Assembly: GCA_029934475.1 (NCBI GenBank)
Contig: JAOZMC010000002.1
Span: 27 to 64,026, forward strand
Direction of reading: 5' to 3'
Length of the DNA: 64,000 nucleotides
Source of the DNA: Arcobacteraceae bacterium
GTDB lineage: Bacteria > Campylobacterota > Campylobacteria > Campylobacterales > Arcobacteraceae
Shown: piece after piece, positions 1 to 64,000 of the stretch
Numbering within the stretch: the first letter of the stretch is position 1
How the letters are laid out: each line of letters begins with the position of its first letter
Notes under the pieces: model-generated
Database searches by the model: none
Told to the model about the DNA's origin: nothing
Seen by the model: the letters and a program-made list of their open reading frames with translations, nothing else
Position numbers and translations under genes: made by a program

Positions 1-867
1 CCGTCTTTGAGAGGATTTTCTAGGACAAATCTGTTTTATATCAAAAAATTTTATGAATTTTACTCTACGGATTTAGTCCAACGGCGAGGTGGACTAAACC
101 AAAACAATAATACAGATCAAATAGTCCAACTAACAGTTGGACAAATAGATAGTATAATATTCCAAATACCTTGGCGACATAACATAGAGATATTAAATAA
201 AACAAAAACTATAAATGAAGCTATCTATTATGTCAAACAAACTATATCAAATAGTTGGAGCAAAGATATATTGGCATTAAATATCAAAACTGATTTATTT
301 AACAGAGATGGTAAAAGTATCAATAATTTTAAAAGCACATTGCCCAAACCACAGTCAGATTTAGCAGTTCAAACTATCAAAGATCCATATGTATTTGACT
401 TTTTGACATTTGACAAGCCGTTTGTAGAGAGAGATATAGAAAACAAACTTATAGACAATATCGCTAAGTTTTTGTTGGAGCTTGGCAAGGGGTTTGCATA
501 TGTAGGAAAACAATATCATATAGAGATCGCAAGTCGAGATTATTATTTGGATTTGCTGTTTTATCATATAGAACTGAAATGCTATGTTGTCATAGAGCTG
601 AAAAATCGTAAGTTTATACCAGAATTTGCAGGAAAGCTTAACTTTTATATATCAGCAGTGGATTCATTTTTGAAAAAAAAACACGACAACCAAACTATAG
701 GGATATTGTTGCGTAGAGACAAAAACAATATAGAAGCAGAATTTGCACTGAGAGATATAAATAAACCAATAGGTGTGAGCGAGTTTGAACTGACAGAAGT
801 TTTGCCAGATAATCTGAAAAGCAGTTTGCCTACTATACAGGAGATAGAAGAAAAATTAAATGTCTAA
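1..867 (+). CDS. PDDEXK nuclease domain protein, YhcG/DUF1016 family (5' partial, frame open to window edge)
   Basis: Frame is open from nt 1. Translation carries family hallmarks KDPYVFDFL and LELGKGFAYVGKQYHI, plus the PD-(D/E)xK core DLLFYH...VVIELK and TIGILL. Confidence 0.85.
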   Translation, partial: PSLRGFSRTNLFYIKKFYEFYSTDLVQRRGGLNQNNNTDQIVQLTVGQIDSIIFQIPWRHNIEILNKTKTINEAIYYVKQTISNSWSKDILALNIKTDLFNRDGKSINNFKSTLPKPQSDLAVQTIKDPYVFDFLTFDKPFVERDIENKLIDNIAKFLLELGKGFAYVGKQYHIEIASRDYYLDLLFYHIELKCYVVIELKNRKFIPEFAGKLNFYISAVDSFLKKKHDNQTIGILLRRDKNNIEAEFALRDINKPIGVSEFELTEVLPDNLKSSLPTIQEIEEKLNV

Positions 868-968
868 AAACCTAACAACAAAAAACACCACAGCCAATTT
901 TTAATCTTGACTCATTCCCAAGCTTGAGAGATTGTGAAATAACTACTTTTTCTACCTCGTACCCACCA

Positions 969-1111
969 TCCACGATGGCTATGCACACTTGACTAGCAAA
1001 TCACAATAAATATAAGATTATCTAAAGTTTGTAGCAGTTTGATATCTTTGTTTTGAAAACACATGATAGATTTATTTTATTTGGATACAATACTCAAAAC
1101 AACACAAAGGA
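969..1111 (+). repeat. Direct repeat copy 1 (143 nt): leader/promoter region ending in the RBS of the antitoxin gene
   Basis: By-eye alignment with 1626-1769 shows 2 substitutions and one 1-nt indel. Both copies end in AAAGGA a few nt before an ATG. Confidence 0.9.
1063..1091 (+). promoter_or_regulatory. Candidate promoter of the relBE-like pair (ATGATA-17 nt-TACAAT)
   Basis: TACAAT at 1086-1091 lies 27 nt upstream of ATG 1118. The -35-like hexamer is weak in this copy. Confidence 0.35.
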
Positions 1112-1117
1112 GCAAAT

Positions 1118-1345
1118 ATGAAACAAGCTGTCAGTGTAGAACTAGAGAAAGATGTCGTCCAGTATTTAGATGGATGTGCCAAAGAACTAAACAAAACCAG
1201 GACAAACTTGATAGAAAAAGCTATCGAGTATTATTTTGACAGGCTTGACGAGATAGTCAGTGACAAAAGGATAGATGATATAAAAAGCGGCAAGATAGAG
1301 CTGTATACACTAGAACAAGTAGCAAAAAAACTTGAGTTAAATTGA
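1118..1345 (+). CDS. Ribbon-helix-helix (CopG/RelB-like) type II antitoxin
   Basis: 75 aa. The N-terminal beta-strand/helix pattern (KQAVSVELEKDVVQYLD...NKTRTNLIEKAIEYY) is typical of RHH antitoxins. Its stop overlaps the toxin start (ATGA at 1342-1345), and the RBS AAAGGAG lies upstream. Confidence 0.7.
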   Translation: MKQAVSVELEKDVVQYLDGCAKELNKTRTNLIEKAIEYYFDRLDEIVSDKRIDDIKSGKIELYTLEQVAKKLELN

Positions 1346-1596
1346 TGTATGAAGTCATCGTACCGAAGCATGTTTTCAAAGAACTTTCCAGCACAAACAA
1401 AAAAGACCAACAGTTAATCTTTGACAAAATCAAAGAGTTGGAAAAAGGCAATTTTACAAACGACAAGCCACTCAAGGGCAAGCACAAAGGCAAGTTTAGA
1501 AAAAGAGCAGGCGACTACAGGATAGTGTATCTAAGACAAAACAACACACTCACTATAGCGGTGTTGAAAATAGCACACAGAAAAGGAGTTTATTAG
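1342..1596 (+). CDS. RelE/ParE-family type II toxin
   Basis: 84 aa. The C-terminal signature KFRKRAGDYRIVYLRQNNTLTIAVLKIAHRKGVY matches RelE/ParE/StbE toxins. The gene is translationally coupled to the upstream antitoxin. Confidence 0.8.
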   Translation: MMYEVIVPKHVFKELSSTNKKDQQLIFDKIKELEKGNFTNDKPLKGKHKGKFRKRAGDYRIVYLRQNNTLTIAVLKIAHRKGVY

Positions 1597-1625
1597 ATAG
1601 TTTTGTAAACTGGCTTGTGCCATCG

Positions 1626-1769
1626 TCCACGATGGCTATGCACACTTGACTAGCAAATCACAATAAATATAAGATTGTCTAAAGTTTGTAGCAGTTTGAT
1701 ATCTTTGTTTTTGAAAACACTTGATAGATTTATTTTATTTGGATACAATACTCAAAACAACACAAAGGA
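1626..1769 (+). repeat. Direct repeat copy 2 (144 nt)
   Basis: Near-identical to 969-1111. It starts right after the relE-like stop region and ends at the RBS of a 41-codon ORF. Confidence 0.9.
1721..1749 (+). promoter_or_regulatory. Candidate promoter (TTGATA-17 nt-TACAAT) inside repeat copy 2
   Basis: TTGATA at 1721-1726, a 17-nt spacer, then TACAAT at 1744-1749. ATG 1775 follows 26 nt downstream. Confidence 0.4.
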
Positions 1770-1774
1770 CACAC

Positions 1775-1900
1775 ATGCACACAATACAGCTAAAGATAGA
1801 CAACAGTATCTACGACAAGATTATGTTTTTTTTGGATAGTCTCAAACACAAAGGCATAGAGATAACCGAGACACAAACACTAGACGATGAGCAAAAGTAG
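1775..1900 (+). CDS. 41-aa orphan ORF in antitoxin position (MHTIQLKIDNSIYDKIMFFLDSLKHKGIEITETQTLDDEQK)
   Basis: Not in the ORF track because it is under 60 aa. It has the same leader and RBS as the relB-like gene, and no intact toxin gene follows. Confidence 0.3.
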   Translation: MHTIQLKIDNSIYDKIMFFLDSLKHKGIEITETQTLDDEQK

Positions 1901-2101
1901 CCGTGGCGATTGGACGAAGTCCAAACTTTCTATAAAACTAGCCGTGGCGATTTTTGCTTTAGCAAAAAAGTTTCTGTGAAAACAAGAGAATCGCTTTTTT
2001 GCGACAGCAAAAAATGTTTCCTGCAAAAAAGTTTCTATAAAAAGCAATACAAACATTAAGTACACACTCCCAAGCTGGAGCTTGGGAGCGAGGCAATAAG
2101 T

Positions 2102-2245
2102 ATGAATAAAAAGATATTTATAGATGCAAATATATTGTCTAGAAAAAATCATTGTGAGACAATAATATCAAATGACAAAAATTTTGTAGCAAAAGATATT
2201 TGGCTCACAAGTTCACAAGTTTTTTGCAAAGACCACGGGCTGTAG
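2102..2245 (+). pseudogene. Internally deleted PIN-domain (VapC-like) toxin remnant
   Basis: The 47-codon ORF MNKKIFIDANILSRKNHCETIISNDKNFVAKD... joins a PIN N-terminal motif (FIDANIL) directly to a PIN C-terminal motif (ISNDKNF). The roughly 80 aa normally between them are missing. Confidence 0.35.
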
Positions 2246-2427
2246 TGAAAGCAGAATACGACTTCACAAATGCCGAGTAAGGTAAGTTTTATAGACCTAT
2301 AGAGTAGTTGGATATACCAATATATTTAGACGATGAACTCAAGGTTTTTTTCATGAAAAAGATGAGCGAAAAGCTAAACGATTTTTCGTTAAATAATATT
2401 GTCAATCAACTGATCAAACAAGATTAG
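2245..2427 (+). pseudogene. Decayed antitoxin fragment (BrnA/CopG-like 'EYDF..GKFY' family) with two in-frame stops
   Basis: A single frame reads VKAEYDFTNAE*GKFYRPIE*LDIPIYLDDELKVFFMKKMSEKLNDFSLNNIVNQLIKQD*. It resembles the C-terminal half of antitoxins with the EYDFSKAxRGKFY...IxLDDDV...LINxxL pattern. The N-terminus is absent. Confidence 0.45.
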
Positions 2428-2484
2428 AGATCTCAAAAGATCTAGTGACCAAACTGTCAACAAATACTCTTTGGTTTTAGAAAG

Positions 2485-2859
2485 CTAGTCTTGTTTGTCT
2501 TTATTTTCAAGCTCTTTGGTTTCTTTGTCATCAAATACCTTTGTAAGTTTCGTAGCATCATGTGACTTTATCTTGTCATGGTGGCGCCTGAGTATTTTTG
2601 TCACTCTTTGCGATGCTGTCTCTACTGCTTTGTGGAGGCTTTGGTCTTTTTGTTTGACCACTATAGTGTCTAAGTTTGCTATATTTAAAACAAACTCAAA
2701 TGATATTTCCGATCTCTTGTGTGCCTCTTCTTTGGATACAATAGCACTGATAGATATGATATCTAGGTGAAATTTACCGAAACTTTTTGCTGTCTCTTCT
2801 ATAAATTTTCTCGTGTTTTCGTCTATGGTAACATGTCGTCCTACTATGGTTGTGTTCAT
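2485..2859 (-). CDS. hpf: Ribosome hibernation promoting factor / sigma-54 modulation protein family
   Basis: 124 aa. The opening MNTTIVGRHVTIDENTRKFIEE...KSFGKF...EFVLNI...VVKQKDQSLHKAVETASQRV is the typical HPF/RaiA fold signature. An AGGAG RBS lies 5-9 nt upstream. Confidence 0.85.
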   Translation of the reverse strand: MNTTIVGRHVTIDENTRKFIEETAKSFGKFHLDIISISAIVSKEEAHKRSEISFEFVLNIANLDTIVVKQKDQSLHKAVETASQRVTKILRRHHDKIKSHDATKLTKVFDDKETKELENKDKQD

Positions 2860-2922
2860 ACAATACTCCTAAAATTTTGACTATTTTATCATAACTTTAT
2901 AAATTTTAAGTATAATGCTATC

Positions 2923-5900
2923 ATGAAAGAGAAAATTTTACAATATATTGCCATAAAACCGCTCATCATAGACGGAGCTATGGGGACTATGCTCCAGCAG
3001 ATAGAGATAGACCAAAACCACTGGTATATAGATGGCAAGGCTTGTGAAGGTTGCAATGAACTATTAAATATCACAACCCCCAAAACGATAGAAAACATAC
3101 ATAGACAATACATACGAAGTGGGGCAAATCTCATCAAGACAAATACATTTGGTGTGTTGCCGTGGGTGCTAGATGACTATGGTTTAGCAGACAAAACCTA
3201 TGATATGGCATATAGCGGAGCCCAAATAGCCAAAGAAATCTGCGAAAAATACTACAAGATAGATGACCCAAAATATGCTCTAGGCACTATAGGTCCTGGC
3301 ACTAAGTTACCCTCGCTAGGACACATAAGCTACGATGAGATGTATCGTGGATACAGACAGACAGCCAAAGGACTAGCACAAGGCGGGGTGGATCTGTTTT
3401 TGCTCGAAACTTGTCAAGACCCTCTACAGATAAAGGCCGGCTTGCATGCTTTGCAAGACACAGCACCACATATACCTGTGATGGTATCGGTGACTATGGA
3501 GCTATCTGGGTCCATGCTCATAGGTACGACAGCACAGACTATAGCCACTATTTTAGAGCCGTTTGACATTCTATCGCTGGGGCTTAACTGTGGCACTGGA
3601 CCAAAAGAAACCACAAAACATATACAAAGTCTAGTAGACAACTGCAACTTTCCTATATCGGTGCATGCAAATGCTGGATTGCCTCAAAATATAGGCGGTG
3701 TATCGGTGTATCCTATGGGGGCAAAAGAGTTTGCCGATATTCAAAAAGAGTTTTTGGACTTTGACGGTGTGGCGATATTGGGTGGGTGCTGTGGCACGAC
3801 TCCTGCTCATATAGAAGCACTAGTGAATACTACAAAAGATATCAAGCCAAAACCTATCAAACAAACACAGACAAATATGATAGCATCGTTGTTTGCGACA
3901 AAACAGCTGAAGCCAAAAGATAGCTACCTAAAGATAGGTGAGAGAAGCAATGCCACTGGAAGCAGGGCATTTAAAGAGATATTGAAAAATGAAGATTTTG
4001 ATGGGACTTTGAGTATAGCTCAACAACAGACAAAAGATGGAGCCTGTGTGCTAGATGTGAGTGTAGGTTTCGCAGGACGAGACGAGACAGCAGATATGCA
4101 AAAGATTATATCTTTGTACAACCAAAAGATACAGCTACCACTTATGGCGGATTCTACTCAAGTGCCAGCACTAGAAATAGCACTCAAAAACATAGGTGGC
4201 AAACCTATACTCAACTCTGTAAATTTTGAAGATGGCGAAGAGAGATTTGATACTATTTGTAGCTTGGCAAAAAGATTTGGCACCGCCTTGGTGTGCTTGT
4301 GTATAGACGAGGAGAGTATGGCGAAAACTACAGACAAAAAGATAGAAGTAGCTACTAGAATATATGAAAGAGCGACAACCAAGCACGGTATATCACCACA
4401 GAACTTGATATTTGATATGCTGGTGTTTACTATAGGTAGTGGAGATGAACAGTATAGACGAGCTGGGATACAGACTATAGAAGCTATAAGAGAGTTTAGC
4501 CGACTTTTTCCTGATGTCAGCACTACTTTGGGATTGTCAAATATATCGTTTGGACTAGACAAAGATGCTAGAATATATCTAAACTCTGTCTATCTGCACC
4601 ACTGTATAAAAGCAGGGCTTAGCAGTGCTATAGTCAATATCAAACATATAATACCATACGACAAGATAGATGATGAAAAGAAAAAAGTGTGCGAAAACTT
4701 GATATTTGATGTGCGAACTAGTGGCGACCCACTTTTTATATTTATAGATTTTTTTGACAAAGCAGAAAAGATAGCACCTGCGACCAAAGATGAGCTTATA
4801 AGTTTGAGCGACAAAGAACAGATAATCCGGCTGCTAAAAGATGGCGACAAACCGGGACTTATAGCAAAAGCGGTCAAACTCAAAGAGAAAGTCCCACCAC
4901 AAACTATAGTAAACGAGTGGCTCATAGATGGTATGAAAGATATAGGTGAGTTGTTTGGGAGCGGACAGATGCAGCTACCTTTTGTGTTACAAAGTGCCGA
5001 GAGTATGAAAGCATGTGTAGAAGTGTTAAATCCATATTTGCCCAAAAAAACCACCGATACGAAAACTACACTAACCATAGGCACAGTCAAAGGCGATGTC
5101 CATGATGTAGGCAAAAATCTAGTAGATATTATCCTAAGCAACAACGGCTTTGATATACAAAATATAGGCATAAAAGTAGGTATAGATGAGTTTATCAAAC
5201 AACAAAAAGCTATAAATTCGGATGCTATAGGTATGAGCGGACTACTAGTCAAATCAACCAACGAGATGAGAGCAAACCTGATAGAACTAGAGCGACGAGG
5301 CATAACAGTGCCAGTGCTACTAGGTGGAGCGGCTCTCACAAAAGATTTTGTAGATGACTTTTGTCGTCCTATATATAGCGGAGCGGTCTATTATTGTCGT
5401 GATGCTTTCGATGGTGTGGTAGCTATGCAGAGGATACAAGCAGGTGGAGAGCTTGATGTATGGTTAGATGCAGACAAAAAAGCCACAGCAGTAGAAAAAC
5501 AGCTCAAAAAACCCAAACAGGTATTTGATACAAATATACACAAACCTGTATTGCTACAAAACGACCACGACTATGTAGCACCATTTTATGGATATCGTGA
5601 TTTCCACAAAGATTTTGACAGTAGCCTAGCATTTGACTGGATAGATAAGCGAGTGCTATATCGGCAAAGATGGGGCTACAAACGAGGCAAAAAAGACCGA
5701 CAAGAGTTTCTAAACTACGAAAAAGATATATTGAACCCACTATTTGATGGCTTAAAACAAGAGCTGATAGACAAAAATATTTTCAAGCCTGTAGCTATAT
5801 ATGGATATTTTCGTTGTCGTGCAGATGATGACCAACTAAATATATACGATGAAAATGGTGAAAATATAGCCGTGTTGAAGTTTCCACGACAAGCAGTAGC

Positions 5901-6351
5901 TCCGCATAGATGTGTGGCGGATTATTTTAAAAGTGACGAGCTAGATGTAGTGGCATTGACTTTTGCTAGTAGCGGGCTAAATATCACAGAGTATGAAAAC
6001 GGTATATACAAAGATGGAGAATTTAATAGATACTATCAGGTGCACGGTTTGGGTGTCCAGCTAGCCGAAGCTACAGCAGAGCTACTACACAAACAAATAC
6101 GCATAGAGCTAAATATCATCACAAACGAAAAAGATAGTTTAGACGATATCAAGACCAAAGGCTATCAAGGCTGTAGATATAGTCCGGGATATATGGCATG
6201 CCCAGACCTATCGCTAAACCAAACTATATTTGACCTACTAAGACCAGATAGATACGGTATGAGTTTGAGCGAAACATATCAAATGCACCCAGAACAAAGC
6301 ACATGTGCTATAGTATCACCAAATACACTGGCAAAATATTTCGCTATTTGA
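2923..6351 (+). CDS. metH: Cobalamin-dependent methionine synthase
   Basis: 1142 aa with homocysteine-binding (IIDGAMGT, GGCCGT), pterin-binding, B12-binding (GDVHDVGKN) and AdoMet activation domains in canonical order. Confidence 0.95.
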   Translation: MKEKILQYIAIKPLIIDGAMGTMLQQIEIDQNHWYIDGKACEGCNELLNITTPKTIENIHRQYIRSGANLIKTNTFGVLPWVLDDYGLADKTYDMAYSGAQIAKEICEKYYKIDDPKYALGTIGPGTKLPSLGHISYDEMYRGYRQTAKGLAQGGVDLFLLETCQDPLQIKAGLHALQDTAPHIPVMVSVTMELSGSMLIGTTAQTIATILEPFDILSLGLNCGTGPKETTKHIQSLVDNCNFPISVHANAGLPQNIGGVSVYPMGAKEFADIQKEFLDFDGVAILGGCCGTTPAHIEALVNTTKDIKPKPIKQTQTNMIASLFATKQLKPKDSYLKIGERSNATGSRAFKEILKNEDFDGTLSIAQQQTKDGACVLDVSVGFAGRDETADMQKIISLYNQKIQLPLMADSTQVPALEIALKNIGGKPILNSVNFEDGEERFDTICSLAKRFGTALVCLCIDEESMAKTTDKKIEVATRIYERATTKHGISPQNLIFDMLVFTIGSGDEQYRRAGIQTIEAIREFSRLFPDVSTTLGLSNISFGLDKDARIYLNSVYLHHCIKAGLSSAIVNIKHIIPYDKIDDEKKKVCENLIFDVRTSGDPLFIFIDFFDKAEKIAPATKDELISLSDKEQIIRLLKDGDKPGLIAKAVKLKEKVPPQTIVNEWLIDGMKDIGELFGSGQMQLPFVLQSAESMKACVEVLNPYLPKKTTDTKTTLTIGTVKGDVHDVGKNLVDIILSNNGFDIQNIGIKVGIDEFIKQQKAINSDAIGMSGLLVKSTNEMRANLIELERRGITVPVLLGGAALTKDFVDDFCRPIYSGAVYYCRDAFDGVVAMQRIQAGGELDVWLDADKKATAVEKQLKKPKQVFDTNIHKPVLLQNDHDYVAPFYGYRDFHKDFDSSLAFDWIDKRVLYRQRWGYKRGKKDRQEFLNYEKDILNPLFDGLKQELIDKNIFKPVAIYGYFRCRADDDQLNIYDENGENIAVLKFPRQAVAPHRCVADYFKSDELDVVALTFASSGLNITEYENGIYKDGEFNRYYQVHGLGVQLAEATAELLHKQIRIELNIITNEKDSLDDIKTKGYQGCRYSPGYMACPDLSLNQTIFDLLRPDRYGMSLSETYQMHPEQSTCAIVSPNTLAKYFAI

Positions 6352-6446
6352 TACATTAGCCTTAAATTTTCAAATTAGTTTGCAAACTAAAATAAAGTTT
6401 AAGAAAATTATGTTATAATCTGCTACATTTTAAAAAAGGAGATATT

Positions 6447-7034
6447 ATGAAAAATTTCATAAATATAAGTATAGTTGCGACTTTGTCGTTGTTTTTGTTA
6501 AGCGGGTGTGCGGATAAACCAAAAGAACCTACAAAAGAGGATTTTCGATGTAAGTGGCACGGAGTGTTGGCTCCAAAGTGGTCATGTAATCCACAAGCAA
6601 ACGGCTACATAGCAGAAGTAGGTATATCAAAACCAAATGCAGGCAATGATGTGTCATTTCAGAGGAGTGAAGCTCTAGCAGATGGCAGAGACAAACTAGC
6701 ATCGCAAGTTCGTATCAAAGTGGCAAATCTATTCAAGCAGTATAAAGGCACTACAGGTAGTGGCAAGGCTAGCACATTTGACAAGGCGACATCATCTGTG
6801 TCAAAACAGCTGACAAACGAAACTCTAAGCGGTTCTAAGTCGATAGAGATGTGGATACACCCTACGACAAAAGAGATGTATTTGCTAGTAGTTGTCAAGA
6901 CAGCAAAAGTCGGCAATAGTATGAAACAGGCTATCAAAACATCGTTTAAAAGCGAACAAGCTATGTATCAGAGATTTTTGGCTTCTCAAGCAAATGGTGA
7001 GTTAAACCGTGAGCTTGAAAAAGCAACTGAATAG
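6447..7034 (+). CDS. LPP20-family lipoprotein (Lpp20/FlgP-like)
   Basis: Signal peptide with lipobox LLSGC. The mature part resembles the LPP20 domain (AEVGISKP...SFQRSEALADGRDKLASQV). A GGAG RBS is present. Confidence 0.75.
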   Translation: MKNFINISIVATLSLFLLSGCADKPKEPTKEDFRCKWHGVLAPKWSCNPQANGYIAEVGISKPNAGNDVSFQRSEALADGRDKLASQVRIKVANLFKQYKGTTGSGKASTFDKATSSVSKQLTNETLSGSKSIEMWIHPTTKEMYLLVVVKTAKVGNSMKQAIKTSFKSEQAMYQRFLASQANGELNRELEKATE

Positions 7035-7044
7035 AGGACAAAAG

Positions 7045-7212
7045 ATGAAAAATATCATATATAGTATAGTAGCAGTAGTGTTAGTCGCTGGGTCATTTAA
7101 CGGGTGTGCTTCAAAACCACAGCCAAAAGACAACTCAAGAGACAAGCAGATGTATCAAGAGTTCAAAGCAGACCAAGCTGACAAAGCACTAGACAACGAG
7201 CTAAACAAATAA
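7045..7212 (+). CDS. Small lipoprotein (55 aa)
   Basis: MKNIIYSIVAVVLVAGSFNGC has a lipobox. I prefer ATG 7045 to the track start 7009, which overlaps the upstream gene and has no signal peptide at its N-terminus. Confidence 0.55.
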   Translation: MKNIIYSIVAVVLVAGSFNGCASKPQPKDNSRDKQMYQEFKADQADKALDNELNK

Positions 7213-7222
7213 AATTAGTGTT

Positions 7223-7246
7223 AAGACAAGACTTTTGTCTTGTCTT
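7223..7246 (+). terminator. Hairpin, candidate intrinsic terminator after the small lipoprotein gene
   Basis: Perfect 10-bp stem AAGACAAGAC/GTCTTGTCTT with a TTTT loop, 11 nt after the stop. The downstream T-tract is only modest. Confidence 0.5.
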
Positions 7247-7307
7247 GATATGTTTGTGCCATATAGACAACATAATATATCGGCGATAAACAACAAGGAA
7301 CAAAAAG

Positions 7308-8726
7308 ATGAAAATATTTATTAACCTGTGTTTGGTTGTCTCTATAGGCTTTGCTACATCGTATGACAACTGGGCAAAAAAGAAAAACAACGAATATAAA
7401 ACCTACAAGATAAATCAAGACAGGGCATTTGCCAATGGTTTGAAAAAACAGTGGCAAGAGTATAGGCTCAAACATGACAAAACAAGATTTCAAAAAACCA
7501 AACCAGACACAGTGCCACAAAAATCAAAAGAAACAAAAAAAAGATTAGCAGACTACAAAAACTCAAAAAAAGTTCGTATAAAACCTATCAAACAAAAAAG
7601 AATAAAAGAGTTAGCTAAAAAGAGGGTCAAGCTACTAAGCAAAGATAAACTTGTGGGCATAAACTTTTTTGGCACTTCCTCGCAAGTAGCATACAACAAC
7701 AAATACAACTTTAAGCTACACAACATATCAAAAAATAGCATAGCTGACTTTTGGCATGAGTTTTCACGAAAAGATTATAGACCACTCATAAAACAGTTTG
7801 AATTTCACTTTGGCAATATGCAGCTAAACGACTGGGCTAAATATAAGTTTGTGCACAAGATGGGCATGAAGTTTTATGGGCAAAAAAACAAGGCAAATCT
7901 GTTTACATGGTTTGTCCTGACCAAACTAGGGCTGGATGTAAAAGTAGGATACAATAGTGACAACATATACCTGCTAAGTGCAATATCTCACAAGCTATAT
8001 CAGGTGTCATATTTTCATATAAACAACAAAAGGTATTATGTGCTAGTGCCAGGTGGTAGAGCAAAAGGACTAACAAACATACGGACATATAGGTCAAACT
8101 ATAGTAGAAGTTTGCGAGAGCTTAGCTTCAAGATAGACAGACCGCTCAAACTAGATGATAAAAAGATATTGAAAGATTATTCTTTTGGATATTATAACAA
8201 AACCTACAAAATAAACACAATAATCAACAAAAATCTTATAGATTTTTATAGTTCATATCCGCAAAGTGATTATAGGATCTATTTTGATTCTAAAGTATCA
8301 AATATGACTAGAAGCAGACTTCTTGCTGGTTTGCGAAGGATAATAGATGGCAAAAAAGAGATAGAAGCGGTCAATATACTACTGAGATTTGTGCAAACTG
8401 GTTTTGCCTACAAGACAGACCAGCTACACTTCAAATATGAGAAGGTATTGTTTCCAGAGGAGACTTTGTATTATAGATATAGCGACTGTGAAGATAGGAC
8501 CATATTGTTTACATATCTAGTGAAAAATTTGCTAAACTTAGAGACTATAGGACTGAAATACAAAGACCACATAGCATCTGCTGTGGCATTGAGCTCAAAA
8601 ATAAAAGGCGACGGATACAAGGTAAACGGCAAGCTGTATTATGTAGCAGACCCTACATTTGTAAATGCAAATATAGGTGAGACAATGACAAAATACAAAA
8701 ACAAGATACCAAAAGCTATATATTAA
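7308..8726 (+). CDS. Secreted protein with Lys-rich N-terminal region and C-terminal transglutaminase-like (Cys-His-Asp) domain
   Basis: Has an N-terminal signal-like segment. The C-terminal third has ordered YSDCEDRTILF ... KDHIASAV ... YYVADPT, resembling the Cys/His/Asp triad of transglutaminase-like cysteine peptidases (pattern match only). Confidence 0.5.
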   Translation: MKIFINLCLVVSIGFATSYDNWAKKKNNEYKTYKINQDRAFANGLKKQWQEYRLKHDKTRFQKTKPDTVPQKSKETKKRLADYKNSKKVRIKPIKQKRIKELAKKRVKLLSKDKLVGINFFGTSSQVAYNNKYNFKLHNISKNSIADFWHEFSRKDYRPLIKQFEFHFGNMQLNDWAKYKFVHKMGMKFYGQKNKANLFTWFVLTKLGLDVKVGYNSDNIYLLSAISHKLYQVSYFHINNKRYYVLVPGGRAKGLTNIRTYRSNYSRSLRELSFKIDRPLKLDDKKILKDYSFGYYNKTYKINTIINKNLIDFYSSYPQSDYRIYFDSKVSNMTRSRLLAGLRRIIDGKKEIEAVNILLRFVQTGFAYKTDQLHFKYEKVLFPEETLYYRYSDCEDRTILFTYLVKNLLNLETIGLKYKDHIASAVALSSKIKGDGYKVNGKLYYVADPTFVNANIGETMTKYKNKIPKAIY

Positions 8727-8783
8727 AGAACTAACATAAAAAAGAGCACAAAAGCACAGATACTAACGATAAAAGATATATTT

Positions 8784-9380
8784 GTGGCAAAATATGACAA
8801 AGCCAAAACTGAACTAAACTACAAAAATGGCTACGAACTTCTCGTAGCCATAGTCCTATCAGCACAATGCACCGACAAGAGAGTCAATATTATCACAGTC
8901 AAACTGTTTGAAAAATATCCAGATATAATATCACTATCAAAGGCAAAAGTAGATGATATAAAACAACTCATAGATAGCTGTAGCTTTTTCAACAACAAAG
9001 CAAACAATCTTTTAACTATGGCAACTCAGATAAAAGAGCAATACAACTACAGCATACCAAAGAGACAAAAAGAGCTAGAAACTCTAGCAGGAGTAGGCGA
9101 AAAGACAGCTTGTGTATATCTCATAGAACTTTACGATGCAAATATCATGGCAGTAGATACTCATGTGTTTCGTGTATCTCATAGGCTGGGCTTGAGCTAT
9201 GCAAAGACAGTCGCACAGACAAAGATAGAACTAGAGAAAAAGTTTGAAACAGACCTAAACAAACTTCACCAAGCTATGGTGTTGTTTGGGCGATATATAT
9301 GTAAGGCTGTTAAGCCAGATTGTGATAGATGTATATTGGTTGAGTTTTGCAAGAGTAAAAAAAGTTTCAAACCATCATGA
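8784..9380 (+). CDS. nth: Endonuclease III
   Basis: Contains LSAQCTDKRVN, the HhH-GPD motif LAGVGEKTA...VDTHVFRV, and the C-terminal 4Fe-4S cluster C-x6-C-x2-C-x5-C. The first canonical start is GTG 8784 (see finding on N-terminus). Confidence 0.9.
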   Translation: MAKYDKAKTELNYKNGYELLVAIVLSAQCTDKRVNIITVKLFEKYPDIISLSKAKVDDIKQLIDSCSFFNNKANNLLTMATQIKEQYNYSIPKRQKELETLAGVGEKTACVYLIELYDANIMAVDTHVFRVSHRLGLSYAKTVAQTKIELEKKFETDLNKLHQAMVLFGRYICKAVKPDCDRCILVEFCKSKKSFKPS

Positions 9381-10474
9381 ACTATTTTGATAGTGAGTTA
9401 AAAGCGATAAAAAGAGCAAACAGATTTCGCCACAGAAAACTATATGACGATACTTTAACGGATTTCGCTTCAAATGATTTTCTAGGACTAGCACAAAACA
9501 AAACTATAGCAAAAAAGTCTGCGAACTGTTTTCTAAAACAGCACAACTACGGCTCAAAATCATCTATGATAGTCAACGGCTACCACGATATACACCACAA
9601 ACTAGAAAAGCTACTATGTAGGACAAATGGTTTTGAAAGTGGTATCATAGTAGGAAGCGGGTTTTTGGCAAATATAAGTTTGTTTGAAAGTATGGCTAGA
9701 AGGGGCGATATGCTAGTAGTAGATGAAAGCTACCATGCTAGTGGTATGATGGCTAGCAGATTAAGCCGTGCAAAGGTGGAGATATTTGCTCACAATAACA
9801 CAGCACAGCTAGAGAGAATACTGCGACAAAACCACAACACACACAAAAGAAAAATAGTAGCTATAGAGGGGGTGTATTCTATGAGTGGTGATATGGCAAA
9901 TCCCGATATATATGATATTTGCAACAGATACGAGGCTATACTTATAGTAGATGAAGCTCATAGTAGCGGTGTAGTGGGCGAAAATCTAAACGGATGGTTT
10001 GACTACAACAATCTAAAAATAAAATCAAACCATATAAAGATGGCGACATTTGGCAAGGCATACGGTAGTTACGGAGCATATATACTAGGTTCGCGGCAGT
10101 TGATAAGCTATCTGGAAAACAGGGCGAAGCCTGTCATATATAGCACTGCTTTGTCGTTGTTTGATACTATATATGCATATTATAGTATCAAACATATACA
10201 AAAAAACAAACAAAAAATAAGAGATAAAATCAAACAGATACAAGCTACTACCAAAGAGATATTGGGCATAAATATGCCAGCACTTATATTGCCTATAAAT
10301 CAAAGCTCAAATAGAGCCACGATACAAGCACAAAACAAACTTCAGAAAGCAGGATTTGCCGTAGGAGCTATACGACAGCCGACAGTCAAGACACCAATAA
10401 TAAGAATAATACCAAAGATAAATATAAAACTAGCTAAACTTAAAGTAGTTTTGGATATAATCAAAAATATATAA
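9377..10474 (+). CDS. bioF: 8-amino-7-oxononanoate synthase
   Basis: Class II aminotransferase fold: SNDFLGL, VDEAHSSGVVG, and the PLP lysine context TFGKAYGSYGAY. Its start overlaps the nth stop (ATGA). Confidence 0.85.
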   Translation: MNYFDSELKAIKRANRFRHRKLYDDTLTDFASNDFLGLAQNKTIAKKSANCFLKQHNYGSKSSMIVNGYHDIHHKLEKLLCRTNGFESGIIVGSGFLANISLFESMARRGDMLVVDESYHASGMMASRLSRAKVEIFAHNNTAQLERILRQNHNTHKRKIVAIEGVYSMSGDMANPDIYDICNRYEAILIVDEAHSSGVVGENLNGWFDYNNLKIKSNHIKMATFGKAYGSYGAYILGSRQLISYLENRAKPVIYSTALSLFDTIYAYYSIKHIQKNKQKIRDKIKQIQATTKEILGINMPALILPINQSSNRATIQAQNKLQKAGFAVGAIRQPTVKTPIIRIIPKINIKLAKLKVVLDIIKNI

Positions 10475-10488
10475 AATATAAGGATATT

Positions 10489-11028
10489 ATGATGACACAA
10501 GAGATAAAACGGTTGTTGATAGATAGTATAGACACGGTGCCAGACTTTCCAAAGCAGGGCATAAAGTTTAAAGATATCACTACTTTGCTAAACAAACCAG
10601 AGGCATTTTCGCAACTTATGAATCATCTGCAAAACAGATATAAAGATATAAAGATAGATTATATAGTGGGACTTGATGCTAGGGGGTTTATATTTGGCAG
10701 TGTGTTAGCCGATAGACTAAACAAAGGTTTCGTAGCATTGCGAAAAAGGGGCAAACTACCAGGCGAGACTATCAAAGAGAGATACGAACTAGAGTATGGA
10801 TATGATGAAGTAGAGCTACGGACAAACTGCTTTGAAGGTAAAAAAGCAAAAGTGCTAGTAGTAGATGACTTGCTAGCAACTGGTGGCACGGCAAAAGCAT
10901 CTGCCAAACTGATACACAGACTAGATGCTACTGTGGTGGAGTTTTGTTTTGTGATAGGTTTACCAGAACTAAAAGGCAAAGACCAGCTAATAGACACAGC
11001 TCCTGTATATACTGTGTTGGAGTTTTGA
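10489..11028 (+). CDS. apt: Adenine phosphoribosyltransferase
   Basis: 179 aa with FPKQGIKFKDIT and the PRPP-binding motif VLVVDDLLATGGTA. Confidence 0.9.
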   Translation: MMTQEIKRLLIDSIDTVPDFPKQGIKFKDITTLLNKPEAFSQLMNHLQNRYKDIKIDYIVGLDARGFIFGSVLADRLNKGFVALRKRGKLPGETIKERYELEYGYDEVELRTNCFEGKKAKVLVVDDLLATGGTAKASAKLIHRLDATVVEFCFVIGLPELKGKDQLIDTAPVYTVLEF

Positions 11029-11039
11029 CCGTGCTTATC

Positions 11040-12371
11040 ATGGCAGTAGTGTTGGGTTTGTTGCTGGTGGGTTGTGTGATATTTTTGTATATATTATACA
11101 ATCAAACTATAGATCAAAAAGAGATAATACGCTCTATAAAACTACGATACAAAGAAAAGTCAGATATGTTAAATGACAAAGACATACAAGTCGCACAACT
11201 AAATGAAAAGCTAGCATACTTGACAGGTGTTCAAGCTAGATATGATGTAATAAATCTCAAGTTGATAGATAGCAACAGAGAGAACGAAGGACTGAAAACA
11301 AAACTAGAACAACAAAAGCTATATATGGAGGACAGACAAGAATATATCACAAAAGGTGAAGAGAGGTTGAAAAACCAATTTGCTCAAATATCACAAGAGA
11401 TTACACAAAAAAATACACAGATGCTCGACAAATCAAACCAAAAAAGTATGAAAGATATCATAACTCCTATGCAAACACAGCTAACAGAGTTTAAAAAACG
11501 AGTAGAACATATATATGACAACGACAGCAAAGATAGAGCAAAGATAGGTTTCGAGCTACAAAGCCTAAAGGAGTTAAACCAAAAAATGTCTCAAGATGCC
11601 ATAAACTTGACAAGAGCATTGACACATGACAACAAAACCCAAGGAAGCTGGGGCGAGGTGGTGCTAGAAAAAGTGCTAGAAAGCTCAGGGCTACGAAAAG
11701 AGAAAGAATACAAAAGGGAAGTTAGACTAAAGGATGACAAAGGCAATCTATATAGACCAGATGTAGTGGTGTATCTACCAGAAAACAGACATATCATCAT
11801 AGATGCGAAAAGTTCGCTCATAGCATACAACCAATATATAAACCAACACAATGAAGAGAATAAACAAAAATATTTAGCAGAGCATATATTGTCTATAAAA
11901 ACACATATAAAAGGATTGGCAAGCAGAAAATATGAAAAACTACAAGATATCAATAGTTTGGATTTTGTGTTTATGTTTGTGCCTATAGAGAGTGCTTTGC
12001 TTTTGGCTTTGGAGCATGATGTGTCGCTTTTTGATAACGCATTTAATCAAAAGATTATACTAGTCAGTCCATCGACACTGCTCGTAGCTTTAAGAGCAGT
12101 GGAAAATAGCTGGCGATATGAAAAGCAAGCAAAAAATATTCACAAGATATATGACAGAGCAGAAAAACTATATGATAAGTTTGTAAGTTTTACTGATGAT
12201 ATGCTAAATATCGGCAAAGGACTTCAAAGAGCACAAACAAGCTACGATAATACAGTTAATAAATTAAGTGGGACGGGCGGTCTTGTAAGGCAAGCACAGA
12301 TGTTAAAAAAAGTTTCAAATATAAAATCAAGAACAGATATTGACAAAAAACTTTTAGAGGAAAATAGTTGA
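11040..12371 (+). CDS. rmuC: DNA recombination protein RmuC
   Basis: N-terminal TM helix, long coiled coil, and a C-terminal RmuC nuclease-like domain (GSWGEVVLEKVLE...RPDVVVYLPENRHIIIDAK...FMFVPIE). ATG 11040 was chosen over the track start 10944, which overlaps apt. Confidence 0.85.
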   Translation: MAVVLGLLLVGCVIFLYILYNQTIDQKEIIRSIKLRYKEKSDMLNDKDIQVAQLNEKLAYLTGVQARYDVINLKLIDSNRENEGLKTKLEQQKLYMEDRQEYITKGEERLKNQFAQISQEITQKNTQMLDKSNQKSMKDIITPMQTQLTEFKKRVEHIYDNDSKDRAKIGFELQSLKELNQKMSQDAINLTRALTHDNKTQGSWGEVVLEKVLESSGLRKEKEYKREVRLKDDKGNLYRPDVVVYLPENRHIIIDAKSSLIAYNQYINQHNEENKQKYLAEHILSIKTHIKGLASRKYEKLQDINSLDFVFMFVPIESALLLALEHDVSLFDNAFNQKIILVSPSTLLVALRAVENSWRYEKQAKNIHKIYDRAEKLYDKFVSFTDDMLNIGKGLQRAQTSYDNTVNKLSGTGGLVRQAQMLKKVSNIKSRTDIDKKLLEENS

Positions 12372-14320
12372 CAAAAGACCAATATGACCAAGCCATAAGC
12401 ACACTGAAGGTTTGGCAAAAAGCATACTACCAACTAGACAATCCAGTTGCTACAGATGATGAGTGGGATAACCTGTATAGGCAAGTAGAACTATATGAGT
12501 CAAACAATCCAGACCACACAGACCCCAGCTCACCTACTAAAACTGTAGGCGATACGGTGCAAAAAAAGTTTGACAAACAGGCACATATCTCTCCTATGTG
12601 GTCGCTAGAAGATCTGTTTGATATAGATGAGTTGAGAAACTGGGTTGCTAGATGTGAAAAAACAGTCAAGCCAGACCTGCTTATATGTGAGCCCAAATAT
12701 GATGGTGTAAGTCTAAATATCATATACAAACAGGGCAAACTTTTCAAAGCCATAACTAGAGGCGACGGCAAGGTAGGTGAAGATGTGACACAAAATGCCA
12801 AAACTATAGACTCTATACCAAAGAGCATAAGCTATATGGACGATATAGAGATACGTGGTGAAGTAGTCATAACAAAAAGCCAGTTTGACAAGATCAATTC
12901 GCAAAGGGCAAAAGAGAACAAACCACTGTTTGCAAATCCTAGAAACATGGCAGCAGGTAGTTTAAAGCAACTAGACAGTAGTATAACCAAAAGCAGAAAG
13001 CTAGAGTTTATACTGTGGGGTGTGGGGCAAAATAGTTTAAAATTTGACAGGGTATCACAGATTATGGAGTTTGTCTATAGTTTGGGATTTGACAAGCCAA
13101 TAGTTAGCAAACATTGTCACAATATAGAGGATATTGAGAAGTTTTATCACTATATGATAGACCAAAGAGACAAGATAGATATAGCTTTGGATGGTATGGT
13201 TATTAAATATGACCTAGTATCATATCAGCAGATATTGGGCTGGACGGTTAAGTATCCCAAGTGGTCATGTGCCTATAAATTTCCAGCAGTAGAAAAGAGC
13301 ACTAAGCTTGTGGGAATATCTCTACAAGTAGGCAGAACAGGAGCGGTCACACCAGTAGCTATACTGGAGCCTGTGCCGATAGATGGCTCTACTGTAGGCA
13401 AGGCAAGTTTACACAATTTTGACGAGATAGATAGATTGGGTCTCATGATAGGCGATGAAGTGGTGGTTTTGAAAAGTGGCGATATAATACCAAAGATAGT
13501 CAAAGTTCTAAAAGATAGGCGGACAGGTACCGAGATACCTATAGACAAGCCTACAAACTGCCCTACATGTGGCCAGGCACTACACTACGAGGATATACTG
13601 ATAAAATGTGTCAATCTACAATGCCCCGACAAAGTCATAAATAGCATAGCTTTTTTTGCTAGCAAAGGGTGTGCCAATATAGACGGACTTGGAGAAAAGA
13701 TAGTCAAGCTACTATATGAAAAAAAGATAATATCAAACATACTTGATATATATAAGCTCAAAAGAGAAAGCTTGGTAGGGCTGGAGAGTTTCAAAGACAA
13801 AAAGATAGACAACCTGCTACAAGCTATAGAAAATAGCAAAAACATGAAGCTGTCAAAATTTATAAATAGTTTAGGTATTTTAAACATAGGCGAAGTTGCT
13901 AGTGTGGATATAGTCAAGCAGTTTGGTGATAAGTTTATAGATGTAAGTATAGAGCAACTTGTATACATAGATGGATTTGGTGATATTATGGCGAAAAGTT
14001 TTGTGGAATTTATGGATATAAATCGCCAGTTGGTCTGTGAGCTTATAGACACAATATCGCCTATAGTTGATGAGTTTGAACAAGTTGCTGACAATAGATT
14101 CAAAGACAAAACAGTAGTGCTAACTGGCACGATGGCAAAAAGTAGAAACGAGATAAAACAAAAGCTAGAAAATATGGGAGCAAAAGTAGGTTCAGCTGTT
14201 TCTAGTAGCACTGACTTTTTGATCATAGGCGAAAAAGCTGGAAGCAAACTTAAAAAGGCTAGAGAGCTAGGCATAGAGGTGCTGACATACGATAGTATTA
14301 TAGGAGAGATAGATGGATGA
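12368..14320 (+). CDS. ligA: NAD-dependent DNA ligase
   Basis: 650 aa with adenylation motif CEPKYDGVS, OB fold, Zn finger C-x2-C...C-x4-C, HhH repeats and a C-terminal BRCT domain. TTG start overlaps the rmuC stop. Confidence 0.95.
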   Translation: MTKDQYDQAISTLKVWQKAYYQLDNPVATDDEWDNLYRQVELYESNNPDHTDPSSPTKTVGDTVQKKFDKQAHISPMWSLEDLFDIDELRNWVARCEKTVKPDLLICEPKYDGVSLNIIYKQGKLFKAITRGDGKVGEDVTQNAKTIDSIPKSISYMDDIEIRGEVVITKSQFDKINSQRAKENKPLFANPRNMAAGSLKQLDSSITKSRKLEFILWGVGQNSLKFDRVSQIMEFVYSLGFDKPIVSKHCHNIEDIEKFYHYMIDQRDKIDIALDGMVIKYDLVSYQQILGWTVKYPKWSCAYKFPAVEKSTKLVGISLQVGRTGAVTPVAILEPVPIDGSTVGKASLHNFDEIDRLGLMIGDEVVVLKSGDIIPKIVKVLKDRRTGTEIPIDKPTNCPTCGQALHYEDILIKCVNLQCPDKVINSIAFFASKGCANIDGLGEKIVKLLYEKKIISNILDIYKLKRESLVGLESFKDKKIDNLLQAIENSKNMKLSKFINSLGILNIGEVASVDIVKQFGDKFIDVSIEQLVYIDGFGDIMAKSFVEFMDINRQLVCELIDTISPIVDEFEQVADNRFKDKTVVLTGTMAKSRNEIKQKLENMGAKVGSAVSSSTDFLIIGEKAGSKLKKARELGIEVLTYDSIIGEIDG

Positions 14321-14753
14321 AAAATTGGATATAAACAGTCTGGCACTGGCAACAAACAGATCAAGAGCGATGGCATTTGTGATAGATGACTTACTTATGA
14401 CATTTATAGCAATAGTGGTGCTATGGGATAGTCTAGCAGGTGTTCAAAACGAAGTTATGATAGCGCTATTGCAAGAAAATTTATATAAGATTATATTTAT
14501 AAAGTTTATATATCATACATTATTTGTATGGTATTATGGTGCGACTATCGGCAAGATGGCGATGAAAATACGAGTAATAGACTTCCATACTTATAAAAAT
14601 ATAACTCTGCTTAAAAGTGCTATACGGTCTGTAGGACGGGTGATAAGTGAGTTTTATTTTTATATCGGTTTCACTATAGCATTTTTCACCGCTTCTAGGC
14701 AAACATTTCACGATAAACTGTCGAAAACTTTGGTCATCAAAAATATAGGATAG
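14313..14753 (+). CDS. RDD-family membrane protein
   Basis: 146 aa. RSRAMAFVIDDLL at the N-terminus, hydrophobic segments, and the C-terminal FHDKLSKTLVI typical of RDD domains. Confidence 0.7.
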   Translation: MDEKLDINSLALATNRSRAMAFVIDDLLMTFIAIVVLWDSLAGVQNEVMIALLQENLYKIIFIKFIYHTLFVWYYGATIGKMAMKIRVIDFHTYKNITLLKSAIRSVGRVISEFYFYIGFTIAFFTASRQTFHDKLSKTLVIKNIG

Positions 14754-14756
14754 ATA

Positions 14757-16871
14757 TTGAAGTTTGTTTTTGTCTCGGTTGTGTTGTTTTGTATCGTTGT
14801 GCTTGCACAAGGGACAGAAGATGTCCAGCTACTATCAAAACAGTTCAGAACAAACGGCTCTAGCATACAAGGCTCTGGCGACGTGGTGATATTTTCGCCT
14901 ACATATTATCTAACAGCAAAAAGTATAGTATACGACAAAGAGAAAAAGACTTTGGACCTGCAAGAGGATGTGGCGGTGCTGAGAAACAACAATTTTTTTA
15001 GTCTGTCAAACAAAATCTTCGTGGATTTTCAAAATGACACGACAACTTTCGGCAATGTTACTATATTTGAAAACCAGACAGGAGTATGGATAAAATCAAA
15101 CGATGCAAACAAGACAGCACAGACCTATTTTCTACAACAATCCAAACTCTCTAGCTGTGATTGTGAATCGCCGTTTTGGAGTATAGAGTTTACTTCTGGC
15201 GACTATGACACAAAAGATAAGTGGGTAAATACATATAACACTAGACTATATATAGGCAAAGTGCCAGTGCTGTATGCTCCGTGGTTTGGGTTTTCTACCG
15301 ATGATACTAGACGAACTGGTATGTTGCATCCACGAGTGGGGTTGTCCAACAAAGAGGGATTGCTATATGCTCAGTCACTATTTGTAGCACCAGATAAAAA
15401 CTGGGATATAGAACTAACACCGCAGATCAGAACCAAAAGAGGCGAGGGTGTCTATGTCCAATACCGCTGGGCAGATAGTCCCTATTCGCTACTTCATATA
15501 AAGACAGGGGCATTTAAAGAAAAGTCAAAATACCAAGCAGACAACGAGATAGAAAACCAAACTCACAAAGGATACAACATAGACTACACTAGAAGTCATC
15601 TGTTTGCCTCTGGCGATAGTCAAGATGGTTTGACTATATCTATAAATGACCTAAATGATATAGGATATGAAAACTTACAAGACCTTGACAACAGTAGCGA
15701 AAAGCTAGAAGGTGCGAAACTTACATCGAAGCTAAACTATTTTTATAACCAAAACAAACAGTTCAGTATGATAGAGTTCAAATACTATAAAGACACGAGA
15801 AACAAAGACGAAGAGGGCAACTTGGTGGATCAAACAAAGATATTGCAACAACTTCCAAAGCTCAAATACCACAACTATCTGTCAAATTGGTTCGGCACTA
15901 GATGGACCACTGCTTTTGATATAGAGTCAAACAACTACACAAACGATGACGAGACAACACCTACGGCGAAAACAACCGATATCAAACTTTCGTTTGCCTA
16001 TTCGTTTGATATATTTCAAGAGTTTTTAAACATAGATCTAAACAAAAACTTTCACAGCAAACTCATAGACTATAGCCAAAAGCCACAAACTTATGAAAAT
16101 GCTAGATATATTCAAAGCGAAAATAGAATATCTGTATCTACAAGTCTGCTAAAACCGCTAGATAATACATATCATACTGTAGGTCTAAAGGTGGATCTCA
16201 CTACACCACAAGAGCTTGACATAGATGGCGATATATATTTAGATGAGACAGATGATGTAGCGTTAAAGCCGTTTGGTATGGAAAAAACGATAAAAAATAT
16301 CAACATATTGTTCAATCAATCATTTTATGACAAAACAAGTTTGACACATATATTAAACCACAAAATACGACAGCTCATAACGATAGACGAAGAGACAGAC
16401 AGACAAGACAAAAAGGCACTAGAAAACGAGATAATATATTATATGAAAGGCGGATATATCACAAACAAGATAAAATACAGCAACAAGTTAAACGAAGTCA
16501 TATCTACCATAAGTGAGATAAAAGATAGCAATGACTACTTTGCTATGAGTTTAAAACACAGCAAGACAAAAGAAAATGAAAACAACAACCTAGAAAAAGA
16601 TGAGACTATCATAATAGAAACATCGTTAAAATTTAACAGATATTATGAGCTAGGATACAAACAAAACTACAATCTGTTGGATGACTTATCTTCTATCAAG
16701 GAGTATTATCTGGATATACAAAAAAAATGCTGGGGAGCAACGATAGGTATAAAAGACCAGCTAGTATCGGCACCAACTATAGATAATGATGCCATAAGAG
16801 AAAAGATTTTATATATAAACTTTCTGCTCAAACCACTAGGTGGGATAGACAAGGAGTTTTTGTATGACTAA
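14757..16871 (+). CDS. lptD: LPS-assembly outer-membrane protein LptD (OstA family)
   Basis: 704 aa with a signal peptide and an N-terminal OstA-like segment (GSGDVVIFSPTYYLTAKSIVYDKEKKTLDLQEDV). The C-terminal region is large and rich in aromatic beta-strands, and the size fits epsilonproteobacterial LptD. Confidence 0.7.
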   Translation: MKFVFVSVVLFCIVVLAQGTEDVQLLSKQFRTNGSSIQGSGDVVIFSPTYYLTAKSIVYDKEKKTLDLQEDVAVLRNNNFFSLSNKIFVDFQNDTTTFGNVTIFENQTGVWIKSNDANKTAQTYFLQQSKLSSCDCESPFWSIEFTSGDYDTKDKWVNTYNTRLYIGKVPVLYAPWFGFSTDDTRRTGMLHPRVGLSNKEGLLYAQSLFVAPDKNWDIELTPQIRTKRGEGVYVQYRWADSPYSLLHIKTGAFKEKSKYQADNEIENQTHKGYNIDYTRSHLFASGDSQDGLTISINDLNDIGYENLQDLDNSSEKLEGAKLTSKLNYFYNQNKQFSMIEFKYYKDTRNKDEEGNLVDQTKILQQLPKLKYHNYLSNWFGTRWTTAFDIESNNYTNDDETTPTAKTTDIKLSFAYSFDIFQEFLNIDLNKNFHSKLIDYSQKPQTYENARYIQSENRISVSTSLLKPLDNTYHTVGLKVDLTTPQELDIDGDIYLDETDDVALKPFGMEKTIKNINILFNQSFYDKTSLTHILNHKIRQLITIDEETDRQDKKALENEIIYYMKGGYITNKIKYSNKLNEVISTISEIKDSNDYFAMSLKHSKTKENENNNLEKDETIIIETSLKFNRYYELGYKQNYNLLDDLSSIKEYYLDIQKKCWGATIGIKDQLVSAPTIDNDAIREKILYINFLLKPLGGIDKEFLYD

Positions 16872-17619
16872 AGTTGCAGGAGTGTTTGATAGTGGAGTAG
16901 GTGGGCTGACTGTCGTTCGGTCTATACTGGAGCAAAATATATTTGATAAGATAATATATTTTGGTGATACAGCCAGAGTGCCATATGGCAACAAAGACAA
17001 AGAGACTATCATAAGATATTCGCTAGAGGCGGTGGAGTTTTTCGAAGATTTTGATATAGATATCATCATAGTAGCTTGCAATACTGCTAGTGTATATGCT
17101 ATAGAAGATATGCAAAAAATGTCAAAAGTGCCAGTCCTTGGTGTCATAGATGCCGGTGTCGATATGGTATGTCAAAGAGTCAAAGACAAAAACGACAAGA
17201 TACTAACCATAGGAACACAAGGCACGATACAAAGTGCTGTATATGATACAAAACTTCGCAACAATGGCTACAACAATATAATAAATATCGCCACACCGCT
17301 TTTTGTGCCTATTGTAGAGCTAGAGCTTGAAAACACGGCTATATTGACACAGAGTATGAAGCACTATTTTGATAATGTTTGCGATATAAGATATATAATC
17401 CTTGGCTGCACTCACTTTCCGCTCATAGCTACAGATATATCAAACTATTTTCAAGGTGCAAAGACGATACATAGTGGCGAGGCGATAGTAGCAAAGCTTA
17501 TAAATGATTTTGGATATACAAGAGCAAAAAAATTATCAAAGATAGAGTTTTTTGCATCTGATGCTCTGCACCAACTCAAAGCAAGGGCAAAGTCGTGGCT
17601 TTTAGAAAAATATCTTTAG
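16864..17619 (+). CDS. murI: Glutamate racemase
   Basis: VFDSGVGGLTV, VACNTAS and LGCTHFPL are the catalytic-Cys motifs of MurI. Confidence 0.9.
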   Translation: MTKVAGVFDSGVGGLTVVRSILEQNIFDKIIYFGDTARVPYGNKDKETIIRYSLEAVEFFEDFDIDIIIVACNTASVYAIEDMQKMSKVPVLGVIDAGVDMVCQRVKDKNDKILTIGTQGTIQSAVYDTKLRNNGYNNIINIATPLFVPIVELELENTAILTQSMKHYFDNVCDIRYIILGCTHFPLIATDISNYFQGAKTIHSGEAIVAKLINDFGYTRAKKLSKIEFFASDALHQLKARAKSWLLEKYL

Positions 17620-18239
17620 ACAAAGTAGGCTCAACTCAAAAATATATAATATCATATATAAAAAAGCACGGTTACAATATGCCTCTGCTAGTCTATACTG
17701 ACAATCAAACAGATGGTATAGGTAGTGGTGAAAATAGCTGGATAGGAGTTCGTGGCAATATGTTTTTTTCGTTTGTCATAAGTGTAGATATGTTGCCTAC
17801 AGATATGCCGTGGCAGTCGGCTTCTATATATTTTAGCTGCCTGCTACAGCAAATTTTTTGCTCTCAAGGTTCAAAATGCTATATCAAATGGCCAAATGAC
17901 TTTTATATTAAAAACAAAAAATTAGGAGGCACAGTGACCAAAATATCGTCTGGACTGCTCTATTGTGGTATAGGTATCAATATATTTGAGACAAAAAAAT
18001 GCTATGGTGTGCTTGATATAGATATAGATAAAGAGGATATCATAGACAAATTTATAAATTTAATAGCAAAAAACCAAAGTTGGGCAGATAATTTTAAGTA
18101 TTTTATGATACAATATCAAAATAGTTGCGAGAACTACAAAATCAACATAAACGGACAAAAAATATCGCCGCGAGCAGATATGCTCCAAGATGATGGTTCG
18201 CTTTTGATAAACAACAAAAAGGAGTATAGCACCAGATGA
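17595..18239 (+). CDS. birA: Biotin--[acetyl-CoA-carboxylase] ligase (no HTH domain)
   Basis: [11 protein letters not shown], the biotin-binding loop [12 protein letters not shown] and KWPNDFY. It sits upstream of parAB, as in Helicobacter and Campylobacter. Confidence 0.8.
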
Positions 18240-19024
18240 CAGAGATATTAACCATAGCAAACCAAAAAGGCGGTGTAGGCAAGACCACGACAGCAGTAAA
18301 CCTAGCGGCCGCACTAGCTATAACAAATAAAAAGATTTTGTTGATAGATGCCGACCCACAGACAAATGCCACCACATCGCTAGGATTTGCTAGAGACAAA
18401 TACAGCAGAAACTTATATCAAGCGATGATAGGAAAACAAAAGTTCAAAGATGCCATACTTAAAACAGAAGTAGAAAATCTAGACTTAGTGCCATCAAGTA
18501 TAGGGCTGGTGGGTTTTGAAAAAAATTATTATACAAACAAAAACAAATACAAATACATACTTAAAACTCTCATAGATGAGATTAAAGAGAGTTATGACTA
18601 TATCATCATAGACTCACCACCAGCTCTAGGACCGCTGACTATAAATACTTTGACCGCATCTACATCTGTCGTGATACCTATACAGTGTGAGTTTTTTGCA
18701 CTGGAGGGTTTGGCTTTACTTTTAAACACTATCAAGCTTATCAAACAAACAACAAATCCACAGCTACAGATAAAAGGATTTTTGCCGACCATGTATGCAA
18801 AAAACAACAACTTGTCCAAACAGGTCCTAAGCGACCTAATACAGCACTTTGATAGCAAATTATTTAAGGTAGACAAAAAGTCATATATCGTAGTGCCTAG
18901 AAATATTACCCTAGCAGAGTCGCCTAGCTTTGGAAAAACTGTGATACAATACGACAAAAATTCTGTAGGCTCAAAAGCATATATAAACTTAGCAAAAGCT
19001 ATACTAAAAAAGGCTAAGAAATGA
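18236..19024 (+). CDS. parA: Chromosome partitioning ATPase ParA/Soj
   Basis: Deviant Walker [12 protein letters not shown], with overall ParA/MinD family similarity along the full length. Confidence 0.9.
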
Positions 19025-19875
19025 AAAGAGAAGCACTAGGACGAGGACTTGGGGAGTTGCTAGACGAAGTGGAGTCGGCTTATGAAAACGAAAACAGCGA
19101 GTTTGTAGATGTCGTAGATGAGATAGATGTCGATATAATAGACCCAAATCCTGACCAACCCAGACAGGTATTTGAGCTAGATGCCATAAAAGAGTTAAGT
19201 CAATCTATCAAGGTTCACGGACTTTTGCAACCAATTGTTGTCATACGAGATGATGATAGATATACTCTAGTATCTGGTGAGAGGCGGTTGAGAGCTACCA
19301 AACTTTTAAGGACCAGCACTATAAAGTCTATCGTATTAAATATAAGCCGAGACAAGCTAAATGAGCTAGCTCTCATAGAAAATGTCCAAAGAGAAAACCT
19401 AAATATAGTAGAGCTAGCACATTCATATGACAAACTTATCAAACAACACGATATAACACACGAGCAGTTGTCGGATAAGCTATCAAAAAGTCGCTCTTCT
19501 ATCACAAATACTTTGAGAGTTTTGTCGCTGGGTGACTATGTACAAGATAAACTTCTAGCAAATAGCATAAGCTTTGGACACGCAAAGATGATGACAGTCC
19601 TAGATGAGAAGCAACAACAAATAGCCACAGACAGCATAATAGCACAAAAGCTATCTGTGCAAGAAGCATCAAAGCTAATATCACAGTTAAAAAACAAAAA
19701 CGAACCAAAACAGCAAGCACCAAAATCCAAAATCCTATTTGACAAAGCAAAGCTACAAAATATTGTTCAAATACTCAAAAACAATAATTTCAAAACTACT
19801 ATAAATCCAAAAGGTATAAATATAACTATAACAAACGACAAGGATATAGAGAAGCTAAACACTCTTTTGTCATGA
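19021..19875 (+). CDS. parB: Chromosome partitioning protein ParB/Spo0J
   Basis: ParB box NPDQPRQ...LLQPIVV...GERRLRA and an HTH region. Coupled to parA (ATGA overlap). Confidence 0.9.
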
Positions 19876-22800
19876 TAGATAGCTCTGCTTTTTCACATCT
19901 ACACCTGCACACAGAATACTCACTGCTAGATGGTGCCAACAAGATAGATAACCTAATCATCAAAGCCAAAGAGCTAGGCATGAAAAGTGTAGCTATAACA
20001 GACCACGGCAATATGTTTGGGGCTATAGAGTTCTATACCAAACTAAAAAAAGCAGGTATAAAACCTATCATAGGTATAGAGACATATATCCACAACCACG
20101 ACAACCTAGATGACAAAACTGGCAAAAAACGATTTCACTTGTGTCTGCTAGCCAAAAATGATATAGGATACAAAAACTTGATGTATCTAAGCAGTATGGC
20201 ATATACCGAAGGATTTTATTATAATGCCAGAATAAACAAAAAACTTTTAAAATCACACAGCGAGGGTATCGTAGCTATGAGTGCTTGCTTGCAAGGTGAA
20301 GTTAGCTGGCATCTAAATACCCAAAATCCTAAAAACAAAAAAAATGGTGCCAAAGGTTATGATGAAGCAGTCCGGGTCGCTTTGGAATACAAAGAGATAT
20401 TTGGTGAGGACTTTTATCTTGAGATCATGCGACACGGCATAGATGACCAGTATTTTATAGATGATATGATACTCAAGATAGCCAAACAAACCGGCATAGA
20501 GATAGTAGCCACAAACGACACACACTACACTGAGCAAAAAGATGCTATATCACATGAGGCATTTATGTGTATTGCTATGAACAAACTTTTTGACGACCCC
20601 AAGAGGATGAAGCACAGTGTACATGAGTTTTATCTCAAGTCTCCAGCACAAATAGAAAAGCTATATGCAGATATACCACAAGCTATAGCAAATACACAAA
20701 AAATAGTAGACAAGTGCAACCTAAATATAAAACTAGGCAACCCCACACCGCCCAACTTTAAGTTCGCTAGACAGATGGCGACTAAATATGGTATAGAAAT
20801 ACCTCAAAAAAACAAAGAATACTCGCTAGACAATGACAAAGTGTTGTTTGAATACTTGTGTAAAAAAGGGCTAGAAAAGATACTAAAAAAAGTTGATGAA
20901 AAAGAGCACGATACATACAGACAAAGAGTAGATGAAGAGATACAGATCATCAATAATATGAAGTTTCCGGGATATATGCTCATAGTATGGGAGTTTGTGC
21001 AGTTTGCCAAACTATGCGACCCACCTATACCAGTAGGACCCGGACGAGGTTCGGCGGCTGGAAGTTTGGTAGCCTATGCTCTATCTATAACCAACATAGA
21101 CCCTGTAAAATATGGACTGATATTTGAAAGATTTCTAAACCCAGACAGAGTCTCTATGCCAGATATCGATATGGATTTTTGTCAAAATAGGCGACAAGAG
21201 GTGATAGACTATGTGATCGAAAAATATGGCAGACAAAATGTAGCACAGATCATCACATTTGGCAAACTACTAGCAAAAGGAGTGATACGAGATGTGGCTA
21301 GAGTGTTGGATTTGCCTCTAAGCGAAGCGGACAAGATGGCAAAAATGATACCAGACAAGATAGGTATAACTCTAGCACAAGCACAAAAAGATGAGCCAAA
21401 GATAGATGAGTATATACAGAGCAATCCACTAGCCCAAAAAGTATGGCAACACTCTCTAGCTTTGGAGGGTTTAAACAGAAATGCCAGCACTCATGCGGCT
21501 GGTGTAGTGATATCAAACGAACCGCTATATCAAAAGACACCGCTGTTTCGTCCTTCTGGCGATGATATAGCGGTAGCTACTCAATACAACGGCAAATACA
21601 TAGAAGATGTAGATCTGATAAAGTTTGACTTTTTGGGCTTGAAAACTTTAACTGTCATCGATGATACTTTGAGCTTGATCAAACACAGACACGGCAAGAC
21701 CATAGACTTTGACGATGAAAACATAGAAGACCCAGAAGTGTATGACCTAATATCACGAGGCGAGACTATAGGACTGTTTCAAGTAGAAGCCAACGGAGTC
21801 AAAGAGCTATGCAAAAAGTTAAAGCCAGATAATTTTGGTGAACTACTGGCTATACTAGCTTTGTATCGTCCCGGTCCCATAGAAGCTGGTATGGTCAGCG
21901 ACTTTGTCCAGAGGAAACATGGACGACAAAAGGTTAGCTACTTTTATGATGAATTTACAGTAGCTTTGGAACCTATACTTAAAGAGACTTATGGTCTCAT
22001 AGTGTATCAAGAGCAGGTCATGAAGATAGTCCAAGTCATAGGTGGGTTTAGTCTAGGTGGAGCAGATCTGGTGAGGCGAGCGATGGGTAAAAAAAACGAA
22101 GAGGAACTAAACAAACTCAAAACACAGTTTGCCAATGGCGGTGTGAAAAACGGCTACTCTGCTGAGCATTGTGAAAAATTGTTCAGCAAAATACTCAAGT
22201 TTGCCGGCTATGGGTTCAACAAATCACACTCAGCAGCATATGCTATGATCACTTTTCAGACTGCATTTTTGAAGCGATATTATCCTACAGAGTTTATGGC
22301 ATCGTTGCTAACATCGGAAAGTCAAAAGCCAGACAAAGTAGTCAAATATGTGGATGAGTTAAAGCATATGGGATACGAGCTAGTGCCACCACACATCAAC
22401 AAATCACAGCATATATTTAGTGCAGATATCATAGACAAAAAAGAGGTCGTGGTGTTTGGATTAGGAGCGCTCAAGGGTGCTGGTGGAAAAGTAGTGCAAA
22501 GTATCTTAGCTACTAGAAAAGATGGGGAGTTTATAGATATGGCGGACTTTGTATCTAGGATAGATGGCTCCAAAGTCAACAAAAGAGTAGTAGAGGCACT
22601 CATATGCTCTGGTGCTTTTGATAGCTTTGGACACACCAGAGCGGCACTGGCTGACCAGATAGAATACATAGTGGCACAAGTATCAAATGCCAACAGAGCC
22701 AGAGAGTTGAGTGTCGGCTCACTGTTTGGTGATGATAAACAACTACAAACAGTGGAACTAAATCTAAATGAACTAGATGAATACGACAACACAACTATGC

Positions 22801-23405
22801 TGCAAAAAGAGCTAGAAACTCTGGGCTTCTATGTATCTGGGCATCCGCTAGATAAATATAGAGCGGTGTTTGATAGTATTGATTATGTCAAAAGCAGCGA
22901 ATACAGCGAGTTAAAAGATGGACAACAAGTAAAAATAGCAGGCAAGATAGTGCAAATACAGCAAAAGATAAGCAAAAAAGGCAATCCCTATTTCGTAGCT
23001 ACTATCATGGATTTGCACGGAAGTTATGACTTTATGATGTTTGAAAAAGATAAGCTGAAGCTGGAAAATGATTTTGATATAGATAAGCCTATGGTGTTTG
23101 ATATGGTTGTGAAAGTAGATCACTTTGGTGTCAAGTTCAACATAAAAAGTTTCAAACAACTCAAAACACAAAACACAAAAATGTGTAAACCCAAAAGAGA
23201 TAGCATAACGATACAAATAGCAGAAAATGCCGATATAGTTATAATCCAAAAGATACACAAGATTATCAGCAACCATCAAGGCAACATACCATTTACTCTA
23301 GTCATCACAGGAGCAAAAGAGAGTATGAGCCTGACTTCTGGATATTTTGTGCATGAAAAAACTTATAAAATGTTTGAAAATACACCAAGCATAGAGATGT
23401 TGTGA
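19872..23405 (+). CDS. dnaE: DNA polymerase III alpha subunit
   Basis: 1177 aa with PHP domain (HLHLHTEYSLLDG), polymerase core (PDIDMDF, GLLKFDFLGL-like FDFLGLKTL) and a C-terminal OB fold. Confidence 0.95.
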   Translation: MIDSSAFSHLHLHTEYSLLDGANKIDNLIIKAKELGMKSVAITDHGNMFGAIEFYTKLKKAGIKPIIGIETYIHNHDNLDDKTGKKRFHLCLLAKNDIGYKNLMYLSSMAYTEGFYYNARINKKLLKSHSEGIVAMSACLQGEVSWHLNTQNPKNKKNGAKGYDEAVRVALEYKEIFGEDFYLEIMRHGIDDQYFIDDMILKIAKQTGIEIVATNDTHYTEQKDAISHEAFMCIAMNKLFDDPKRMKHSVHEFYLKSPAQIEKLYADIPQAIANTQKIVDKCNLNIKLGNPTPPNFKFARQMATKYGIEIPQKNKEYSLDNDKVLFEYLCKKGLEKILKKVDEKEHDTYRQRVDEEIQIINNMKFPGYMLIVWEFVQFAKLCDPPIPVGPGRGSAAGSLVAYALSITNIDPVKYGLIFERFLNPDRVSMPDIDMDFCQNRRQEVIDYVIEKYGRQNVAQIITFGKLLAKGVIRDVARVLDLPLSEADKMAKMIPDKIGITLAQAQKDEPKIDEYIQSNPLAQKVWQHSLALEGLNRNASTHAAGVVISNEPLYQKTPLFRPSGDDIAVATQYNGKYIEDVDLIKFDFLGLKTLTVIDDTLSLIKHRHGKTIDFDDENIEDPEVYDLISRGETIGLFQVEANGVKELCKKLKPDNFGELLAILALYRPGPIEAGMVSDFVQRKHGRQKVSYFYDEFTVALEPILKETYGLIVYQEQVMKIVQVIGGFSLGGADLVRRAMGKKNEEELNKLKTQFANGGVKNGYSAEHCEKLFSKILKFAGYGFNKSHSAAYAMITFQTAFLKRYYPTEFMASLLTSESQKPDKVVKYVDELKHMGYELVPPHINKSQHIFSADIIDKKEVVVFGLGALKGAGGKVVQSILATRKDGEFIDMADFVSRIDGSKVNKRVVEALICSGAFDSFGHTRAALADQIEYIVAQVSNANRARELSVGSLFGDDKQLQTVELNLNELDEYDNTTMLQKELETLGFYVSGHPLDKYRAVFDSIDYVKSSEYSELKDGQQVKIAGKIVQIQQKISKKGNPYFVATIMDLHGSYDFMMFEKDKLKLENDFDIDKPMVFDMVVKVDHFGVKFNIKSFKQLKTQNTKMCKPKRDSITIQIAENADIVIIQKIHKIISNHQGNIPFTLVITGAKESMSLTSGYFVHEKTYKMFENTPSIEML

Positions 23406-23872
23406 ACCATTTTATTTTTGTTATTCTGTTGGCTGTGTATGGTATGGGTGCTGATAAATTTCGTGAAACTATATATCTTGATGCATTTGGCGAACAGAAA
23501 GTATCGCTAGGGCAAATGTCTCAAGCCAAAGGTGATATAAAGCTGGTATATAGCACACCAGTGGCAAAAACTTTCTATTATCAAAGAGATAAGTTAGTGA
23601 TACAAACAGACACAAACAAGACCTATATATATGCCAATCACCCACAGCTACTAGTGGTGCCGTCTATCATAAAAGCGATAAGTAAAAACAGTTTCGATGA
23701 CTTAGAGGCGATATTTGATATAATAAAAACTTCTACACAGATAAAGCTTGTCGCAAAACAAAACACAAAAAAGCATATAGACAAGATAATCATAGATTAT
23801 GAAAATAAAAAGTTCAAAAAGTTTGAGATATATATGCGAAATCATGATAGGATTATGATTGAGATACTTTAA
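23402..23872 (+). CDS. Small periplasmic protein, possibly LolA-like carrier fold
   Basis: 156 aa with a signal-like N-terminus. The assignment rests on position upstream of a predicted-exporter membrane protein and on a beta-rich sequence. No strong motif, and the start is GTG. Confidence 0.35.
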   Translation: MNHFIFVILLAVYGMGADKFRETIYLDAFGEQKVSLGQMSQAKGDIKLVYSTPVAKTFYYQRDKLVIQTDTNKTYIYANHPQLLVVPSIIKAISKNSFDDLEAIFDIIKTSTQIKLVAKQNTKKHIDKIIIDYENKKFKKFEIYMRNHDRIMIEIL

Positions 23873-25913
23873 TCTAGGGCTGTTTTTTGTCATATTGTCT
23901 CTGTTTGTCGTGTTTGATATATCTAGCTACATCAAAAGCGATCTAGCAGAGTTTTTGACAAAAGAACAAAAAGCCACGGTGGATATATACAAAAAATCAC
24001 GCACAAATGAGAGCTTGATAGTAGCTATAAAAGGTTATGAACCAGACAAGCTAGATAGTATAATAAAGTTAAAACAAAAGCTAAACAATATAAACCACCT
24101 ATCTATAAGTAGTTATGAAAATGAGGCGAAAATCGACTATGAAAATATCTATAAACCATATATAAACAGTATAAAATACAAAAATTCCAAAGATATAGAT
24201 ATAGACAAAAAACTTCAAGATATAAAACAAAAGATAAAAAACAGCGACATATATCTCCCACTAGATAGGTTTGACCCGCTTGAGATATTTGAAAAACCCA
24301 AGCCATATAAAACAAATATAAACATAATAAACGGCAACACAGGACTAGGAGAGTTTGGCTATCTTGCTGTGTTTGATATATCTACAAATCTATCGTTTGA
24401 ACAACAATGTGTGCTATATGACAAGATACATGATACTATAAAAAACAGAAATATCAAACATTTTGCTCCGTTTTACTATTTTGTAGAAAATGAAAGATAT
24501 ATAAAAGAGGATGTAAAGTTTATTGTGCTTTTGTCTACGTTTTTGCTCCTGTTTTTGTATATGATGATGTTGCGAAATTTTATCTTGCTAGCAAATGTAC
24601 TTGTTACTGTTGTATCATCTGTGATAATAGGAGCGATAGCTAGTCATATGGTCTTTGGCAATATATCTATCATAAGTTTCGCTCTAGCGGTGTCTTGGAC
24701 TGCTGTGGCGGTGGATTATATGTTTCACCACTATTTTTTTGGATATTATGAGACAAAAAAGGGTTTCAACTCTTTTGTCTTTTTTGGATTTTTGACCACT
24801 TTTATCGCCTTAGCTGTGTTGTCATTCTCTTCATTTGTGATGATAAAACAGATAACCCTGTTTTGTATGACTAGTCTGGGGTTTGCTTATGTGTCGTTTG
24901 CTTTTATATATCCACATCTTAAGATAAAGCAAACAAAACATATAGCTATAGGTGATATGAAACATAGATATAAGCTGCCATCTATATATATGGTGATATC
25001 TAGCTTGGTGTTGTTGGTAGGAGCATATAGCTTCATATCGGTTGACAAAACTTTACAAAACCTAAACTACCACAATACAAAACTTATAAAGACACAAAAG
25101 TTTTTTGAGAACAAACTAAACAGAAACAATTTTGTGCCAGCAATTATAAAAGCAGATACGACAGATGTAGCTATATCTACGATAAATAGTCTCAAAAAGC
25201 AGGATATAAAATTTCTGTCGCCTTTGTCCTATCTGTTAGATAAGCAGACAATCCAACACAGACAAGAGGTTTTGGATAGTTTTGGCTTTGATGATCTCAA
25301 ACAAAGATTAGACACTTTGTCAAAAAAGCACGGCTTTACAGATGGATATTTTAAAAATAGTTATGTGTATAAGAGGGCTAAATATGATGAAAATATATTT
25401 AAAGATAGTTTATATACACAAAACGGCATATGGTATCTGCCCATATTGATACAACAAAAGAGAAAAAAGATAAAAAATATAATATCTTTAGATAGTCAAG
25501 TGGTGTTTAGGCAGACTATAGACAAAGCTATAGATGGATTTGTCATATATGCTGTGGGGCTGGTGCTGGGGATATTGCTGTTTTTAGTAGCCGTGACTAA
25601 ACGGAGATTTGTAGATGTGATCTCTTATGTGCTGTTACCTATGGCGGTCATAGCTATATATGGTGCGCTGTATTCGCTAAATATCTTGCAACTTTTTATG
25701 GGGATTGTTGTGCTATCTGTGGCAGTGGATTTTGCTATATACAAAGCAAAAGAACAAAACGAGACAAATATAGCGATATTATATTCGCTTCTTAGCACAT
25801 TTGCTGGGTTTGGGGTGCTTATGTTTAGCGATATTGCTTCACTGGTATCCATAGGGATAGTGGCGGTGTTGGGAGTTTTGGCGGTGTTATTTTTGATATT
25901 TTTTCAAAAATAG
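23859..25913 (+). CDS. Large polytopic membrane protein, MMPL/RND-like 'predicted exporter' family
   Basis: 684 aa. Two blocks of about 5-6 TM helices are each preceded by a soluble loop, the topology of MMPL/COG4258-type exporters. TTG start overlaps the upstream gene. Confidence 0.5.
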   Translation: MRYFNLGLFFVILSLFVVFDISSYIKSDLAEFLTKEQKATVDIYKKSRTNESLIVAIKGYEPDKLDSIIKLKQKLNNINHLSISSYENEAKIDYENIYKPYINSIKYKNSKDIDIDKKLQDIKQKIKNSDIYLPLDRFDPLEIFEKPKPYKTNINIINGNTGLGEFGYLAVFDISTNLSFEQQCVLYDKIHDTIKNRNIKHFAPFYYFVENERYIKEDVKFIVLLSTFLLLFLYMMMLRNFILLANVLVTVVSSVIIGAIASHMVFGNISIISFALAVSWTAVAVDYMFHHYFFGYYETKKGFNSFVFFGFLTTFIALAVLSFSSFVMIKQITLFCMTSLGFAYVSFAFIYPHLKIKQTKHIAIGDMKHRYKLPSIYMVISSLVLLVGAYSFISVDKTLQNLNYHNTKLIKTQKFFENKLNRNNFVPAIIKADTTDVAISTINSLKKQDIKFLSPLSYLLDKQTIQHRQEVLDSFGFDDLKQRLDTLSKKHGFTDGYFKNSYVYKRAKYDENIFKDSLYTQNGIWYLPILIQQKRKKIKNIISLDSQVVFRQTIDKAIDGFVIYAVGLVLGILLFLVAVTKRRFVDVISYVLLPMAVIAIYGALYSLNILQLFMGIVVLSVAVDFAIYKAKEQNETNIAILYSLLSTFAGFGVLMFSDIASLVSIGIVAVLGVLAVLFLIFFQK

Positions 25914-25963
25914 GTAAAGTTTAAATATAATTTGTTATAATAACAAAATTTTAAAGGAAAATT

Positions 25964-26704
25964 ATGAAAAAGTTATTTAGATTGTTGTTGGCGGTATCGG
26001 TGCTATTTTTGTTTGTAGGGACGACTGCTATGGCGAAAAAGAAGTCATATACAAAGGCACAAGTGCTTAAGAAGTGTAAAAAATATAAAACAAAAAAGAG
26101 TATCAAAAAATATAAAAAATGTCTAAAAAAATACAAAATAAAAACAAAAAAAAGAGTCAAGAGAAGTAAAAAAAGTAAAATAAGTAGCGATACAGAAGAT
26201 AAAGAGACTACAACTTCCTATTATGTCAAAAAAGGATTTTATGCAGGAGGCAATCTAGCATATGTGATGCCTGGAGATCTCAAGTTTGCAGATGCTTCGG
26301 CAGGTTTGGATAGTTCTATAGGTATGGCAGCACTTGGTGGATATAAGTTTGGCAAGATACGAGCAGAGCTGGAGTATTTCACTCACAAAAATGCCTTTTC
26401 TGATGGTGATAACTCGCTTGCTTTTAGCACCATACTTTTAAGTGGGTATTATAGGTTAAATACGAAAAGTTTCTCTCCAATATTTGGAGCTGGGCTTGGT
26501 AGCTCAACTATCAAGAACAACGATAGCTTCACTGCGACATCCTATCATATCACTGGTGGAGTTGAGAGTATGATAAGCCAACAGCTATCATGGACAGCGT
26601 TGCTGCGATATATGCAATACGGCGATATAGAGTTTGATGATGGTGACACTGGTAGCTTTGATCCTACTTTTGCCTTGATGGGTGGAGTGAAATATAGCTT
26701 TTAA
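25964..26704 (+). CDS. Outer-membrane beta-barrel protein (OmpA-like/8-stranded porin family) with Lys-rich N-terminal extension
   Basis: Signal peptide and alternating aromatic/Gly beta-strand pattern. The terminus GGVKYSF has the C-terminal Phe typical of OMPs. Residues about 24-75 are roughly half Lys. Confidence 0.7.
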   Translation: MKKLFRLLLAVSVLFLFVGTTAMAKKKSYTKAQVLKKCKKYKTKKSIKKYKKCLKKYKIKTKKRVKRSKKSKISSDTEDKETTTSYYVKKGFYAGGNLAYVMPGDLKFADASAGLDSSIGMAALGGYKFGKIRAELEYFTHKNAFSDGDNSLAFSTILLSGYYRLNTKSFSPIFGAGLGSSTIKNNDSFTATSYHITGGVESMISQQLSWTALLRYMQYGDIEFDDGDTGSFDPTFALMGGVKYSF

Positions 26705-26707
26705 TAT

Positions 26708-26917
26708 ATGATAAAGATAATCATAATCGGTGTAGTCCTATTTTTGGTCTATATGCTGTTTTTCAAAAAGATAAGACAAGATGGTAAACCACCACAGGAG
26801 AAAGACAAAACCATAGAAACTATGTGCGAGTGCCACAAATGCAAAGTTTTAATATCTAAAAACGAAGCGATATTAAGCAACGGAAAGCTGTATTGTAGCA
26901 AAGAGTGTCTAGCTTGA
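26708..26917 (+). CDS. PP0621-family small membrane-anchored Cys4 (TRASH-like) protein
   Basis: 69 aa with an N-terminal TM helix, then CECHKC-x17-CSKEC, which looks like a zinc ribbon. Confidence 0.55.
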   Translation: MIKIIIIGVVLFLVYMLFFKKIRQDGKPPQEKDKTIETMCECHKCKVLISKNEAILSNGKLYCSKECLA

Positions 26918-27273
26918 TAATTTTAGGTGATGATAGCATACAGTGCAAACAAATCGTGGCTATAGACAACTTTTCACAAGTTGATAATAGTTCACCAGAT
27001 GATATCATCAAGCTAAATTTTGATATAAAGTTGCTAAAAAAATTATCTACAAATGATATAGAGTGTATAGTTGTAGCAAACAGTATATATGAAGTAGTTT
27101 TTGCAAACAAGCTCAAAGCCGACTATATTTTAGTGCCAAAAAATATCACAACACAAGCACAAAAAATAGCCGATAATTATATGTTTGATAGCAAAATAAT
27201 CGTCAGTATATCAACCAAAAAACAACTTGAGGTATATGCTACAGAAGGTATAGATGGAGTTGTTTTTACATAA
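26905..27273 (+). CDS. Hypothetical protein (122 aa)
   Basis: ORF only. The C-terminal EGIDGVVFT weakly recalls TIM-barrel phosphate-binding proteins. No confident family. Confidence 0.4.
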   Translation: MSSLIILGDDSIQCKQIVAIDNFSQVDNSSPDDIIKLNFDIKLLKKLSTNDIECIVVANSIYEVVFANKLKADYILVPKNITTQAQKIADNYMFDSKIIVSISTKKQLEVYATEGIDGVVFT

Positions 27274-27420
27274 ATAGTGACAATTTCTCAAATACTCACC
27301 TATATATAAATTTTTTAACGCTACAAATCACTATTTTTGATAATATTTTTCATATATTGGATAAAATATAGATAAATTTTGCTCAAATTGCCAGTTTTTG
27401 TGGTAATTTTATAAAAATTA

Positions 27421-27429
27421 TGATATAAT
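27421..27429 (+). promoter_or_regulatory. Extended -10 element (TGaTATAAT) upstream of the first giant lipoprotein gene
   Basis: TG at 27421-27422 and TATAAT at 27424-27429 sit in a 174-bp AT-rich spacer. RBS AAGGAG at 27436-27441 and ATG at 27448. Confidence 0.4.
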
Positions 27430-27447
27430 ATACAAAAGGAGTAAATA

Positions 27448-30400
27448 ATGAATAATATTTACAAGTTAAAATCAATATCAATAGCGACAATATTTTCGTT
27501 GTTTTTGGTAGGCTGTGAGCTAGGCAATATCAAAACTGCTATATCTATAGAGGGTAGAGTAGCCAAAGGTGCTATAGGTGGAGCTACTGTCACAGCATAT
27601 AAGGCTGGCACGACAGAAGTGATAGGAACTGCAACCACAGATACAAATGGCTACTACAAGCTAGACGGCGATATATTTTATGACGGTGTGATTTATATAG
27701 AATCTGCTGGTGGAACATATACAGATGAGCTCACAAATGCTGCCGGCAAAGATGCCAGTGTGTTTGACCTACAAGCTGTATCAAAAGTGGGTGCTGATGA
27801 TGGATATGTATTAAATATTACACCATTTTCAACTGTGGCATACAGAACCATGCAAAATGATGGAGCAGATATAACTTCTCCAACTACTGTAGGCAAATAC
27901 AACAAGGCAATATCGGATATATTTATAGGCAATGGCTTTGATATCACTAAGACCACACCAAACCTGCACGGCGATACGACTGACAATGACTTAGATAGCG
28001 AAGATGAAGAAAAGTATGGTTTCATGCTAAAAGTATTTACAAAGATGATAAACTCAAACGAAGCAAATGTAAATGGCAAGATAAACGATATAGTCGGTGC
28101 TATCGTGAGTCTTGACGATATGACTATCACAGAGGCTTTGGCAGATGAGATAATAACAACATTTATAGACCCTGTGGTAGCTACAGATATGACAGCTGAA
28201 GAGATATCTGATATGAATGACACTATCAATGATGCTAGAGATACAAAGCTACCAGATATCAGTGGCTCTTTGGCGAAAATATCTGCCGAGTTCAATACCA
28301 CCATAGCTACTTGGTCGCCAGTAGTAGCTCCTACAGGTGGGGTTATAACTAGCTGTGAAATATCACCAGACATCAACACGAGCTATGGCTTGACATTTGA
28401 CAAAACCAATTGTCAAATAAGCGGCAAACCAAACAAAGTAAATACAGAATCGTTTACTATAGTGCCAGCAAACCTCAAAGGCAAGGGAAACTTTTTTGTC
28501 ATATCTTTGGAAGTAAACAAGACAGCACAAGCACCATTTTCGCTAGATGGTAGCACAGTGTTTGAAAAAAACTCTACAGACTACACACAGACGACTGTAG
28601 GCGGTAGCTGTGTAGATGGAAGTTTGAGTTTTGAATCAAACGATACAAATGTAGCAGATATCACACCTGTAAGCGGTATCATAGACTTCAAAAATGTAGG
28701 CACAGTCCGTATCACGGCGACACTTAGCTGTGATGAATATAACGACATATCAGCAACAAAAGATATAACAGTAAATGATGTAGCTCCTGTCATCACTAGT
28801 CCAAACGATATCGTAGGCGAATACAACCAAACCATGACAAACTGGATACCAGACAGTAGCACAGGTGGCACGATATCTAGCTGTGAGATAGCTCCTGCTA
28901 ACTTTGAGGCAACTTATGGACTTGAGTTCAACGAAACAACATGTGAGATAAGTGGCAAACCAACAACTACAGTGCTAAATGCAGGAGGGATAAATATACA
29001 GATAAAAGCTATAAATCCTACAGGAGACAGCACTGTGTCTGTAAATCTAAAGATAGACAGAACAGACCAAAGCCCGGTGGTATCTATAGCACCAGATCAA
29101 GTATGTGTCGTAGACGATACATTTCCACAGACTGCCACAGGTGGAAGCAGTAGTGCTGTGGGATACATATATGGCACAGAGGACCCAAATATAGCCACAG
29201 TAGATGCTAGTGGTATGGTCACATGTGTAGCAAACGGCGATGTAAACATCACTGCTACGAAAGCTATGGATAGCTTTTACAACGCAAGCACAGGTAAATA
29301 CAAGGTATCTGTAGGATTGGTGCCACCAAATATCAACAACCCACAAACCACTACAGGCGTATATGGTGAAGCTGTCAGCTGGGAAGTCAACAACACAGGA
29401 GGTGTGTATGATAGCTGTATAATCACGCCAAACTTAGCACCAGATGACATAACTACAAAATACGGACTGGTATTTGATGTGGGTGACTGTAGTATAGATG
29501 GTTCGCCGACTGCTACAACTACTGGCGATGTGTCATATACTATCAAAGCGGTAACTGCAGACAGAGGAAACAGCACCAAAAATATAAACATAATCATTGA
29601 CAAAGCTTTGCAAAGTCCGTTTGGTTTTGATGATGGCATAACTTTAAATATAGGAGAAGTATCACCAAAAGCACTGGACCACATAGGCAACGGCACAGGG
29701 ACTATATCTTATGTAAGTACAGATGAAAATATGGCAGTAGTAGATGTAAATTCTGGAGCTATTACTTCTGTGTTGGCAGCAGGAACTGTAGAGATAAATG
29801 CTACTAAACAAGCTGACAACAACTATCAAATAGCTCATGCTTCATATATTTTAACTATACAAGCAGCCGATCCAAATATCACGAGTCCTGGCAATATCAT
29901 AACTGAATACAACACAACTATCACTACAAATTGGCTACCAAACAACACAAACGGCGGCCCTATCGAGGAGTGTGAGATATTGCCACTATTTACAGCAAAC
30001 AGCGGTATGGAGTTCAACACAACCACATGTGAGATAAGCGGAACTCCTCTATATACAAAAGAGAGTGGCACACTATATACTATAACTGCCAAAAACAAAA
30101 GCGGTGCAGGAGTTAGCACTACATCGGTTAAACTCACTGTAAACAAAGCAGACCAAGACCCACTTATCGTGCCTTTGGCTACTGTTGATGATACTATGGC
30201 AGATGTAAGCCATCAGCAAATTATTACAGGCGGTAGTGGCACAGGTAATATCACATTTAGTGGAGCAGTGGCAGGTAAATTTACTGTAGATACAAACAGC
30301 GGGTTGGTCACATATATAGATGAGATAGCAGGTGCTGTCATAACTGTATCAAAAGCAGAAGACGACAACTACAACGATATATCAACTACATATCTGTTGA

Positions 30401-31878
30401 ATATAGGCGACTTTAAGCCCGAGATAGGCACTTCTGCTACAGTGGCTATAGGCACATACAATGAGACAAACAACACTTTGTGGGAAGCAAACAACACAGC
30501 AGGCACAGCTACATTGGGTTACGAGACAGATCCTGCCTTGCCAAATGGTTTGTCTATAAACAACATAGGCGTGATAGGCGGAACTCCTACGAGTGCTATG
30601 AGTGCTACTGCCTACACAATCATGGCGAAAAATGCCTCTGGCAATGATACTATAGTAGTAAATATCACTATAAACAAAGCAACACAATCAAACTTTGTGT
30701 TTAACACAGGCAACAGGACAGGAGCAGTAGGCACACAATATACATATTCTGTGATAAACACAGATGTGCCTGCTGGAAATCTTATCTATACATCTTCTGC
30801 TTTGGGAGTAGATGTATCTGCCAATACAGGGTTGGTAGTCATAAGCCCAACGGCAACCTTTGGTAATGTAACCATATCTGCCACAAATAATGGCGACGGA
30901 AACTATAGTTCTACTACTGCTAGCTATATATTAGAAGTTACAGACCAAGCACCAAATATAGCAAATCCTACTACACCAAACTCAATCGTAGGTTCTTATG
31001 GCGACAACATAGGCTTTGACTTCAACAATACAGGTGGAACTATAAGCGGATGCGTGATATCAAGCGGAACTTTGCCAAATGGCTTGGCGGTAGCGGTCGT
31101 AGGCAACACCTGTCGCATACAAGGTATAGTGACCGAAGTCAAAGGCATTGGTGCATATACAATACAAGCTACAAACACAGCTGGTGATACTAGCACTAGA
31201 GGAGTGCAGATCACTATAAACAAAGCAGACCAAGCAGCATTTACAATATATGGCGACCAAACTATACCAGTGACAAATACGGCACATACTCAAACAGCAG
31301 ATGGTGGAAGCACAAACGAGGCGATACTGTATAGCTCTAGCAACACAACTGTAGCCCATGTAGATCAAAACGGCTTGATAGCACCGCATGTAGCTGGAAA
31401 CACTACTATAACTGCTATAAGACCAGGAAATGTCAGCTACAATGATATCAACGATAGCTATCTACTGACAGTCACTGATGCGGTGCTACCTACTGTTGAT
31501 TATGTAGCATCTACACCTACAAATGGTGCCATAGATGCAAACGGAACAGCAGATATCATAATAGTATGGAGCGAAGCAGTCAAGAAAATTGATGGATTTA
31601 ACATAGAGATAAAAAGCAAAGGCAACACAGCCCATGTGAAAGGTTATACTACAAACAACATAGTAGCAAACGGCGATACAAATGTTACTTTGTCGCTAGG
31701 AACGGGACATCTGAGCTATGGCGAGGAGTATTATATAGTCATAGATGCTGGAGCATTTGAAGATATGAGTGGCAACGATGCTGTTGCTCAAGGTGGAGAC
31801 GGCACATGGAATTTCACTGTGCCAACACAGACAGGCGATTGTGCCTATGATTGTGTAGACAATTGTGATAATTATTAA
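27448..31878 (+). CDS. Giant surface/secreted lipoprotein, paralog 1 (1476 aa): N-terminal domain, 6 x (He_PIG/cadherin-like Ig + Big_2-like Ig), SbsA-like Ig domain, Cys tail
   Basis: Lipobox FLVGC. Repeated modules are GG.I.SCEI.P....YGL.F...TC.ISG.P (paired Cys) alternating with .GGS...I.Y.S.D..VA.VD..G.V......G.V.ITATK. The C-terminal 130 aa are colinear with paralog 2. Confidence 0.85.
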   Translation: MNNIYKLKSISIATIFSLFLVGCELGNIKTAISIEGRVAKGAIGGATVTAYKAGTTEVIGTATTDTNGYYKLDGDIFYDGVIYIESAGGTYTDELTNAAGKDASVFDLQAVSKVGADDGYVLNITPFSTVAYRTMQNDGADITSPTTVGKYNKAISDIFIGNGFDITKTTPNLHGDTTDNDLDSEDEEKYGFMLKVFTKMINSNEANVNGKINDIVGAIVSLDDMTITEALADEIITTFIDPVVATDMTAEEISDMNDTINDARDTKLPDISGSLAKISAEFNTTIATWSPVVAPTGGVITSCEISPDINTSYGLTFDKTNCQISGKPNKVNTESFTIVPANLKGKGNFFVISLEVNKTAQAPFSLDGSTVFEKNSTDYTQTTVGGSCVDGSLSFESNDTNVADITPVSGIIDFKNVGTVRITATLSCDEYNDISATKDITVNDVAPVITSPNDIVGEYNQTMTNWIPDSSTGGTISSCEIAPANFEATYGLEFNETTCEISGKPTTTVLNAGGINIQIKAINPTGDSTVSVNLKIDRTDQSPVVSIAPDQVCVVDDTFPQTATGGSSSAVGYIYGTEDPNIATVDASGMVTCVANGDVNITATKAMDSFYNASTGKYKVSVGLVPPNINNPQTTTGVYGEAVSWEVNNTGGVYDSCIITPNLAPDDITTKYGLVFDVGDCSIDGSPTATTTGDVSYTIKAVTADRGNSTKNINIIIDKALQSPFGFDDGITLNIGEVSPKALDHIGNGTGTISYVSTDENMAVVDVNSGAITSVLAAGTVEINATKQADNNYQIAHASYILTIQAADPNITSPGNIITEYNTTITTNWLPNNTNGGPIEECEILPLFTANSGMEFNTTTCEISGTPLYTKESGTLYTITAKNKSGAGVSTTSVKLTVNKADQDPLIVPLATVDDTMADVSHQQIITGGSGTGNITFSGAVAGKFTVDTNSGLVTYIDEIAGAVITVSKAEDDNYNDISTTYLLNIGDFKPEIGTSATVAIGTYNETNNTLWEANNTAGTATLGYETDPALPNGLSINNIGVIGGTPTSAMSATAYTIMAKNASGNDTIVVNITINKATQSNFVFNTGNRTGAVGTQYTYSVINTDVPAGNLIYTSSALGVDVSANTGLVVISPTATFGNVTISATNNGDGNYSSTTASYILEVTDQAPNIANPTTPNSIVGSYGDNIGFDFNNTGGTISGCVISSGTLPNGLAVAVVGNTCRIQGIVTEVKGIGAYTIQATNTAGDTSTRGVQITINKADQAAFTIYGDQTIPVTNTAHTQTADGGSTNEAILYSSSNTTVAHVDQNGLIAPHVAGNTTITAIRPGNVSYNDINDSYLLTVTDAVLPTVDYVASTPTNGAIDANGTADIIIVWSEAVKKIDGFNIEIKSKGNTAHVKGYTTNNIVANGDTNVTLSLGTGHLSYGEEYYIVIDAGAFEDMSGNDAVAQGGDGTWNFTVPTQTGDCAYDCVDNCDNY
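28255..31485 (+). repeat. Array of about 12 alternating Ig-like coding modules (protein-level repeats) in paralog 1
   Basis: Six He_PIG-like and six Big_2-like modules of about 85-95 aa each, identified by recurring motifs in the translation. Confidence 0.7.
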
Positions 31879-31888
31879 GGAGAAAAAG

Positions 31889-34800
31889 ATGAAAAAATAT
31901 ATAAAAATATTATTGGTAATGATACCAATACTGTTGATATCATTTAGTGGATGTGGAGACAAAGGAACCGAAGGTGCCGTAACTACTGGATTGATCATAG
32001 AAGGCAGAGTGGCAAAAGGCTCTATAAGTGGAGCTACCATAGAAGTGTTTGATACAACTACTGGCGACTCTCTAGGGGTAGATGTGACCGATAGCCAAGG
32101 ATATTATAGCATAAAAACTTCGGCAAATACAAAAGGTGTAGTTAGACTTACGGCAAATGGTGGTTCGTTTATAGATGAACAAACAGGCAATCAACTAGAC
32201 GCTTCTGCTTTTGAGCTTGTAGCAGTCCAAGACACTACATATGAAGAAAGTATAGTAAATATAAATATTACTCCATTTACGACTGTATCGTATAAAAAAC
32301 TTATAGCAGACGGTAAAGATATAGGTTCAAAAGATGATGTGACCAAATACAACAAAGCTATAGCGAGCATATTTGTAGGAAACAAAAATATAGAGATCAC
32401 AAAGCTAGAGCCAAATATTGTAAACGATGCAAACGACAATCACCTAGACACAGATGACCAAAAAAATTATGGCACTATACTAGCAGCATTTTCAGGAATG
32501 ATACAAAACACTCCCGTGCTTACAACATCAGAGATAAACAATATTGTTGGGAAAATCAAAAATATAGAATATGCTACTATAGAGCAAGACTTAGCAAGCC
32601 ATATACAAAGCTATATTGCTGACATAAACACTACCAACGAACAGACAGATGAAAGTGTAAATGATATCAACAACTCAATAGAAAAAGCAGTATATTCAGT
32701 AGTGCCAAATATAATCGACTCAGCACCAAACCTAGACGATAATATAGATGAGAACAGCACAAAAATATCTTGGATACCTGTAACAAAAGAGGAAAGTGTC
32801 ACAAGCTGTAAATTGGGAGACGGTGTAAATCTAGCTGAATACAATCTTACATTTGATAGCGAAACATGTGCTATAACAGGAGAACCAAATGCTACGCACA
32901 CAGGAAAAGATATATATATAATTCCTTCAAATCCAGAAGGTGAAGGACTACCTTTTAGCTTAAATTTCAAGATAGATAGGATAGCACAAGCACCGATATC
33001 GTTTGTTCCTAGTGATAAAGAGGAGTTTAATGTGACAGATGGCAACTTTGATTTTGATATAACTGGTGGGACTTGTGATGATCTATCTGCTACAAGATTT
33101 GTATCTAGTGATACAGATGTAGCAAAAGTAAATATCAGCACAGGAATAATAGATATTAACACCACTGGAATATTTACACTCACAGCTACAAAAACTTGCA
33201 GCGAAGGCTATCTAGCAAAAGAGGTATCAAAAACAATAACCGTGCTACAAGTTCTCCCAAATATTGCTACAAGCACAGACATAAATGCTTCTATGAGTCA
33301 AGTGCTTGATTGGAATGTTACAAACACAGGCGGCTCTATAGATAGCTGTGCTATAGATACAGATATAAAAACACTCTACAATCTTGACTTTGACCAAACA
33401 ACTTGTGCTATTACTGGTGTGCCAAATACGACAAATATACCAGTTGGTATAGATGTGTCTATCACGGCTACAAACAGTATAGGCGACAACATTCAAGCTG
33501 TGCATATCCTTATAAATAGCAATCCAAACATAGATAATCCACAAAATACTATAGGTATATACAATACTCCAGTTGTATGGGATGTAAATAATACTGGCTC
33601 AAATGTAGGCATGATAACTAGTTGTGAAATAACACCAAATACGCTAAAAAACAACTACAATCTTGACTTCAATCAAACAAACTGCCAAATCACAGGTGAA
33701 GCAAACAAGACAACTACAGGCGACAACAGCTACACTATCACAGCAAAAAATATATCTGGCAATAGTGCTAAAAATATCAATATAGTTATAGACAGATCGC
33801 CACAAGATCCGATACTATTTGACCCAAATACCAAAAATGAATTTAACTTGACTGATATTGATTTTGACTTTGGTATCACAGGTGGAAACTGTAGCGGCAT
33901 AGAAACTATAACATATAACTCAAACGACACAGCTATAGCAGATGTCAATACGACTACCGGTGTAGTAAATATGCAAGGTGTAGGTGAGTTTAACCTCACT
34001 GCGACAAAAACTTGTAGCGAAAACTATTTGCCTGCAGTTGTGTCTAAGCTTATGACGGTTCACAATGTCGTGCCAGATATAACCAACGACAACAATATCA
34101 CAACTGAATATAATACTACTATAGCTACATGGAGACCATCAAATACAGGTGGAACTATCACCGGTTGTGCTTTGGACCAAGATATCAATAGCATGTATGG
34201 GTTGGATTTTAATGATACTACATGTGCTATATCAGGAGAGCCAAATGCCACCATACAAGCTGGCATCAACATAGGAGTTACAGCTTCAAATGAGATAGGA
34301 GATAGCAACACAATAGTATTACAACTAATTATAAACAAAGCTGTCCAAAATCCAATAGTAGATATGACAAACAACAATGCCAACTGCTACAAAGGAACAT
34401 CACCAATCATACACAAAGATGCTACAGGCGGGAGTAGTTCGTTTGATTATAACTATACTTCAAGCGACACAAATATAGCTACTGTAGATCCTGTCACAGG
34501 AGTAGTGAGTTGCATAGAGTTTGGTGAAGCAAATATCACGGCTACTAGAGCTGAAGATGACAATTGGCTTGAAAGTTCTCACTATTATACTATAGTGGTT
34601 TCAAACAATGCTCCAAATATAGACAATCCGCAAAATACTACAGGAATATATAATGAAGCAGTAGTATGGGATGTAAACAATAGTGGAGCAAATGTAGGAC
34701 CGATAGAAAGCTGTGAAATAACTCCAAACAATCTAAAAGCTACATACAATCTAGACTTCAATCAAACAACATGCCAAATCACTGGCATACCAAGTGCCTC

Positions 34801-37174
34801 TACCATAGGGGATAGTAGCTGGACCATTAAAGCTATAAACACTACAGGAAATAGCACAAAAAATATAAATATTGTTATAGATAAGGCTGAGCAAAATCCA
34901 TTTGGTTTTGACAACAATCTAACAATACACAAGTATGCAACTGGCTCAAATGCTCTTGATCATATAGGCAATGGCACTGGAGTTATTGAGTTTAAAAGCT
35001 TGGATGAGGATTTTGCGGTTGTAGATAGTGGTTCTGGCGATATAACACAAGCAAAGCAGATAGGAGACGTTCAAATACTTGCCACAAAAGGTAGTAGCGA
35101 CAACTTCAAAGAGACCAATGCCACATATACTTTGACTATCATAGATGCTGACCCAAATATCACAACACCAAACGATATATCTATAGAATACAATGAAACA
35201 TTTAGTTGGATGCCAGATAAAACAAATAGTGGCGAGATTGATAATTGTTCTATATTGCCTGTATTTGCAGCAAACAGCGGATTAGAGATAAACAACACGA
35301 CATGTGAGATAACAGGAGCTCCGCTTTTTGTAAAAGAAAGTGGGACAGAACATACTATAACCGCTACAAACAAAGCAGGAGTTGGTGTAGATACTACGAT
35401 AGTAGATATAGTAGTAGTAAAAGCGGAACAACAAGCACTTATAATACCACAGTCATTTATCAGTGATATTATGAGTGATATAGGACACCAGCAAGTCATC
35501 ACTGGAGGAAGTGGCGATGGAAATATCACATTTAGCAGTGCTGCATCGCCTACATTTATAGACCTAAACACAACTACAGGTGCTGTAGTATATAAAAAAC
35601 CATTTGACAACAACAAAACTATTATAGTATTGAAAAAAGGCAATGACTTTTATAAAAACAAGCAAGATAGCTACAAGTTTGTAGTAGGTGATTTTATACC
35701 GAACCTATCTGACTCTATAGCAGCAACAAGTGCAAATTTTGATGAGCTAAACAATACTTTATGGGAGCCTATAAATACAGGTGGCAATACTACATATGAC
35801 TATACCACAAACCCAGCTTTGCCTGCTGGATTGACTATACATCCCACTACAGGTATCATAGGTGGCACACCACAAAGCGCTCAAGATTCTGCACCATACG
35901 AGGTCAATGCCACAAATGCATCTGGCACATCATTGTTTGTAGTCAATATTACTATAAACAAAGTCCCTCAACCAAACTTTAGATTTAATGACGGCAACAG
36001 AACTAGTGAGCTAGGAACTAGCTTTGAATACAATGTTACAAATATAGACGCCCCTACAGGCACACTCACATATACCACAAGTGACCCAGCCAAAGCACTA
36101 GTAACAAACAGTGGAGTCGTGACTATAAACGATGCAGATACAAAAGGTAATGTAACTATAACAGCTAGAAATCAAGGCGATGGAAACTACAGTAGCACAG
36201 TAGCAACATATATCATAACCATAATAGACAAAAAGCCAAATATAGCAAACCCTATGACAAGTGAAGAACTAAATACCACTTATATGCAGACAATCCCAAC
36301 TTTCGAGTTTAATAACACAGGCGGTCCAGCCGTGAGCTGTATAACTGTGGGTGATGATTTGCCTACTGGATTGGAAGTAAATGTGACAGCTGGTGGCAAT
36401 TGTGTCATCACAGGCACACCAACCGAGGTAAAAACAGATCAAATATATACTATACGGGCTATAGGAGAGTTTGGCGATGAAAGCACCAAAGAGATACATC
36501 TATTTGTAGACAAAGCACATCAAACTGGATTTGATATAGTAGATGTGGATAAATATCTTGAGTCTGTAGTGTTGGATTTCAACAGAACTGGCTATGGTGG
36601 CAACACAACTTTGGATATACAATACACCTCTAGCAACGAAACTATAGCACTAGTAGGAGCGATCACTGGTGTGATAACACCAAAAACTACTGGCAATGTG
36701 ACAATAACAGCAACAAAACCAGGAAATGTAAGCTTCTATGATGCCAATGCAAGTTATAAGTTGATAGTGCAAGATACTTTAAGACCAGTAGTGGATTATG
36801 CCATATCTACACCTACAGACGACGAAGCAGATGCAAATGCAACTGCAAACTTGATCATAGTATGGAACGACAATATATCTATAAATGATGGCAAAACTAT
36901 ACGAATAAAAAGTGATGGCGATACCAACCTCACAATAACATACAGCACCACAGATTTGGTGATAGTTGGCGATAGAAATATTACTTTGGATTTGGGCAAC
37001 TTACACTTAAGTTATGGCGAGGAACACTATATTTATATAGAAGCTAACTCAGTAGCAGACAGTGGTGGAAATGTGAACGATGCAATAGACGATCAAACTA
37101 GCTGGAATTTTAGTGTATTGAGCGACAGTGGGCCTTGTAAACTAGATTGTGTGGACAATTGTGACAATTATTAA
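31889..37174 (+). CDS. Giant surface/secreted lipoprotein, paralog 2 (about 1761 aa): same architecture with 8 He_PIG-like + 7 Big_2-like modules
   Basis: RBS AAGGAG at 31877-31882 and ATG at 31889 (the track start 31865 lies inside the paralog 1 coding end). Lipobox SFSGC. The N-terminal domain (IEGRVAKGSISGAT...) and C-terminal 130 aa are homologous to paralog 1. Confidence 0.85.
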   Translation: MKKYIKILLVMIPILLISFSGCGDKGTEGAVTTGLIIEGRVAKGSISGATIEVFDTTTGDSLGVDVTDSQGYYSIKTSANTKGVVRLTANGGSFIDEQTGNQLDASAFELVAVQDTTYEESIVNINITPFTTVSYKKLIADGKDIGSKDDVTKYNKAIASIFVGNKNIEITKLEPNIVNDANDNHLDTDDQKNYGTILAAFSGMIQNTPVLTTSEINNIVGKIKNIEYATIEQDLASHIQSYIADINTTNEQTDESVNDINNSIEKAVYSVVPNIIDSAPNLDDNIDENSTKISWIPVTKEESVTSCKLGDGVNLAEYNLTFDSETCAITGEPNATHTGKDIYIIPSNPEGEGLPFSLNFKIDRIAQAPISFVPSDKEEFNVTDGNFDFDITGGTCDDLSATRFVSSDTDVAKVNISTGIIDINTTGIFTLTATKTCSEGYLAKEVSKTITVLQVLPNIATSTDINASMSQVLDWNVTNTGGSIDSCAIDTDIKTLYNLDFDQTTCAITGVPNTTNIPVGIDVSITATNSIGDNIQAVHILINSNPNIDNPQNTIGIYNTPVVWDVNNTGSNVGMITSCEITPNTLKNNYNLDFNQTNCQITGEANKTTTGDNSYTITAKNISGNSAKNINIVIDRSPQDPILFDPNTKNEFNLTDIDFDFGITGGNCSGIETITYNSNDTAIADVNTTTGVVNMQGVGEFNLTATKTCSENYLPAVVSKLMTVHNVVPDITNDNNITTEYNTTIATWRPSNTGGTITGCALDQDINSMYGLDFNDTTCAISGEPNATIQAGINIGVTASNEIGDSNTIVLQLIINKAVQNPIVDMTNNNANCYKGTSPIIHKDATGGSSSFDYNYTSSDTNIATVDPVTGVVSCIEFGEANITATRAEDDNWLESSHYYTIVVSNNAPNIDNPQNTTGIYNEAVVWDVNNSGANVGPIESCEITPNNLKATYNLDFNQTTCQITGIPSASTIGDSSWTIKAINTTGNSTKNINIVIDKAEQNPFGFDNNLTIHKYATGSNALDHIGNGTGVIEFKSLDEDFAVVDSGSGDITQAKQIGDVQILATKGSSDNFKETNATYTLTIIDADPNITTPNDISIEYNETFSWMPDKTNSGEIDNCSILPVFAANSGLEINNTTCEITGAPLFVKESGTEHTITATNKAGVGVDTTIVDIVVVKAEQQALIIPQSFISDIMSDIGHQQVITGGSGDGNITFSSAASPTFIDLNTTTGAVVYKKPFDNNKTIIVLKKGNDFYKNKQDSYKFVVGDFIPNLSDSIAATSANFDELNNTLWEPINTGGNTTYDYTTNPALPAGLTIHPTTGIIGGTPQSAQDSAPYEVNATNASGTSLFVVNITINKVPQPNFRFNDGNRTSELGTSFEYNVTNIDAPTGTLTYTTSDPAKALVTNSGVVTINDADTKGNVTITARNQGDGNYSSTVATYIITIIDKKPNIANPMTSEELNTTYMQTIPTFEFNNTGGPAVSCITVGDDLPTGLEVNVTAGGNCVITGTPTEVKTDQIYTIRAIGEFGDESTKEIHLFVDKAHQTGFDIVDVDKYLESVVLDFNRTGYGGNTTLDIQYTSSNETIALVGAITGVITPKTTGNVTITATKPGNVSFYDANASYKLIVQDTLRPVVDYAISTPTDDEADANATANLIIVWNDNISINDGKTIRIKSDGDTNLTITYSTTDLVIVGDRNITLDLGNLHLSYGEEHYIYIEANSVADSGGNVNDAIDDQTSWNFSVLSDSGPCKLDCVDNCDNY
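32702..36781 (+). repeat. Array of about 15 Ig-like coding modules in paralog 2, including an internal module duplication
   Basis: Modules at about 33526-33810 and about 34612-34900 (NIDNPQNT.GIYN..VVWDVNN.G.NVG.I.SCEITPN.LK..YNLDFNQT.CQITG...) resemble each other more than any other module pair. Confidence 0.7.
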
Positions 37175-37213
37175 CTAGTCATATAGATATTGGATAGCAT
37201 AAAATCGAACGAC

Positions 37214-37242
37214 ACAAACCCCAAAATATATTTGGGGTTTGT
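37214..37242 (+). terminator. Strong hairpin between giant gene 2 and the T2SS-like operon (terminator/attenuator or RNA-stability element)
   Basis: Perfect 12-bp stem ACAAACCCCAAA/TTTGGGGTTTGT with a 5-nt loop, 40 nt after the stop. No U-tract follows on the + strand. Confidence 0.5.
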
Positions 37243-37274
37243 AGATAATATAGAGTTCAACTCAAAAGGAAAAT

Positions 37275-38150
37275 ATGAAAAACTCTGTAGTGTTGCCATT
37301 TGTGCTTATGTTTGTGATGTCGTTTTCTATGCTTGTAGTAAATTTCGTTCAGAGCACTAGCCATATCATAGAGCAAAATCCATATCAAGATATAATCATA
37401 TCAAATACAGCGATAAACTCTATCAAGACAACCATAGTGAAGGCTCTAGCACCATACAGTAAAGTTCCAGACGAAGAGGTGTTGGCAATGTTGGCAAACA
37501 TAACCATAACTGATAAAAAAAATATCATAACTATGTCTGTCAGCATAGAAAAAGCCCCAACACTGATAGATATAAATCGTATGTTTGTATTTAACAAGAG
37601 ATTTAACCAATGGAAACTTAAAGACAAAATAAGAGTATGGCTAGTTGATGCTTTGAGTTTAAGGTTTGAATTAAATGAGCCATACTACTTGATAATGCTA
37701 CTAGAAAACACTTTAAATCATAATAGTGAGATAGTTTCAGAAAACTTTAGATATAATGAGGGGAAAATATATAGTTTGAAACATTTTTACAAAACTGTGG
37801 ATTATTATAAATTCTTTACAAGTGATGATATGATAGACAAAATACAATTTGAAGATATGTTTAGTTTCGACGATACAAACGATACTAGATATTGTGATGA
37901 TATGACCGATGTTGTATCAAAGCTTGTATCGGACGAGTATGATACAGAGGATTCTGGGATTGATTGTGAAAGCCCTACGGCAATTGTCAAGGAAAAATTA
38001 GATAGCTTGGGTATAATAAGTGGAAATGATAGCAGCTCACAAAAAGTCACAGGAACAGTGAGCTTCACATCTAACAACAAAGAAAAAATAGCAAACTTTG
38101 CTTATGATTTCAAAAAAAAGGAGATAACAAGTTTTGATATTCGGTTCTAG
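37275..38150 (+). CDS. Bitopic protein, first gene of the T2SS-like operon (GspK-like minor pseudopilin by position/topology only)
   Basis: 291 aa with RBS AAGGA. It has an N-terminal hydrophobic helix (VVLPFVLMFVMSFSMLVV) without the Glu5 motif and an acidic C-terminal region. No family motif recognised. Confidence 0.45.
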   Translation: MKNSVVLPFVLMFVMSFSMLVVNFVQSTSHIIEQNPYQDIIISNTAINSIKTTIVKALAPYSKVPDEEVLAMLANITITDKKNIITMSVSIEKAPTLIDINRMFVFNKRFNQWKLKDKIRVWLVDALSLRFELNEPYYLIMLLENTLNHNSEIVSENFRYNEGKIYSLKHFYKTVDYYKFFTSDDMIDKIQFEDMFSFDDTNDTRYCDDMTDVVSKLVSDEYDTEDSGIDCESPTAIVKEKLDSLGIISGNDSSSQKVTGTVSFTSNNKEKIANFAYDFKKKEITSFDIRF

Positions 38151-38970
38151 CAAAAGCAATCACTTTTTTTTGGATAAAAATACAAAAGAGTTTGCTACTC
38201 ACTCTGTCAATATTATACTGTCTCCTAGTTTTTATTGGACTAAGATACAAGAGATACCAGTGCTTACAGTATATGGTGCAAAAGAGTATTCTAATTCTAT
38301 ATTTGAAGGACTATTGCCAGAGGGCAACTGGACATATTTTGTTCAAAAAGAAGCAAAAAATCTATATAGATTTTTTGCTTTTGATCAAGATGAGCTTTTG
38401 GATTTTATCATATCAATAGGTGGCGACGAGCAGTATGTTCGCTCTTTGTATTTTGCACAAAATGAGTTTGATGATATATTGGACGATGAACAGTCAAAGT
38501 TTATATCTATAAGCGATAACAAATGTATGACAAAAATTCAAAACTCTGTCGTACTAGTGCCAAAAACTATAGTAACAGATAGTATAGATATGGATGATAT
38601 CTTAGATGATATAAAACTTTCACAACATGATATAAAAATAGATACCAACATCAGTATAAACACAGATATATTTATGGTGTTTATAGTTGTGGGATTGATA
38701 TTTTCATCTGGATTTGTTATAAATATAATCAACTATAACATGGAGATAGCAAAACTAGAAAACAATATTACAGAAAAAATCAAAATTCTAAAGCTACCAG
38801 AGACATCATTTGAACTAGAAGCTATAGCTACACAAAGTTCTGCAAAGATAAAAGAGCAAATAAACATAAGAAAAAATATCAAACAAATAAGCTCTATAAA
38901 AACAACACAATACGGCAAAATAAAGAAGCTAAAAATAACAAAAGAAAAGTTATCGGTATATGACAAATAA
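38134..38970 (+). CDS. Bitopic protein with about 180-aa cytoplasmic part, one central TM helix and C-terminal coiled segment (GspL/PilM-N-like by topology)
   Basis: 278 aa with a TTG start that overlaps the upstream gene by 17 nt. TM helix FMVFIVVGLIFSSGFVINIINY. Assignment is by architecture, not by motif. Confidence 0.45.
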   Translation: MIFGSSKSNHFFLDKNTKEFATHSVNIILSPSFYWTKIQEIPVLTVYGAKEYSNSIFEGLLPEGNWTYFVQKEAKNLYRFFAFDQDELLDFIISIGGDEQYVRSLYFAQNEFDDILDDEQSKFISISDNKCMTKIQNSVVLVPKTIVTDSIDMDDILDDIKLSQHDIKIDTNISINTDIFMVFIVVGLIFSSGFVINIINYNMEIAKLENNITEKIKILKLPETSFELEAIATQSSAKIKEQINIRKNIKQISSIKTTQYGKIKKLKITKEKLSVYDK

Positions 38971-39346
38971 AAATAAAAATTATCTACTAATAGCTTTTGT
39001 GGTTGGGTTTATTCTGCTTTTTATAACTACAAATAAATTTGAATCAAAAAAAGATGATGCTGTAACAAAATACACCACGATGCAAAAACTGCTACTAGAT
39101 GTAGAAAAAAACAAAGACAAATTTACTTATGAAAAAACCAAAGCCATAATAGATTCTGCTACATTTAAACAATATATAAAAACAGAAGAAAAAGAAAACT
39201 TGACAACGATAGTGTTTAATGCTCCATTAAAAATAGCAAATGCTTTCATTCGAAAGCTGGCAAATTCAGATTCATTGTTGGGCGAAATAGAGATACAACA
39301 AATAGAAAAAAGAGTCAAGATAATAATCAGGATAAAAAATGGATAA
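38960..39346 (+). CDS. Small bitopic protein (GspM-like by size/topology)
   Basis: 128 aa with N-terminal TM helix YLLIAFVVGFILLFITT followed by about 100 aa of periplasmic alpha/beta region. Overlaps both neighbours. Confidence 0.45.
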   Translation: MTNKNKNYLLIAFVVGFILLFITTNKFESKKDDAVTKYTTMQKLLLDVEKNKDKFTYEKTKAIIDSATFKQYIKTEEKENLTTIVFNAPLKIANAFIRKLANSDSLLGEIEIQQIEKRVKIIIRIKNG

Positions 39347-39923
39347 TATAAAAGCTATTTTATCTGTAATTATAGACAGACTAAGAGGACTAGAGAGCAT
39401 GCATATAGGTGGTGGTGTGAAGTTTCTCTTGTATGGCTTTTTGATACTGTTTTTTATAGTTTTTTTGTCACCCAAACAACAGCTCTATTTTTATCTCGAA
39501 GAAAAACTACAGCCATATAAAATCATAATATATCAAGAAAAGATTGAGCCGTTAAACACAGGTATATGGCTAAAAGATGGTATGGTCTCTTATGACAAGA
39601 TATTTATAGGATTGTTTAGCAATATAGTCATAAATACATATTTTTTCAAGACAAATATAGTCGTAGATGGTTTTCTGATAGACAAGGATTTTGAGATGTT
39701 TATACCATCAAAGATAGACAAGATAGCACTATCTCATAGTATTGTAAATCCGCTAAATGTTATCATAGAAGCGAAAGGAGAGTTTGGTGAGCTTGATGGG
39801 ACTTATGATTTTATCAGCGGTAAGCTAAAGCTGAAACTAAAGCCTAGCGATATCATGAAAACAAAAAAAGCATCACTAAAACTCATGACAAAAACCAAAG
39901 ATGGATACAAATATGAGAAATAG
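39339..39923 (+). CDS. Bitopic protein (GspN-like by size/topology)
   Basis: 194 aa with TM helix FLLYGFLILFFIVFL and a beta-rich periplasmic part ending in a GEFGELDGTYDFISGKLKLKLK-type motif. Confidence 0.4.
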   Translation: MDNIKAILSVIIDRLRGLESMHIGGGVKFLLYGFLILFFIVFLSPKQQLYFYLEEKLQPYKIIIYQEKIEPLNTGIWLKDGMVSYDKIFIGLFSNIVINTYFFKTNIVVDGFLIDKDFEMFIPSKIDKIALSHSIVNPLNVIIEAKGEFGELDGTYDFISGKLKLKLKPSDIMKTKKASLKLMTKTKDGYKYEK

Positions 39924-40818
39924 AGGTATGATAGCAAACGGACTGCTAATAATAGCTTTGATATATCTTTTCATGTCTGTAGTCAAGATATTTTTGCCTA
40001 TAACATCTGTAGAGCTACAAAAAGAAATTGACTATAATTTTGCATTTAACTACTCTTTACAAAATATTTACAAAGATAAAACAAAGAAAAAAGGCAGTCA
40101 AAATAGATCTAGCTTGGATTTTAAGCTTATAGGTATATATAGCGATGGTAAAAACAGTGTGGTGATAGTCAGCAAAGATAAAAGAACTGAAGTGGTAGCA
40201 GTAGGCGAAGAATATAAAGGCTATAAGCTAGTGGATACTACAAACATATTGGCTATATGGACTAGAGACAATACCCACTATGAACTTTCTATAGAAGATA
40301 CAAAAGATAGAAAGATAGAAGCAGCATACAAAATAGAAAATGATGATCCTTTTGGAACAAAAGAGATAAAATACACCGATATACAATACTACAAAAAAAA
40401 TCCACAAAAACTTTGGGATGAGATAAATATAAACAAAACAAAGGCGGGCTACACAGTAACCAAGATAGAGCCAGGCTCAAAGCTATCTACAATAGGTCTA
40501 AAAAAGGGCGATATTATAAAAGTTATAAATGGAACTGAACTGAAAGAAGACAGAGATGCTATAAAATTCTATAAAGATATAAAAAATTTAGAATTTATAA
40601 TCATTTCTGTCTTGCGTGGCGATAAATATATAGATATAGAGTATAATATAAAATCAGAACGACAACTACCAGAAGAAGAAGAGCCAAATGAGCAAATAAT
40701 GCCTGAAAAAGAAGATATTAATATAGAACAGATAGAAATTAAAGAAAAAAACGATACAATAGAAAAAAAGCAAGACAAAAGGTCTAAAAGCAACAATACA
40801 CTAGAGGATAACAGATGA
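39901..40818 (+). CDS. gspC: T2SS protein C-like (TM anchor + HR-like region + PDZ domain)
   Basis: 305 aa with N-terminal TM helix LLIIALIYLFMSVV and PDZ signature LSTIGLKKGDIIKVINGTEL. It lies immediately upstream of the secretin and is coupled to it (ATGA). The true start may be 39913 or 39928. Confidence 0.65.
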   Translation: MDTNMRNRGMIANGLLIIALIYLFMSVVKIFLPITSVELQKEIDYNFAFNYSLQNIYKDKTKKKGSQNRSSLDFKLIGIYSDGKNSVVIVSKDKRTEVVAVGEEYKGYKLVDTTNILAIWTRDNTHYELSIEDTKDRKIEAAYKIENDDPFGTKEIKYTDIQYYKKNPQKLWDEININKTKAGYTVTKIEPGSKLSTIGLKKGDIIKVINGTELKEDRDAIKFYKDIKNLEFIIISVLRGDKYIDIEYNIKSERQLPEEEEPNEQIMPEKEDINIEQIEIKEKNDTIEKKQDKRSKSNNTLEDNR

Positions 40819-43016
40819 GAATGATAGTAAAAGTTTTGATGGTAGTTATACTATTTGGCAACTTTGCTTTTGGCAAAGATACTGTAAACATAAACTTCAA
40901 AGGACTAAACATACGGGACTTTGTCAAAATGGTAGCAAAGATACGAAACGAAAATATACTTATAGGCAGTAAGCTAAGCGGAAGTATAAACTTCATATCG
41001 GTCAAGCCAATACCAAAGAAATCACTCATGACACTACTAAATCATGTGCTAGAAACCAAGGGCTTCACTCTAGTTCGCACAGGACATAGGTATCTCAAAG
41101 TAGTCAAAATAGCAGATGCAGGTAGATCGGGATTGCCAGTAAATACAACTAAAGATACTTTCCAGATTGTCACAGAGATCATAGAAGTAGATGGAATGAA
41201 TGTTGACTTGTTGGTAACCAAGCTAAGACATCTAGTGACCAAAAACTCAAAAATAACCACTTCAAAAGAGACAAATGCTTTGATAGTTACCGATTATCCA
41301 GACAAAATCAAAAGTATAAAAAAGATTATAAATCTACTATCAAGTAAAAGTCAGCTAAGAACACAAGTGATAAGACTAGAGCATATAAAGGCAGATGTAA
41401 TAGGACCAGACATACTCAAAATTACCAAAAACCTATTTGACCCAAAAATAGCAAAAAACAATCTTGATATCATCGTCAATACAAAGACAAATACTATAAC
41501 TTTGGTCGGCAGACAATCCCAGATAGATAGAGTAGCCGAGCTAATAAACGACGCAGACAACCAAGACGACAAATCATCTATAGTCATGGAAGTAATACCC
41601 ATAAACAATAGTAGTGCCGAAGAGATGATAAAAATACTAGAGAAATTTTATGCCACAAAAGGCAAAAATGTTCTATATCAACCAAGCTTTATGAACGACA
41701 AAGAACTCAACTCTGTCATAGTGAGAGCTAGAAAAAGAGATATAGATGATATCTTTGATGTCATCAAAAAACTAGATGTACCAAAACCACAAGTATATGT
41801 AAAAGCAAGGATTATAGAGATATCTGATGAAAAGGCCAGTGATATAGGAATCAAATATGGTCTAACTGGTGGCAAAGTGACCAGCAATGGTCTCATGACA
41901 ATGAGTGCAAATATGGGCGGACAGTCAATAGCAGTAGATAGCACACTGATGAGCTATATAGATATAGACACAAATCTAAAAGAGTTTTTTGCACTTGGTG
42001 CTACATTGTCGCTGCTACAAAGAGATGGAGCGGCTGAAGTGTTGAGCGAACCGTCACTGCTTTGTCTAAATAACAAAGAGTCAGAGATATATGTAGGAAA
42101 TACCCAATCAGTCGTGACAACAACAGCAAAAGGCACCACTAGCACATCCGATACTACAAACAGCTACAAAAGAGAAGATATAGGTCTAACACTCAAGATA
42201 AAACCACGACTCTCAAGTGACAACAAAGTTACTCTAGAAGTTTCTACTATCATTGAAGATGTGCTAGGATCAGATAGCAACGGACAGCCCATAACCACCA
42301 AAAGAACAGTCAAAACTACAGCCATAGTAAACGATGCAGAGTTAGTCATGTTAGGCGGTCTAAACAAAACAAAAGAGACTACAGATATATCAAAAGTGCC
42401 GTTGCTGGGTGATATACCTGTGCTTGGAGCATTGTTTAGAAACACAAATAAAACCATGTCAAAAACATCTCTGGCTATCATGTTAACTCCATATATCATA
42501 GATGAAAACAGAAACATAAGCAAACTCAGAAATGACTTAAATATGTTAGCATTAGCTCAAGATGACTATACCACTAAAGCTATGGCAATACTTGACAACG
42601 GTGATGTGCGAGAAGTTCGGCTAGAAAAGAGAAAGACCAAAAACCCAGACAATATCTCAAGTCCCACAGCCAAAAAAAGCTTTATAAAACGATCAAGCCC
42701 ACAAGCACAACAAAGATATTATAACAAGCCCAAAACTTATAAAAAGCCCAAAAAAACCAAAAAGTATTACAAGCAACAACCAAAAGGCAAATACAATATA
42801 TATGTTGGTAAGTATTATAGTTTTAGCGAGATCAAAGAGATAAGAAACGACAAAAAAGTAAATACAAACACAGATATGAAGCTAAACTATGATGGCAAAA
42901 ATATATTTGAAGTGAGTGTCGGTCCATACAGGACTATGACAAAGACTAAAAAAATCTTAAAATATATAAAAGAGAAATACAACGAAGATGCCTATATCAA
43001 AGACAAAATAAAATAG
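40815..43016 (+). CDS. gspD: T2SS secretin GspD with C-terminal Lys-rich linker and SPOR-like domain
   Basis: 733 aa with signal peptide and N0 domain (VNINFKGLNIRDFVKMVAKI...NILIG). The secretin core includes VPLLGDIPVLGALFR. A 120-aa C-terminal extension follows. Confidence 0.9.
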   Translation: MRMIVKVLMVVILFGNFAFGKDTVNINFKGLNIRDFVKMVAKIRNENILIGSKLSGSINFISVKPIPKKSLMTLLNHVLETKGFTLVRTGHRYLKVVKIADAGRSGLPVNTTKDTFQIVTEIIEVDGMNVDLLVTKLRHLVTKNSKITTSKETNALIVTDYPDKIKSIKKIINLLSSKSQLRTQVIRLEHIKADVIGPDILKITKNLFDPKIAKNNLDIIVNTKTNTITLVGRQSQIDRVAELINDADNQDDKSSIVMEVIPINNSSAEEMIKILEKFYATKGKNVLYQPSFMNDKELNSVIVRARKRDIDDIFDVIKKLDVPKPQVYVKARIIEISDEKASDIGIKYGLTGGKVTSNGLMTMSANMGGQSIAVDSTLMSYIDIDTNLKEFFALGATLSLLQRDGAAEVLSEPSLLCLNNKESEIYVGNTQSVVTTTAKGTTSTSDTTNSYKREDIGLTLKIKPRLSSDNKVTLEVSTIIEDVLGSDSNGQPITTKRTVKTTAIVNDAELVMLGGLNKTKETTDISKVPLLGDIPVLGALFRNTNKTMSKTSLAIMLTPYIIDENRNISKLRNDLNMLALAQDDYTTKAMAILDNGDVREVRLEKRKTKNPDNISSPTAKKSFIKRSSPQAQQRYYNKPKTYKKPKKTKKYYKQQPKGKYNIYVGKYYSFSEIKEIRNDKKVNTNTDMKLNYDGKNIFEVSVGPYRTMTKTKKILKYIKEKYNEDAYIKDKIK

Positions 43017-44240
43017 ATGTTATACAAATATACAGGAGTTGATAAGCAGTTCAAAAAAGTCTCAGCCACGATAGAAGCAAACAACTTGGATGAAGCCAAA
43101 AAAACTCTTAGACAAAGTGGTATAATGTTCAACTCCATAAAGGCTCAGCAACAAAACAGCTTAGAGTTCATGTCCGTTCTTTTTACAAAAGAATTGACAA
43201 AAAAAGAGCTATCTACTCTCAGCAGAGATCTGAGCTTCTATATCAAATCTGGTATAAATATATCAAGTGCTTTGAAGCTAGCAATATCACAATACAGTGA
43301 CTCAAAAAAGATCAAAAATTTTTTAGGTGAGGTTAGCAGATCTATAGATGAGGGCAAGGATTTTGCTACATCGCTTAGTATCCAAAAACAGATAAAACTT
43401 CCTCAATTTTATGTGCAAAGTATCAAAGCATCACAAAATGGAGGCATGCTTGATAATGTATTGATGGAACTATCTACATTTATATCAAATCAAGACAAGA
43501 TACAAAAAAAAATATCAAATGCCCTAGCATACCCTATGTTTATCGTCATAAGTGCATTGCTTATGGTAGTATTTATGCTAAGCTACGTAGTACCAAAAGT
43601 CATAGGTATATTTGAACAAAACAAACAAGAGCTACCGCTCATCACCAAATATGTGCTAGCTTCGAGCGATTTTGTGGGTGATTATTATGTGACAATACTG
43701 GTGCTAATAGTTTCTACTATATTTGCCGTGAAATATCTAAATAAAATTTCACCCTTGTTTCGCTACTCTTATGATGGTATCATCTTGAAGCTTCCACTTT
43801 TTGGTCCTATCATACTTATAAGTGAGTTGTCACGATTTAGCTATATGTGTTCGTTGTTGTTGCGGTCTGGCATGACATTGGTTGAGACAGTCAAGCTATC
43901 ATCTCAACTTTTGGACAATGTAGTCTTGGCCAAGATATTTGACGACAGTTCTACTTTTGTAGTCCAAGGCGGCAAACTCTCCTCCTCTTTGATGAGTAGA
44001 AATATTGATATACTGCCCAAAAGTTTCATCCAGTCTATCGCTCTAGGTGAAGAGACTAGTATGTTGCAAACTGTACTTTCTACACAGGCGGTGCGGTTTG
44101 ACGAAGACAACAGCGACAAGATAACTTTCATGCTATCACTTCTTGAACCTATCATGATGCTAGTTGTTGGCACTATCATCGCCATAATCGTCCTAGCCAT
44201 GATGTTGCCGATATTTTCTATAAATATAGGTGGTATGTAG
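43017..44240 (+). CDS. gspF: T2SS inner-membrane platform protein GspF
   Basis: 407 aa with a duplicated GspF domain, three TM segments and a typical C-terminus (LLEPIMMLVVG...MLPIF). Confidence 0.9.
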   Translation: MLYKYTGVDKQFKKVSATIEANNLDEAKKTLRQSGIMFNSIKAQQQNSLEFMSVLFTKELTKKELSTLSRDLSFYIKSGINISSALKLAISQYSDSKKIKNFLGEVSRSIDEGKDFATSLSIQKQIKLPQFYVQSIKASQNGGMLDNVLMELSTFISNQDKIQKKISNALAYPMFIVISALLMVVFMLSYVVPKVIGIFEQNKQELPLITKYVLASSDFVGDYYVTILVLIVSTIFAVKYLNKISPLFRYSYDGIILKLPLFGPIILISELSRFSYMCSLLLRSGMTLVETVKLSSQLLDNVVLAKIFDDSSTFVVQGGKLSSSLMSRNIDILPKSFIQSIALGEETSMLQTVLSTQAVRFDEDNSDKITFMLSLLEPIMMLVVGTIIAIIVLAMMLPIFSINIGGM

Positions 44241-44629
44241 TGAAAACATCGTTTTTGCTTATAGAGGCTATCATGGCTATAGTTATATTGTCGTTTTCTC
44301 TTGTGGGATTGTTGCAGTTAAATGGCACAACTATGGATATGTTGGCATTTGTATCTAGCAGAAGTTCGCTATATCAAGATGCCTCGCTAGTCAGTCAAAC
44401 TATCACCAAAGACTACAACAAAAAAACAAAATCTGCCTACGATATAGTATCAAAAAAATACAATATAGATAATCTCGATGTCAAACAAGCATTGTCAAAA
44501 GAGAAATACAAGATAAAAGTAGACAGTTATTCACAGCTAGTATTTGCTGATATATTTACGATAGATATCCATAGGATATCACTCTCAAACGAAAAAAATA
44601 AAATCCAAATATATAAATTAACCCCATGA
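44240..44629 (+). CDS. Pseudopilin (minor-type), prepilin-like N-terminus MKTS/FLLIEAIMAIVIL
   Basis: 129 aa with a GTG start overlapping the gspF stop. It has the F-x-L-I-E motif followed by a hydrophobic helix, with Ser rather than Gly at -1. Confidence 0.6.
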   Translation: MKTSFLLIEAIMAIVILSFSLVGLLQLNGTTMDMLAFVSSRSSLYQDASLVSQTITKDYNKKTKSAYDIVSKKYNIDNLDVKQALSKEKYKIKVDSYSQLVFADIFTIDIHRISLSNEKNKIQIYKLTP

Positions 44630-45150
44630 ATACATACAAGACACCAGCATTTACTATCATGGAGCTACTCATCTCTGTCATAATCATAGGTATGATATTT
44701 ACGTTTTCATTTCAAGTGTTTAACTATACCAAAACAAACCAAAACAATATAAACAGATCTATCCAAAAAAACTCGACAGATAGTATGAAAATCAAGCTGA
44801 TGTATATGGATATAGTCAATATGAAGAAAAAGTTTGAGATAAACAACAAGTTTAACCAAGATTTGGATATAATATACCTACAGACAACCAACTCTATGTA
44901 TAAGCGGGATTATAGCTTTGTGGTCTATAAAGTAGTAGACGAAAAGCTATATAGAGTAGAATCAAGCAACAAACTAAGAGACGACAAGTTTGGTATGAAA
45001 AAGGATATAGATATGTTATTTGACGAAGTGGAGATTTTTAAAGTGTACGAAGATACAACAAAACACAACACAACACAAACAAACAAGAACAAACTAGTGT
45101 TTTTGAAAACAAAGACAAACTTAATAAGATTTGAGGTAGCAGGTATATGA
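44626..45150 (+). CDS. Pseudopilin (minor-type), prepilin-like N-terminus ...TPA/FTIMELLISVIIIG
   Basis: 174 aa with the FT(I/L)xEL methylation motif and Ala at -1, as in Campylobacter Cts pseudopilins. Confidence 0.65.
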   Translation: MNTYKTPAFTIMELLISVIIIGMIFTFSFQVFNYTKTNQNNINRSIQKNSTDSMKIKLMYMDIVNMKKKFEINNKFNQDLDIIYLQTTNSMYKRDYSFVVYKVVDEKLYRVESSNKLRDDKFGMKKDIDMLFDEVEIFKVYEDTTKHNTTQTNKNKLVFLKTKTNLIRFEVAGI

Positions 45151-46661
45151 TAAATCTATCACAACTGAACAATATGGACTTCGAACCTGTATGGATAGAT
45201 GACATTGATATGGCGATAGCTATAAAATATTTTGCTCTTTTTAGTAAAAAAGACGGCGAGACTATCATCGTGCTGACACCTTTGCATATAAAAGCAGCTT
45301 TGGAATATTTGTCAAAAGTTGATGTAGCTTATGAGATATATCTCACAGATGAGATTAGCTTTGAAAGACTTCTAAACAAATTTTTGGAAATCCGCACAGA
45401 AAAATCTATGGCAAAAGAGGAAAATACCGAGATGTCTATAGACACTGACGAAGAGGAGCTGGAGCTAAAAGAGTTTTTGCAGACAAACCAAGACCTGCTA
45501 AACAGCGAAGATGCTGCGCCTGTCATAAAGCTGGTGAACTCTATATTTTATCAAGCTATCAAAAAAGATGCTAGTGATATACATATAGAAGTGCACGAAA
45601 AAAAGGGCGAGATACGGTTTCGTATCGATGGGGCATTGAACAAATATATGGATCTAGACAAAAAGATAACTCAACTAGCCATAAGTCGTATCAAGGTTAT
45701 ATCTAGCCTAGACATATCAGAAAAAAGAGTGCCACAAGATGGTAGAACACAAGTGACTATTGCTAGCAAAAAACTAGATATAAGGGTCTCTATATTGCCT
45801 ACATATTATGGTGAGAGAGTGGTGATGCGGATACTTATGGAAAGTAGTGATATACCATCTATGGCGGAACTTGGATTTAAAAAAGACTTGATGGACAAGG
45901 TCTATCCGCTTTTGGAACACTCGCACGGTATGATACTAGTAACAGGTCCTACAGGTAGTGGAAAGTCCACGACATTGCACTCGTTTTTACAGCAAGTAAC
46001 TTCGCCAAACTTAAATATCATCACAGTAGAAGACCCGGTGGAATACAATGCAGAAAATATCAACCAAGTCCAGACAAATGCAAAAGTTGATCTCACATTT
46101 GCCTCGGCTCTGCGGTCGATACTTCGTCAAGATCCCGATGTAGTGATGATAGGTGAGATGAGAGACAAAGAGACAGCACACATAGGAGTCCAAGCCGCTC
46201 TTACTGGGCATCTTGTATTTTCTACTTTGCACACAAACACATCTACAGGAGCTATCACTAGGCTTGTAGATATGGGGGTAGAAGAGTTTTTGATATCCAG
46301 TTCGCTACTAGGAGTGTTGAGCCAAAGACTAGTTAGAAAGCTATGTGCACATTGTAAATCTATAGATCTTGATGGTGGCTTTTATAAAACAAAGTTAAAT
46401 ATAGACAAAAAAATAGAAACACACAAGGCTGTAGGATGTAACCAATGCCACTTTACAGGCTATAGTGGCAGAGTGGCTATAGGGGAGCTTTTTGTAGTAG
46501 ATGAAGATGTCAAAAAATTTATAAAAAAAGACCAAGAGGAGAGCGAACTGAGAAACTTTATGAGAAAAAGAGGTATGGTGACTATCCAAGATAGATTGGT
46601 AGACCTCATAATCGAAGGCACTACATCGTTTACAGAAGCACTGAGGATAGGGATACACTAG
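45147..46661 (+). CDS. gspE: T2SS/T4P assembly ATPase GspE family
   Basis: 504 aa with an N-terminal T2SSE_N-like domain, Walker A GPTGSGKSTT, Asp and His boxes, and the tetracysteine C-x2-C...C-x2-C typical of GspE. Confidence 0.9.
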   Translation: MINLSQLNNMDFEPVWIDDIDMAIAIKYFALFSKKDGETIIVLTPLHIKAALEYLSKVDVAYEIYLTDEISFERLLNKFLEIRTEKSMAKEENTEMSIDTDEEELELKEFLQTNQDLLNSEDAAPVIKLVNSIFYQAIKKDASDIHIEVHEKKGEIRFRIDGALNKYMDLDKKITQLAISRIKVISSLDISEKRVPQDGRTQVTIASKKLDIRVSILPTYYGERVVMRILMESSDIPSMAELGFKKDLMDKVYPLLEHSHGMILVTGPTGSGKSTTLHSFLQQVTSPNLNIITVEDPVEYNAENINQVQTNAKVDLTFASALRSILRQDPDVVMIGEMRDKETAHIGVQAALTGHLVFSTLHTNTSTGAITRLVDMGVEEFLISSSLLGVLSQRLVRKLCAHCKSIDLDGGFYKTKLNIDKKIETHKAVGCNQCHFTGYSGRVAIGELFVVDEDVKKFIKKDQEESELRNFMRKRGMVTIQDRLVDLIIEGTTSFTEALRIGIH

Positions 46662-48049
46662 TGAAAACAACACAGATAATAGAAACGATATTTAGAGAGT
46701 ATGACATACGAGGGATATATGAGACAGAGCTAGACGAAAAGACAGTCAAGCTCATAGGCTATTTTCTAGGAGTTTATATTTGCAAGCAAGCAAAAGATGG
46801 TGCAGTAGCAGTAGGATATGATGCCAGAGAGCATGGAGTAGTGCTGGGTGGATACTTGACAAGTGGTCTAAATATGGCTGGCTGTCGTGTGTTAGATATG
46901 GGTATGGTAGCTACTGGGGTCAATTATTTTGCTGGGTATTATAGTTTTGATGATATCAAGCCAGATGCCACCGTGATGATCACAGGTAGCCACAATCCAC
47001 CACAATACAATGGCTTTAAGATCACAGTAGCCAACAAACCGTTTTTTGGAGATGACATATATACTCTAGGCGACACGATAGTCAAAAATCAGCACAAAAT
47101 CATAGCAGACAACACCACAACAACTACTATAGATGTCAAGACAAGATATATAAAATATATGACAAAAGAGTTTCAAAGTCTGAGAGATATGCCACAGAAA
47201 TTTGTGTTTGATTGTGGGCATGGTGTAGCAAACACAGTGCTAGAGCAGATATTGCAAAATCTAAATATAAACTACAAGATACTCTATGGCAAACCAGACG
47301 GAACATTTCCAGCTCACCACCCAGACCCTAGTGAAGAAAAAAACCTCGCAGATATAAAGCAGGAGCTAAAAGGCGACAGTCTGTATGGGTTTGCTTATGA
47401 TGGCGATGCTGACAGAGTGGCATTTTTGTCAAAAAAGCAAAACATCAAGCCAGATATGCTAGCTATCGTGCTAGCAAAACAGATCAAAAATCCCACAGTC
47501 ATAGGCGAAGTCAAATGCTCCTTAGTCATGTATGACACCATAGCAAAAAACGGCGGCAAGACTATCATGGCAAAGACAGGACATAGCAACTTAAAAGTAG
47601 CTATCAAAAAGCACAAGGCCGACTTTGCTGTAGAAGTGTCGGGACATCTGTTTTTCGCTGATAGGTTTTATGGCTTTGACGATGCCATATATGCTACATT
47701 TCGTATTATGGAGCTTATAAACTGCGGTATAGATATAGATGAGCAGATAGATAGTTTCGATGATATATACAACACAGACGAGATAAAGATACACACCACA
47801 GAGGATAAAAAGTTTAAAATCATGAACAACATAGGCGATATACTAGCAAATGACAAAGATCTGAAGCCAGAGATAAAAAGTATCATAGATATAGACGGCT
47901 ACCGTATCAACTTCGCAGATGGCTGGGCTCTTGTGCGAGCTAGCAACACCACGCCAGTTATAGTCACTAGATATGAAAGCACAAAAAAAGAAAATCTGCC
48001 CATATATCAAGAGTTTGTAGAAAATCTAATAAAAAGAGCAACTTTTTGA
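46661..48049 (+). CDS. Phosphomannomutase/phosphoglucomutase
   Basis: 462 aa with active-site loop TGSHNPPQYNGFK, metal-binding FAYDGDADR and sugar-binding GEVKCS. GTG start overlaps the gspE stop by 1 nt. Confidence 0.85.
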   Translation: MKTTQIIETIFREYDIRGIYETELDEKTVKLIGYFLGVYICKQAKDGAVAVGYDAREHGVVLGGYLTSGLNMAGCRVLDMGMVATGVNYFAGYYSFDDIKPDATVMITGSHNPPQYNGFKITVANKPFFGDDIYTLGDTIVKNQHKIIADNTTTTTIDVKTRYIKYMTKEFQSLRDMPQKFVFDCGHGVANTVLEQILQNLNINYKILYGKPDGTFPAHHPDPSEEKNLADIKQELKGDSLYGFAYDGDADRVAFLSKKQNIKPDMLAIVLAKQIKNPTVIGEVKCSLVMYDTIAKNGGKTIMAKTGHSNLKVAIKKHKADFAVEVSGHLFFADRFYGFDDAIYATFRIMELINCGIDIDEQIDSFDDIYNTDEIKIHTTEDKKFKIMNNIGDILANDKDLKPEIKSIIDIDGYRINFADGWALVRASNTTPVIVTRYESTKKENLPIYQEFVENLIKRATF

Positions 48050-48081
48050 GTTGGTTTTATAATGTTTGGTTATAATACGAT

Positions 48082-48813
48082 ATGATAATCAATATGAATA
48101 AAATAGACAAATTTTTTGATGAGTTTCAAGCATTGAAAGATATAAATTTTTCTGTCAAAAAGGGCGAGATAGTAGTAGTGTGTGGACCTAGTGGTAGTGG
48201 CAAAAGCACTTTGATACGATGTATCAACAACCTAGAGACTATAGATAGTGGCAACATAATAGTAGATGGCATAGATATATACAAAAGTAGAAAAAATATG
48301 AAATCTATCAAGACAAAAGTAGGTATGGTGTTTCAGCATTTTAACCTGTTTCCGCACTTGACTATACTAGAAAACATAACTCTAGCACAAGCTTTGGTCA
48401 AAAAAAGCTCAAAACAAGAAGCGACAAAAGTAGCAGAACAGTTGCTAAACAAAGTTAAGTTGATAGAAAAAAAGGACTCATACCCACAAGACCTAAGCGG
48501 AGGACAAAAACAGCGAGTAGCTATAGCTAGGAGCTTGGCTATGAAGCCACTTATATTGCTTTTCGATGAACCGACATCGGCACTTGACCCAGAGACGATA
48601 GGCGATGTGCTATCGGTGATGAAAGATCTAGCAAAAGAAAATTATACTATAGTATGTGTGACTCATGAGATGGGTTTCGCTAAGGAGGTAGCAGACAGAA
48701 TTATATTTATGGACGAGGGACAAATAGTTGAAGAGAACACTCCGCAGGAGTTTTTCAACAACCCAAAAAGCGACAGAGCGAAACTATTTTTAAGTGAAAT
48801 ACTTTCGCACTAA
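48082..48813 (+). CDS. Polar amino-acid ABC transporter ATP-binding protein
   Basis: Walker [10 protein letters not shown], signature [13 protein letters not shown] and Walker [12 protein letters not shown]. GlnQ/PEB1C-type. Confidence 0.9.
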
Positions 48814-48846
48814 ATTAACATTTAAATAAAAAAAGGAAAATAAAAT

Positions 48847-49731
48847 ATGAAAAATATAAAATATGTATTGATAGTGGCTATAATATTGGCATTTGCAGGA
48901 TGCAACGATAGCGGACAAAATAGCACAAAAGAGGTGACTAGTTCAACGACTAGTAATGATAGCGCAACTGCTAGTTTGCAGTTGTGGAAAGATTCAACTT
49001 TGAACAAAATTGTTCAACGAGGTGAGCTAAGAGTTGGTATGGAGCCTGGTTATATGCCATTTGAGATGAAAGACAAAAAAGGCAATATCATAGGCTACGA
49101 TGTAGATATGGCAAAAAAGATGGCAAAAGATATGGGTGTCAAGTTAAAGATCATCCCTACAGCATGGGACGGTATCATAGCTGGACTTATCACAGAAAAA
49201 TATGACATAATCATGTCTGGTATGACTATTACACAACAGCGAAATTTAAAAATAAACTTCGCAAACCCATACATAGTAGTAGGTCAAACTATATTGATGA
49301 ACAATGCTCACAAAGGCAAATATAGCTCGGCAAAAGAGCTAGACAATGCAGAGCTGACTATAGCTACCAAACTAGGAGTTACTGGCGAGATAGCTACTAG
49401 AAAGTTTTTCAAAAAAGCAAAGATTGTTACATTTGAAACTGAATCAGACGCAGTATCAGAAGTGCTAAGTGGCAAAGCAGATGCTATGGTCTATGACCAA
49501 CCATACAATGTCACATTTATGGCAGGAAAAGGTGGCGACAAATTGATACATCTAGATACACCGCTGACTTATGAACCACTAGGCTGGGCTATAAGAAAAG
49601 GTGACCCTGACTTCTTGAACTGGCTAAATAACTTTTTAAGACAAGCTAAAGATGACAAAGTAGAAGATTTTGCTGCAAAAACATATAACAAATGGCTAGT
49701 AGACAAAAGTTGGCTACAAAGAGTTCAATAG
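48847..49731 (+). CDS. Amino-acid ABC transporter substrate-binding lipoprotein
   Basis: Lipobox AFAGC and a Ser/Thr-rich linker. The family 3 SBP core includes GYMPFE...GYDVDMAK...WDGIIAGL..KYDIIMSGMTIT. Confidence 0.85.
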   Translation: MKNIKYVLIVAIILAFAGCNDSGQNSTKEVTSSTTSNDSATASLQLWKDSTLNKIVQRGELRVGMEPGYMPFEMKDKKGNIIGYDVDMAKKMAKDMGVKLKIIPTAWDGIIAGLITEKYDIIMSGMTITQQRNLKINFANPYIVVGQTILMNNAHKGKYSSAKELDNAELTIATKLGVTGEIATRKFFKKAKIVTFETESDAVSEVLSGKADAMVYDQPYNVTFMAGKGGDKLIHLDTPLTYEPLGWAIRKGDPDFLNWLNNFLRQAKDDKVEDFAAKTYNKWLVDKSWLQRVQ

Positions 49732-49734
49732 CAT

Positions 49735-50700
49735 ATGAAAGGCAAACCATTTTTAGAAAATAGGATATTTGGACACTTTATCGCTGGTTTGTTTTTCGTA
49801 GCTGCTGGATGGTTTTTTTATTCAGCGGCTGCAAATATGAACTATGTATGGAAGTGGACTTCGGTTCCAAAGTATTTTGTATATGATGAGACCATCACGA
49901 TACAATCTCCGGCAAACGGTATCCTAGCTTTTGAAAATGGTGCTTATTTTATAAAACAAAAAGAGGACCTAATCAAACTTAAAGAGCTAGACGAGAGCTT
50001 TAAGTTTGATTATAAAGTGGGCAAAAAAGTATTTGAGGGCGACTTCATAGCTACCAAAGAGACAACACATGCTGGTCCTGTGTTAAACGGACTATATATC
50101 ACTATCAAAGTATCTGTATTTGCGGCACTACTAGCTGTGCTTATAGGCATACTTATATCCTCTATGAAGCTGTCGGCATATGTATTTTTGCGAGATATTG
50201 CCACTGTCTATATTACATTGATACGAGGCACTCCTTTGTTAGTGCAGATATTTTTGTTTTATTTTATCGTAGCAAATATATTTGGGCTAGAGCGATTTAC
50301 CGCTGGAGTGCTCTCTTTGGGTGTGTTTTTTGGTGCATATATGGCAGAAGTGCTACGAGGTGCTATACAGTCTATAGACAAAGGACAAGCAGAAGCAGCG
50401 AAGTCGCTAGGACTAGGGCAGTTTGATACCATGCGATATATAGTCATGCCACAAGCTATCAAAAGAGCTTTGCCTACACTTGTAGGTGAGTTTATAGCAC
50501 TTGTCAAAGACTCATCGCTAATATCGGTCATAAGTATAACCGATCTCACCAAAGTCGGCAAAGAGATAGTGGCAAATACATTTTCGCCGTTTGAGACTTG
50601 GATAGTGATAGCTTTGCTGTATCTATGTATTACATCGCTTTTGAGTTTCGTAGGACACAAGATAGAAAAACGACTAGAAGCAAAAGGCGGACTTAGCTAG
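49735..50700 (+). CDS. Amino-acid ABC transporter permease (His/Glu/Gln/Arg family) with about 100-aa N-terminal extension
   Basis: EAA-loop region SIDKGQAEAAKSLGL....RYIVMPQA, with multiple TM helices. Confidence 0.85.
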   Translation: MKGKPFLENRIFGHFIAGLFFVAAGWFFYSAAANMNYVWKWTSVPKYFVYDETITIQSPANGILAFENGAYFIKQKEDLIKLKELDESFKFDYKVGKKVFEGDFIATKETTHAGPVLNGLYITIKVSVFAALLAVLIGILISSMKLSAYVFLRDIATVYITLIRGTPLLVQIFLFYFIVANIFGLERFTAGVLSLGVFFGAYMAEVLRGAIQSIDKGQAEAAKSLGLGQFDTMRYIVMPQAIKRALPTLVGEFIALVKDSSLISVISITDLTKVGKEIVANTFSPFETWIVIALLYLCITSLLSFVGHKIEKRLEAKGGLS

Positions 50701-50709
50701 TCTGCATAT

Positions 50710-51603
50710 ATGAACTATATAGAAACGACAAAGATATCTATCCATAGTTCGTGGATAGTTTTGAAGCTAGTTATCCCTATATATATATTGTCCGAACTGT
50801 TCTATTTTTATAATATTTTGGACTATGTGTCGTTTGTGGTGGAGCCATGGACCTCTGTGATAGGTTTGCCAAAAGAGGCATCGCTAGCTATTATCAGCGG
50901 AATGTTCCTAAACCTATATGCCGCCGTGGCATTTGCAGCTCCGCTAGATATGACCGCACACCAGTGGAGTATATTGGCTGTGTTTTTGGGTATCTGCCAC
51001 TCACTTGTGGTGGAGGGAGCGATACTCAAGCAGATAGGTATATCAAACATATTTTCATATAGCTTTCGTCTAATCACAGGGTTTTTTGGTGGTTTTGTAG
51101 TATCGGTTATGCCGTCATATTGGTTTGATAGCTATATCACTAGTGATGATTTTGTTGTAAGCACTCACGATGATATATGGTCGCTACTTCAAAGCTCCGC
51201 TGTGTCGTCTGTGGTGCTATCTGCTAAAATAATAGTGCTGATAACCGCTCTCATATTTTTGATGGATTTTATAAAATCTAGAGAATTTTTCGAAAAACTG
51301 GGTAAAAATATCACAGTAGGATTTAGCCTGATAGTCGGTATAATACTGGGTATCACATATGGAGCTGGAGTGCTGATAAAAGAGGCAAAGAGAGGCAATA
51401 TGTCTAAAAAAGATATTTATTTCATAGCTATATTTTTGATGATATGCCATGCTATAGTAGAGGATACTTTGTTGTTTGTCATATTTGGAGCGGATTTTTT
51501 CTTGGTGATAATCATCCGCACAGTGTTTGCTGTGTTGATGGCATACGGCATGATACTGCTACTTACTAGCTACAACAAACAAAATAAAAAGGATAAATTA
51601 TAA
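50710..51603 (+). CDS. Polytopic membrane protein, nucleoside-recognition (Gate) domain-like
   Basis: 297 aa with about 8 TM segments. The pattern resembles proteins containing the nucleoside recognition domain. Weak, by pattern only. Confidence 0.5.
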   Translation: MNYIETTKISIHSSWIVLKLVIPIYILSELFYFYNILDYVSFVVEPWTSVIGLPKEASLAIISGMFLNLYAAVAFAAPLDMTAHQWSILAVFLGICHSLVVEGAILKQIGISNIFSYSFRLITGFFGGFVVSVMPSYWFDSYITSDDFVVSTHDDIWSLLQSSAVSSVVLSAKIIVLITALIFLMDFIKSREFFEKLGKNITVGFSLIVGIILGITYGAGVLIKEAKRGNMSKKDIYFIAIFLMICHAIVEDTLLFVIFGADFFLVIIIRTVFAVLMAYGMILLLTSYNKQNKKDKL

Positions 51604-51644
51604 ACACGATAAATTTTGAAAACCAAACCATATCGCCATCAAAG

Positions 51645-52217
51645 GTGGTATGTGTAGGCAGAAACTATGTAGAGCATATAAAAGAGCTAAACAACGAAAC
51701 ACCTCATAGTATGGTGGTATTCAACAAGCCAAATAGTGCCATAACAGATAGATTGTATCATATCAGCAGTGATACCAGATATGAGTGTGAGATATGTTTC
51801 TTGATAATAGACGACAATATAGCAGGTATAGCAGTAGGGCTTGACTTGACCAAAGCAGATATCCAAAACAGTATGAAAAAACAGGGGCTTCCATGGGAGA
51901 GAGCCAAGGCATTTGACAAAAGTGCAGTGCTAGGTGATTTTGTGAAGTTCAACAGCGACACAACAGGACTAAAGATGGAGCTATATCTCAACGACAAACT
52001 ACGGCAATATGCCACATATGATATGATGATATATAAACCACAGCAGATACTAGACGAGTGCAAAAGTTTTATGACCCTAGAAGATGGCGATATCATCATG
52101 AGTGGTACACCCAAAGGAGTAGGGGGTTATAGTATAGACGATGTTTTTGTAGCGAAACTATACCACTACGACAACTTGATAGTCCAAACCAGATGGGAAG
52201 TCCAAGCAGATATATGA
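51645..52217 (+). CDS. Fumarylacetoacetate hydrolase family protein (YcgM-like)
   Basis: VVCVGRNYVEHIKE...YECEI...GLDLT..D.Q...KKQGLPWERAKAFD...GDIIMSGTPKGVG aligns with E. coli YcgM. GTG 51645 is the first canonical start (see finding). Confidence 0.8.
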   Translation: MVCVGRNYVEHIKELNNETPHSMVVFNKPNSAITDRLYHISSDTRYECEICFLIIDDNIAGIAVGLDLTKADIQNSMKKQGLPWERAKAFDKSAVLGDFVKFNSDTTGLKMELYLNDKLRQYATYDMMIYKPQQILDECKSFMTLEDGDIIMSGTPKGVGGYSIDDVFVAKLYHYDNLIVQTRWEVQADI

Positions 52218-52819
52218 TAGAGTTATACACGGCTAGTATGCTAGTAGCCATAGCTACATTTACATTGTCATCGGTTATGACTCCAGGACCAAACAATATC
52301 ATGCTACTATCGTCTGGACTGACTTTTGGATACAAAAAAACTATACCACATATGATAGGTATAATCATAGGATTTCCACTCATGGTAGTGCTAGTAGGGT
52401 TGGGTATAGGAGTGGTGTTTGAAAGATACCCACAGCTGTTTGAAGTGGTCAAATATGCAGGAGCGTTTTATATGTTTTATCTAGCATACAAGATAGCCAC
52501 AAATACCACAAAACAGGTCAAATCCACAAAGAGTAGGGCGTTGACCTTTTGGCAAAGTGCTGTGTTTCAGTGGGTAAATCCCAAGGCATGGGTCATGGCG
52601 ATAAGCAGCACAACTATATTTGTAAACGATATAGAACACAGCTTTTCGCAAGTGTTGATGATAGCTTTTATATATCTACTCAGTGGCATAGTCTCTACAA
52701 ACAGCTGGGCTTTGGGTGGTGTGGCTATGCAAAAACTGCTGACCAACGACAACTATATAAAGATATTTAACACAACTATGGCAGTGCTTTTGTGCTTGAG
52801 TGTGTTGACATTTTTGTAA
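52214..52819 (+). CDS. LysE/RhtB-family amino-acid exporter
   Basis: MIELYTASMLVAIATFTLSSVMTPGPNN is the typical LysE N-terminus, with 6 TM segments. ATG 52214 overlaps the upstream stop (ATGA) and is preferred over the track start 52193. Confidence 0.8.
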   Translation: MIELYTASMLVAIATFTLSSVMTPGPNNIMLLSSGLTFGYKKTIPHMIGIIIGFPLMVVLVGLGIGVVFERYPQLFEVVKYAGAFYMFYLAYKIATNTTKQVKSTKSRALTFWQSAVFQWVNPKAWVMAISSTTIFVNDIEHSFSQVLMIAFIYLLSGIVSTNSWALGGVAMQKLLTNDNYIKIFNTTMAVLLCLSVLTFL

Positions 52820-52869
52820 TTTTCAGTAAATAACTTTTGGATTAAGAAAGTTTGGATAAAATACCCAAA

Positions 52870-53227
52870 GGTATGACAGATGATAGCTTGAGAATGTTTC
52901 TTGAGAGGAAAGTCCGTGCTACTGTGAAGTATGGTTCCATCTAACAGATGGCTGGGGAAACCCAAGGGATAAGTGCAACAGAAAACAAACCGCCATTTGG
53001 TTCGCCAAAAGGTCAGGGTGAAAAGGCGAGGTAAGAGCTCACCAGTATTTGGAGCAATCCATATAGCTATGTAAACCCAACCTGTAGCAAGACAAGCATG
53101 GTAAACTTCACATAGGATCTATCTCTATTTTAGAGACAAATCCATCAGCTTGTCGCTAGAACTCTAAAGCGATTTAGAGAGTAGATAAATTATCGTCAGA
53201 TACAAAACACGGCTTATAGTCATAACC
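52870..53227 (+). ncRNA. rnpB: RNase P RNA, bacterial type A
   Basis: Universal elements are present: GAGAGGAAAGTCCG, AAGTGCAACAGAAAACAAACCGCC, GGTGAAAAGG, GGTAAGAGCTCACC, GTAAACCCAACC and ACAAAACACGGCTTAT. The P1 pairing is GGTATGAC (52870) with GTCATAACC (53219-53227). Ends are approximate, within about 10 nt. Confidence 0.85.
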
Positions 53228-53250
53228 TAAACATAAGCCTTTTATTTTCA

Positions 53251-55188
53251 CTACTTACACAAATTTTCTATGATACCTACTATGTTTGCATCTTCCAAAG
53301 TAGATGTGTCTTGAGTGATAGCCTCACCTTTGACAATACTTCGCAATATTCGTCTCATAATCTTGCCTGACCTAGTTTTTGGTAGATCTGGCACGATGAT
53401 AATATCATCTAGCAAAGCTATAGCTCCTATGTCGGCTTTAAGTATCTTGTTTAGCTCCAACTTCAAATCATCTTTTGATATACTGCCTTCATCTTTTAGC
53501 ACGATGAAAGCAAATATACCTTCGCCTTTTATCTCGTGTGGTTTGCCTACTACAGCAGATGCGGCTACATGGCCGCTATATTTTATCGATGCTTCTATCT
53601 CGGCAGTGCCTATCCTATGACCGCTCACATTTATGACATCGTCTGTGCGACCAGTTATCGTGATATATCCGCTCTCATCTATCATAGCACCATCGCCAGA
53701 GAAATACACAGGCTTACCGTGTATCTTGCAGTCTCCAAAATATGCTTTGACAAATCTTTTATCATCGCCCCATATAGTGCGTATCTGCGATGGCCACGGC
53801 TTTGTGATACATAAGTATCCTTTCTCGCCTATAGGAGTAGGCTCGCCATCTGTTTCTATGATTTGTGCACTTATGCCCGGCAAAGCTAGAGTAGCACATC
53901 CGGGTTTGATAGGAGTGCAAGAAGCGATGGGTGAAACCATATGTCCGCCTGTCTCTGTCTGCCACCAAGTATCTACTATACTACATCTACTTTGACCTAC
54001 AACTTCATAATACCACTTCCAAGCAGGTGGGTCTATAGGCTCACCTACAGTTCCTAGCACTCTTAGACTGCTTGTATCGTATTTTTTAGGTTCGTCTTGT
54101 CCTGTCTTGTGTAGCATTCTTATAGCCGTGGGTGCTGTGTAAAATTGGTTTATACCATGTTGCTCCACCATCTTCCAGCATCGTCCTGCATCTGGGTATG
54201 TAGGAACTCCCTCAAATACCACAGTAGTAGTGCCGTTTGCTAGTGGTCCATATACTATGTAGGTATGCCCAGTGATCCACCCTATATCGGCTGTACACCA
54301 GAAAGTATCCTCTGGGCGGTTGTCAAATACCCAGCCCATAGTTAGCTTCGCCCACAATATATATCCAGCCATATTGTGTTGGACTCCTTTTGGTTGTCCT
54401 GTGCTACCAGAAGTGTATAGCAAAAACAGCGGATCTTCACTATCATGCCACACTGTCTCTAGCTTTTCGCTCTGTTTTTGGATATGTTCATCGTAGAAGC
54501 TGTCTTTTGGCTCTGTTTGTATGGTTTCAAAATTTCGTCTGACTACACAGACATTTTGCACTGTCTCACATCCACTTTTCATAGCTTCATCTACAGCTGG
54601 TTTTAGCATATATGGCTTGCCTTTTCTATATGCTCCATCTGCTGTGACCACTAGCCGGGCTTTGGCATCTATGATCCTATCTCTCAAGGCTTGTGATGAA
54701 AATCCACCAAACACTATAGAGTGAATAGCACCTATCTTTGCACATGCGAGCATAGAATATATCGCTTCTAGTATCATAGGCATATATAGCACTACTCTAT
54801 CGCCCTTTTTTATATCATATTCACCCATAAATAAATTTGCAGTTTTGTTTACATTGATTGCTAGTTGTTTATAAGAAATTTTTATATTTGTGCCATCATC
54901 CGCTTCAAACAATATTGCTATACTATCGCCTCGCTCTTTGGCATGTTTGTCCACACACTCATAGGCGACATTCATCTTGCCATCTTTGAACCACTTGTTA
55001 AATGGTGCTTTTGATTCGTCCAGCACATCGGTAAATGGCTTTTGCCATGTTATATTGTCGCGAGCTAACTCTCCCCAAGTGTCAGCATAGTCGTCGTCAA
55101 ATTTTTTGACTAGACTTTTATAGTCATCCATATCCTTAAATACAGGGTTTTGAAATATACCCTTGTTTGGTTCATACATCTTGCTCAT
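53251..55188 (-). CDS. acs: Acetyl-CoA synthetase (acetate--CoA ligase)
   Basis: 645 aa with AMP-binding motif YTSGSTGQPKG, WWQTETGG and C-terminal PKTRSGKIMRR. Confidence 0.95.
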   Translation of the reverse strand: MSKMYEPNKGIFQNPVFKDMDDYKSLVKKFDDDYADTWGELARDNITWQKPFTDVLDESKAPFNKWFKDGKMNVAYECVDKHAKERGDSIAILFEADDGTNIKISYKQLAINVNKTANLFMGEYDIKKGDRVVLYMPMILEAIYSMLACAKIGAIHSIVFGGFSSQALRDRIIDAKARLVVTADGAYRKGKPYMLKPAVDEAMKSGCETVQNVCVVRRNFETIQTEPKDSFYDEHIQKQSEKLETVWHDSEDPLFLLYTSGSTGQPKGVQHNMAGYILWAKLTMGWVFDNRPEDTFWCTADIGWITGHTYIVYGPLANGTTTVVFEGVPTYPDAGRCWKMVEQHGINQFYTAPTAIRMLHKTGQDEPKKYDTSSLRVLGTVGEPIDPPAWKWYYEVVGQSRCSIVDTWWQTETGGHMVSPIASCTPIKPGCATLALPGISAQIIETDGEPTPIGEKGYLCITKPWPSQIRTIWGDDKRFVKAYFGDCKIHGKPVYFSGDGAMIDESGYITITGRTDDVINVSGHRIGTAEIEASIKYSGHVAASAVVGKPHEIKGEGIFAFIVLKDEGSISKDDLKLELNKILKADIGAIALLDDIIIVPDLPKTRSGKIMRRILRSIVKGEAITQDTSTLEDANIVGIIENLCK

Positions 55189-55612
55189 ATTTTCTCCTTA
55201 TCGACAATCTTATTTGCTCAAATTTTTTATAAACCTTGCTGTCTTTGGCAAGATTATCAAATATACCATAAGATTGTCTTATGTATTGTGGATATAATAT
55301 CGGTTTTGGCTTAAAGTTATCTTTTTTTGGCTTATTTGTGACAAAATATTTTATATTTTTGATATTAGGAAAACCGATTTGAGACAATATCGTCAATATC
55401 ATATCGGTATTATGTTTAAACTCTTGTTTGTACATAGGGTGATTTAGCACAAAAAATAGGATATCGTTTTTTGTATAAAAAAACTCAACTCCATCTTTGA
55501 GTGTAGGTGGCAATATCGATAATAGTCGGTCAAGTTTGCTTTGAGTTCGAAGCTTACTATAAGCCTTTTCGTCTTGAAACTTTGCTATGAGATACGATAT
55601 TGGTCTAGTCAT
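55172..55612 (-). CDS. DUF721/DciA-like small protein
   Basis: 146 aa. The pattern LLSILPPTLKDGVEFFYTKNDILFFVLNHPMYKQEF resembles DUF721 proteins. Its ends overlap ilvE and acs. Weak. Confidence 0.4.
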   Translation of the reverse strand: MTRPISYLIAKFQDEKAYSKLRTQSKLDRLLSILPPTLKDGVEFFYTKNDILFFVLNHPMYKQEFKHNTDMILTILSQIGFPNIKNIKYFVTNKPKKDNFKPKPILYPQYIRQSYGIFDNLAKDSKVYKKFEQIRLSIRRKYEQDV

Positions 55613-56532
55613 CAGTTGATATAGGTCAAACTGTCTATATACTTTTCGTTTTTGCCGGCGACTAAGTCGAAGTATGCATTTTGGATTTTTTTAGTTATCT
55701 CTCCTGCTTTGCCGTTTCCTATAACTCTGCTATCTACATCTCGCACTGGTGTTATCTCCGCAGCAGTGCCTGTGAGAAAACACTCGTCGCATGTATATAC
55801 CTCTTCACGAGTTATTTTACATCTTTTGACCTCTAGCCCCATATCGGTAGCTAGGTCTATGACTGTCTTTTGTGTGATGGAGTTGAGCGAGTTGTCATTT
55901 GGTGGCGATATGAGACAACCATCGCAAACCATGAAAAAGCAAGCCCCACTAGCTTCAGCTATGTAGCCTTGGTCGTCTCTCATGAGTGCTTCATCGTATC
56001 CACAATCTATCGCTTCATGTTTTGCCATCTGTGAGTTGAGATAGTTTGCCGATGCCTTTGCTTTGCCTAGTCCAGATGTATTTGAGTTTCTAGTCATAGA
56101 TGATATCTTTAGTCGTATGCCGTTTTTCATACCCTCTTCGCCCAAGTATGCTCCCCACTTCCATGCACTTATACTCACTTTTACAGGAGCTTCTTTGTGG
56201 TATATACCCATGACACCATATCCTAGATAGACCAAAGGTCGTATATATGCTCCGTCATATAGCTTGTTGTCTTGCAGTAGCTTGATCTGTGCTTGGTTTA
56301 GCTCATCTATAGTATATGGCACATCTATCAGTGTCATCTTAGCAGAATCAAACAGCCGGTGGGTATGTTCGTGTAGTTTAAATATAGCACATCTACCATC
56401 GTGAGTTTTGTATGCTTTGGTGCCTTCAAACACTCCGTTGCCATAGTGCAAAGTATGCGAAAGCACATGTATGTTTGCCTCATCCCATGGCACCATATCG
56501 CCGTCCATCCATATATATTTTGATTTGTCCAT
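55612..56532 (-). CDS. ilvE: Branched-chain amino-acid aminotransferase
   Basis: 306 aa of the class IV aminotransferase family, with YGNGVFEGTKAY, a PLP lysine context and the GTAAEITPV motif. Confidence 0.9.
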   Translation of the reverse strand: MDKSKYIWMDGDMVPWDEANIHVLSHTLHYGNGVFEGTKAYKTHDGRCAIFKLHEHTHRLFDSAKMTLIDVPYTIDELNQAQIKLLQDNKLYDGAYIRPLVYLGYGVMGIYHKEAPVKVSISAWKWGAYLGEEGMKNGIRLKISSMTRNSNTSGLGKAKASANYLNSQMAKHEAIDCGYDEALMRDDQGYIAEASGACFFMVCDGCLISPPNDNSLNSITQKTVIDLATDMGLEVKRCKITREEVYTCDECFLTGTAAEITPVRDVDSRVIGNGKAGEITKKIQNAYFDLVAGKNEKYIDSLTYIN

Positions 56533-56664
56533 AATTATCCTATTTTTTTGTATTATATCAAATTTATATAAAATTTAGAATTATTTTGTATTTTCGAAGT
56601 GTTTCAAAGATATTTGATACCCCACAAGACAGCTTAAAACCTCTATAACTCATAGAGATACCCT

Positions 56665-57420
56665 TTAAATATTTTTCATCCAATACTCAAAAAGCGGGTC
56701 CTGTAGATAATATCTGCCACCTATCTTGTCTATAATCTCTTTTTGCATAAGTTCTTGTTCTATCTTTTGGATTTTGAAATGTTTCACAGACTTATAAAAT
56801 GGTCTGTTTTTATCCAAAAACATATTGTGTAAAATACTTTTTTTGCTACCCATAAATATATACGATATTTTGTTTGAGTGTAGCTGTATAATACTTCGTA
56901 GGTTTGCTTCTATGTCTAGCTTTTCTATTGCTTGAAACTCATCAAATACTACGACTATATTTTTCTCTTTTATATGATGTAGTGGTGCATTTAGCACATC
57001 TTCAAGAGTTTGTGTTTTGTTTTCGCTACTCAAAGCCAGAGAAAAGCTAGGATTTCCACTATGGTCAAAAGCTACATCTATATTTGGTCGTAAATTTGCC
57101 ACAGATTTGAAAAATTTGATAACTTTATCTGTAGGCTGCTCTAAACTTTGGGCTATAGCATTGAAATATTTGTTTATAAACTCTTCTAGTGTAGATATGT
57201 GCATAATATCCAAAAATATATATTTTGTATCTTTTTCTTCGTTTTGTAGCTCGTCTAGAGTTTTCAACACAAATGATCTCTTGCCAAATCTCCTAGGAGC
57301 GTATATCAATATGTTTAATCCACTTTTGATATCTTCTTTGAGCTCTTTTATCTCTGATAGATGATTGCAAAAGTGTTTGTCTATAATAGCACCGCCATAA
57401 TAAAATGGATTTTGTCTCAT
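56665..57420 (-). CDS. Arch_ATPase-type AAA ATPase, short form with atypical Walker A (PRRFGKRS)
   Basis: NPFYYGGAI...F.NHLSEIKEL...ILIYAPRRFGKRS, Walker B VVVFDEFQ and C-terminal YYLQDPLFEYWMKN. At 251 aa it is shorter than the usual members. Confidence 0.6.
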   Translation of the reverse strand: MRQNPFYYGGAIIDKHFCNHLSEIKELKEDIKSGLNILIYAPRRFGKRSFVLKTLDELQNEEKDTKYIFLDIMHISTLEEFINKYFNAIAQSLEQPTDKVIKFFKSVANLRPNIDVAFDHSGNPSFSLALSSENKTQTLEDVLNAPLHHIKEKNIVVVFDEFQAIEKLDIEANLRSIIQLHSNKISYIFMGSKKSILHNMFLDKNRPFYKSVKHFKIQKIEQELMQKEIIDKIGGRYYLQDPLFEYWMKNI

Positions 57421-57659
57421 GATACTCCTTTATGTTTTTTACATAATGTAATAAACATAATCAAACTTCATATCAGCAATTTGATTTTGTTTATATTGTA
57501 TTTTTCATATTAAAATAAATTTTTCTTTGTAATCAGAGATATAAAGCTATATATCAAAAAATTTATATAAATCGAACATAATCCTTGTGCTCGCATTCAC
57601 TGACGAAAAAAAACTTATTTGCATATTTAAAACTTTTGTTATATTTATGATATTATACC

Positions 57660-57699
57660 CAAAACAGATAAAACAAACCCCACAAACAAAGGGTTTTGT
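57660..57699 (-). terminator. Candidate intrinsic terminator for a minus-strand transcript
   Basis: On the minus strand: ACAAAACCC, a 10-nt loop, GGGTTTGT (one bulge), then TTTTATCTGTTTT. Confidence 0.35.
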
Positions 57700-57828
57700 A
57701 GTAATTTAGAGAAATAAAAAAGAGTTATTTTATCAAAGAATATAAAGTTGCTTGTGTATGACAATGTAGTATTTGAGATAAATCAAGAATACACGATATT
57801 TAAGAGTATTTGATCGGAGGGGTCAAAT

Positions 57829-57948
57829 ATGTGTTTCAAAAGAGATATCAAGATATACAGACAACAAAAACATATGAAACAAAGCATAAAATATATATTT
57901 TTAACAAAAAAACAAAATATCAAAGTAAATTTAATAATATTACGATAA
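57829..57948 (+). CDS. Candidate 39-aa Lys-rich small ORF (MCFKRDIKIYRQQKHMKQSIKYIFLTKKQNIKVNLIILR)
   Basis: GGAGG lies 8 nt upstream of the ATG, but it sits in the loop of a 9-bp hairpin (57807-57829) whose 3' arm includes the A of the ATG. Confidence 0.25.
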   Translation: MCFKRDIKIYRQQKHMKQSIKYIFLTKKQNIKVNLIILR

Positions 57949-57976
57949 AATAGCAAACATTTTAAAGGAGAAAATT

Positions 57977-58234
57977 ATGGCAGTGAAAATTACTGATATA
58001 TGTATCAATTGTGATGCATGTTTAGATGAGTGTCCTACTGAGTCAATAGTAGACAACGATGAAAACCCCACAGGTGACGATACATACTATGTAGATGCTT
58101 CTACTTGTAGCGAGTGTATAGGCGACCATGACGAGCCGGCATGTGCTGAAGCTTGTCCTACGGAGGGCTGTATAGTGTGGGATAGTCCCAAAACTGAAGG
58201 TGCCAAAGATGGCGAAGCGGTAGTCGAAGATTGA
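57977..58234 (+). CDS. 2x[4Fe-4S] ferredoxin
   Basis: 85 aa with C-x2-C-x2-C-x3-CP and C-x2-C-x8-C-x3-CP cluster motifs. The RBS is AAAGGAG. Confidence 0.85.
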   Translation: MAVKITDICINCDACLDECPTESIVDNDENPTGDDTYYVDASTCSECIGDHDEPACAEACPTEGCIVWDSPKTEGAKDGEAVVED

Positions 58235-58236
58235 TC

Positions 58237-58275
58237 AAATTTGGAGATTTTACCGTCTCCAAATTTTATTTTTAT
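58237..58275 (+). terminator. Rho-independent terminator of the ferredoxin gene
   Basis: Perfect 11-bp stem AAATTTGGAGA/TCTCCAAATTT with an 8-nt loop, followed by TTATTTTTATCTTTT. It begins 3 nt after the stop. Confidence 0.75.
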
Positions 58276-58417
58276 CTTTTTTAGATAAAATAGAAAAATA
58301 TCACCTCTAAAGACTCCTATGCTTATATTTTTGGCAGAGCATATCGCTTCGGCAATATTTACTCTAGTATAAGTTATAGGGGTTTTTAGAGGTAATACAA
58401 ACAACAAAAGGACAAAA

Positions 58418-58831
58418 ATGGAAAGAACATTATCTATCATCAAACCAGATGCGGTGGCGAAAAATGTAGTAGGGCAGATACTTGGGCGATTTGAAAAAGC
58501 GGGGCTAACTATAGCGGCGACAAAGAAACTAAGACTCAGTAAACTAGATGCGAAGAAGTTTTATGAAGTGCATGAGGAGAGACCTTTTTTCAAAGATTTG
58601 GTTGACTTCATGGTCAGTGGTCCTGTGGTCGTGTCTGTCTTGGAGGGTGAAAATGCAGTAGCTCTAAACAGAGAACTCATGGGAGAAACCAACCCAAAAG
58701 AAGCAAAACCAGGCACCATACGAGCGGATTTTGCCGAAAGTATAGATGCAAATGCGGTGCACGGAAGCGATAGTGCGGACAATGCAAAAGTAGAGATAGC
58801 ATTTTTCTTTGCTTCAAAAGATATATTTTAA
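58418..58831 (+). CDS. ndk: Nucleoside diphosphate kinase
   Basis: [13 protein letters not shown]...[10 protein letters not shown]...TIRADFA...NAVHGSDS, with the active-site His. Confidence 0.95.
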
Positions 58832-58834
58832 TAT

Positions 58835-59197
58835 ATGACGATAGAGTTTCACAAAGTTTTGTTTGCTCCAAAAGAGATAACACACGAGACAAAGGGAGTG
58901 AAACTAGAGGCAAGTTTGGTCAAAAACTCCAAACATATCATCAAGCTAGATGGCAAGCTAACTGGCACCGCCCGAAGAGTTTGCGACAGATGTGGCGATG
59001 ATATGGATATAGTTTTTGATGAAACTCTCAAGCTGTTTTTGCACAATGGTATCTATACTCAAAAAAACAACGATATAGATACTATAGAGGTGCTAGATGG
59101 CAAGATTGATTTTGACAAACTTATAGAAGATGAGATAATCACCGCACAAAGCGACTTCGCTGTGTGCGGTGATTGTCTAAACAAAACAAAAGGATAA
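58835..59197 (+). CDS. yceD: YceD/DUF177 family protein
   Basis: 120 aa with CDRCGD and CGDC Cys pairs, in the conserved position immediately upstream of rpmF. Confidence 0.75.
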   Translation: MTIEFHKVLFAPKEITHETKGVKLEASLVKNSKHIIKLDGKLTGTARRVCDRCGDDMDIVFDETLKLFLHNGIYTQKNNDIDTIEVLDGKIDFDKLIEDEIITAQSDFAVCGDCLNKTKG

Positions 59198-59200
59198 ACA

Positions 59201-59359
59201 ATGGCAGTACCAAAGAGACGAACCTCAAAGACGAGAGCAGCAAAACGAAGAACACATTATACGATAACTTTAAAAAGACCTATCAAAGATAAAGACGGCA
59301 CATGGAAGATGCCTCACCACATAAACCCAAACACAGGTGAATACAAAAGCGAAGAGTAG
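59201..59359 (+). CDS. rpmF: 50S ribosomal protein L32
   Basis: The 52-aa ORF is absent from the track (under 60 aa). [20 protein letters not shown]... is the canonical L32 N-terminus. RBS AAAGGA. Confidence 0.9.
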
Positions 59360-59362
59360 TCC

Positions 59363-60355
59363 ATGACAACTATAGCTATAGATATATTAGGTGGCGATGA
59401 GGGTAGCAAACCTATAGTCGCTGGACTTGTGCTAGCTATGAAAAAAAAGAAAGATTTCAAAGCTATCTTGGTAGGTGTGCGACAAGATGTAGAACACTTG
59501 ATACACAAAAAGTTCACCGACCGTGTATCGTATGTGGAGTGTGACGATGTCATAAGTATGACAGACCATGCCACTGATGCACTCAAGAGAAAAAACTCAT
59601 CGGCCTATATCGCTATAGACCTAGTCAAGCAAGGACAGGCAGATGCCTATGTGAGTGCTGGGCATAGTGGAGCTTCTATGAGTCTAGCAACATTGCGGAT
59701 AGGTCGCATCAAAGGCGTGACTAGACCAGCCATAGCTACTATCATGCCAACCATCTCTGGCACTTCACTTGTGCTAGATGTGGGGGCAAATGTAGACTGC
59801 GATGCCAACAATCTGTTTGAATTTGCTATCATGGGCAAGATATATGCTAAAGATGTGCTAGGTATAGAAGAGCCTCTAGTAGGACTGTTAAGCAACGGAG
59901 AAGAGGAAAGCAAAGGCAACGAAACTACCAAAGAAGCCTTTGGATTGTGTGAAAAGATACCCTCTTTTGTAGGCAATGTAGAAGGCACAGATGTATTTAA
60001 TGGCACTTGCGATGTCATAGTATGCGATGGTTTCGTAGGCAATATCATGCTCAAAACAGCAGAAGGTGTAGCCGATACTATCACAGGACTTATCAAACAA
60101 AACTTACGAAGATCGCTCGTGTCTATCACAGGGGCAGTGCTGATGCGAAAAGTGTTTAAAAATCTCAAGCTCAAGGTGGATTATGCAGAATACGGCGGAG
60201 CTCCGCTACTAGGAGTAAAAGCTCCGGTCATCATAGCACACGGCAAATCAAATGCAAAAGCTATCAAAAATGCTGTGTTTCAAGCGATAAGCGTATCTCA
60301 ATCAAACATAAACGAAGATATAGAAAACAAACTTCAAAAATACAAAGGCAAATAG
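59363..60355 (+). CDS. plsX: Phosphate acyltransferase PlsX
   Basis: TIAIDILGGDEG..., DAYVSAGHSGA and GNVEG...DVIVCDGFVGN motifs. Confidence 0.9.
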   Translation: MTTIAIDILGGDEGSKPIVAGLVLAMKKKKDFKAILVGVRQDVEHLIHKKFTDRVSYVECDDVISMTDHATDALKRKNSSAYIAIDLVKQGQADAYVSAGHSGASMSLATLRIGRIKGVTRPAIATIMPTISGTSLVLDVGANVDCDANNLFEFAIMGKIYAKDVLGIEEPLVGLLSNGEEESKGNETTKEAFGLCEKIPSFVGNVEGTDVFNGTCDVIVCDGFVGNIMLKTAEGVADTITGLIKQNLRRSLVSITGAVLMRKVFKNLKLKVDYAEYGGAPLLGVKAPVIIAHGKSNAKAIKNAVFQAISVSQSNINEDIENKLQKYKGK

Positions 60356-61330
60356 ATGTATGCATCACTAATATCTATAGGTGCTTATGTGCCTAATGAG
60401 ATCAGGACAAACCAATGGTTCGCAGACAGGATGGACACGACAGACGAGTGGATAACCAAACGAACTGGCATATCTACTAGACGAATATCAAAAAAAGATG
60501 AACTAGCTAGCGATATGGGTGCAGAGGCTTCACGGTTGGCGATAAGCAGAGCAAATATGACTATAGATGATATAGACATGATAATCTGTGCTACGATCAG
60601 TCCAGACTACTATTGTATGCCATCTACTGCTTGTGTTATAGCCGACAAACTAGGCAGAAAAAATATCATGGCTATGGATATAAGTGCGGCTTGCACTGGA
60701 TTTGTCTATGCTTTATCTGTAGCTAGAGCATTTATAGAGTCTGGGACAAAACAAAATGTCCTCATAGTAGGCTCTGAAAAAGCGACACAACTTATGGATT
60801 ATGACGACAGGACTATATGTCCGCTGTTTGGCGATGGAGCAGGGGCGGCAGTGATATCTGCTACAGACGACAAGACAGATGCTATAGTAGATATAAACTG
60901 TAGCAGTGATGGTGGGCTACAAGAGCTACTACTCACACCAGGTATCGGCTCAGGAGAAAAGCAGTATATGCAGATGAAAGGCAACGAGACATTTAAAGTA
61001 GCGGTCAGGACACTGACCAACGATGTCAAGATGATATTAGCCAAAAATAACTTAACTACAAAAGATATAGACCACTTCGTGCCACACCAAGCTAACTACA
61101 GGATACTAAAAGCAGTAGGTGAAAATCTAGGATTTGATGACTCACAAAAGGTCATAACAGTGCATAAATACGGCAACACAAGCTCCGCTTCTATACCTAT
61201 GGCTATAAACGATATATATGAAAGTGGCAGGTTAAAGCAGGGCGATACTCTACTGCTAGATGCCTTTGGTGGTGGGCTGACATGGGGTAGTGCTGTGCTA
61301 AACTTCGCAGGTAAAACTATAGACAAATAA
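60356..61330 (+). CDS. fabH: 3-oxoacyl-ACP synthase III
   Basis: Catalytic Cys context DISAACTGFVYAL, with HQAN and GNTSSASIP motifs. Confidence 0.9.
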   Translation: MYASLISIGAYVPNEIRTNQWFADRMDTTDEWITKRTGISTRRISKKDELASDMGAEASRLAISRANMTIDDIDMIICATISPDYYCMPSTACVIADKLGRKNIMAMDISAACTGFVYALSVARAFIESGTKQNVLIVGSEKATQLMDYDDRTICPLFGDGAGAAVISATDDKTDAIVDINCSSDGGLQELLLTPGIGSGEKQYMQMKGNETFKVAVRTLTNDVKMILAKNNLTTKDIDHFVPHQANYRILKAVGENLGFDDSQKVITVHKYGNTSSASIPMAINDIYESGRLKQGDTLLLDAFGGGLTWGSAVLNFAGKTIDK

Positions 61331-61333
61331 GAT

Positions 61334-62209
61334 ATGACGATAAATAAAAAAGCAACCATAGTATCATCTATAGTTGCATTTACTTTAACTATACTCAAGC
61401 TGTTTGTAGGTATCGCCAGTGGTAGTGTAGCGGTGCTAGCTAGTGCTATAGATAGTGTGCTAGATATGCTCGTATCTGTGTTTAACTACTTTGCTATATC
61501 AAATAGTGAAAAGCCAGCAGACGACAAGTTCAACTACGGCAAAGGCAAGATAGAAGCACTTGCCAGTGTCATAGAAGGCACTATCATCGCTACTTCTGGT
61601 CTATTTTTGATGTATAGTGCTGTCAAAAAGTATTTTTTGAGCGAAACAACCAAATACCTAGATGTGTCACTTATAGTCATGAGTGTGTCGTTTGTCATCA
61701 CTATATTGCTCGTAATATATCTAAACAAAATCGCTAAAAAAACAAATAGTATGGTCATAAAAGCCGATGCCCTACACTACAAGACAGATGTATATGTAAA
61801 CGGCTCCGTGATGGTGTCTTTGCTTCTTGTGTGGATTACTAATATAGAGCTCATAGATATAGTCGTAGGTATCGGTATAGCTATATTTATCATATATAGC
61901 GCTTATGAACTTATAGCAGATGGTGTGTTGATGTTGCTTGATAGGGCAGTAGATGATGATATAGTCAAACAAATTATAAAAATAATAGACGATGACAAGA
62001 CTATCACTAGCTACCACTTTTTGAAGACAAGGCTGTCTGCTCTTGATATATTTGTCGATGTTCATCTAGTATTTAACCGTGAAATATCACTGCTAGAAGC
62101 ACACAAATGTAACGACAATATAGAGCTACGTATAGAGCAAATAGACGACAAATACAACTGGACGATAACAGCACACTTGGACCCATACGATGACTCTATA
62201 GAACACTAA
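61334..62209 (+). CDS. Cation diffusion facilitator family transporter
   Basis: SGSVAVLASAIDSVLD and ALHYKTDV metal-site motifs, 6 TM segments, and a C-terminal cytoplasmic domain. Confidence 0.85.
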   Translation: MTINKKATIVSSIVAFTLTILKLFVGIASGSVAVLASAIDSVLDMLVSVFNYFAISNSEKPADDKFNYGKGKIEALASVIEGTIIATSGLFLMYSAVKKYFLSETTKYLDVSLIVMSVSFVITILLVIYLNKIAKKTNSMVIKADALHYKTDVYVNGSVMVSLLLVWITNIELIDIVVGIGIAIFIIYSAYELIADGVLMLLDRAVDDDIVKQIIKIIDDDKTITSYHFLKTRLSALDIFVDVHLVFNREISLLEAHKCNDNIELRIEQIDDKYNWTITAHLDPYDDSIEH

Positions 62210-62712
62210 ATATTGTAATATTATAAAAACTTAACTAACTTTAAAATCAATACCAAGTGCCGATCAATTTTGCTTGTCAAATATTTAATTTTATATATTA
62301 AGAACCCATCTTCGAACATAAATTTATTTGGGATATATCGTCCAACTACCGATAATATTTGGTTCTAGACCATAAACACAAGACAGTTCACAACAGCAAA
62401 TATCTGCGATAAGTAGTCTAGGGTTCCCAAACTCAATCAATCCTTGCTGAAATTTAAAATATATCAATATTTACCTCATTTATTCGTGGCGATATGGATA
62501 AATAGTATTTGTGGCAACATGGTTCATACTATCAAAAGCATGAAATAACAACAAATAAAATAAAGCTCACATCTAAAACTTCTACGGACTATAGAGATTT
62601 TGAGAACTCATCTGTATTGATAAAATACATAGTATAAGCAAAAATAATACTAAAACAGAATATAATTTAAGATTGTTTGGATATTATTGAGAAATTTATA
62701 AAAAGGAGTTAA

Positions 62713-64000
62713 TGTGGCAAGAGTTATAGTGATGGGCGGCGGTATTTCAGGACATACAGCAGCGACATTTGCAGCTAAGTGGCTGGGTAAAAAGCACGAA
62801 GTGGTGGTAGTGACACCAAACAAACTATGGAATTGGATACCATCCAATGTATGGGTAGGTGTAGGAGGGATGACCAAAAAAGATGTTACTTTTGATCTAG
62901 CACCAGTTTACAAAAAAGCTGGTATTATATATCATCAAGCCAAAGCTTTGTCAATCCATCCAGAGGGAAAAGATGATTCCCATAAGTCTTATATAACTAT
63001 CGAATCAACAAAAGGCGATGGTGCTGTCAGCGAGATTGAGTATGATTATCTCATCAACGCAACTGGACCAAAATTGAACTTTGGAGCTACTGAAGGCTTG
63101 GGTAAAGGCACTACAATAGGAGAGCATACTGTTTCTGTATGTTCTGCTGACCATGCTGTCCATGCCAACCAAGAGTTGCAAAAACTTATAAAGCAGATGA
63201 AAAAACAACCTCTTGACGCTCCCAAAAAACAGTTTTTGGTAGGCACAGGACATGGCATGTGTACTTGTCAAGGTGCTGCTTTTGAGTATATTTTCAATGT
63301 AGAACACACACTAAAAGCAGCCGGTGTGAGAAACAAGGCTGAACTGATATGGATATCAAATGAACAATTTATCGGTGATTTTGGTATGGGTGCTATGCAC
63401 ATAGATAGAGGAGGATATAGAACTCATTCTAAAATATTTACAGAATCAATTTTTGCAGAAAGAGATTTGAATTGGATAGTAGGAGCACATGTAAACAAGG
63501 TAGAATCTGGTAAAGTGCATTATGAACTATTGGATGGCACCATGCATGAACAAACATTTGACTTTGCTATGCTTATCCCGCCATTTGCAGGAGTTGGTTT
63601 AAAAGCATTTGGCAAAGATGGCAGTGATATAACTGATACAATTTTTGCACCAAATGGTATGATGAAAGTAGATGCAAACTACACACCGAAACCTTTTGAT
63701 GAGTGGAAAGCAGATGATTGGCCAAGCAGTTTGCAAAACCCAACCTACAAAAATCTGTTTGCTGTAGGAATTGCTTTTGCACCACCACACCCTATATCTA
63801 AACCTATGAAATCACCAAATGGCACGATGATTACCCCAACACCACCAAGAACTGGTATGCCTAGTGCAATCATGGGCAAAGCAGTAGCGCATTCTGTTTG
63901 TGATATGATTAAAGGCAAATCAGACAAACCTACACATACAGCAAAAATGTCACAGATGGGTGCTGCTTGCGTAGCAAGCACTGGCAAAGGTTTTTTTAGT
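62713..64000 (+). CDS. sqr: Sulfide:quinone oxidoreductase (3' partial, runs off window)
   Basis: Not in the track because no stop falls in the window. GTG start lies after RBS AAAGGAG. It has the FAD fold VIVMGGGISGH and EYDYLINATGPKLNFG. All three SQR cysteines are in conserved contexts (VCSADHA, MCTCQGAAFEY, GAACVASTG), and LQNPTYKNLFAVG is as in Aquifex SQR. Confidence 0.85.

What the first reader, a model, noticed from the sequence alone, without database searches (positions are those of the whole stretch)
27274..48049. Two giant lipoprotein genes physically coupled to a self-contained, atypically organised T2SS-like operon
Seen in sequence: a 174-bp AT-rich promoter region is followed by two tandem paralogous lipoprotein genes (1476 and about 1761 aa). 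After a single hairpin come 11 genes whose starts and stops overlap or abut (37275-48049). These are four bitopic proteins with no recognisable motif, GspC (PDZ), GspD, GspF, two pseudopilins, GspE and a phosphomannomutase. The gene order (platform-like genes, C, D, F, pilins, E) is not the canonical gspC-O order. Established knowledge: T2SSs export lipoproteins to the cell surface (Klebsiella PulA, E. coli SslE, Shewanella MtrC/OmcA). In Campylobacterota the characterised T2SS-like genes are the C. jejuni Cts DNA-uptake genes (CtsD/E/F/P/X/R). To my knowledge, a complete T2SS with adjacent dedicated cargo has not been described in this phylum. Inference: this locus is a dedicated secretion or surface-display system for the two giant, probably glycosylated, Ig-repeat lipoproteins (adhesin or S-layer-like).
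Basis: partly seen in the sequence, partly recalled or inferred. Interest (0 to 1): 0.85.

Follow-up and report, generated by a model that had tools for sequence, protein, structure and literature searches.

The report
Type II secretion genes beside giant lipoproteins
An ordinary type II protein-secretion gene cluster, conserved across this bacterial phylum, sits next to two rare giant lipoproteins that carry dozens of sugar-attachment motifs; they are plausible but unproven passengers of the machine, which was not built for them.

Summary
Two tandem paralogous lipoprotein genes (1476 and 1761 aa) are followed by a hairpin and then 11 overlapping or abutting genes, including gspC, D, F and E and two pseudopilins.

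- **The T2SS cluster is not special to this locus.** Its core (four unannotated genes, then gspC, gspD, gspE) recurs in about 80 fetched loci, out of 480 matching Campylobacterota species genomes.
- **It is not self-contained.** gspG, gspH and a prepilin peptidase are missing from the whole 64-kb window, although G and H flank most orthologous operons.
- **The giants are very rare.** About 5.8 billion proteins held only three relatives. They are absent upstream of the operon in relatives whose GspD is 86% and 63% identical.
- **The phosphomannomutase is a lineage-specific neighbour,** not part of the conserved operon.

Three results still favour a cargo relationship.
- The giants share an N-terminal lipoprotein module of about 270 aa. 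Other giant lipoproteins carrying it lie beside orthologous operons in about three further lineages.
- The module's predicted fold best matches the non-heme domain of the exported Geobacter lipoprotein PgcA.
- The giants carry 20 and 41 PglB-type sequons, against about 3 and 4 expected.

Verdict: a conserved general T2SS with lineage-specific candidate glycolipoprotein cargo. Moderate interest.

The parts
27274..27447 (+). 174-bp AT-rich intergenic region upstream of gA (presumed promoter region)
   Evidence: Sequence read. It contains weak sigma-70-like matches only. No experimental support.
27448..31878 (+). gA: 1476-aa giant lipoprotein. Lipobox LVGC; N-terminal module of about 270 aa; He_PIG/Big_2 Ig-like repeats; C-terminal ...C-x3-C-x3-CDNY.
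   Evidence: (20 PglB-type sequons against 2.8 expected).
31889..37174 (+). gB: 1761-aa paralogue of gA (46% identity), lipobox FSGC, same N-terminal module and same Cys tail. Its start lies 10 nt after the gA stop, behind AAGGAG.
   Evidence: 41 sequons against 4.2 expected.
37214..37242 (+). Conserved 12-bp-stem hairpin between gB and the T2SS genes. No U-tract; possibly a partial terminator or a 3'-stabilising element.
   Evidence: z = -4.1; conserved in L002 with one compensatory pair change.
37275..38150 (+). o1: GspK-like minor pseudopilin (291 aa, N-terminal hydrophobic segment)
   Evidence: hhalign of a 31-member family profile against E. coli GspK/EtpK gives probability 81.6%, E 1.1e-5, over 244 columns. 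Orthologues start with a GspK-like ...KG[IFV]ALLITL.... No Pfam, NCBIfam or PDB sequence hit.
38134..38970 (+). o2: candidate GspL-like protein (278 aa; about 180 aa cytoplasmic, one transmembrane segment at 181-199, about 80 aa periplasmic)
   Evidence: Assigned by position, size and topology only. hhalign against GspL is weak (6.5%). Conserved in almost all related loci. The single-sequence AF2 model failed (pLDDT 29).
38960..39346 (+). o3: candidate GspM-like protein (128 aa, transmembrane segment at 9-27)
   Evidence: Assigned by position and topology. A positional orthologue is present in 56 loci. No homology detected.
39339..39923 (+). o4: conserved bitopic protein (194 aa, transmembrane segment at 25-43), in the position of GspN or a second GspM
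   Evidence: No homology detected.
39901..40818 (+). gspC-like gene (305 aa; N-terminal transmembrane segment, PDZ domain)
   Evidence: NF041515 GspC_delta 7.4e-17; TIGR01713 8.7e-12 over residues 58-246. Both are below their cutoffs. PDZ_2 3.1e-4.
40815..43016 (+). gspD secretin (733 aa): N0, three Secretin_N, secretin domain, then a Lys-rich C-terminal extension of about 150 aa with a weak SPOR-like end
   Evidence: TIGR02517 356.8 bits against a cutoff of 351.35; SPOR E 0.01, below cutoff.
43017..44240 (+). gspF inner-membrane platform protein (407 aa)
   Evidence: Two T2SSF matches, 7.6e-43. Best NCBIfam match is TIGR02120 GspF at 297 bits, below its cutoff of 424.
44240..44629 (+). p1: small pseudopilin (129 aa), GspI-like by size and position. 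Atypical N-terminus SFLLIE.
   Evidence: hhalign against GspI/EtpI gives 86.6%, but over only the 36-residue N-terminal helix.
44626..45150 (+). p2: GspJ-like minor pseudopilin (174 aa; AFTIMELL prepilin motif)
   Evidence: hhalign against GspJ/EtpJ gives 86.5%, E 4.6e-6, over 134 columns. Weak TIGR01711 and N_methyl matches. It is the only prepilin motif in the window.
45147..46661 (+). gspE ATPase (504 aa)
   Evidence: T2SSE 2.3e-134. TIGR02533 GspE scores 556.7 bits, more than PilB at 482.5, but below its cutoff of 630.
46661..48049 (+). Phosphomannomutase/phosphoglucomutase. Its start overlaps the gspE stop, but it is not part of the conserved operon.
   Evidence: Present after gspE only in the window and L002; absent in L003 and L082.

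Best explanation
**The machine.** The 37275-46661 cluster encodes most of a genuine Gsp-type type II secretion system that is ancestral and widespread in environmental Campylobacterota.
- Reading by homology, or where noted by position only, the genes are: gspK-like o1; o2, o3 and o4 in the places of gspL, M and N (position and topology only); gspC; gspD; gspF; a gspI-like gene; a gspJ-like gene; and gspE.
- In this small Arcobacteraceae clade gspE has moved behind the pseudopilin genes.
- gspG, gspH and the prepilin peptidase must be encoded elsewhere in the genome.
- This is a general secretion machine. It did not evolve for the two giants.

**The giants.** gA and gB are a lineage-specific tandem pair placed at the upstream edge of the operon. 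In relatives that edge carries gspG/H or unrelated genes.

**Proposed pathway (inferred).**
1. Each giant is exported by Sec and lipidated at its lipobox cysteine.
2. It folds in the periplasm, where its Ig domains contain paired cysteines.
3. A PglB-type oligosaccharyltransferase N-glycosylates it heavily at D/E-x-N-x-S/T sequons.
4. The T2SS carries it across the outer membrane. It stays lipid-anchored on the surface as a long glycosylated Ig-repeat fibre, acting as an adhesin or coat.

Its N-terminal module (a beta-sandwich plus a helical bundle) sits next to the lipid anchor.

**Shown versus inferred.** Shown here: gene identities, conservation, rarity of the giants, sequon enrichment, the shared module and its recurrent adjacency to T2SS operons. 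Inferred: glycosylation, surface location and, above all, T2SS dependence. I put T2SS dependence at roughly 45-50%.
For: **T2SS identity.**
- GspD passes the TIGR02517 cutoff. GspE and GspF have their best matches to the Gsp models. A GspC-like PDZ protein is present.
- o1 matches GspK (81.6%, 244 columns) and p2 matches GspJ (86.5%, 134 columns).
- o2, o3 and o4 have the topologies expected of GspL, M and N.

**Conservation.**
- 480 genome loci encode a GspD relative.
- The o1-o2-o3-o4-C-D-E core is present in nearly all of the 80 fetched loci.
- gspG and gspH flank most of them.

**Giants are lineage-specific.**
- Only P0122, P0123 and P0124 are relatives among 5.8 billion clusters.
- Neither the tail pattern nor the module was found in JGI metagenome contigs.
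- The giants are absent from the flanks held for L003 and L004.

**Cargo link.**
- They are on the same strand, 100 bp upstream of the operon, in the window and in L002.
- In L082 a 1353-aa cadherin/Big_13 lipoprotein with a homologous N-terminus lies one gene after gspE (tblastn 1e-6; HMM 9e-29).
- In L027 a 1581-aa lipoprotein with the module follows gspF directly (1.8e-10 and 3.5e-24).
- In L076 a 1376-aa lipoprotein lies upstream of the operon (5.6e-6).

**The module.**
- It has 926 representative homologues, nearly all at the N-terminus of their protein; 101 of the best 149 have a lipobox-like motif in their first 45 residues.
- The AF2 model has pLDDT 84. Its best PDB match is the PgcA non-heme domain (9i0d, E 3.2e-4).
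- PgcA is a lipid-anchored protein that crosses the outer membrane (PMC11520253).

**Glycosylation.**
- Sequon counts are 20 against 2.8 expected and 41 against 4.2 expected.
- The same enrichment appears in giants beside the T2SS in L082, L027, L076 and L007, and in the small L050 lipoprotein.
- It is absent from He_PIG homologues with no Campylobacterota label (P0125-P0131) and from 100 of 109 module representatives.

**Precedent.** Cargo genes next to T2SS operons are known. chiA lies beside gsp, and tagA/stcE beside etp, in the E. coli records I fetched. PulA and SslE I cite from established knowledge.
Against: - Adjacency is not conserved. L004 (GspD 86% identical) has no giant in the 6.4 kb upstream. 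L003 has housekeeping genes on both sides. About 70 other loci have no N-module giant within 10 kb.
- A conserved hairpin separates gB from o1, so the giants probably form their own transcription unit.
- The N-module is common in other phyla, and the three cases I looked up there are not next to T2SS genes.
- The paper reports that PgcA was not recognised by the Shewanella T2SS; its export route is not stated in the passages I read.
- The residue after the lipid cysteine is E in gA and G in gB, not the D that marks Lol avoidance in PulA-type lipoproteins.
- No pglB or other pgl gene lies in the window.
- The sequons sit at conserved positions of repeated domains, so the shuffle z-scores overstate their independence.
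- o2, o3 and o4 have no detectable homology to GspL, M or N.
Confidence: 0.6

Rival explanations
1. The adjacency is coincidental. The T2SS is a general machine with other substrates such as proteases or redox proteins. The giants reach the surface, or stay in the periplasm or on the inner face of the outer membrane, by another route: Lol followed by an unidentified surface-lipoprotein pathway. The upstream edge of the operon is simply a place where accessory genes accumulate.
For: - Close relatives L004 and L003 lack giants at this position, and their flanks are all different.
- A hairpin separates the two units.
- N-module lipoproteins in other phyla are not T2SS-linked.
- C. jejuni is known to display lipoproteins on its surface, and to my knowledge it has no Gsp-type T2SS (established knowledge).
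- The paper reports that PgcA was not recognised by a heterologous T2SS.
Against: - N-module giant lipoproteins lie directly beside orthologous T2SS operons in about four independent lineages, at different positions: upstream in the window and L002, after gspE in L082, after gspF in L027, and upstream in L076.
- By my rough estimate, chance would give well under one immediate adjacency among about 80 loci. The genome-wide density of such genes could not be measured, so this estimate is soft.
Confidence: 0.3
2. The cluster is a type IV pilus or competence (Cts-like) machine used for DNA uptake or adhesion, not for protein secretion. The giants are unrelated to it.
For: - In C. jejuni, T2SS/T4P-like Cts proteins mediate transformation (PMC10046745, PMC8308473).
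- GspE and GspF score below the Gsp equivalog cutoffs and also match the PilB and PilC models.
- No major pseudopilin gene is present in the window.
Against: - GspD passes the GspD equivalog cutoff. It scores 356.8 bits against 200 for PilQ and 105 for HofQ.
- A GspC-like PDZ protein and GspK- and GspJ-like proteins are present.
- No PilM/N/O/P, PilT or CtsP/CtsX-like gene is in the operon.
- CtsD is a 472-aa protein, and A. butzleri has a separate 478-aa homologue of it.
- Orthologous operons carry a T2SSG-family (PF08334) gene.
Confidence: 0.07
3. The system is dedicated: the operon exists to export gA and gB, and the linked phosphomannomutase feeds their glycan.
For: - Tight physical linkage in the window and in L002.
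- The PMM start overlaps the gspE stop.
- Strong sequon enrichment in both giants.
Against: - The operon is conserved in at least 480 species genomes, while the giants occur in two or three.
- PMM follows gspE only in the window and L002.
- The cluster lacks gspG, gspH and gspO, so it is not self-contained.
Confidence: 0.03

Closest known systems
Klebsiella Pul T2SS with the lipoprotein pullulanase PulA; E. coli T2SS-beta with the lipoprotein SslE/YghJ; pO157 Etp T2SS with StcE/TagA; E. coli K-12 Gsp with ChiA
   Same: A Gsp-type secretin, ATPase, platform and pseudopilin machine encoded next to a gene for a large secreted or surface-anchored (lipo)protein. I saw the adjacency directly for chiA-gsp and tagA-etp. 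PulA and SslE are from established knowledge.
   Different: - Gene order here is K, L?, M?, N?, C, D, F, I, J, E.
- gspG, gspH and gspO are unlinked.
- The proteins in the L, M and N positions are unrecognisably divergent.
- The secretin has a SPOR-like tail.
- The candidate cargo consists of non-enzymatic Ig-repeat giants with dozens of PglB-type sequons.
- The residue after the lipid cysteine is E or G, not D.
- Dependence on the T2SS is untested.
Geobacter sulfurreducens PgcA (extracellular lipid-anchored triheme cytochrome; non-heme N-terminal domain, PDB 9i0d)
   Same: Sec signal, then lipobox, then an N-terminal cofactor-free domain of about 230-270 aa, then variable 'payload' domains. 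The AF2 model of the gA module has 9i0d as its best and only PDB match at E <= 0.001 (E 3.2e-4, 161 columns). PgcA crosses the outer membrane, and the paper reports that a mutation in its lipid-attachment motif traps it in the periplasm (PMC11520253).
   Different: - The TM-scores are modest (0.33 and 0.43).
- A sequence profile did not retrieve 9i0d.
- PgcA carries heme domains, not Ig repeats.
- Its export route is not stated in the passages I read.
Campylobacter jejuni Cts DNA-uptake system (CtsD/E/F/P/X/R/G)
   Same: The same phylum and the same type IV filament superfamily (secretin, ATPase, platform, pseudopilin).
   Different: - CtsD is a 472-aa PilQ-like protein, against a 733-aa N0-N3 GspD here.
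- The Cts locus has CtsP and CtsX and no GspC or GspK.
- A. butzleri has a separate 478-aa CtsD homologue (PMC8308473).
- The two therefore look like distinct systems.
- I could not align Cts sequences directly.
Campylobacter PglB N-glycoproteins
   Same: The extended sequon D/E-x-N-x-S/T in Sec-exported periplasmic or lipoproteins. Functional PglB enzymes are also known from Sulfurovum and Nitratiruptor (cited in PMC6025236).
   Different: To my knowledge, known substrates carry only a few sites, against 20 and 41 here, and up to 82 in a neighbour of another T2SS locus. No pgl genes lie in the window and no glycan data exist.

Membership tests
Type II secretion system (Gsp type) | Outer-membrane secretin GspD with N0, N1-N3 and secretin domains | tested here: met
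   TIGR02517 scores 356.8 bits against a cutoff of 351.35. Pfam finds N0, three Secretin_N and the secretin domain.
Type II secretion system (Gsp type) | GspE ATPase and GspF platform protein | tested here: inconclusive
   The Pfam families T2SSE (2.3e-134) and T2SSF (7.6e-43) are clearly met. The best NCBIfam models are GspE (556.7 bits, cutoff 630) and GspF (297 bits, cutoff 424), both below their equivalog cutoffs.
Type II secretion system (Gsp type) | GspC (T2SS-specific; HR domain plus PDZ) encoded beside gspD | tested here: inconclusive
   NF041515 7.4e-17 and TIGR01713 8.7e-12 (residues 58-246), both below their cutoffs. The protein has an N-terminal transmembrane segment and lies immediately before gspD.
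Type II secretion system (Gsp type) | Minor pseudopilins GspI, J and K (tip complex) | tested here: met
   hhalign gives o1 against GspK 81.6% over 244 columns, p2 against GspJ 86.5% over 134 columns, and p1 against GspI 86.6% over the N-terminal helix only. The probabilities are moderate.
Type II secretion system (Gsp type) | Major pseudopilin GspG (and GspH) and prepilin peptidase GspO | tested here: not met
   None in the 64-kb window. gspG and gspH are adjacent to most orthologous operons, so they are presumably elsewhere in this genome.
Type II secretion system (Gsp type) | Assembly platform proteins GspL and GspM | tested here: inconclusive
   o2 and o3 have the right position, size and topology. 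No homology was detected, and the AF2 model of o2 failed.
Type II secretion system (Gsp type) | Secretes folded periplasmic proteins across the outer membrane | not testable with these tools
   Needs mutants and a secretome.
C. jejuni Cts competence system | Short PilQ-like CtsD with ctsP and ctsX between the secretin and ATPase genes; no GspC or GspK | tested here: not met
   The genes between gspD and gspE are gspF and two pseudopilin genes. No P-loop protein of about 200 aa is present, while GspC- and GspK-like genes are. CtsD length and the separate A. butzleri homologue come from PMC8308473. Cts sequences were not aligned directly.
Bacterial lipoproteins | Signal peptide ending in a lipobox [LVI][ASTVI][GAS]C | tested here: met
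   gA has ...FLVGC at residue 23. gB has ...SFSGC at residue 22.
PglB-type N-glycoproteins | Extended sequon D/E-x-N-x-S/T in an exported protein | tested here: met
   20 and 41 sequons against 2.8 +/- 1.6 and 4.2 +/- 2.0 in shuffles. 53-61% of all N-x-S/T have D or E at position -2. He_PIG homologues P0125-P0131, which carry no Campylobacterota label, have 0-2.
PglB-type N-glycoproteins | pglB and a pgl locus in the genome; glycan on the protein | not testable with these tools
   No STT3/PglB gene in the window. The rest of the genome was not available.
T2SS-dependent surface lipoproteins (PulA/SslE type) | Lol-avoidance residue (Asp at +2) and T2SS-dependent surface exposure | tested here: not met
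   The +2 residue is E in gA and G in gB. The Asp rule is enterobacterial and may not apply here. T2SS dependence is untestable with these tools.
C-terminal sorting tags (GlyGly-CTERM, PEP-CTERM and similar) | Signature motif, then a transmembrane helix, then a basic tail at the C-terminus | tested here: not met
   The tail ...GDCAYDCVDNCDNY has no hydrophobic helix, and neither giant matches any NCBIfam model meaningfully. In P0124 the same Cys motif is internal and is followed by a PEBP domain.

The most novel reading that the evidence does not exclude
In environmental Campylobacterota the conserved T2SS may be a surface-display route for giant, hyper-N-glycosylated lipoproteins. The lipid anchor plus the conserved PgcA-like N-terminal module would act as the recognition or handling element, so that very different repeat bodies (He_PIG/Big_2, cadherin/Big_13, Big_9) can be exported. 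This would be the first described coupling of PglB N-glycosylation to T2SS export. It would also assign a function to an uncharacterised module of about 270 aa that has about 900 representative homologues.
Probability: 0.2. Interest if true: 0.75.

Novelty: new variant of a known kind. Interest (0 to 1): 0.45.

Why it matters
**The machine has never been studied in this phylum.** T2SS genes in Campylobacterota are only ever mentioned as automatic annotations, often described as 'missing subunits' (PMC4674564). No substrate and no function are known.

**What this analysis adds.**
- The cluster is a conserved, essentially complete Gsp system. Its K, I and J subunits can be recognised by profile comparison, and its L, M and N positions are filled by conserved, highly diverged proteins.
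- It names concrete candidate substrates.

**What would follow if the giants are T2SS cargo.**
- A folded protein carrying dozens of PglB N-glycans would be shown to pass a secretin.
- A widespread lipoprotein N-terminal module would gain a role.

**What remains even if they are not.** Proteins with 20-80 bacterial N-glycosylation sequons are unusual. They could be useful for glycoengineering and for understanding the cell surfaces of vent and sediment Campylobacterota.

Tried and rejected
- **Sequence profiles of o1, o2 and o4 against the PDB, and Pfam on all 31 o1 family members.** Nothing meaningful came back.
- **hhalign of o2, o3 and o4 against E. coli GspL, GspM and EtpN.** 6.5%, 0.7% and 0.1%, so no assignment.
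- **AF2 of o2.** The single-sequence model has pLDDT 29 and is unusable, so no fold search was run on it.
- **Search for gspG in the window.** A motif scan, tblastn with the L082 GspG, and reading all six frames of 26700-27450 found no gene or remnant.
- **Two metagenome-contig scans.** One for the N-module and one for the D-C-[VI]-D-N-C-D-N-Y-stop DNA pattern. Both returned no relatives.
- **Context of P0124, the third family member.** It is not on record and no accession was returned.
- **N-module profile against PDB sequences.** PgcA was not retrieved; the profile was contaminated by Ig repeats.
- **The small (about 340-460 aa) lipoproteins after the pseudopilin genes in Sulfurimonadaceae loci.** They look like the N-module by eye, but hhalign gives only 5.6%. 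I do not count them as evidence.
- **Tail as a C-terminal sorting tag.** Rejected: it has no transmembrane helix, and the motif is internal in P0124.
- **PMM as part of the system.** Rejected: it is not conserved after gspE.
- **Horizontal transfer of the giants judged from GC content.** gA is at 0.41 and the T2SS genes at 0.30-0.36. The Thr/Gly/Ala-rich composition of the giants explains this equally well, so the result is not informative.

Full report
**1.

- gA is 27448-31878 (1476 aa, lipobox LVGC).
- gB most likely starts at ATG 31889, 10 nt after the gA stop and behind an AAGGAG. That gives 1761 aa with lipobox FSGC.
- The two are 46% identical over 1201 residues, and 37% over their N-terminal parts.
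- Each contains five He_PIG and three Big_2 matches.
- Both end in C-x3-C-x3-CDNY. No other ORF of more than 80 codons in the window ends in this CDNY tail.
- A 174-bp AT-rich spacer precedes gA.
- A 12-bp-stem hairpin lies between gB and the next gene (z = -4.1 against shuffles). It is conserved in the closest relative with one compensatory change. It has no U-tract, so it is a possible attenuator or 3' stabiliser and not a textbook terminator.
- Eleven genes from 37275 to 48049 overlap by 1-23 nt or abut.

**2. What the eleven genes are**

*Clear family matches*
- GspD has N0, three Secretin_N and the secretin domain. TIGR02517 scores 356.8 bits against a cutoff of 351.35.
- GspF has two T2SSF domains. 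Its best model is TIGR02120.
- GspE matches T2SSE at 2.3e-134. Its best model is TIGR02533, ahead of PilB.

*Weaker matches*
- The PDZ protein before gspD matches GspC models (NF041515 7.4e-17; TIGR01713 8.7e-12 over residues 58-246), below their cutoffs.
- The last gene is a four-domain phosphomannomutase/phosphoglucomutase.

*The four 'bitopic' proteins, o1-o4*
- None has a Pfam, NCBIfam or PDB sequence match, even with family profiles.
- I built family alignments from related loci and compared them with E. coli Gsp and Etp proteins fetched from annotated records.
- o1 aligns with GspK/EtpK over 244 columns (81.6%, E 1.1e-5). Its orthologues carry a GspK-like N-terminus...KG[IFV]ALLITL.
- The 174-aa pseudopilin p2 aligns with GspJ over 134 columns (86.5%).
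- The 129-aa pseudopilin p1 matches GspI only over its N-terminal helix.
- o2 (about 180 aa cytoplasmic, one transmembrane segment, about 80 aa periplasmic), o3 (N-terminal transmembrane segment plus about 100 aa) and o4 have the positions and topologies of GspL, M and N. No homology was detectable, and the single-sequence AF2 model of o2 failed.

The cluster therefore reads K, L?, M?, N?, C, D, F, I, J, E.

**3. It is not self-contained**

- Only p2 has a canonical prepilin motif in the whole window.
- tblastn with a relative's GspG, and six-frame reading of the region upstream of gA, found no gspG.
- In nearly every related locus a GspG-like gene of about 135 aa and a GspH-like gene of about 170 aa lie beside the operon. 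In L082 the former is a PF08334 T2SSG protein.
- The window also has no prepilin peptidase.

These essential parts must be encoded elsewhere in the genome.

**4. The operon is a feature of the whole phylum**

- A GspD search returned many relatives at about 40% identity. Where a source names them, the names are Campylobacterota: Arcobacter, Sulfurospirillum arcachonense and Nitratiruptor.
- A scan of one genome per species found 480 loci encoding a relative. The best 80 are almost all labelled Campylobacterota: Arcobacteraceae, Sulfurovum, Sulfurimonas, Sulfurospirillum, Nitratiruptor, Nitratifractor, Sulfuricurvum and Halarcobacter.
- The window's closest relatives are Arcobacteraceae MAGs, with GspD 88% identical in L002 and 86% in L004.
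- BLAST of the window proteins against all ORFs of these loci shows the o1-o2-(o3)-o4-C-D-E core almost everywhere.
- gspD is followed directly by gspE in 72 of 79 loci. It is followed by gspF only in L002 and L003 among those 79; L082 and the window itself share that order.

The 'non-canonical order' is thus partly the phylum's norm (K-L-M-N ahead of C-D-E) and partly a local rearrangement.

The phosphomannomutase follows gspE only in the window and L002. It is a neighbour, not a component.

Published mentions of a T2SS in this phylum are annotation-level only, and one paper says that subunits appear to be missing. The diverged K, L, M and N genes explain that impression.

The C. jejuni Cts system looks like a different machine. 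CtsD is a 472-aa PilQ-like protein, and A. butzleri has a separate 478-aa homologue of it.

**5. The giants are rare and the adjacency is not conserved**

- Searching gA against about 5.8 billion protein clusters found only three true relatives. Two are the L002 orthologues. The third is P0124, at 33% identity.
- In P0124 the Cys motif (GPCDAPCVDNC) is internal and is followed by a PEBP domain. The tail is therefore a domain-end element and not a C-terminal sorting tag. It also lacks any transmembrane helix, and NCBIfam finds nothing meaningful in the giants.
- Neither the tail's DNA pattern nor the N-terminal module was found in JGI metagenome contigs.
- Among the T2SS loci, CDNY-tailed ORFs occur only in L002.
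- L004 has a porin-like gene, a methyltransferase and a channel upstream of the operon.
- L003 has a penicillin-binding protein and glycolytic genes upstream, and an unrelated gene that I read as xseA-like after gspE.

The operon cannot have evolved as a dedicated exporter for these two proteins.

**6. Evidence that still points to a cargo relationship**

*A shared N-terminal module.* The first 270 residues or so of gA and gB form a distinct unit.
- Its AF2 model is confident (pLDDT 84, pTM 0.81). It shows a beta-sandwich (residues 33-114) followed by a helical bundle.
- An exhaustive profile search found 926 representative proteins at E <= 1e-3. Nearly all carry the module at their very N-terminus and range from 200 to 2500 aa. 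Of the best 149, 101 have a lipobox-like motif in their first 45 residues.
- No Pfam family covers it beyond sub-threshold CarboxypepD_reg.
- Its best, and only, PDB match at E <= 0.001 is the non-heme domain of Geobacter PgcA (9i0d, E 3.2e-4, 161 columns, TM-scores 0.33 and 0.43). PgcA is a lipid-anchored protein that is transported across the outer membrane, and a mutation in its lipid-attachment motif is reported to trap it in the periplasm.

*The module recurs beside orthologous T2SS operons.* It appears on otherwise unrelated giants, at different positions.

| Locus | Protein | Position | Support |
|---|---|---|---|
| L082 (GspD 56% identical, same gene order as the window) | 1353-aa cadherin/Big_13 lipoprotein, followed by a second cadherin protein | one gene after gspE | tblastn 1e-6; HMM 9e-29 |
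| L027 (Sulfurospirillum MAG) | 1581-aa Big_9/cadherin lipoprotein | directly after gspF | 1.8e-10 and 3.5e-24 |
| L076 | 1376-aa lipoprotein | upstream, before gspG-H-F | 5.6e-6 |

- Together with the window and L002, that makes about four independent lineages.
- By my rough estimate, chance would give well under one immediate adjacency in about 80 loci. I could not measure the genome-wide density of such genes, so this estimate is soft.
- Small lipoproteins after the pseudopilin genes in Sulfurimonadaceae loci resemble the module by eye but not statistically. I do not count them.
- Against generality: three module-only lipoproteins from contigs of unnamed organisms, taken from a hit list whose named members are Acidobacteriota, Syntrophus and Nitrospirae, are not next to T2SS genes.

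*Glycosylation sequons.*
- gA has 20 and gB 41 extended bacterial sequons (D/E-x-N-x-S/T), against 2.8 +/- 1.6 and 4.2 +/- 2.0 in shuffles. 53-61% of all their N-x-S/T sites have D or E at position -2.
- The same enrichment appears in several proteins beside the T2SS:

| Protein beside the T2SS | Sequons observed | Expected |
|---|---|---|
| L082 giant | 22 | 4.6 |
| L027 giant | 36 | 3.1 |
| L076 giant | 30 | 2.8 |
| L007 giant | 82 | 7.6 |
| L050 small lipoprotein | 11 | 0.6 |

- Two other giants beside T2SS operons, in L016 and L058, show no enrichment.
- It also appears in only the nine closest of 109 module representatives.
- It is absent from the He_PIG homologues P0125-P0131, which carry no Campylobacterota label (0-2 sites), and from the other window proteins.
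- Repeats inflate the z-scores. The restriction to one lineage still argues for selection by a PglB-type enzyme, which is known to function in Sulfurovum and Nitratiruptor.
- No pgl gene is in the window. Its flanks are housekeeping genes: metH, ligA, parAB and dnaE upstream, and an amino-acid ABC transporter, acetyl-CoA synthetase and RNase P RNA downstream.

**7. Most likely mechanism**

The T2SS is a conserved general secretion machine. gA and gB are lineage-specific accessory genes placed at its upstream edge, which in relatives carries gspG/H or other genes.

I infer the following pathway.
1. Sec export and lipidation.
2. Periplasmic folding, consistent with paired cysteines within the repeats.
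3. Dense PglB N-glycosylation.
4. Passage through the T2SS, followed by retention on the surface by the lipid anchor as a long glycosylated Ig fibre.

| Step | My estimate |
|---|---|
| The cluster is a genuine T2SS | about 0.9 |
| The giants are exported N-glycolipoproteins | about 0.75 |
| They depend on this T2SS | about 0.45-0.5 |
| The system is 'dedicated' to them | below 0.1 |

The main rival is coincidental adjacency with export by another route.

**8. Comparison and novelty**

- A T2SS operon with an adjacent large (lipo)protein substrate is a known arrangement. Examples are PulA-pul and SslE-gsp-beta, and also chiA-gsp and stcE-etp, which I saw.
- What differs here:
  - the phylum, where the system is uncharacterised;
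  - the diverged K, L, M and N block;
  - the local gene order;
  - the weak SPOR-like tail on GspD;
  - the nature of the candidate cargo.
- I rate it a new variant of a known kind, of moderate interest. It does not overturn anything. It does supply testable substrates for an unstudied secretion system and a striking set of hyper-sequon proteins.

Noticed in passing
window 42570-43016 (C-terminus of GspD): GspD carries a Lys-rich extension of about 150 aa that ends in a weak SPOR-like (peptidoglycan-binding) match: PF05036 E 0.01, 16.6 bits, below the cutoff of 21. Precomputed weak or faint SPOR hits also exist in relatives P0002 and P0005. Most other Campylobacterota GspDs are about 600-660 aa and lack it. 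A peptidoglycan-binding tail on a secretin could stand in for GspA/B-type helpers.
   Followed up: partly
window 31830-31878 and 37126-37174; protein P0124: The C-x3-C-x3-C motif (G-[DP]-C-x3-C-[VI]-D-N-C) adds three cysteines to otherwise paired ones. In P0124 it is internal and is followed by a PEBP domain. Its role (metal site, intermolecular disulfide or linker) is unexplained.
   Followed up: partly
L007:14456-21976, L018:9866-17245: In Campylobacterales MAGs a signal-peptide protein of about 2500 aa, rich in SdrD_B and DUF11 repeats, lies just downstream of the T2SS operon. In L007 it carries 82 D/E-x-N-x-S/T sequons against 7.6 expected, the highest count seen.
   Followed up: partly
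L087:4885-11245: On an unnamed JGI metagenome contig, a 414-aa N-module lipoprotein directly follows a 1687-aa multicopper oxidase. This recalls the Geobacter outer-surface multicopper protein OmpB, which is reported to depend on a T2SS (from memory).
   Followed up: no
L039, L045, L050, L051, L055, L061 (first gene after the second pseudopilin gene): Sulfurimonadaceae-type loci encode a lipoprotein of 330-460 aa with a Ser/Thr-rich tail as the last gene of the T2SS cluster. Its N-terminal domain looks like the N-module by eye (VSDAYV-GATV ... GGANDLNGNG ... NINPFTT), but hhalign gives only 5.6%.
   Followed up: partly
L016:15169-21222: In Sulfurospirillum arcachonense DSM 9755, a cultured strain, a 2017-aa RHS-repeat protein with a signal peptide lies downstream of gspF. 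It has no sequon enrichment. This strain could serve as an experimental model for the Campylobacterota T2SS.
   Followed up: no
window 52868-53232: Bacterial RNase P RNA class A (240 bits), an ordinary housekeeping gene.
   Followed up: yes
window 14757-16871, 23859-25913, 7308-8726: Three sizeable ORFs (704, 684 and 472 aa) in the housekeeping flank have no Pfam match.
   Followed up: no
window 26705-26910: A small ORF encodes an N-terminal hydrophobic segment followed by CECHKC...C..EC, a Cys-rich small membrane protein, just upstream of the giant genes.
   Followed up: no

Follow-up and report, generated by a model that had tools for sequence, protein, structure and literature searches.

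Related surface proteins

Long surface proteins built from immunoglobulin (Ig)-like repeats are common. A strict alternation of two modules, G5 and E, is found in the surface rods SasG and Aap of staphylococci. LigA and LigB of Leptospira, surface adhesins coded by tandem paralogous genes, are lipoproteins with 12-13 tandem Big_2 domains of ~90 amino acids (aa), and in LigB the C-terminus is extended by putative Big_5 domains (PMC7821625). InvL of Acinetobacter baumannii, also an adhesin, combines a lipobox with Ig-like domains of the invasin type and arrives at the surface only with the help of a type II secretion system (T2SS; PMC9245377). PulA and SslE are further surface lipoproteins that depend on a T2SS, which is a dedicated one in the case of SslE (PMC5012682). 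GspN, tied specifically to lipoprotein substrates, and a sorting motif that follows the lipidated Cys take part in such surface export of lipoproteins (PMC12802150). The lipoprotein cytochrome PgcA of Geobacter sulfurreducens is exported across the outer membrane and needs its lipid attachment site (PMC11520253), while its N-terminal domain is removed upon release (PMC5732950, PMC11520253).

The window, a stretch of 64,000 nucleotides (64 kb) of Arcobacteraceae DNA analysed as a whole, carries two tandem open reading frames (ORFs) on the + strand that code the paralogous lipoproteins p1 (27448..31878, 1476 aa) and p2 (31889..37174, 1761 aa). Since long Ig-repeat surface proteins are common, their bare architecture is a modest find. 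The noteworthy features are the regular alternation of two folds, He_PIG (A) and Big_2 (B), across a family that grows in ABAB steps, the extreme, position-specific and conserved enrichment of a Campylobacter-type sequon, and a widespread lipoprotein N-terminal domain that resembles the anchor domain of PgcA. On balance p1 and p2, old paralogs from an Arcobacteraceae chromosome with 44% identity to each other, appear to be giant lipid-anchored, glycosylated envelope rods, most likely displayed at the surface and probably exported by a T2SS. They would likely serve in adhesion, as spacers or to shield the surface.

Organization of p1 and p2

Both proteins, delimited by ORF calling and translation, Pfam and module HMMs, share four parts: an N-terminal domain and an array of He_PIG and Big_2 modules, then an end domain similar to Big_5 and finally a tail of the form C-x3-C-x3-C. 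They open with the lipobox that the original prediction had reported, L-V-G-C (Cys23) in the p1 signal peptide (27448..27516) and F-S-G-C (Cys22) in that of p2 (31889..31954). The two sequences fit the consensus [LVIF][ASTVI][GAS]C and their Cys is invariant across five family members and nearly so across 48 distant relatives; lipidation itself is predicted. In p1 the signal peptide is followed by the N-terminal domain (27517..28311), the array A1 B1 ... A6 B6 (28312..31473) and the Big_5-like domain (31474..31875), identified by alignment to the two Pfam Big_5 domains of the proteins P0004 and P0017. The corresponding p2 segments, the last one recognized from translation and alignment, are 31955..32770, 32771..36769 and 36770..37171. 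The tails, C-AYD-C-VDN-C-DNY in p1 (31840-31875) and C-KLD-C-VDN-C-DNY in p2 (37136-37171), follow a motif conserved in the family whose third Cys is odd.

Translation of p2 starts at ATG 31889, with a GGAG 8 nt upstream, and not at GTG 31865; the same 1761-aa product is called for its counterpart in the related metagenome-assembled genome (MAG) GCA_029935755.1. The short spacing of 10 nt between the p1 stop and the p2 start, together with the GGAG proper to p2, indicates that the two genes are probably co-transcribed. Neither protein has a match in NCBIfam, an exact-sequence look-up of p1 and of P0004 returned no record, and a metagenome scan with the close-family alignment as query returned no relatives. 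Two other classes of adhesins were discarded. The presence of a lipobox and the absence of RTX repeats rule out a type I secreted RTX adhesin, and an intimin/invasin autotransporter (type Ve) would have an N-terminal outer-membrane beta-barrel, in whose place p1 and p2 have a lipobox followed by a beta-sandwich/helical domain.

An array of two alternating folds

The assignment of the A and B modules to He_PIG and Big_2, proposed earlier from sequence motifs, was borne out by Pfam above the gathering scores. He_PIG (PF05345, cut-off 24 bits) scores 57.1 bits in p1 (E 2.6e-15) and 76.1 bits in p2 (E 3e-21), and Big_2 (PF02368, cut-off 22.8 bits) 38.5 bits (E 1.2e-9) and 54.4 bits (E 1.2e-14), respectively. 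When modules were scanned one by one, He_PIG matched 13 of the 14 A modules and Big_2 matched 7 of the 13 B modules; the B modules without a match of their own align with those that have one. Iterated module HMMs reproduced exactly the predicted composition of 6A+6B in p1 and 8A+7B in p2, and the Cys pair ascribed to the A modules is present in 5/6 of them in p1 and 7/8 in p2. Alternation, thought to be strict in both proteins, is so in p1, but in p2 modules A2 and A3 are adjacent (A1 B1 A2 A3 B2 A4 B3 A5 B4 A6 B5 A7 B6 A8 B7).

Modelled with AlphaFold (pLDDT 93.8, pTM 0.79), a single AB unit consists of two tandem beta-sandwiches, and the PDB entries that match it best are tandems of cadherin and Ig domains. 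Immediate neighbours in the array, being of two unlike folds, have only ~10-20% identity, and the family arrays of 2 to 14 units offer a clean natural case of keeping adjacent domains dissimilar. The alternation of two different modules in a rod is shared with SasG and Aap. Both of these, however, are LPXTG proteins of Gram-positive bacteria, their folds are unrelated and their repeats nearly identical. The likeness to LigA and LigB lies in Big_2-containing lipoproteins coded by tandem paralogous genes and in the Big_5-type C-terminal part. In contrast to the Big_2-only Lig arrays, every second module of p1 and p2 is He_PIG, and the Lig proteins also lack the PgcA-like N-terminal domain, the three-Cys tail and the PglB-type sequons described below.

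The original prediction held that the end domains of the paralogs are colinear while their arrays diverge. The arrays, however, are colinear too (p1 198-1476 versus p2 470-1761, 44% identity) except for an old duplication of four modules (BABA) in p2, from which one B was later lost. An internal segmental duplication in p2 had been foreseen, and the two modules singled out as most alike (~33526-33810 and 34612-34900) are A3 and A5, with 67% aa identity the most similar of all pairs and 74% identical in DNA over 270 nt (33523-33792 versus 34612-34881). Copy 1 (B1-A2-A3, 32999..33826) and copy 2 (B2-A4-B3-A5, 33821..34918) were delimited from module identities (B1~B2 52%, A2~A4 53%, besides A3~A5), the DNA repeat and their alignment. 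They are colinear with a single gap of ~91 aa that begins at the end of A2 and spans one B, a loss in copy 1 that places the A2-A3 junction near 33527-33580. The duplication is old and shared, and precedes the split of the genomes.

Array growth and divergence

Family members have the arrangements (AB)2, (AB)3, (AB)6, ABA(AB)6 and (AB)14, that is n = 2, 3, 6, 7.5 and 14 units. A 2946-aa paralog in a related MAG (locus L003) has, in its assembled sequence, a 1122-nt tandem duplication, 99.3% identical, corresponding to one ABAB block. Growth by two AB units at a time preserves alternation. The view of a modular, expandable family of surface-type lipoproteins thus holds, folds included. Its other part, that recombination between modules or paralogs could generate variants, finds no support in p1 and p2. 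Their best internal DNA repeat is only 74% identical and the longest exact word common to any two modules, or to p1 and p2, has 18 nt, so that homologous recombination at present has nothing to act on. Identity between the paralogs is the same within a genome (45.1 and 44.2%) as across genomes (44.7 and 43.9%), which excludes gene conversion between p1 and p2. This differs from ligA and ligB, whose 5' half is kept near-identical by gene conversion. Number and order of modules are identical in the orthologs from the two other genomes/contigs available.

A variable antigen, whose length or antigenic variants would arise in the population when modules or paralogs undergo unequal crossing-over or gene conversion with one another, is therefore quite improbable. 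The differences in unit number within the family would fit it, the 99.3% identical repeat of the relative could recombine, and gene conversion is known between ligA and ligB, the tandem genes of Leptospira (PMC7821625). It is contradicted by the lack of long near-identical repeats and of exchange between copies in p1 and p2, the constant module order in all available orthologs and the p2 duplication that predates the genome split. Variation at the locus has its centre in p1 and comes from rapid divergence of the sequence or from replacement of alleles, not from module shuffling: p1 is a sharp divergence hotspot, the most diverged gene of the region, with 59% aa identity versus 80-96% for its neighbours.

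The N-terminal domain

The common N-terminal domain that had been recognized in both proteins is ~265 aa long, instead of the ~250 aa first estimated; it contains the motifs quoted then and is 37% identical between p1 and p2. The AlphaFold2 model of the p1 domain (pLDDT 90.1) has a beta-sandwich of transthyretin/CarboxypepD_reg type and, behind it, a bundle of helices, the Pfam assignment covering the first beta-sandwich only. Its best PDB match in Foldseek is the non-heme domain of PgcA (9i0d; E 5e-4, TM 0.37-0.48, 14% identity). When PDB sequences were searched with profiles of the N- and C-terminal domains, only signal peptides or insignificant matches came up, and the likeness to PgcA seen in the model is one of fold alone, without a match at the sequence level. 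PgcA is thus a lipoprotein whose first, non-heme 'lipodomain' is the best structural fit to the N-terminal domain of p1 and p2, but its cargo differs, consisting of three haem domains on PT linkers.

A profile of the domain retrieves 1297 representative proteins in which it is nearly always N-terminal. The cargo behind it is diverse and of extracellular type (Ig-like, cadherin, fn3, LRR, S8 protease). A lipobox is present in 97 of 149 representatives, and in most cases GGG or some other stretch rich in G/S/D comes next. The domain may mark lipoproteins destined for the cell surface.

The removal of the PgcA domain upon release (PMC5732950, PMC11520253) raises the alternative that p1 and p2 are cleaved from their N-terminal lipid domain after export and shed as biofilm, S-layer-like or matrix fibres. 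The odd third Cys of the tail could form intermolecular bonds in such a coat. No cleavage motif or PgcA-like proline/threonine linker is seen after the N-terminal domain of p1 and p2, and shedding is considered unlikely. Rods that stay anchored remain the preferred reading.

Campylobacter-type sequons

PglB of Campylobacter requires an acidic residue at position -2 of its acceptor motif, D/E-X-N-X-S/T (PMC4894442), which occurs on Sec-exported envelope proteins of Campylobacterota. This motif is found 20 times in p1 and 41 times in p2, both predicted to be Sec-exported, compared to ~3-4 expected (z about 11 and 17), and the module arrays hold most of the sites. The five family members have 20, 41, 26, 44 and 72 sequons, about four per AB unit, versus 2-6 expected. 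The enrichment is specific to position: D/E occupies -2 in 55-66% of N-X-S/T sites, in contrast to 0-13% at other offsets and 10-13% for Asn outside sequons. Orthologs have in common 15 of the 20 sequons of p1 and 37 of the 41 of p2, while about 4 and 19 were expected. No such excess is seen in He_PIG arrays of unrelated proteins or in any other ORF of the window, and no PglB (WWDYG motif) is coded within the 64 kb.

Known PglB substrates of C. jejuni carry one or a few sites, while members of the p1/p2 family have 20-72, their modification being predicted from sequence. We know of no N-glycoproteins described in Arcobacteraceae. The enrichment predicts a heavily glycosylated surface fibre, which PglB-based glycoengineering could use as a natural scaffold with many acceptor sites. 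It is tentatively proposed that few bacterial proteins seen so far are as densely N-glycosylated as these lipid-anchored He_PIG/Big_2 rods with conserved sequons, and that their PgcA-like N-terminal domain is a general 'surface lipoprotein' module present in >1000 protein clusters.

Proposed route to the surface

Following Sec export, lipid would be added at Cys23 of p1 and Cys22 of p2. The proteins would then fold in the periplasm, where each module that has a Cys pair would form one intradomain disulfide (7 pairs in p1, 10 in p2), and a PglB-type oligosaccharyltransferase may N-glycosylate up to 20 sequons in p1 and 41 in p2. Transfer across the outer membrane would probably be carried out by the T2SS coded 100 nt downstream, by analogy to PulA, SslE and InvL. 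In the resulting structure the lipid and the PgcA-like domain are expected at the membrane, the alternating array, with its 12 or 15 beta-sandwich modules, would form a stalk coated with glycans, and the Big_5-like domain with the three-Cys tail would be the distal tip. The dozens of conserved sequons and the adjoining export machine argue that p1 and p2 probably form surface fibres with a coat of sugars and are not a variable antigen driven by recombination.

The downstream type II secretion cluster

The genes following p2 on the + strand code a T2SS core (39901..46661) identified by Pfam, NCBIfam and prepilin-like N-termini. It comprises a GspC-like PDZ protein (39901-40818), the secretin GspD (40815-43016), GspF (43017-44240), two pseudopilin-like genes recognized by their prepilin-like N-termini (44240-45150) and the ATPase GspE (45147-46661). 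The GspC-like protein, GspF and GspE were assigned by Pfam and have T2SS families as best NCBIfam match. The secretin passes the NCBIfam GspD equivalog cut-off (356.8 versus 351.35 bits), which, together with the PDZ GspC-like gene, rules out a DNA-uptake system of the Cts type.

Four genes for small membrane proteins (291, 278, 128 and 194 aa; 37275..39923) precede the core. Assigned from topology and gene order only, they occupy the GspK/L/M/N positions and match no family. The 194-aa ORF found by gene order at the GspN position (39339-39923) has no Pfam or NCBIfam match and only three homologs, none of them annotated. Between p2 and these genes lies a 12-bp hairpin without a U-run (37214..37242; the fold of 37190-37250 has -17.8 kcal/mol, z = -4.4) which may act as terminator or attenuator or may stabilise the mRNA.

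The order p1-p2-T2SS is the same in two other genomes/contigs, but the three syntenic loci come from close relatives and are not independent evidence. None of 82 other loci with genes for the N-terminal domain (L003, L004 and 80 loci from metagenomes that belong to a distant subfamily; 32 are at least 8 kb) has gspC/D/E/F nearby or any conserved neighbour, so that the T2SS link is specific to the p1/p2 locus. With InvL, PulA and SslE the two proteins share the lipobox and a T2SS coded in the same genome, and with InvL also the Ig-like domains. They differ in their far larger size, in their domain grammar and in the absence of a GGG or ND(N/D) motif, and their T2SS dependence is inferred. The residues after the lipobox Cys, C-ELGNIKT in p1 and C-GDKGTEG in p2, do not conform to the sorting motif described from A. 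baumannii, a G/S- or N/D-rich stretch at P2'-P8' (PMC12802150).

These observations bear on the possibility that p1 and p2 are periplasmic, or lipoproteins in the outer membrane's inner leaflet, for example an envelope scaffold, next to a T2SS by coincidence. Periplasmic proteins are among the known PglB substrates. The missing T2SS linkage of other proteins with the N-terminal domain, the lack of the A. baumannii sorting motif (PMC12802150) and the strong hairpin that separates p2 from the secretion genes would be compatible with such a location. It is nonetheless judged improbable: an extended array of 12-15 modules should far exceed the width of the periplasm, the divergence of p1 is as expected for an exposed protein, Ig-like and cadherin-like arrays, like the cargo of the relatives, are typical extracellular modules, and the fold relative PgcA is exported (PMC11520253). 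Surface display of p1 and p2 remains the favoured reading, and together with the T2SS they possibly form a substrate-plus-machine locus for lipoprotein export in Campylobacterota. A C-GGG sequence after the lipobox is present in many distant relatives.

Two giant lipoprotein genes built from alternating modules

The interval 27448-37174 is filled by two + strand ORFs (ORF calling) coding for paralog 1 (27448-31878, 1476 aa) and paralog 2 (31889-37174). The listed ORF of paralog 2 begins at a GTG (31865), but the ATG at 31889, which has GGAG upstream and lies 10 nt past the paralog 1 stop codon, gives a product of 1761 aa that matches the length called in the related genome. Both sequences read as a signal peptide followed by a lipobox, LVGC with Cys23 in paralog 1 and FSGC with Cys22 in paralog 2. 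The G+C content of paralog 1 (~41%) is above that of its surroundings. The context of the pair is ordinary chromosome, with parAB and dnaE upstream, RNase P RNA at 52868-53232 and housekeeping genes elsewhere in the window. Three genes located 5' of the pair (23402-26704) code for an exported protein of 156 aa, a polytopic membrane protein of 684 aa without family match and an outer membrane beta-barrel of 246 aa whose N-terminal stretch is very Lys-rich. The closest genome is a metagenome-assembled genome (MAG) labelled Arcobacteraceae bacterium (GCA_029935755.1), and identity to it starts dropping at the beta-barrel gene.

The original prediction, strictly alternating He_PIG-like (A) and Big_2-like (B) modules in arrays that diverge between the paralogs, is confirmed with two corrections. 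The fold assignments and the counts were right. He_PIG and Big_2 score over the Pfam gathering cut-off in both proteins, and when modules are scanned singly He_PIG is matched by 13/14 A and Big_2 by 7/13 B modules. HMMs iterated from one seed per type count exactly 6A+6B in paralog 1 and 8A+7B in paralog 2. The AlphaFold model of unit A4-B4, computed with an alignment of 29 family units, has two tandem beta-sandwiches (pLDDT 93.8, pTM 0.79) that are matched best, among PDB entries, by tandem cadherin EC and tandem Ig domains. The Cys pair is present in every A module except p1-A5 and p2-A7, and some B modules have a Cys pair of their own. The first correction is that alternation is broken once in paralog 2 (A B A A B A B ...). 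The second concerns the arrays, which are colinear: residues 198-1476 of paralog 1 align with 470-1761 of paralog 2 at 44% identity, and each paralog 1 module finds its best or near-best match in its positional partner.

The two modules that had been singled out as most alike are A3 and A5 of paralog 2 (67% aa and 74% nt identity). Identity is also raised between B1 and B2 (52%) and between A2 and A4 (53%), and B1-A2-A3 aligns colinearly with B2-A4-B3-A5 except for a single gap of ~91 aa that spans the end of an A module through most of a B module. Most simply, a four-module block (BABA) would have been duplicated in tandem, which keeps alternation, and roughly one module would then have been lost in frame, leaving A2 next to A3. 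The duplication is old: the same order is found in the related MAG ortholog and in a third, metagenomic copy.

A small family that expands by double units

A search of 5.8 billion proteins found the whole architecture in just a handful. Two of them, P0002 and P0003, are the syntenic orthologs of paralogs 1 and 2 (59% and 78% identity, respectively). P0004 and P0017 carry (AB)3, two Big_5 domains, the Cys motif and a PEBP domain, P0018 is a complete protein of 768 aa with (AB)2, and a 2946-aa (AB)14 paralog is encoded on another contig of the related MAG (L003, 2114-10954). The remaining strong He_PIG matches are homotypic A-only arrays, so the A/B alternation is what marks out this family. Every member finishes with a Big_5-like domain and, after it, G-x-C-x3-C-[VI]-D-N-x0-1-C, which reads G-x-C-x3-C-[VI]-D-N-C-D-N-Y in paralogs 1 (31840-31875) and 2 (37136-37171). 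The three tail cysteines make the count odd once intradomain pairs are taken, leaving one unpaired. In P0004 and P0017 the motif is internal, followed by a Gly linker and the PEBP domain.

Within the (AB)14 gene, 1122 nt are repeated in tandem (gene nt 3496-4617 versus 4588-5707) at 99.3% identity, and the period, 1092 nt, corresponds exactly to an ABAB block. The repeat reflects a recent expansion unless it arose as an artefact of MAG assembly; with this caveat, it indicates that the family expands by tandem duplication of double units, as the predicted expandability of the proteins would have it.

Divergence of the locus

The companion proposal, recombination between modules or paralogs, is not supported for paralogs 1 and 2, which keep their module order and diverge by sequence. 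No recombinational variation was found in exact words, paralog identity or ortholog module counts: the longest exact word within or between the two genes is 18 nt, the paralogs are as similar within a genome (45.1 and 44.2% identity) as across genomes (44.7 and 43.9%), with no window standing out, and module number is constant among all orthologs seen.

Comparison of window positions 25800-41900 with the syntenic locus of the related MAG (L001) reveals another pattern. Nucleotide identity is 91-97% up to 25.8 kb, 55-66% in paralog 1, 69-75% in the first third of paralog 2 and mostly 80-86% in the rest of paralog 2 and the secretion genes. Protein identity is 80-96% for the neighbours, 59% for paralog 1 and 78% for paralog 2. 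The dS is ~0.2 in parAB and dnaE, 1.3 in paralog 1 and 0.6-1.2 downstream, while dN/dS is 0.24 and 0.20 for the pair versus 0.09 for dnaE. These steps in identity and dS indicate that the history of the whole locus goes back further than that of the flanking core genes. The pattern fits an exposed protein with alleles older than the flanking core genome, and would be accounted for by allele replacement combined with selection that is relaxed or diversifying, not by module shuffling. The locus occurs a third time (contig L085, 1-3736, JGI metagenome 3300033146), with a paralog 2 ortholog at 85% nt identity whose modules are in unchanged order. This copy is broken in A5 and B4 by two deletions of ~50 nt that shift the frame, and is either a pseudogene or the product of an assembly or sequencing error.

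N-terminal domain and secretion genes

The N-terminal domain (27517-28311 in paralog 1, 31955-32770 in paralog 2) gives only a weak CarboxypepD_reg/bMG3 match at its start in Pfam. A profile built from five family N-termini matches 1297 representative proteins, 221 of them at E <= 1e-10, nearly always within residues 1-280 of proteins of 126-2681 aa. The domain precedes various kinds of extracellular-type cargo (Big_12, cadherin, fn3, LRR, PKD, subtilase). A recognisable lipobox is found in 97/149 representatives, and the residues after it are most often GGG or some other stretch rich in G/S/D. A side survey of the domain took in P0016-P0164; the domain is sometimes tandemly duplicated (L004 8810-11338; P0056-like proteins). 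Its AlphaFold model, a beta-sandwich followed by a helical bundle (pLDDT 90.1, pTM 0.86), has as best PDB match the non-haem domain of the Geobacter lipoprotein cytochrome PgcA (9i0d; E 5e-4, 159 columns). PgcA is exported across the outer membrane; mutation of its lipid attachment site leaves it stuck in the periplasm (PMC11520253, PMC5732950). The domain has no sequence-level match among PDB sequences, and the likeness to PgcA is therefore a lead rather than membership.

The genes at 37275-46661, on the same strand, begin 100 nt past paralog 2 and form a type II secretion system (T2SS) cluster whose genes are arranged identically in the related MAG and the JGI contig. Four small membrane proteins without family match, at the K/L/M/N positions, are followed by a PDZ protein matching best GspC models, a secretin (40815-43016) with a GspD N0 domain and a score over the GspD equivalog cut-off, then GspF, a pair of pseudopilin-like genes (a prepilin-type N-terminus, FTIMELLI, is seen in one of them) and GspE. 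The secretin has a Lys-rich extension of ~170 aa past the secretin domain, without Pfam match.

PulA, SslE and InvL are known examples of surface lipoproteins that depend on a T2SS, and InvL needs GspN and a post-Cys motif (PMC9245377, PMC12802150, PMC5012682). Paralogs 1 and 2 lack this motif, which counts against a firm link to the T2SS, as do the strong 12-bp hairpin (37214-37242; z = -4.4, no U-run) between paralog 2 and the first gene of the cluster, and the lack of T2SS neighbours at the examined loci of distant proteins with this N-terminal domain. The chances that the pair is exported by the T2SS are put at about even, and those of its display on the surface above even. Of the known systems, Lig-type Ig-repeat lipoprotein adhesins and lipoprotein adhesins exported by a T2SS come closest. 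The pair is set apart from both by the two-fold alternation, the PgcA-like anchor domain, the three-cysteine tail and an exceptional density of glycosylation sequons.

N-glycosylation sequons

The sequon signal is new relative to the original prediction. Paralogs 1 and 2 and their relatives are rich in N-X-S/T, with D or E at position -2 in over half of the sites. Against composition-preserving shuffles, D/E-X-N-X-S/T occurs 20 times in paralog 1 (2.8 +/- 1.6 expected), 41 in paralog 2 (4.4 +/- 2.1), 26 in P0002 (2.2), 44 in P0003 (4.3) and 72 in the (AB)14 paralog (5.7), an enrichment of ~7- to 13-fold (27448-37174; L001 10001-19724; L003 2114-10954). Acidic enrichment is confined to position -2 relative to the sequon Asn (21/38 in paralog 1, 44/67 in paralog 2, 72/113 in the (AB)14 paralog): acidic residues are found in 0-13% of cases at -5, -4, -3 and -1, and at a background level of 10-13% at -2 of non-sequon Asn. 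Orthologs keep 15/20 and 37/41 of these sequons, when overall identity would predict ~4 and ~19. An AB unit has 4.2 of them on average, in many different alignment columns that lie mostly in loops and strand ends of the model.

D/E-X-N-X-S/T, with its acidic residue at -2, is the motif that marks acceptor sites for Campylobacter-type PglB (PMC4894442), so that the proteins are predicted to pass through a periplasmic stage and to be heavily N-glycosylated. No oligosaccharyltransferase gene is found within the 64-kb window. This glycosylation prediction is the part of the finding most worth testing. He_PIG arrays of other taxa and the other window ORFs tested have no sequon excess, with the sole exception of the protein at the GspL position (38134-38970), which carries three D/E-X-N-X-S/T (z = 4.3).

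What the first reader, a model, noticed from the sequence alone, without database searches (positions are those of the whole stretch)
27448..37174. Extreme density of bacterial N-glycosylation sequons (D/E-X-N-X-S/T) in both giant lipoproteins
Seen in sequence, by hand count that should be recomputed. Paralog 1 has about 40 N-X-S/T sequons, and about 20 of them carry Asp or Glu at -2 with no Pro at -1 or +1 (for example DMNDT, EFNTT, DINTS, EVNKT, EKNST, ESNDT, EYNQT, EFNET, DVNIT, EVNNT, EINAT, EYNTT, ETNNT, EANNT, DGNYS, DFNNT, DINDS, DANGT, DTNVT). Paralog 2 has about 40 such extended sequons (for example DINTT, DENST, EYNLT, EFNVT, DWNVT, DFNQT, EANKT, EFNLT, DNNIT, DYNYT, ETNAT, EINNT, DLNTT, ELNNT, EVNVT, DFNRT, DANAT, DRNIT). 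Many sit at equivalent positions of the repeated modules, such as E-[YF]-N-x-T at module starts and [DE]-F-N-x-T just before the second Cys. Established knowledge: Campylobacter PglB needs exactly D/E-X1-N-X2-S/T (X not Pro), and pgl loci occur in several Campylobacterota including deep-sea and sulfur-oxidising lineages. Known Campylobacter glycoproteins usually carry only a few sites. Inference: these are massively N-glycosylated surface proteins. The phosphomannomutase fused to the end of the operon could feed sugar-nucleotide supply, though that link is speculative.
Basis: partly seen in the sequence, partly recalled or inferred. Interest (0 to 1): 0.78.

Follow-up and report, generated by a model that had tools for sequence, protein, structure and literature searches.

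The report
Sequon-packed giant lipoproteins beside a T2SS
Two giant surface lipoproteins of an uncultured Campylobacterota bacterium carry 20 and 41 conserved copies of the exact motif that Campylobacter-type enzymes use to attach sugars to asparagine, far more than any known bacterial substrate, which points to a sugar-coated protein exported by the adjacent secretion system, although the sugar-attaching enzyme could not be located in this genome.

Summary
P1 (27448-31878) has 20 and P2 (31889-37174) has 41 D/E-X-N-X-S/T sequons, against 2.8 and 4.2 expected (0 of 5000 shuffles reach either count). Acidic residues are enriched only at position -2. A mirror motif and 14 decoy motifs are not enriched. 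Fold-matched He_PIG proteins and the window's 46 other ORFs are not enriched either. The D/E, N and S/T positions are retained between orthologues and paralogues far above background (P 1e-7 to 3e-11), while the X positions drift.

The proteins are lipobox-bearing strings of about 14-16 disulfide-containing Ig/cadherin-like domains. They lie directly upstream of a co-oriented type II secretion operon that ends in a PGM/PMM gene.

An unrelated lipoprotein in a Sulfurimonas MAG (25 sequons, 1.2 expected) lies in a T2SS-PglB-lipoprotein block with a homologous T2SS. It is the only sequon-dense ORF among 915 ORFs near 80 PglB genes.

PglB itself could not be tested for this lineage. It did show PglB in neighbouring Arcobacteraceae, Sulfurimonas and Sulfurospirillum lineages.

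Verdict: these are most likely hyper-N-glycosylated, T2SS-exported surface lipoproteins, a new variant of a known system, pending the enzyme and glycoproteomics.

The parts
27448..31878 (+). P1: 1476-aa lipoprotein (154 kDa, pI 4.1) with 20 extended sequons, one per 74 aa
   Evidence: ORF and translation; counts and shuffles; Pfam He_PIG and Big_2 above gathering score; mass and pI
27448..27516 (+). P1 signal peptide with lipobox L-V-G-C (Cys23)
   Evidence: Read directly from the sequence; the sister orthologue has L-S-G-C
28252..31497 (+). P1 repeat region: 6 A modules (C-x19-C, He_PIG-like) alternating with 6 B modules (Big_2-like, some with C-x40-C)
   Evidence: Cys spacing; module alignments
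31840..31875 (+). P1 C-terminal Cys-rich tail C-AYD-C-VDN-C-DNY, followed by the stop codon
   Evidence: Nearly identical in P1, P2 and all orthologues; absent from the metagenome collection
31889..37174 (+). P2: 1761-aa lipoprotein (188 kDa, pI 4.2), paralogue of P1 (46% identity), with 41 extended sequons, one per 43 aa
31889..31954 (+). P2 signal peptide with lipobox F-S-G-C (Cys22)
   Evidence: Read directly from the sequence
32705..36796 (+). P2 repeat region: 8 A modules and 7 B modules. Residues 729-1003 are modelled as three beta-sandwich domains (pLDDT 86.6)
   Evidence: Foldseek best matches are cadherin/Ig tandem domains
37136..37171 (+). P2 C-terminal Cys-rich tail C-KLD-C-VDN-C-DNY, followed by the stop codon
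37275..39923 (+). Four overlapping small genes (291, 278, 128 and 194 aa) with single membrane spans, probably T2SS accessory or minor pseudopilin components. The first is weakly GspK-like
   Evidence: ORFs; no family hits; 34% match over 83 aa to the L013 GspK-position protein
39901..40818 (+). GspC-like protein with a PDZ domain
   Evidence: Pfam PDZ_2 and NCBIfam GspC models are the best hits but fall below their cutoffs
40815..43016 (+). GspD secretin
   Evidence: Pfam Secretin, Secretin_N and GspD N0; TIGR02517 356.8 bits against a cutoff of 351.35
43017..44240 (+). GspF inner-membrane platform protein
   Evidence: Pfam T2SSF; TIGR02120 is the best hit, below cutoff
44240..45150 (+). Two pseudopilin-like genes (129 and 174 aa) with prepilin-type N termini
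   Evidence: N-terminal sequences; 30% match to an L013 pseudopilin
45147..46661 (+). GspE secretion ATPase
   Evidence: Pfam T2SSE 448 bits; TIGR02533 is the best hit; 48% identical to L013 GspE
46661..48049 (+). PgmG-like phosphoglucomutase/phosphomannomutase. Its start overlaps the GspE stop by 1 nt. Possible sugar-phosphate supply
   Evidence: Four PGM_PMM Pfam domains; NF046027 is the best hit, below cutoff; the overlap is conserved in sister loci; a homologue lies next to GalU and PglB in L084
23402..27273 (+). Conserved upstream genes between dnaE and P1: a 156-aa secreted protein, a 684-aa RND/MMPL-like membrane protein, a 246-aa OMP beta-barrel and a 122-aa protein. Whether they belong to the system is uncertain
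   Evidence: ORFs; OMP_b-brl; topology and weak HpnN hits; same order in the sister MAG; absent downstream of dnaE in outgroups

Best explanation
P1 and P2 are paralogous giant lipoproteins. Each has a short N-terminal beta-sandwich and helical region, 12-15 alternating Ig/cadherin-like beta-sandwich modules stabilised by one disulfide each, an Ig-like C-terminal domain and a Cys-rich tail.

The proposed route is as follows.
1. They are exported through Sec and lipidated at Cys22/23 (inferred from the lipobox).
2. While still unfolded or flexible in the periplasm, they are N-glycosylated at many of their 20 and 41 D/E-X-N-X-S/T sites by a PglB-type (STT3-family) oligosaccharyltransferase encoded elsewhere in the genome (inferred from the sequon signature and its conservation).
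3. They fold and form disulfides, and are then moved across the outer membrane by the type II secretion system encoded immediately downstream (inferred from conserved co-oriented synteny and the Sulfurimonas parallel).
4. The result would be a rod-like, glycan-cloaked surface or released protein serving as an adhesive or protective coat. If every site carried a 1.4-kDa Campylobacter-type glycan, this would add about 28 and 58 kDa, or 18% and 31% of protein mass.

The PGM/PMM gene coupled to the end of the operon may supply hexose-1-phosphate for the glycan donor. This last point is speculative.
For: Shown:
- Sequon excess of 7-10x with -2 specificity.
- Only the true sequon is enriched, not the mirror motif or the decoys.
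- No excess in the other window ORFs or in fold-matched He_PIG proteins.
- Orthologues in a sister MAG carry 26 and 44 sequons against 2.3 and 4.2 expected.
- Sequon triplets are retained 15/20, 37/41, 15/20 and 14/26, against 3.8, 19.0, 2.2 and 3.3 expected from background retention of N, D/E and S/T (P = 8e-8, 4e-9, 3e-11, 6e-7), while the X positions are only about 50% identical.
- Thr dominates at +2.
- The sequons sit at at least 27 distinct structural positions.
- In the pLDDT-86.6 model, 5 of 7 sequon Asn residues lie in loops or at strand ends.
- Lipoboxes and conserved Cys pairs indicate an extracytoplasmic protein.
- The T2SS is identified by GspD above the curated cutoff plus GspC, E, F and pseudopilins.
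- Genes overlap or abut, and there is no + strand terminator-like site at the P1/P2 junction or between P2 and the T2SS genes.
- The same gene order occurs in two sister MAGs, and the block is absent downstream of dnaE in outgroups.

Independent parallel: in L013 (Sulfurimonas MAG), a T2SS homologous to the window's (GspE 48%, GspF 36%, GspD 31%) is followed by PglB (STT3, STT3-PglB_core and PglB_C domains, WWDYGYP) and then by a non-homologous 787-aa lipoprotein with 25 sequons against 1.2 expected (P = 3e-24). It is the only sequon-dense ORF among 915 ORFs in 80 PglB neighbourhoods.

That PglB and all 19 aligned representatives keep the Arg equivalent to C. lari R331, which contacts the -2 acid (PMC4894442).

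PglB is widespread in neighbouring lineages, including at least 7 Arcobacteraceae/Arcobacter MAGs. One of them is assembly GCA_028687375.1, whose DnaE is among the closest named relatives at 64%.
Against: - No PglB/STT3 gene or remnant is in the window, and none could be tied to this lineage. The genome scan's top 80 contain no JAPOGX or JAPOGY contig. The MAGs may not be in the collection, may fall below the cut, or may lack the gene.
- The lineage is a deep branch (DnaE no more than 66% identical to anything outside it) near a family in which, from my own recollection, cultured Arcobacter species are described as lacking pgl genes.
- Other exported proteins in the window show no sequon excess (5 observed, 5.5 expected), so there is no independent sign of a general glycosylation system.
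- Two of seven modelled sequon Asn residues lie inside beta-strands. PglB could modify these only before folding.
- T2SS cargo status rests on gene adjacency alone.
- No glycan, occupancy or localisation data exist.
Confidence: 0.62

Rival explanations
1. The proteins are N-glycosylated by PglB as proposed, but they are not T2SS cargo. They remain periplasmic or on the inner leaflet of the outer membrane, or reach the surface by another route, and the T2SS adjacency is incidental.
For: Secretion is inferred only from synteny. No T2SS secretion signal can be recognised in any sequence. An RND/MMPL-like protein and an OMP barrel encoded just upstream could be part of a different export route.
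Against: The gene order is tight, co-oriented and terminator-free, and it is conserved in three MAGs. The whole block is lineage-specific. The only other sequon-dense lipoprotein found is also next to a homologous T2SS. There is precedent in SslE and PulA, lipoproteins encoded with their own T2SS (PMC5012682).
Confidence: 0.15
2. The D/E-x-N-x-S/T pattern is a structural feature of these beta-sandwich modules, such as turn capping, an Asn/Thr ladder or cation binding, that was copied by module duplication. The proteins are not glycosylated.
For: Three hot spots recur at equivalent module positions. Position -1 is often aromatic or aliphatic, as on a beta-strand. Two of seven sites are in strands. 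PglB has not been demonstrated in this genome.
Against: The mirror motif and 14 decoys are not enriched. The sites occupy at least 27 distinct positions, including the non-repeat N- and C-terminal regions. Related He_PIG proteins from other phyla show no enrichment. An unrelated, domain-less lipoprotein next to a PglB gene has the same signature. The X positions are free to vary. A Thr-over-Ser bias is what I recall of PglB's acceptor preference.
Confidence: 0.08
3. The Asn residues are glycosylated by a different enzyme, either a cytoplasmic HMW1C-like N-glycosyltransferase or an unrecognised oligosaccharyltransferase, and not by a PglB/STT3 homologue.
For: The only known bacterial protein with about 30 N-linked sites, HMW1, is modified by a cytoplasmic NGT (PMC2877744). 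No PglB could be tied to the lineage.
Against: NGTs need only N-X-S/T, whereas the strict acidic -2 residue marks Campylobacter-type PglB (PMC6025236, PMC4894442). No GT41-like or two-partner-secretion gene is in the block. The unannotated 684-aa membrane protein upstream has an RND/MMPL topology, not a GT-C topology. In L013 a true PglB sits between the T2SS and the sequon-dense lipoprotein.
Confidence: 0.08

Closest known systems
Campylobacter jejuni/lari PglB general N-glycosylation system and its native substrates (for example CmeABC, CgpA and the lipoprotein JlpA)
   Same: The same extended acceptor motif, D/E-X-N-X-S/T with no Pro. The substrates are Sec-exported periplasmic, membrane or lipoprotein species. 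The organism belongs to the same phylum, and neighbouring lineages carry PglB with the conserved -2-contacting Arg (PMC6025236, PMC4894442).
   Different: Known substrates number about 53 to more than 60 proteins, typically with one to a few sites, for example two sequons each in CmeA, B and C (PMC6478998, PMC6025236). Here there are 20-44 conserved sites per protein, one per 43-74 residues, on 150-190-kDa Ig-repeat lipoproteins tied to a T2SS. C. jejuni has no such cargo. PglB is not demonstrated in this genome.
Haemophilus influenzae HMW1 adhesin with the HMW1C N-glycosyltransferase
   Same: A giant surface adhesin N-glycosylated at about 31 Asn residues, with the modification linked genetically to its dedicated secretion locus (PMC2877744, PMC4550697). 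It is the closest precedent for this site density.
   Different: Modification happens in the cytoplasm by a soluble GT41 enzyme that adds single hexoses at plain N-X-S/T. Export is by two-partner secretion. There is no -2 acid rule, no lipobox and no STT3 enzyme.
E. coli SslE/YghJ (and Klebsiella PulA): lipoproteins encoded with, and secreted by, a dedicated T2SS
   Same: A lipoprotein of about 1500 aa encoded directly upstream of its own T2SS operon, surface-exposed and released (PMC5012682). YghJ is described as heavily glycosylated (PMC8718676).
   Different: SslE is an M60 metalloprotease/mucinase, and as I recall its glycosylation is O-linked. P1 and P2 have no enzymatic domain, are Ig/cadherin-like repeat rods, and carry N-sequons.
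Archaeal S-layer glycoproteins modified by AglB (STT3 family)
   Same: Abundant cell-surface proteins densely N-glycosylated by a single-subunit STT3-type oligosaccharyltransferase. The glycan coat is part of the envelope (PMC2952790).
   Different: These are archaeal, use plain N-X-S/T with no -2 acid, and involve no lipoprotein/T2SS route. P1 and P2 are not shown to form a lattice.

Membership tests
Substrate of a PglB-type (bacterial STT3) N-glycosylation system | Acceptor motif D/E-X-N-X-S/T with no Pro at -1 or +1 | tested here: met
   20 and 41 sites, 7-10x over expectation, with enrichment specific to -2
Substrate of a PglB-type (bacterial STT3) N-glycosylation system | Protein is translocated to the periplasm, where PglB acts | tested here: met
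   Signal peptides with lipoboxes and conserved intradomain Cys pairs. This is a prediction from sequence only.
Substrate of a PglB-type (bacterial STT3) N-glycosylation system | A pglB gene (WWDYG STT3 homologue) and lipid-linked glycan genes in the same genome | tested here: inconclusive
   None in the 64-kb window. The genome scan's best 80 of at least 578 hits contain no contig of this lineage. PglB is present in neighbouring lineages.
Substrate of a PglB-type (bacterial STT3) N-glycosylation system | Glycan demonstrated on the sequon Asn | not testable with these tools
   Requires glycoproteomics or recombinant glycosylation assays
T2SS-secreted lipoprotein (PulA/SslE type) | Lipoprotein signal peptide | tested here: met
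   Lipoboxes LVGC and FSGC; orthologues have LSGC and FTGC
T2SS-secreted lipoprotein (PulA/SslE type) | A T2SS encoded in the genome, here in the same co-oriented gene block | tested here: met
   GspD is above the TIGR02517 cutoff. GspC, E and F are best hits but below their cutoffs. Pseudopilins are present. There is no terminator-like site between P2 and the T2SS genes. Synteny is conserved.
T2SS-secreted lipoprotein (PulA/SslE type) | Secretion or surface exposure depends on the T2SS | not testable with these tools
   Needs genetics or localisation experiments
He_PIG / Big_2 bacterial Ig-like repeat proteins | Pfam domain matches above gathering score and a beta-sandwich fold | tested here: met
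   He_PIG at 57 and 76 bits (cutoff 24); Big_2 at 38 and 54 bits (cutoff 22.8). AF2 model at pLDDT 86.6 with three beta-sandwiches and cadherin/Ig Foldseek matches.
HMW1/HMW1C-type cytoplasmic N-glycosylation | HMW1C-like GT41 glycosyltransferase and a two-partner secretion partner in the locus; plain N-X-S/T usage | tested here: not met
   No such genes in the block. The sequons show a strict -2 acid.

The most novel reading that the evidence does not exclude
Some environmental Campylobacterota have a dedicated secretion-glycosylation module. In it, a T2SS, a PglB-type oligosaccharyltransferase and one or two cargo lipoproteins co-evolve, and unrelated cargo proteins (the Ig-repeat P1/P2 here and the domain-less 787-aa protein in Sulfurimonas L013) have independently become saturated with D/E-X-N-X-S/T sequons. 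This would make dense N-glycosylation a requirement for producing, or for T2SS passage of, a glycan-cloaked surface coat. It would be a bacterial counterpart of archaeal S-layer glycoproteins and the first natural hyperglycosylated PglB substrates.
Probability: 0.35. Interest if true: 0.82.

Novelty: new variant of a known kind. Interest (0 to 1): 0.68.

Why it matters
Native PglB substrates are known to carry one to a few glycans, and the reason bacteria N-glycosylate proteins is still debated. Proteins with 20-44 selectively maintained sequons would be an extreme natural case, in which the glycan coat itself is likely to be the function, whether protease or phage shielding, adhesion or hydration.

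The recurrent linkage to a T2SS, and in one genome to PglB itself, suggests a route for displaying N-glycoproteins on the bacterial surface that has not been described.

There is also a practical side. Small, well-folding Ig-like modules that tolerate sequons at many positions are natural templates for multi-site carrier proteins in PglB-based bioconjugate vaccine production.

The case is directly testable with existing E. coli glycosylation strains.

Tried and rejected
1. **Locating PglB for this lineage.**
   - A C. jejuni PglB probe written from memory and verified against 5OGL gave a big-database listing saturated by Campylobacter.
   - The exhaustive representative search gave 150 diverse PglBs without taxonomy.
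   - Cluster look-ups named one clade as 'Arcobacter sp.', and I used that clade for the only genome scan. It returned 80 other genomes and none from this lineage.
   - The window's own NCBI record is not exposed by the contig look-up.
2. **PglB at syntenic positions.** PglB lies next to ndk-plsX-fabH in L006 and near metH in L015 and L025. The corresponding window regions hold no PglB or remnant, only toxin-antitoxin-like cassettes and an HPF-like gene.
3. **The 684-aa polytopic protein upstream as an alternative glycosyltransferase.** Rejected, because its topology and weak hits are RND/MMPL-like.
4. **More family members.** The big protein search found only the sister orthologues. Two metagenome scans, one with N-terminal peptide patterns and one with the C-terminal tail DNA pattern, found nothing.
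5. **Indirect sign of a general glycosylation system.** Sequons in other exported window proteins show no excess.
6. **Structure of the N-terminal non-repeat region.** pLDDT was 46, so it was not used for fold search. Sequence search against PDB found nothing for it, and only weak 'surface anchored protein' Ig-like hits for the C-terminal domain.
7. **Literature for the MAG accessions or sequencing runs.** No hits.
8. **Beta-strand periodicity as an artefact.** Rejected by the mirror and decoy motifs.
Full report
**What is there.** The finding spans two adjacent + strand ORFs. P1 (27448-31878) is 1476 aa. P2 is best started at ATG 31889 (1761 aa), which matches the product length called in public databases. 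Both begin with a basic/hydrophobic signal peptide ending in a lipobox (LVGC, FSGC). They are acidic (pI about 4.1-4.2) and rich in Thr, Asn, Asp, Gly and Ile. They are paralogues, 46% identical over about 1200 residues. Pfam finds He_PIG and Big_2 Ig-like domains above the gathering score.

Cysteine spacing and alignment define two alternating module types. Type A is about 90 aa with a conserved C-x19-C. Type B is about 90 aa, some copies with C-x40-C. P1 has 6 A and 6 B modules; P2 has 8 A and 7 B. An AlphaFold model of P2 residues 729-1003 (A-B-A) built on an 11-row module alignment is confident (mean pLDDT 86.6) and shows three beta-sandwich domains. Foldseek places it with tandem cadherin/Ig domains. 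Each protein ends in an Ig-like domain with weak similarity to 'surface anchored protein' structures, followed by a near-identical tail, C-x3-C-[VI]DN-C-DNY-stop.

**Checking the observation.** The recount gives 20 extended sequons in P1 (of 38 N-X-S/T) and 41 in P2 (of 67). Shuffles give 2.8 +/- 1.6 and 4.2 +/- 2.0, and none of 5000 reaches the observed value. Acidic residues sit at -2 in 55% and 66% of N-X-S/T sites against an 11-12% background, and no other offset from -6 to +6 is enriched.

Four controls rule out trivial causes:
- The other 46 ORFs of the window carry 10 sequons against 11.9 expected.
- The alternating side-chain pattern of beta-strands could favour i, i+2, i+4 motifs, so I counted the mirror motif [ST]xNx[DE] (0.4-0.9x) and 14 residue-swapped decoys. 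Nearly all decoys are at or below 2.5x; one value of 5.4x rests on a single count. Only the true sequon is enriched, at 7-20x. Asn outside sequons has D/E at -2 only about 10% of the time.
- Seven unrelated giant He_PIG proteins from other phyla have 0-1 sequons against 0.6-2.1 expected.
- Duplication alone does not explain the count. Sequons occupy 11 distinct columns of the A-module alignment (hot spots in 6, 6 and 7 of 14 modules) and 16 columns of the B-module alignment, plus sites in the non-repeat ends, while modules average only 35% and 26% identity.

Thr outnumbers Ser about 6-8:1 at +2 of acidic sequons, against 1.8:1 overall. From my own knowledge of the enzyme, that matches PglB's preference.

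**Selection.** The family is tiny. A search of 5.8 billion proteins returned only the protein itself and one 78% orthologue, plus generic Ig-domain hits. Two sister MAGs (GCA_029935755.1 and GCA_029940435.1) carry the same locus. The sister orthologues have 26 and 44 sequons against 2.3 and 4.2 expected.

| Comparison | Identity | Sequons shared | Expected from background retention | P |
|---|---|---|---|---|
| P1 orthologues | 60% | 15 of 20 | 3.8 | 8e-8 |
| P2 orthologues | 78% | 37 of 41 | 19.0 | 4e-9 |
| P1 vs P2 (window) | 46% | 15 of 20 | 2.2 | 3e-11 |
| P1 vs P2 (sister MAG) | 45% | 14 of 26 | 3.3 | 6e-7 |

The expected values come from background retention of N, D/E and S/T elsewhere in the same alignments. 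In the more diverged comparisons the two X positions are no better conserved than the protein average. This is the pattern expected if the motif as such is under purifying selection.

**Context.** From P2 onward, eleven genes follow on the same strand with overlapping or abutting ends:
- four small membrane-anchored proteins, the first weakly GspK-like;
- a PDZ-containing GspC-like protein;
- GspD, above NCBIfam's curated cutoff;
- GspF, two pseudopilin-like proteins and GspE;
- a PgmG-like PGM/PMM whose GTG start overlaps the GspE stop by one base.

No + strand terminator-like site lies at the P1/P2 junction or between P2 and the T2SS genes. Upstream, between dnaE and P1, lie a 156-aa secreted protein, a 684-aa membrane protein with RND/MMPL-type topology, an OMP beta-barrel and a 122-aa protein. 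The arrangement is conserved in the sister MAG. It is absent downstream of dnaE in the nearest outgroups, so the block is lineage-specific.

**Who is it?** DnaE is 96% identical to the sister MAG and no more than 66% identical to anything else. Named hits at 62-64% are Arcobacteraceae, Arcobacter sp. and Campylobacterales MAGs. The organism is therefore a deep, sparsely sampled branch of Campylobacterales near Arcobacteraceae. An SQR-like gene runs off the right edge of the window, which hints at a sulfide-oxidising lifestyle.

**The PglB test.** The window has no WWDYG/STT3 ORF or remnant. Getting at the rest of the genome was not possible:
- The window's NCBI record is not exposed.
- A PglB search of the big protein database was saturated by Campylobacter.
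- The exhaustive representative search has no taxonomy.

These are Sulfurimonas, Sulfurospirillum, Sulfurovum and at least seven Arcobacteraceae/Arcobacter MAGs, and none comes from this lineage. One of the Arcobacteraceae assemblies with PglB (GCA_028687375.1, L023) is also among the closest named DnaE relatives (L087). So PglB is common around this lineage, but its presence in this genome remains untested. Other exported proteins of the window give no indirect signal (5 sequons against 5.5 expected).

**An independent parallel.** Screening all 915 ORFs of at least 150 aa in the 80 PglB neighbourhoods for sequon excess gave exactly one outlier (P = 3e-24; the next best is 3e-3). It is a 787-aa lipoprotein (lipobox FVGC) in L013, a Sulfurimonas MAG, with 25 sequons against 1.2 expected; 25 of its 33 N-X-S/T sites have D/E at -2. 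It has no Pfam domain and shows no BLAST match to the window's proteins.

Its context is striking. A GspC-like PDZ protein, GspD, GspE, GspF, GspG, three more pseudopilins and a GspK-position gene are followed by PglB and then by the lipoprotein, all co-oriented. That PglB has the STT3, STT3-PglB_core and PglB_C domains, WWDYGYP and DGGKH. That T2SS is homologous to the window's (GspE 48%, GspF 36%, GspD 31%), and none of the other 79 PglB loci has one. The L013 PglB and all 19 aligned representatives keep the Arg equivalent to C. lari R331. That residue is proposed to salt-bridge the -2 acid, although it is not sufficient for specificity (PMC4894442). Two unrelated cargo-like lipoproteins, each next to the same kind of T2SS and each saturated with the PglB motif, one of them adjacent to PglB itself, is the strongest argument that the sequons are used.

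**Mechanism proposed.**
1. Sec export and lipidation (inferred from the lipoboxes).
2. PglB-type en bloc glycosylation of many sequons in the periplasm. In the model, 5 of 7 sequon Asn residues are in loops or at strand ends and 2 are within strands. This suggests modification before or during folding, which is inferred.
3. Folding and disulfide formation.
4. Outer-membrane passage by the co-encoded T2SS, as for the lipoproteins PulA and SslE (PMC5012682).

The outcome would be a rod of about 14-16 Ig-like beads carrying up to roughly 28-58 kDa of glycan if a 1.4-kDa glycan is assumed.

The PGM/PMM gene could feed hexose-1-phosphate into nucleotide-sugar synthesis. Its 57% homologue in a Sulfurospirillum MAG sits in a row of PGM, GalU (above cutoff), nucleotide-sugar dehydrogenase and PglB. 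That is only 1 of 80 loci, so the link stays speculative.

**Comparison with known systems.** The motif and the phylum match the Campylobacter PglB system. That system's roughly 53 to more than 60 known substrates carry one to a few sites each (PMC6478998, PMC6025236). The site density resembles HMW1, with about 31 sites, but HMW1 is modified in the cytoplasm by an NGT at plain N-X-S/T and exported by two-partner secretion (PMC2877744). The gene arrangement and size resemble SslE/YghJ, a roughly 1500-aa lipoprotein upstream of its own T2SS that is described as heavily glycosylated (PMC5012682, PMC8718676). The biology resembles archaeal S-layer glycoproteins (PMC2952790). I found no description of sequon-dense PglB substrates or of a T2SS-PglB linkage in the searchable literature.

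**Verdict.** I rate it a new variant of a known kind, of considerable interest to bacterial glycobiology and glycoengineering.

Noticed in passing
L013:163-14726 (Sulfurimonas sp. MAG, NZ_JBFFMZ010000002.1): A co-oriented block runs GspC-like, GspD, GspE, GspF, GspG, three pseudopilins and a GspK-position gene, then PglB (10001-12112), then a 787-aa lipoprotein (12363-14726) with 25 extended sequons against 1.2 expected. A SapC-family gene follows. It is the only sequon-dense ORF among 915 near 80 PglB genes.
   Followed up: yes
window 31840-31875 and 37136-37171: Both paralogues and all their orthologues end in the same Cys-rich tail, C-x3-C-[VI]DN-C-DNY-stop, although they are only 46% identical overall. 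No other ORF in the window or in the 87 loci has it, and the exact DNA pattern is absent from the JGI metagenome collection. It may be a sorting, anchoring or metal-binding tag; its function is unknown.
   Followed up: partly
window 23402-27273: Between dnaE and P1 lie four genes: a 156-aa secreted protein whose start overlaps the dnaE end, a 684-aa membrane protein with two large periplasmic loops and about 12 spans (RND/MMPL-like, weak HpnN hits), an OMP beta-barrel, and a 122-aa protein. They are conserved in the sister MAG and absent from outgroups. They could form a lipid or lipoprotein export module linked to P1 and P2.
   Followed up: partly
window 46661-48049; L084:6425-12103: The PGM/PMM gene starts 1 nt inside the GspE stop codon, and this overlap is conserved in both sister MAGs. 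Its 57% homologue in a Sulfurospirillum MAG lies in the row PGM/PMM, GalU, nucleotide-sugar dehydrogenase, PglB.
   Followed up: partly
window 38134-38970: A bitopic T2SS accessory protein has 3 extended sequons against 0.34 expected. Two of them (EGNWT and DTNIS) are conserved in the sister MAG. It may be a further glycosylation target, or it may be chance.
   Followed up: partly
window 1063-2859: The poorly coding stretch upstream of metH holds a small RHH-antitoxin-like ORF (1118-1345) overlapping a RelE/ParE-like ORF (1342-1596). Two ORFs begin with the same peptide, MIDLFYLDTILKTTQR (1063 and 1721), which implies a direct repeat. A ribosome hibernation factor-like gene lies at 2485-2859 on the - strand.
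   Followed up: no
window 52868-53232: Bacterial RNase P RNA, class A (240 bits against a gathering score of 100). It is the only Rfam match in the window, and the window has no tRNA genes.
   Followed up: no
window 62702-64000: An ORF of at least 433 aa runs off the right edge. It is a flavoprotein with weak similarity to type III sulfide:quinone reductase, which hints that the organism oxidises sulfide.
   Followed up: partly
L006:492-7382; L015 and L025 about 2500-12100; L074:4963-12085: In other Campylobacterales, PglB lies next to genes that the window also has: metK-ndk-yceD-plsX-fabH in L006, metH in two Arcobacteraceae chromosomes, and a 74%-identical YhcG nuclease gene in L074. The window has no PglB at any of these positions, so PglB has a different location in this lineage, or has been lost.
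   Followed up: yes
window 1-64000; L085 and L086: The lineage is very isolated. The nearest outgroup MAGs (GCA_029935705.1 and GCA_029935775.1) have neighbouring assembly accession numbers, so they probably come from the same sequencing project.
   Followed up: partly
window about 29869-29883 (P1 residues 808-812) and about 35150-35164 (P2 residues 1088-1092): Some domain linkers read D-P-N-I-T, which is sequon-like but has Pro at -1, a residue PglB does not accept. The regex excludes them, so the counts do not rely on them.
   Followed up: no
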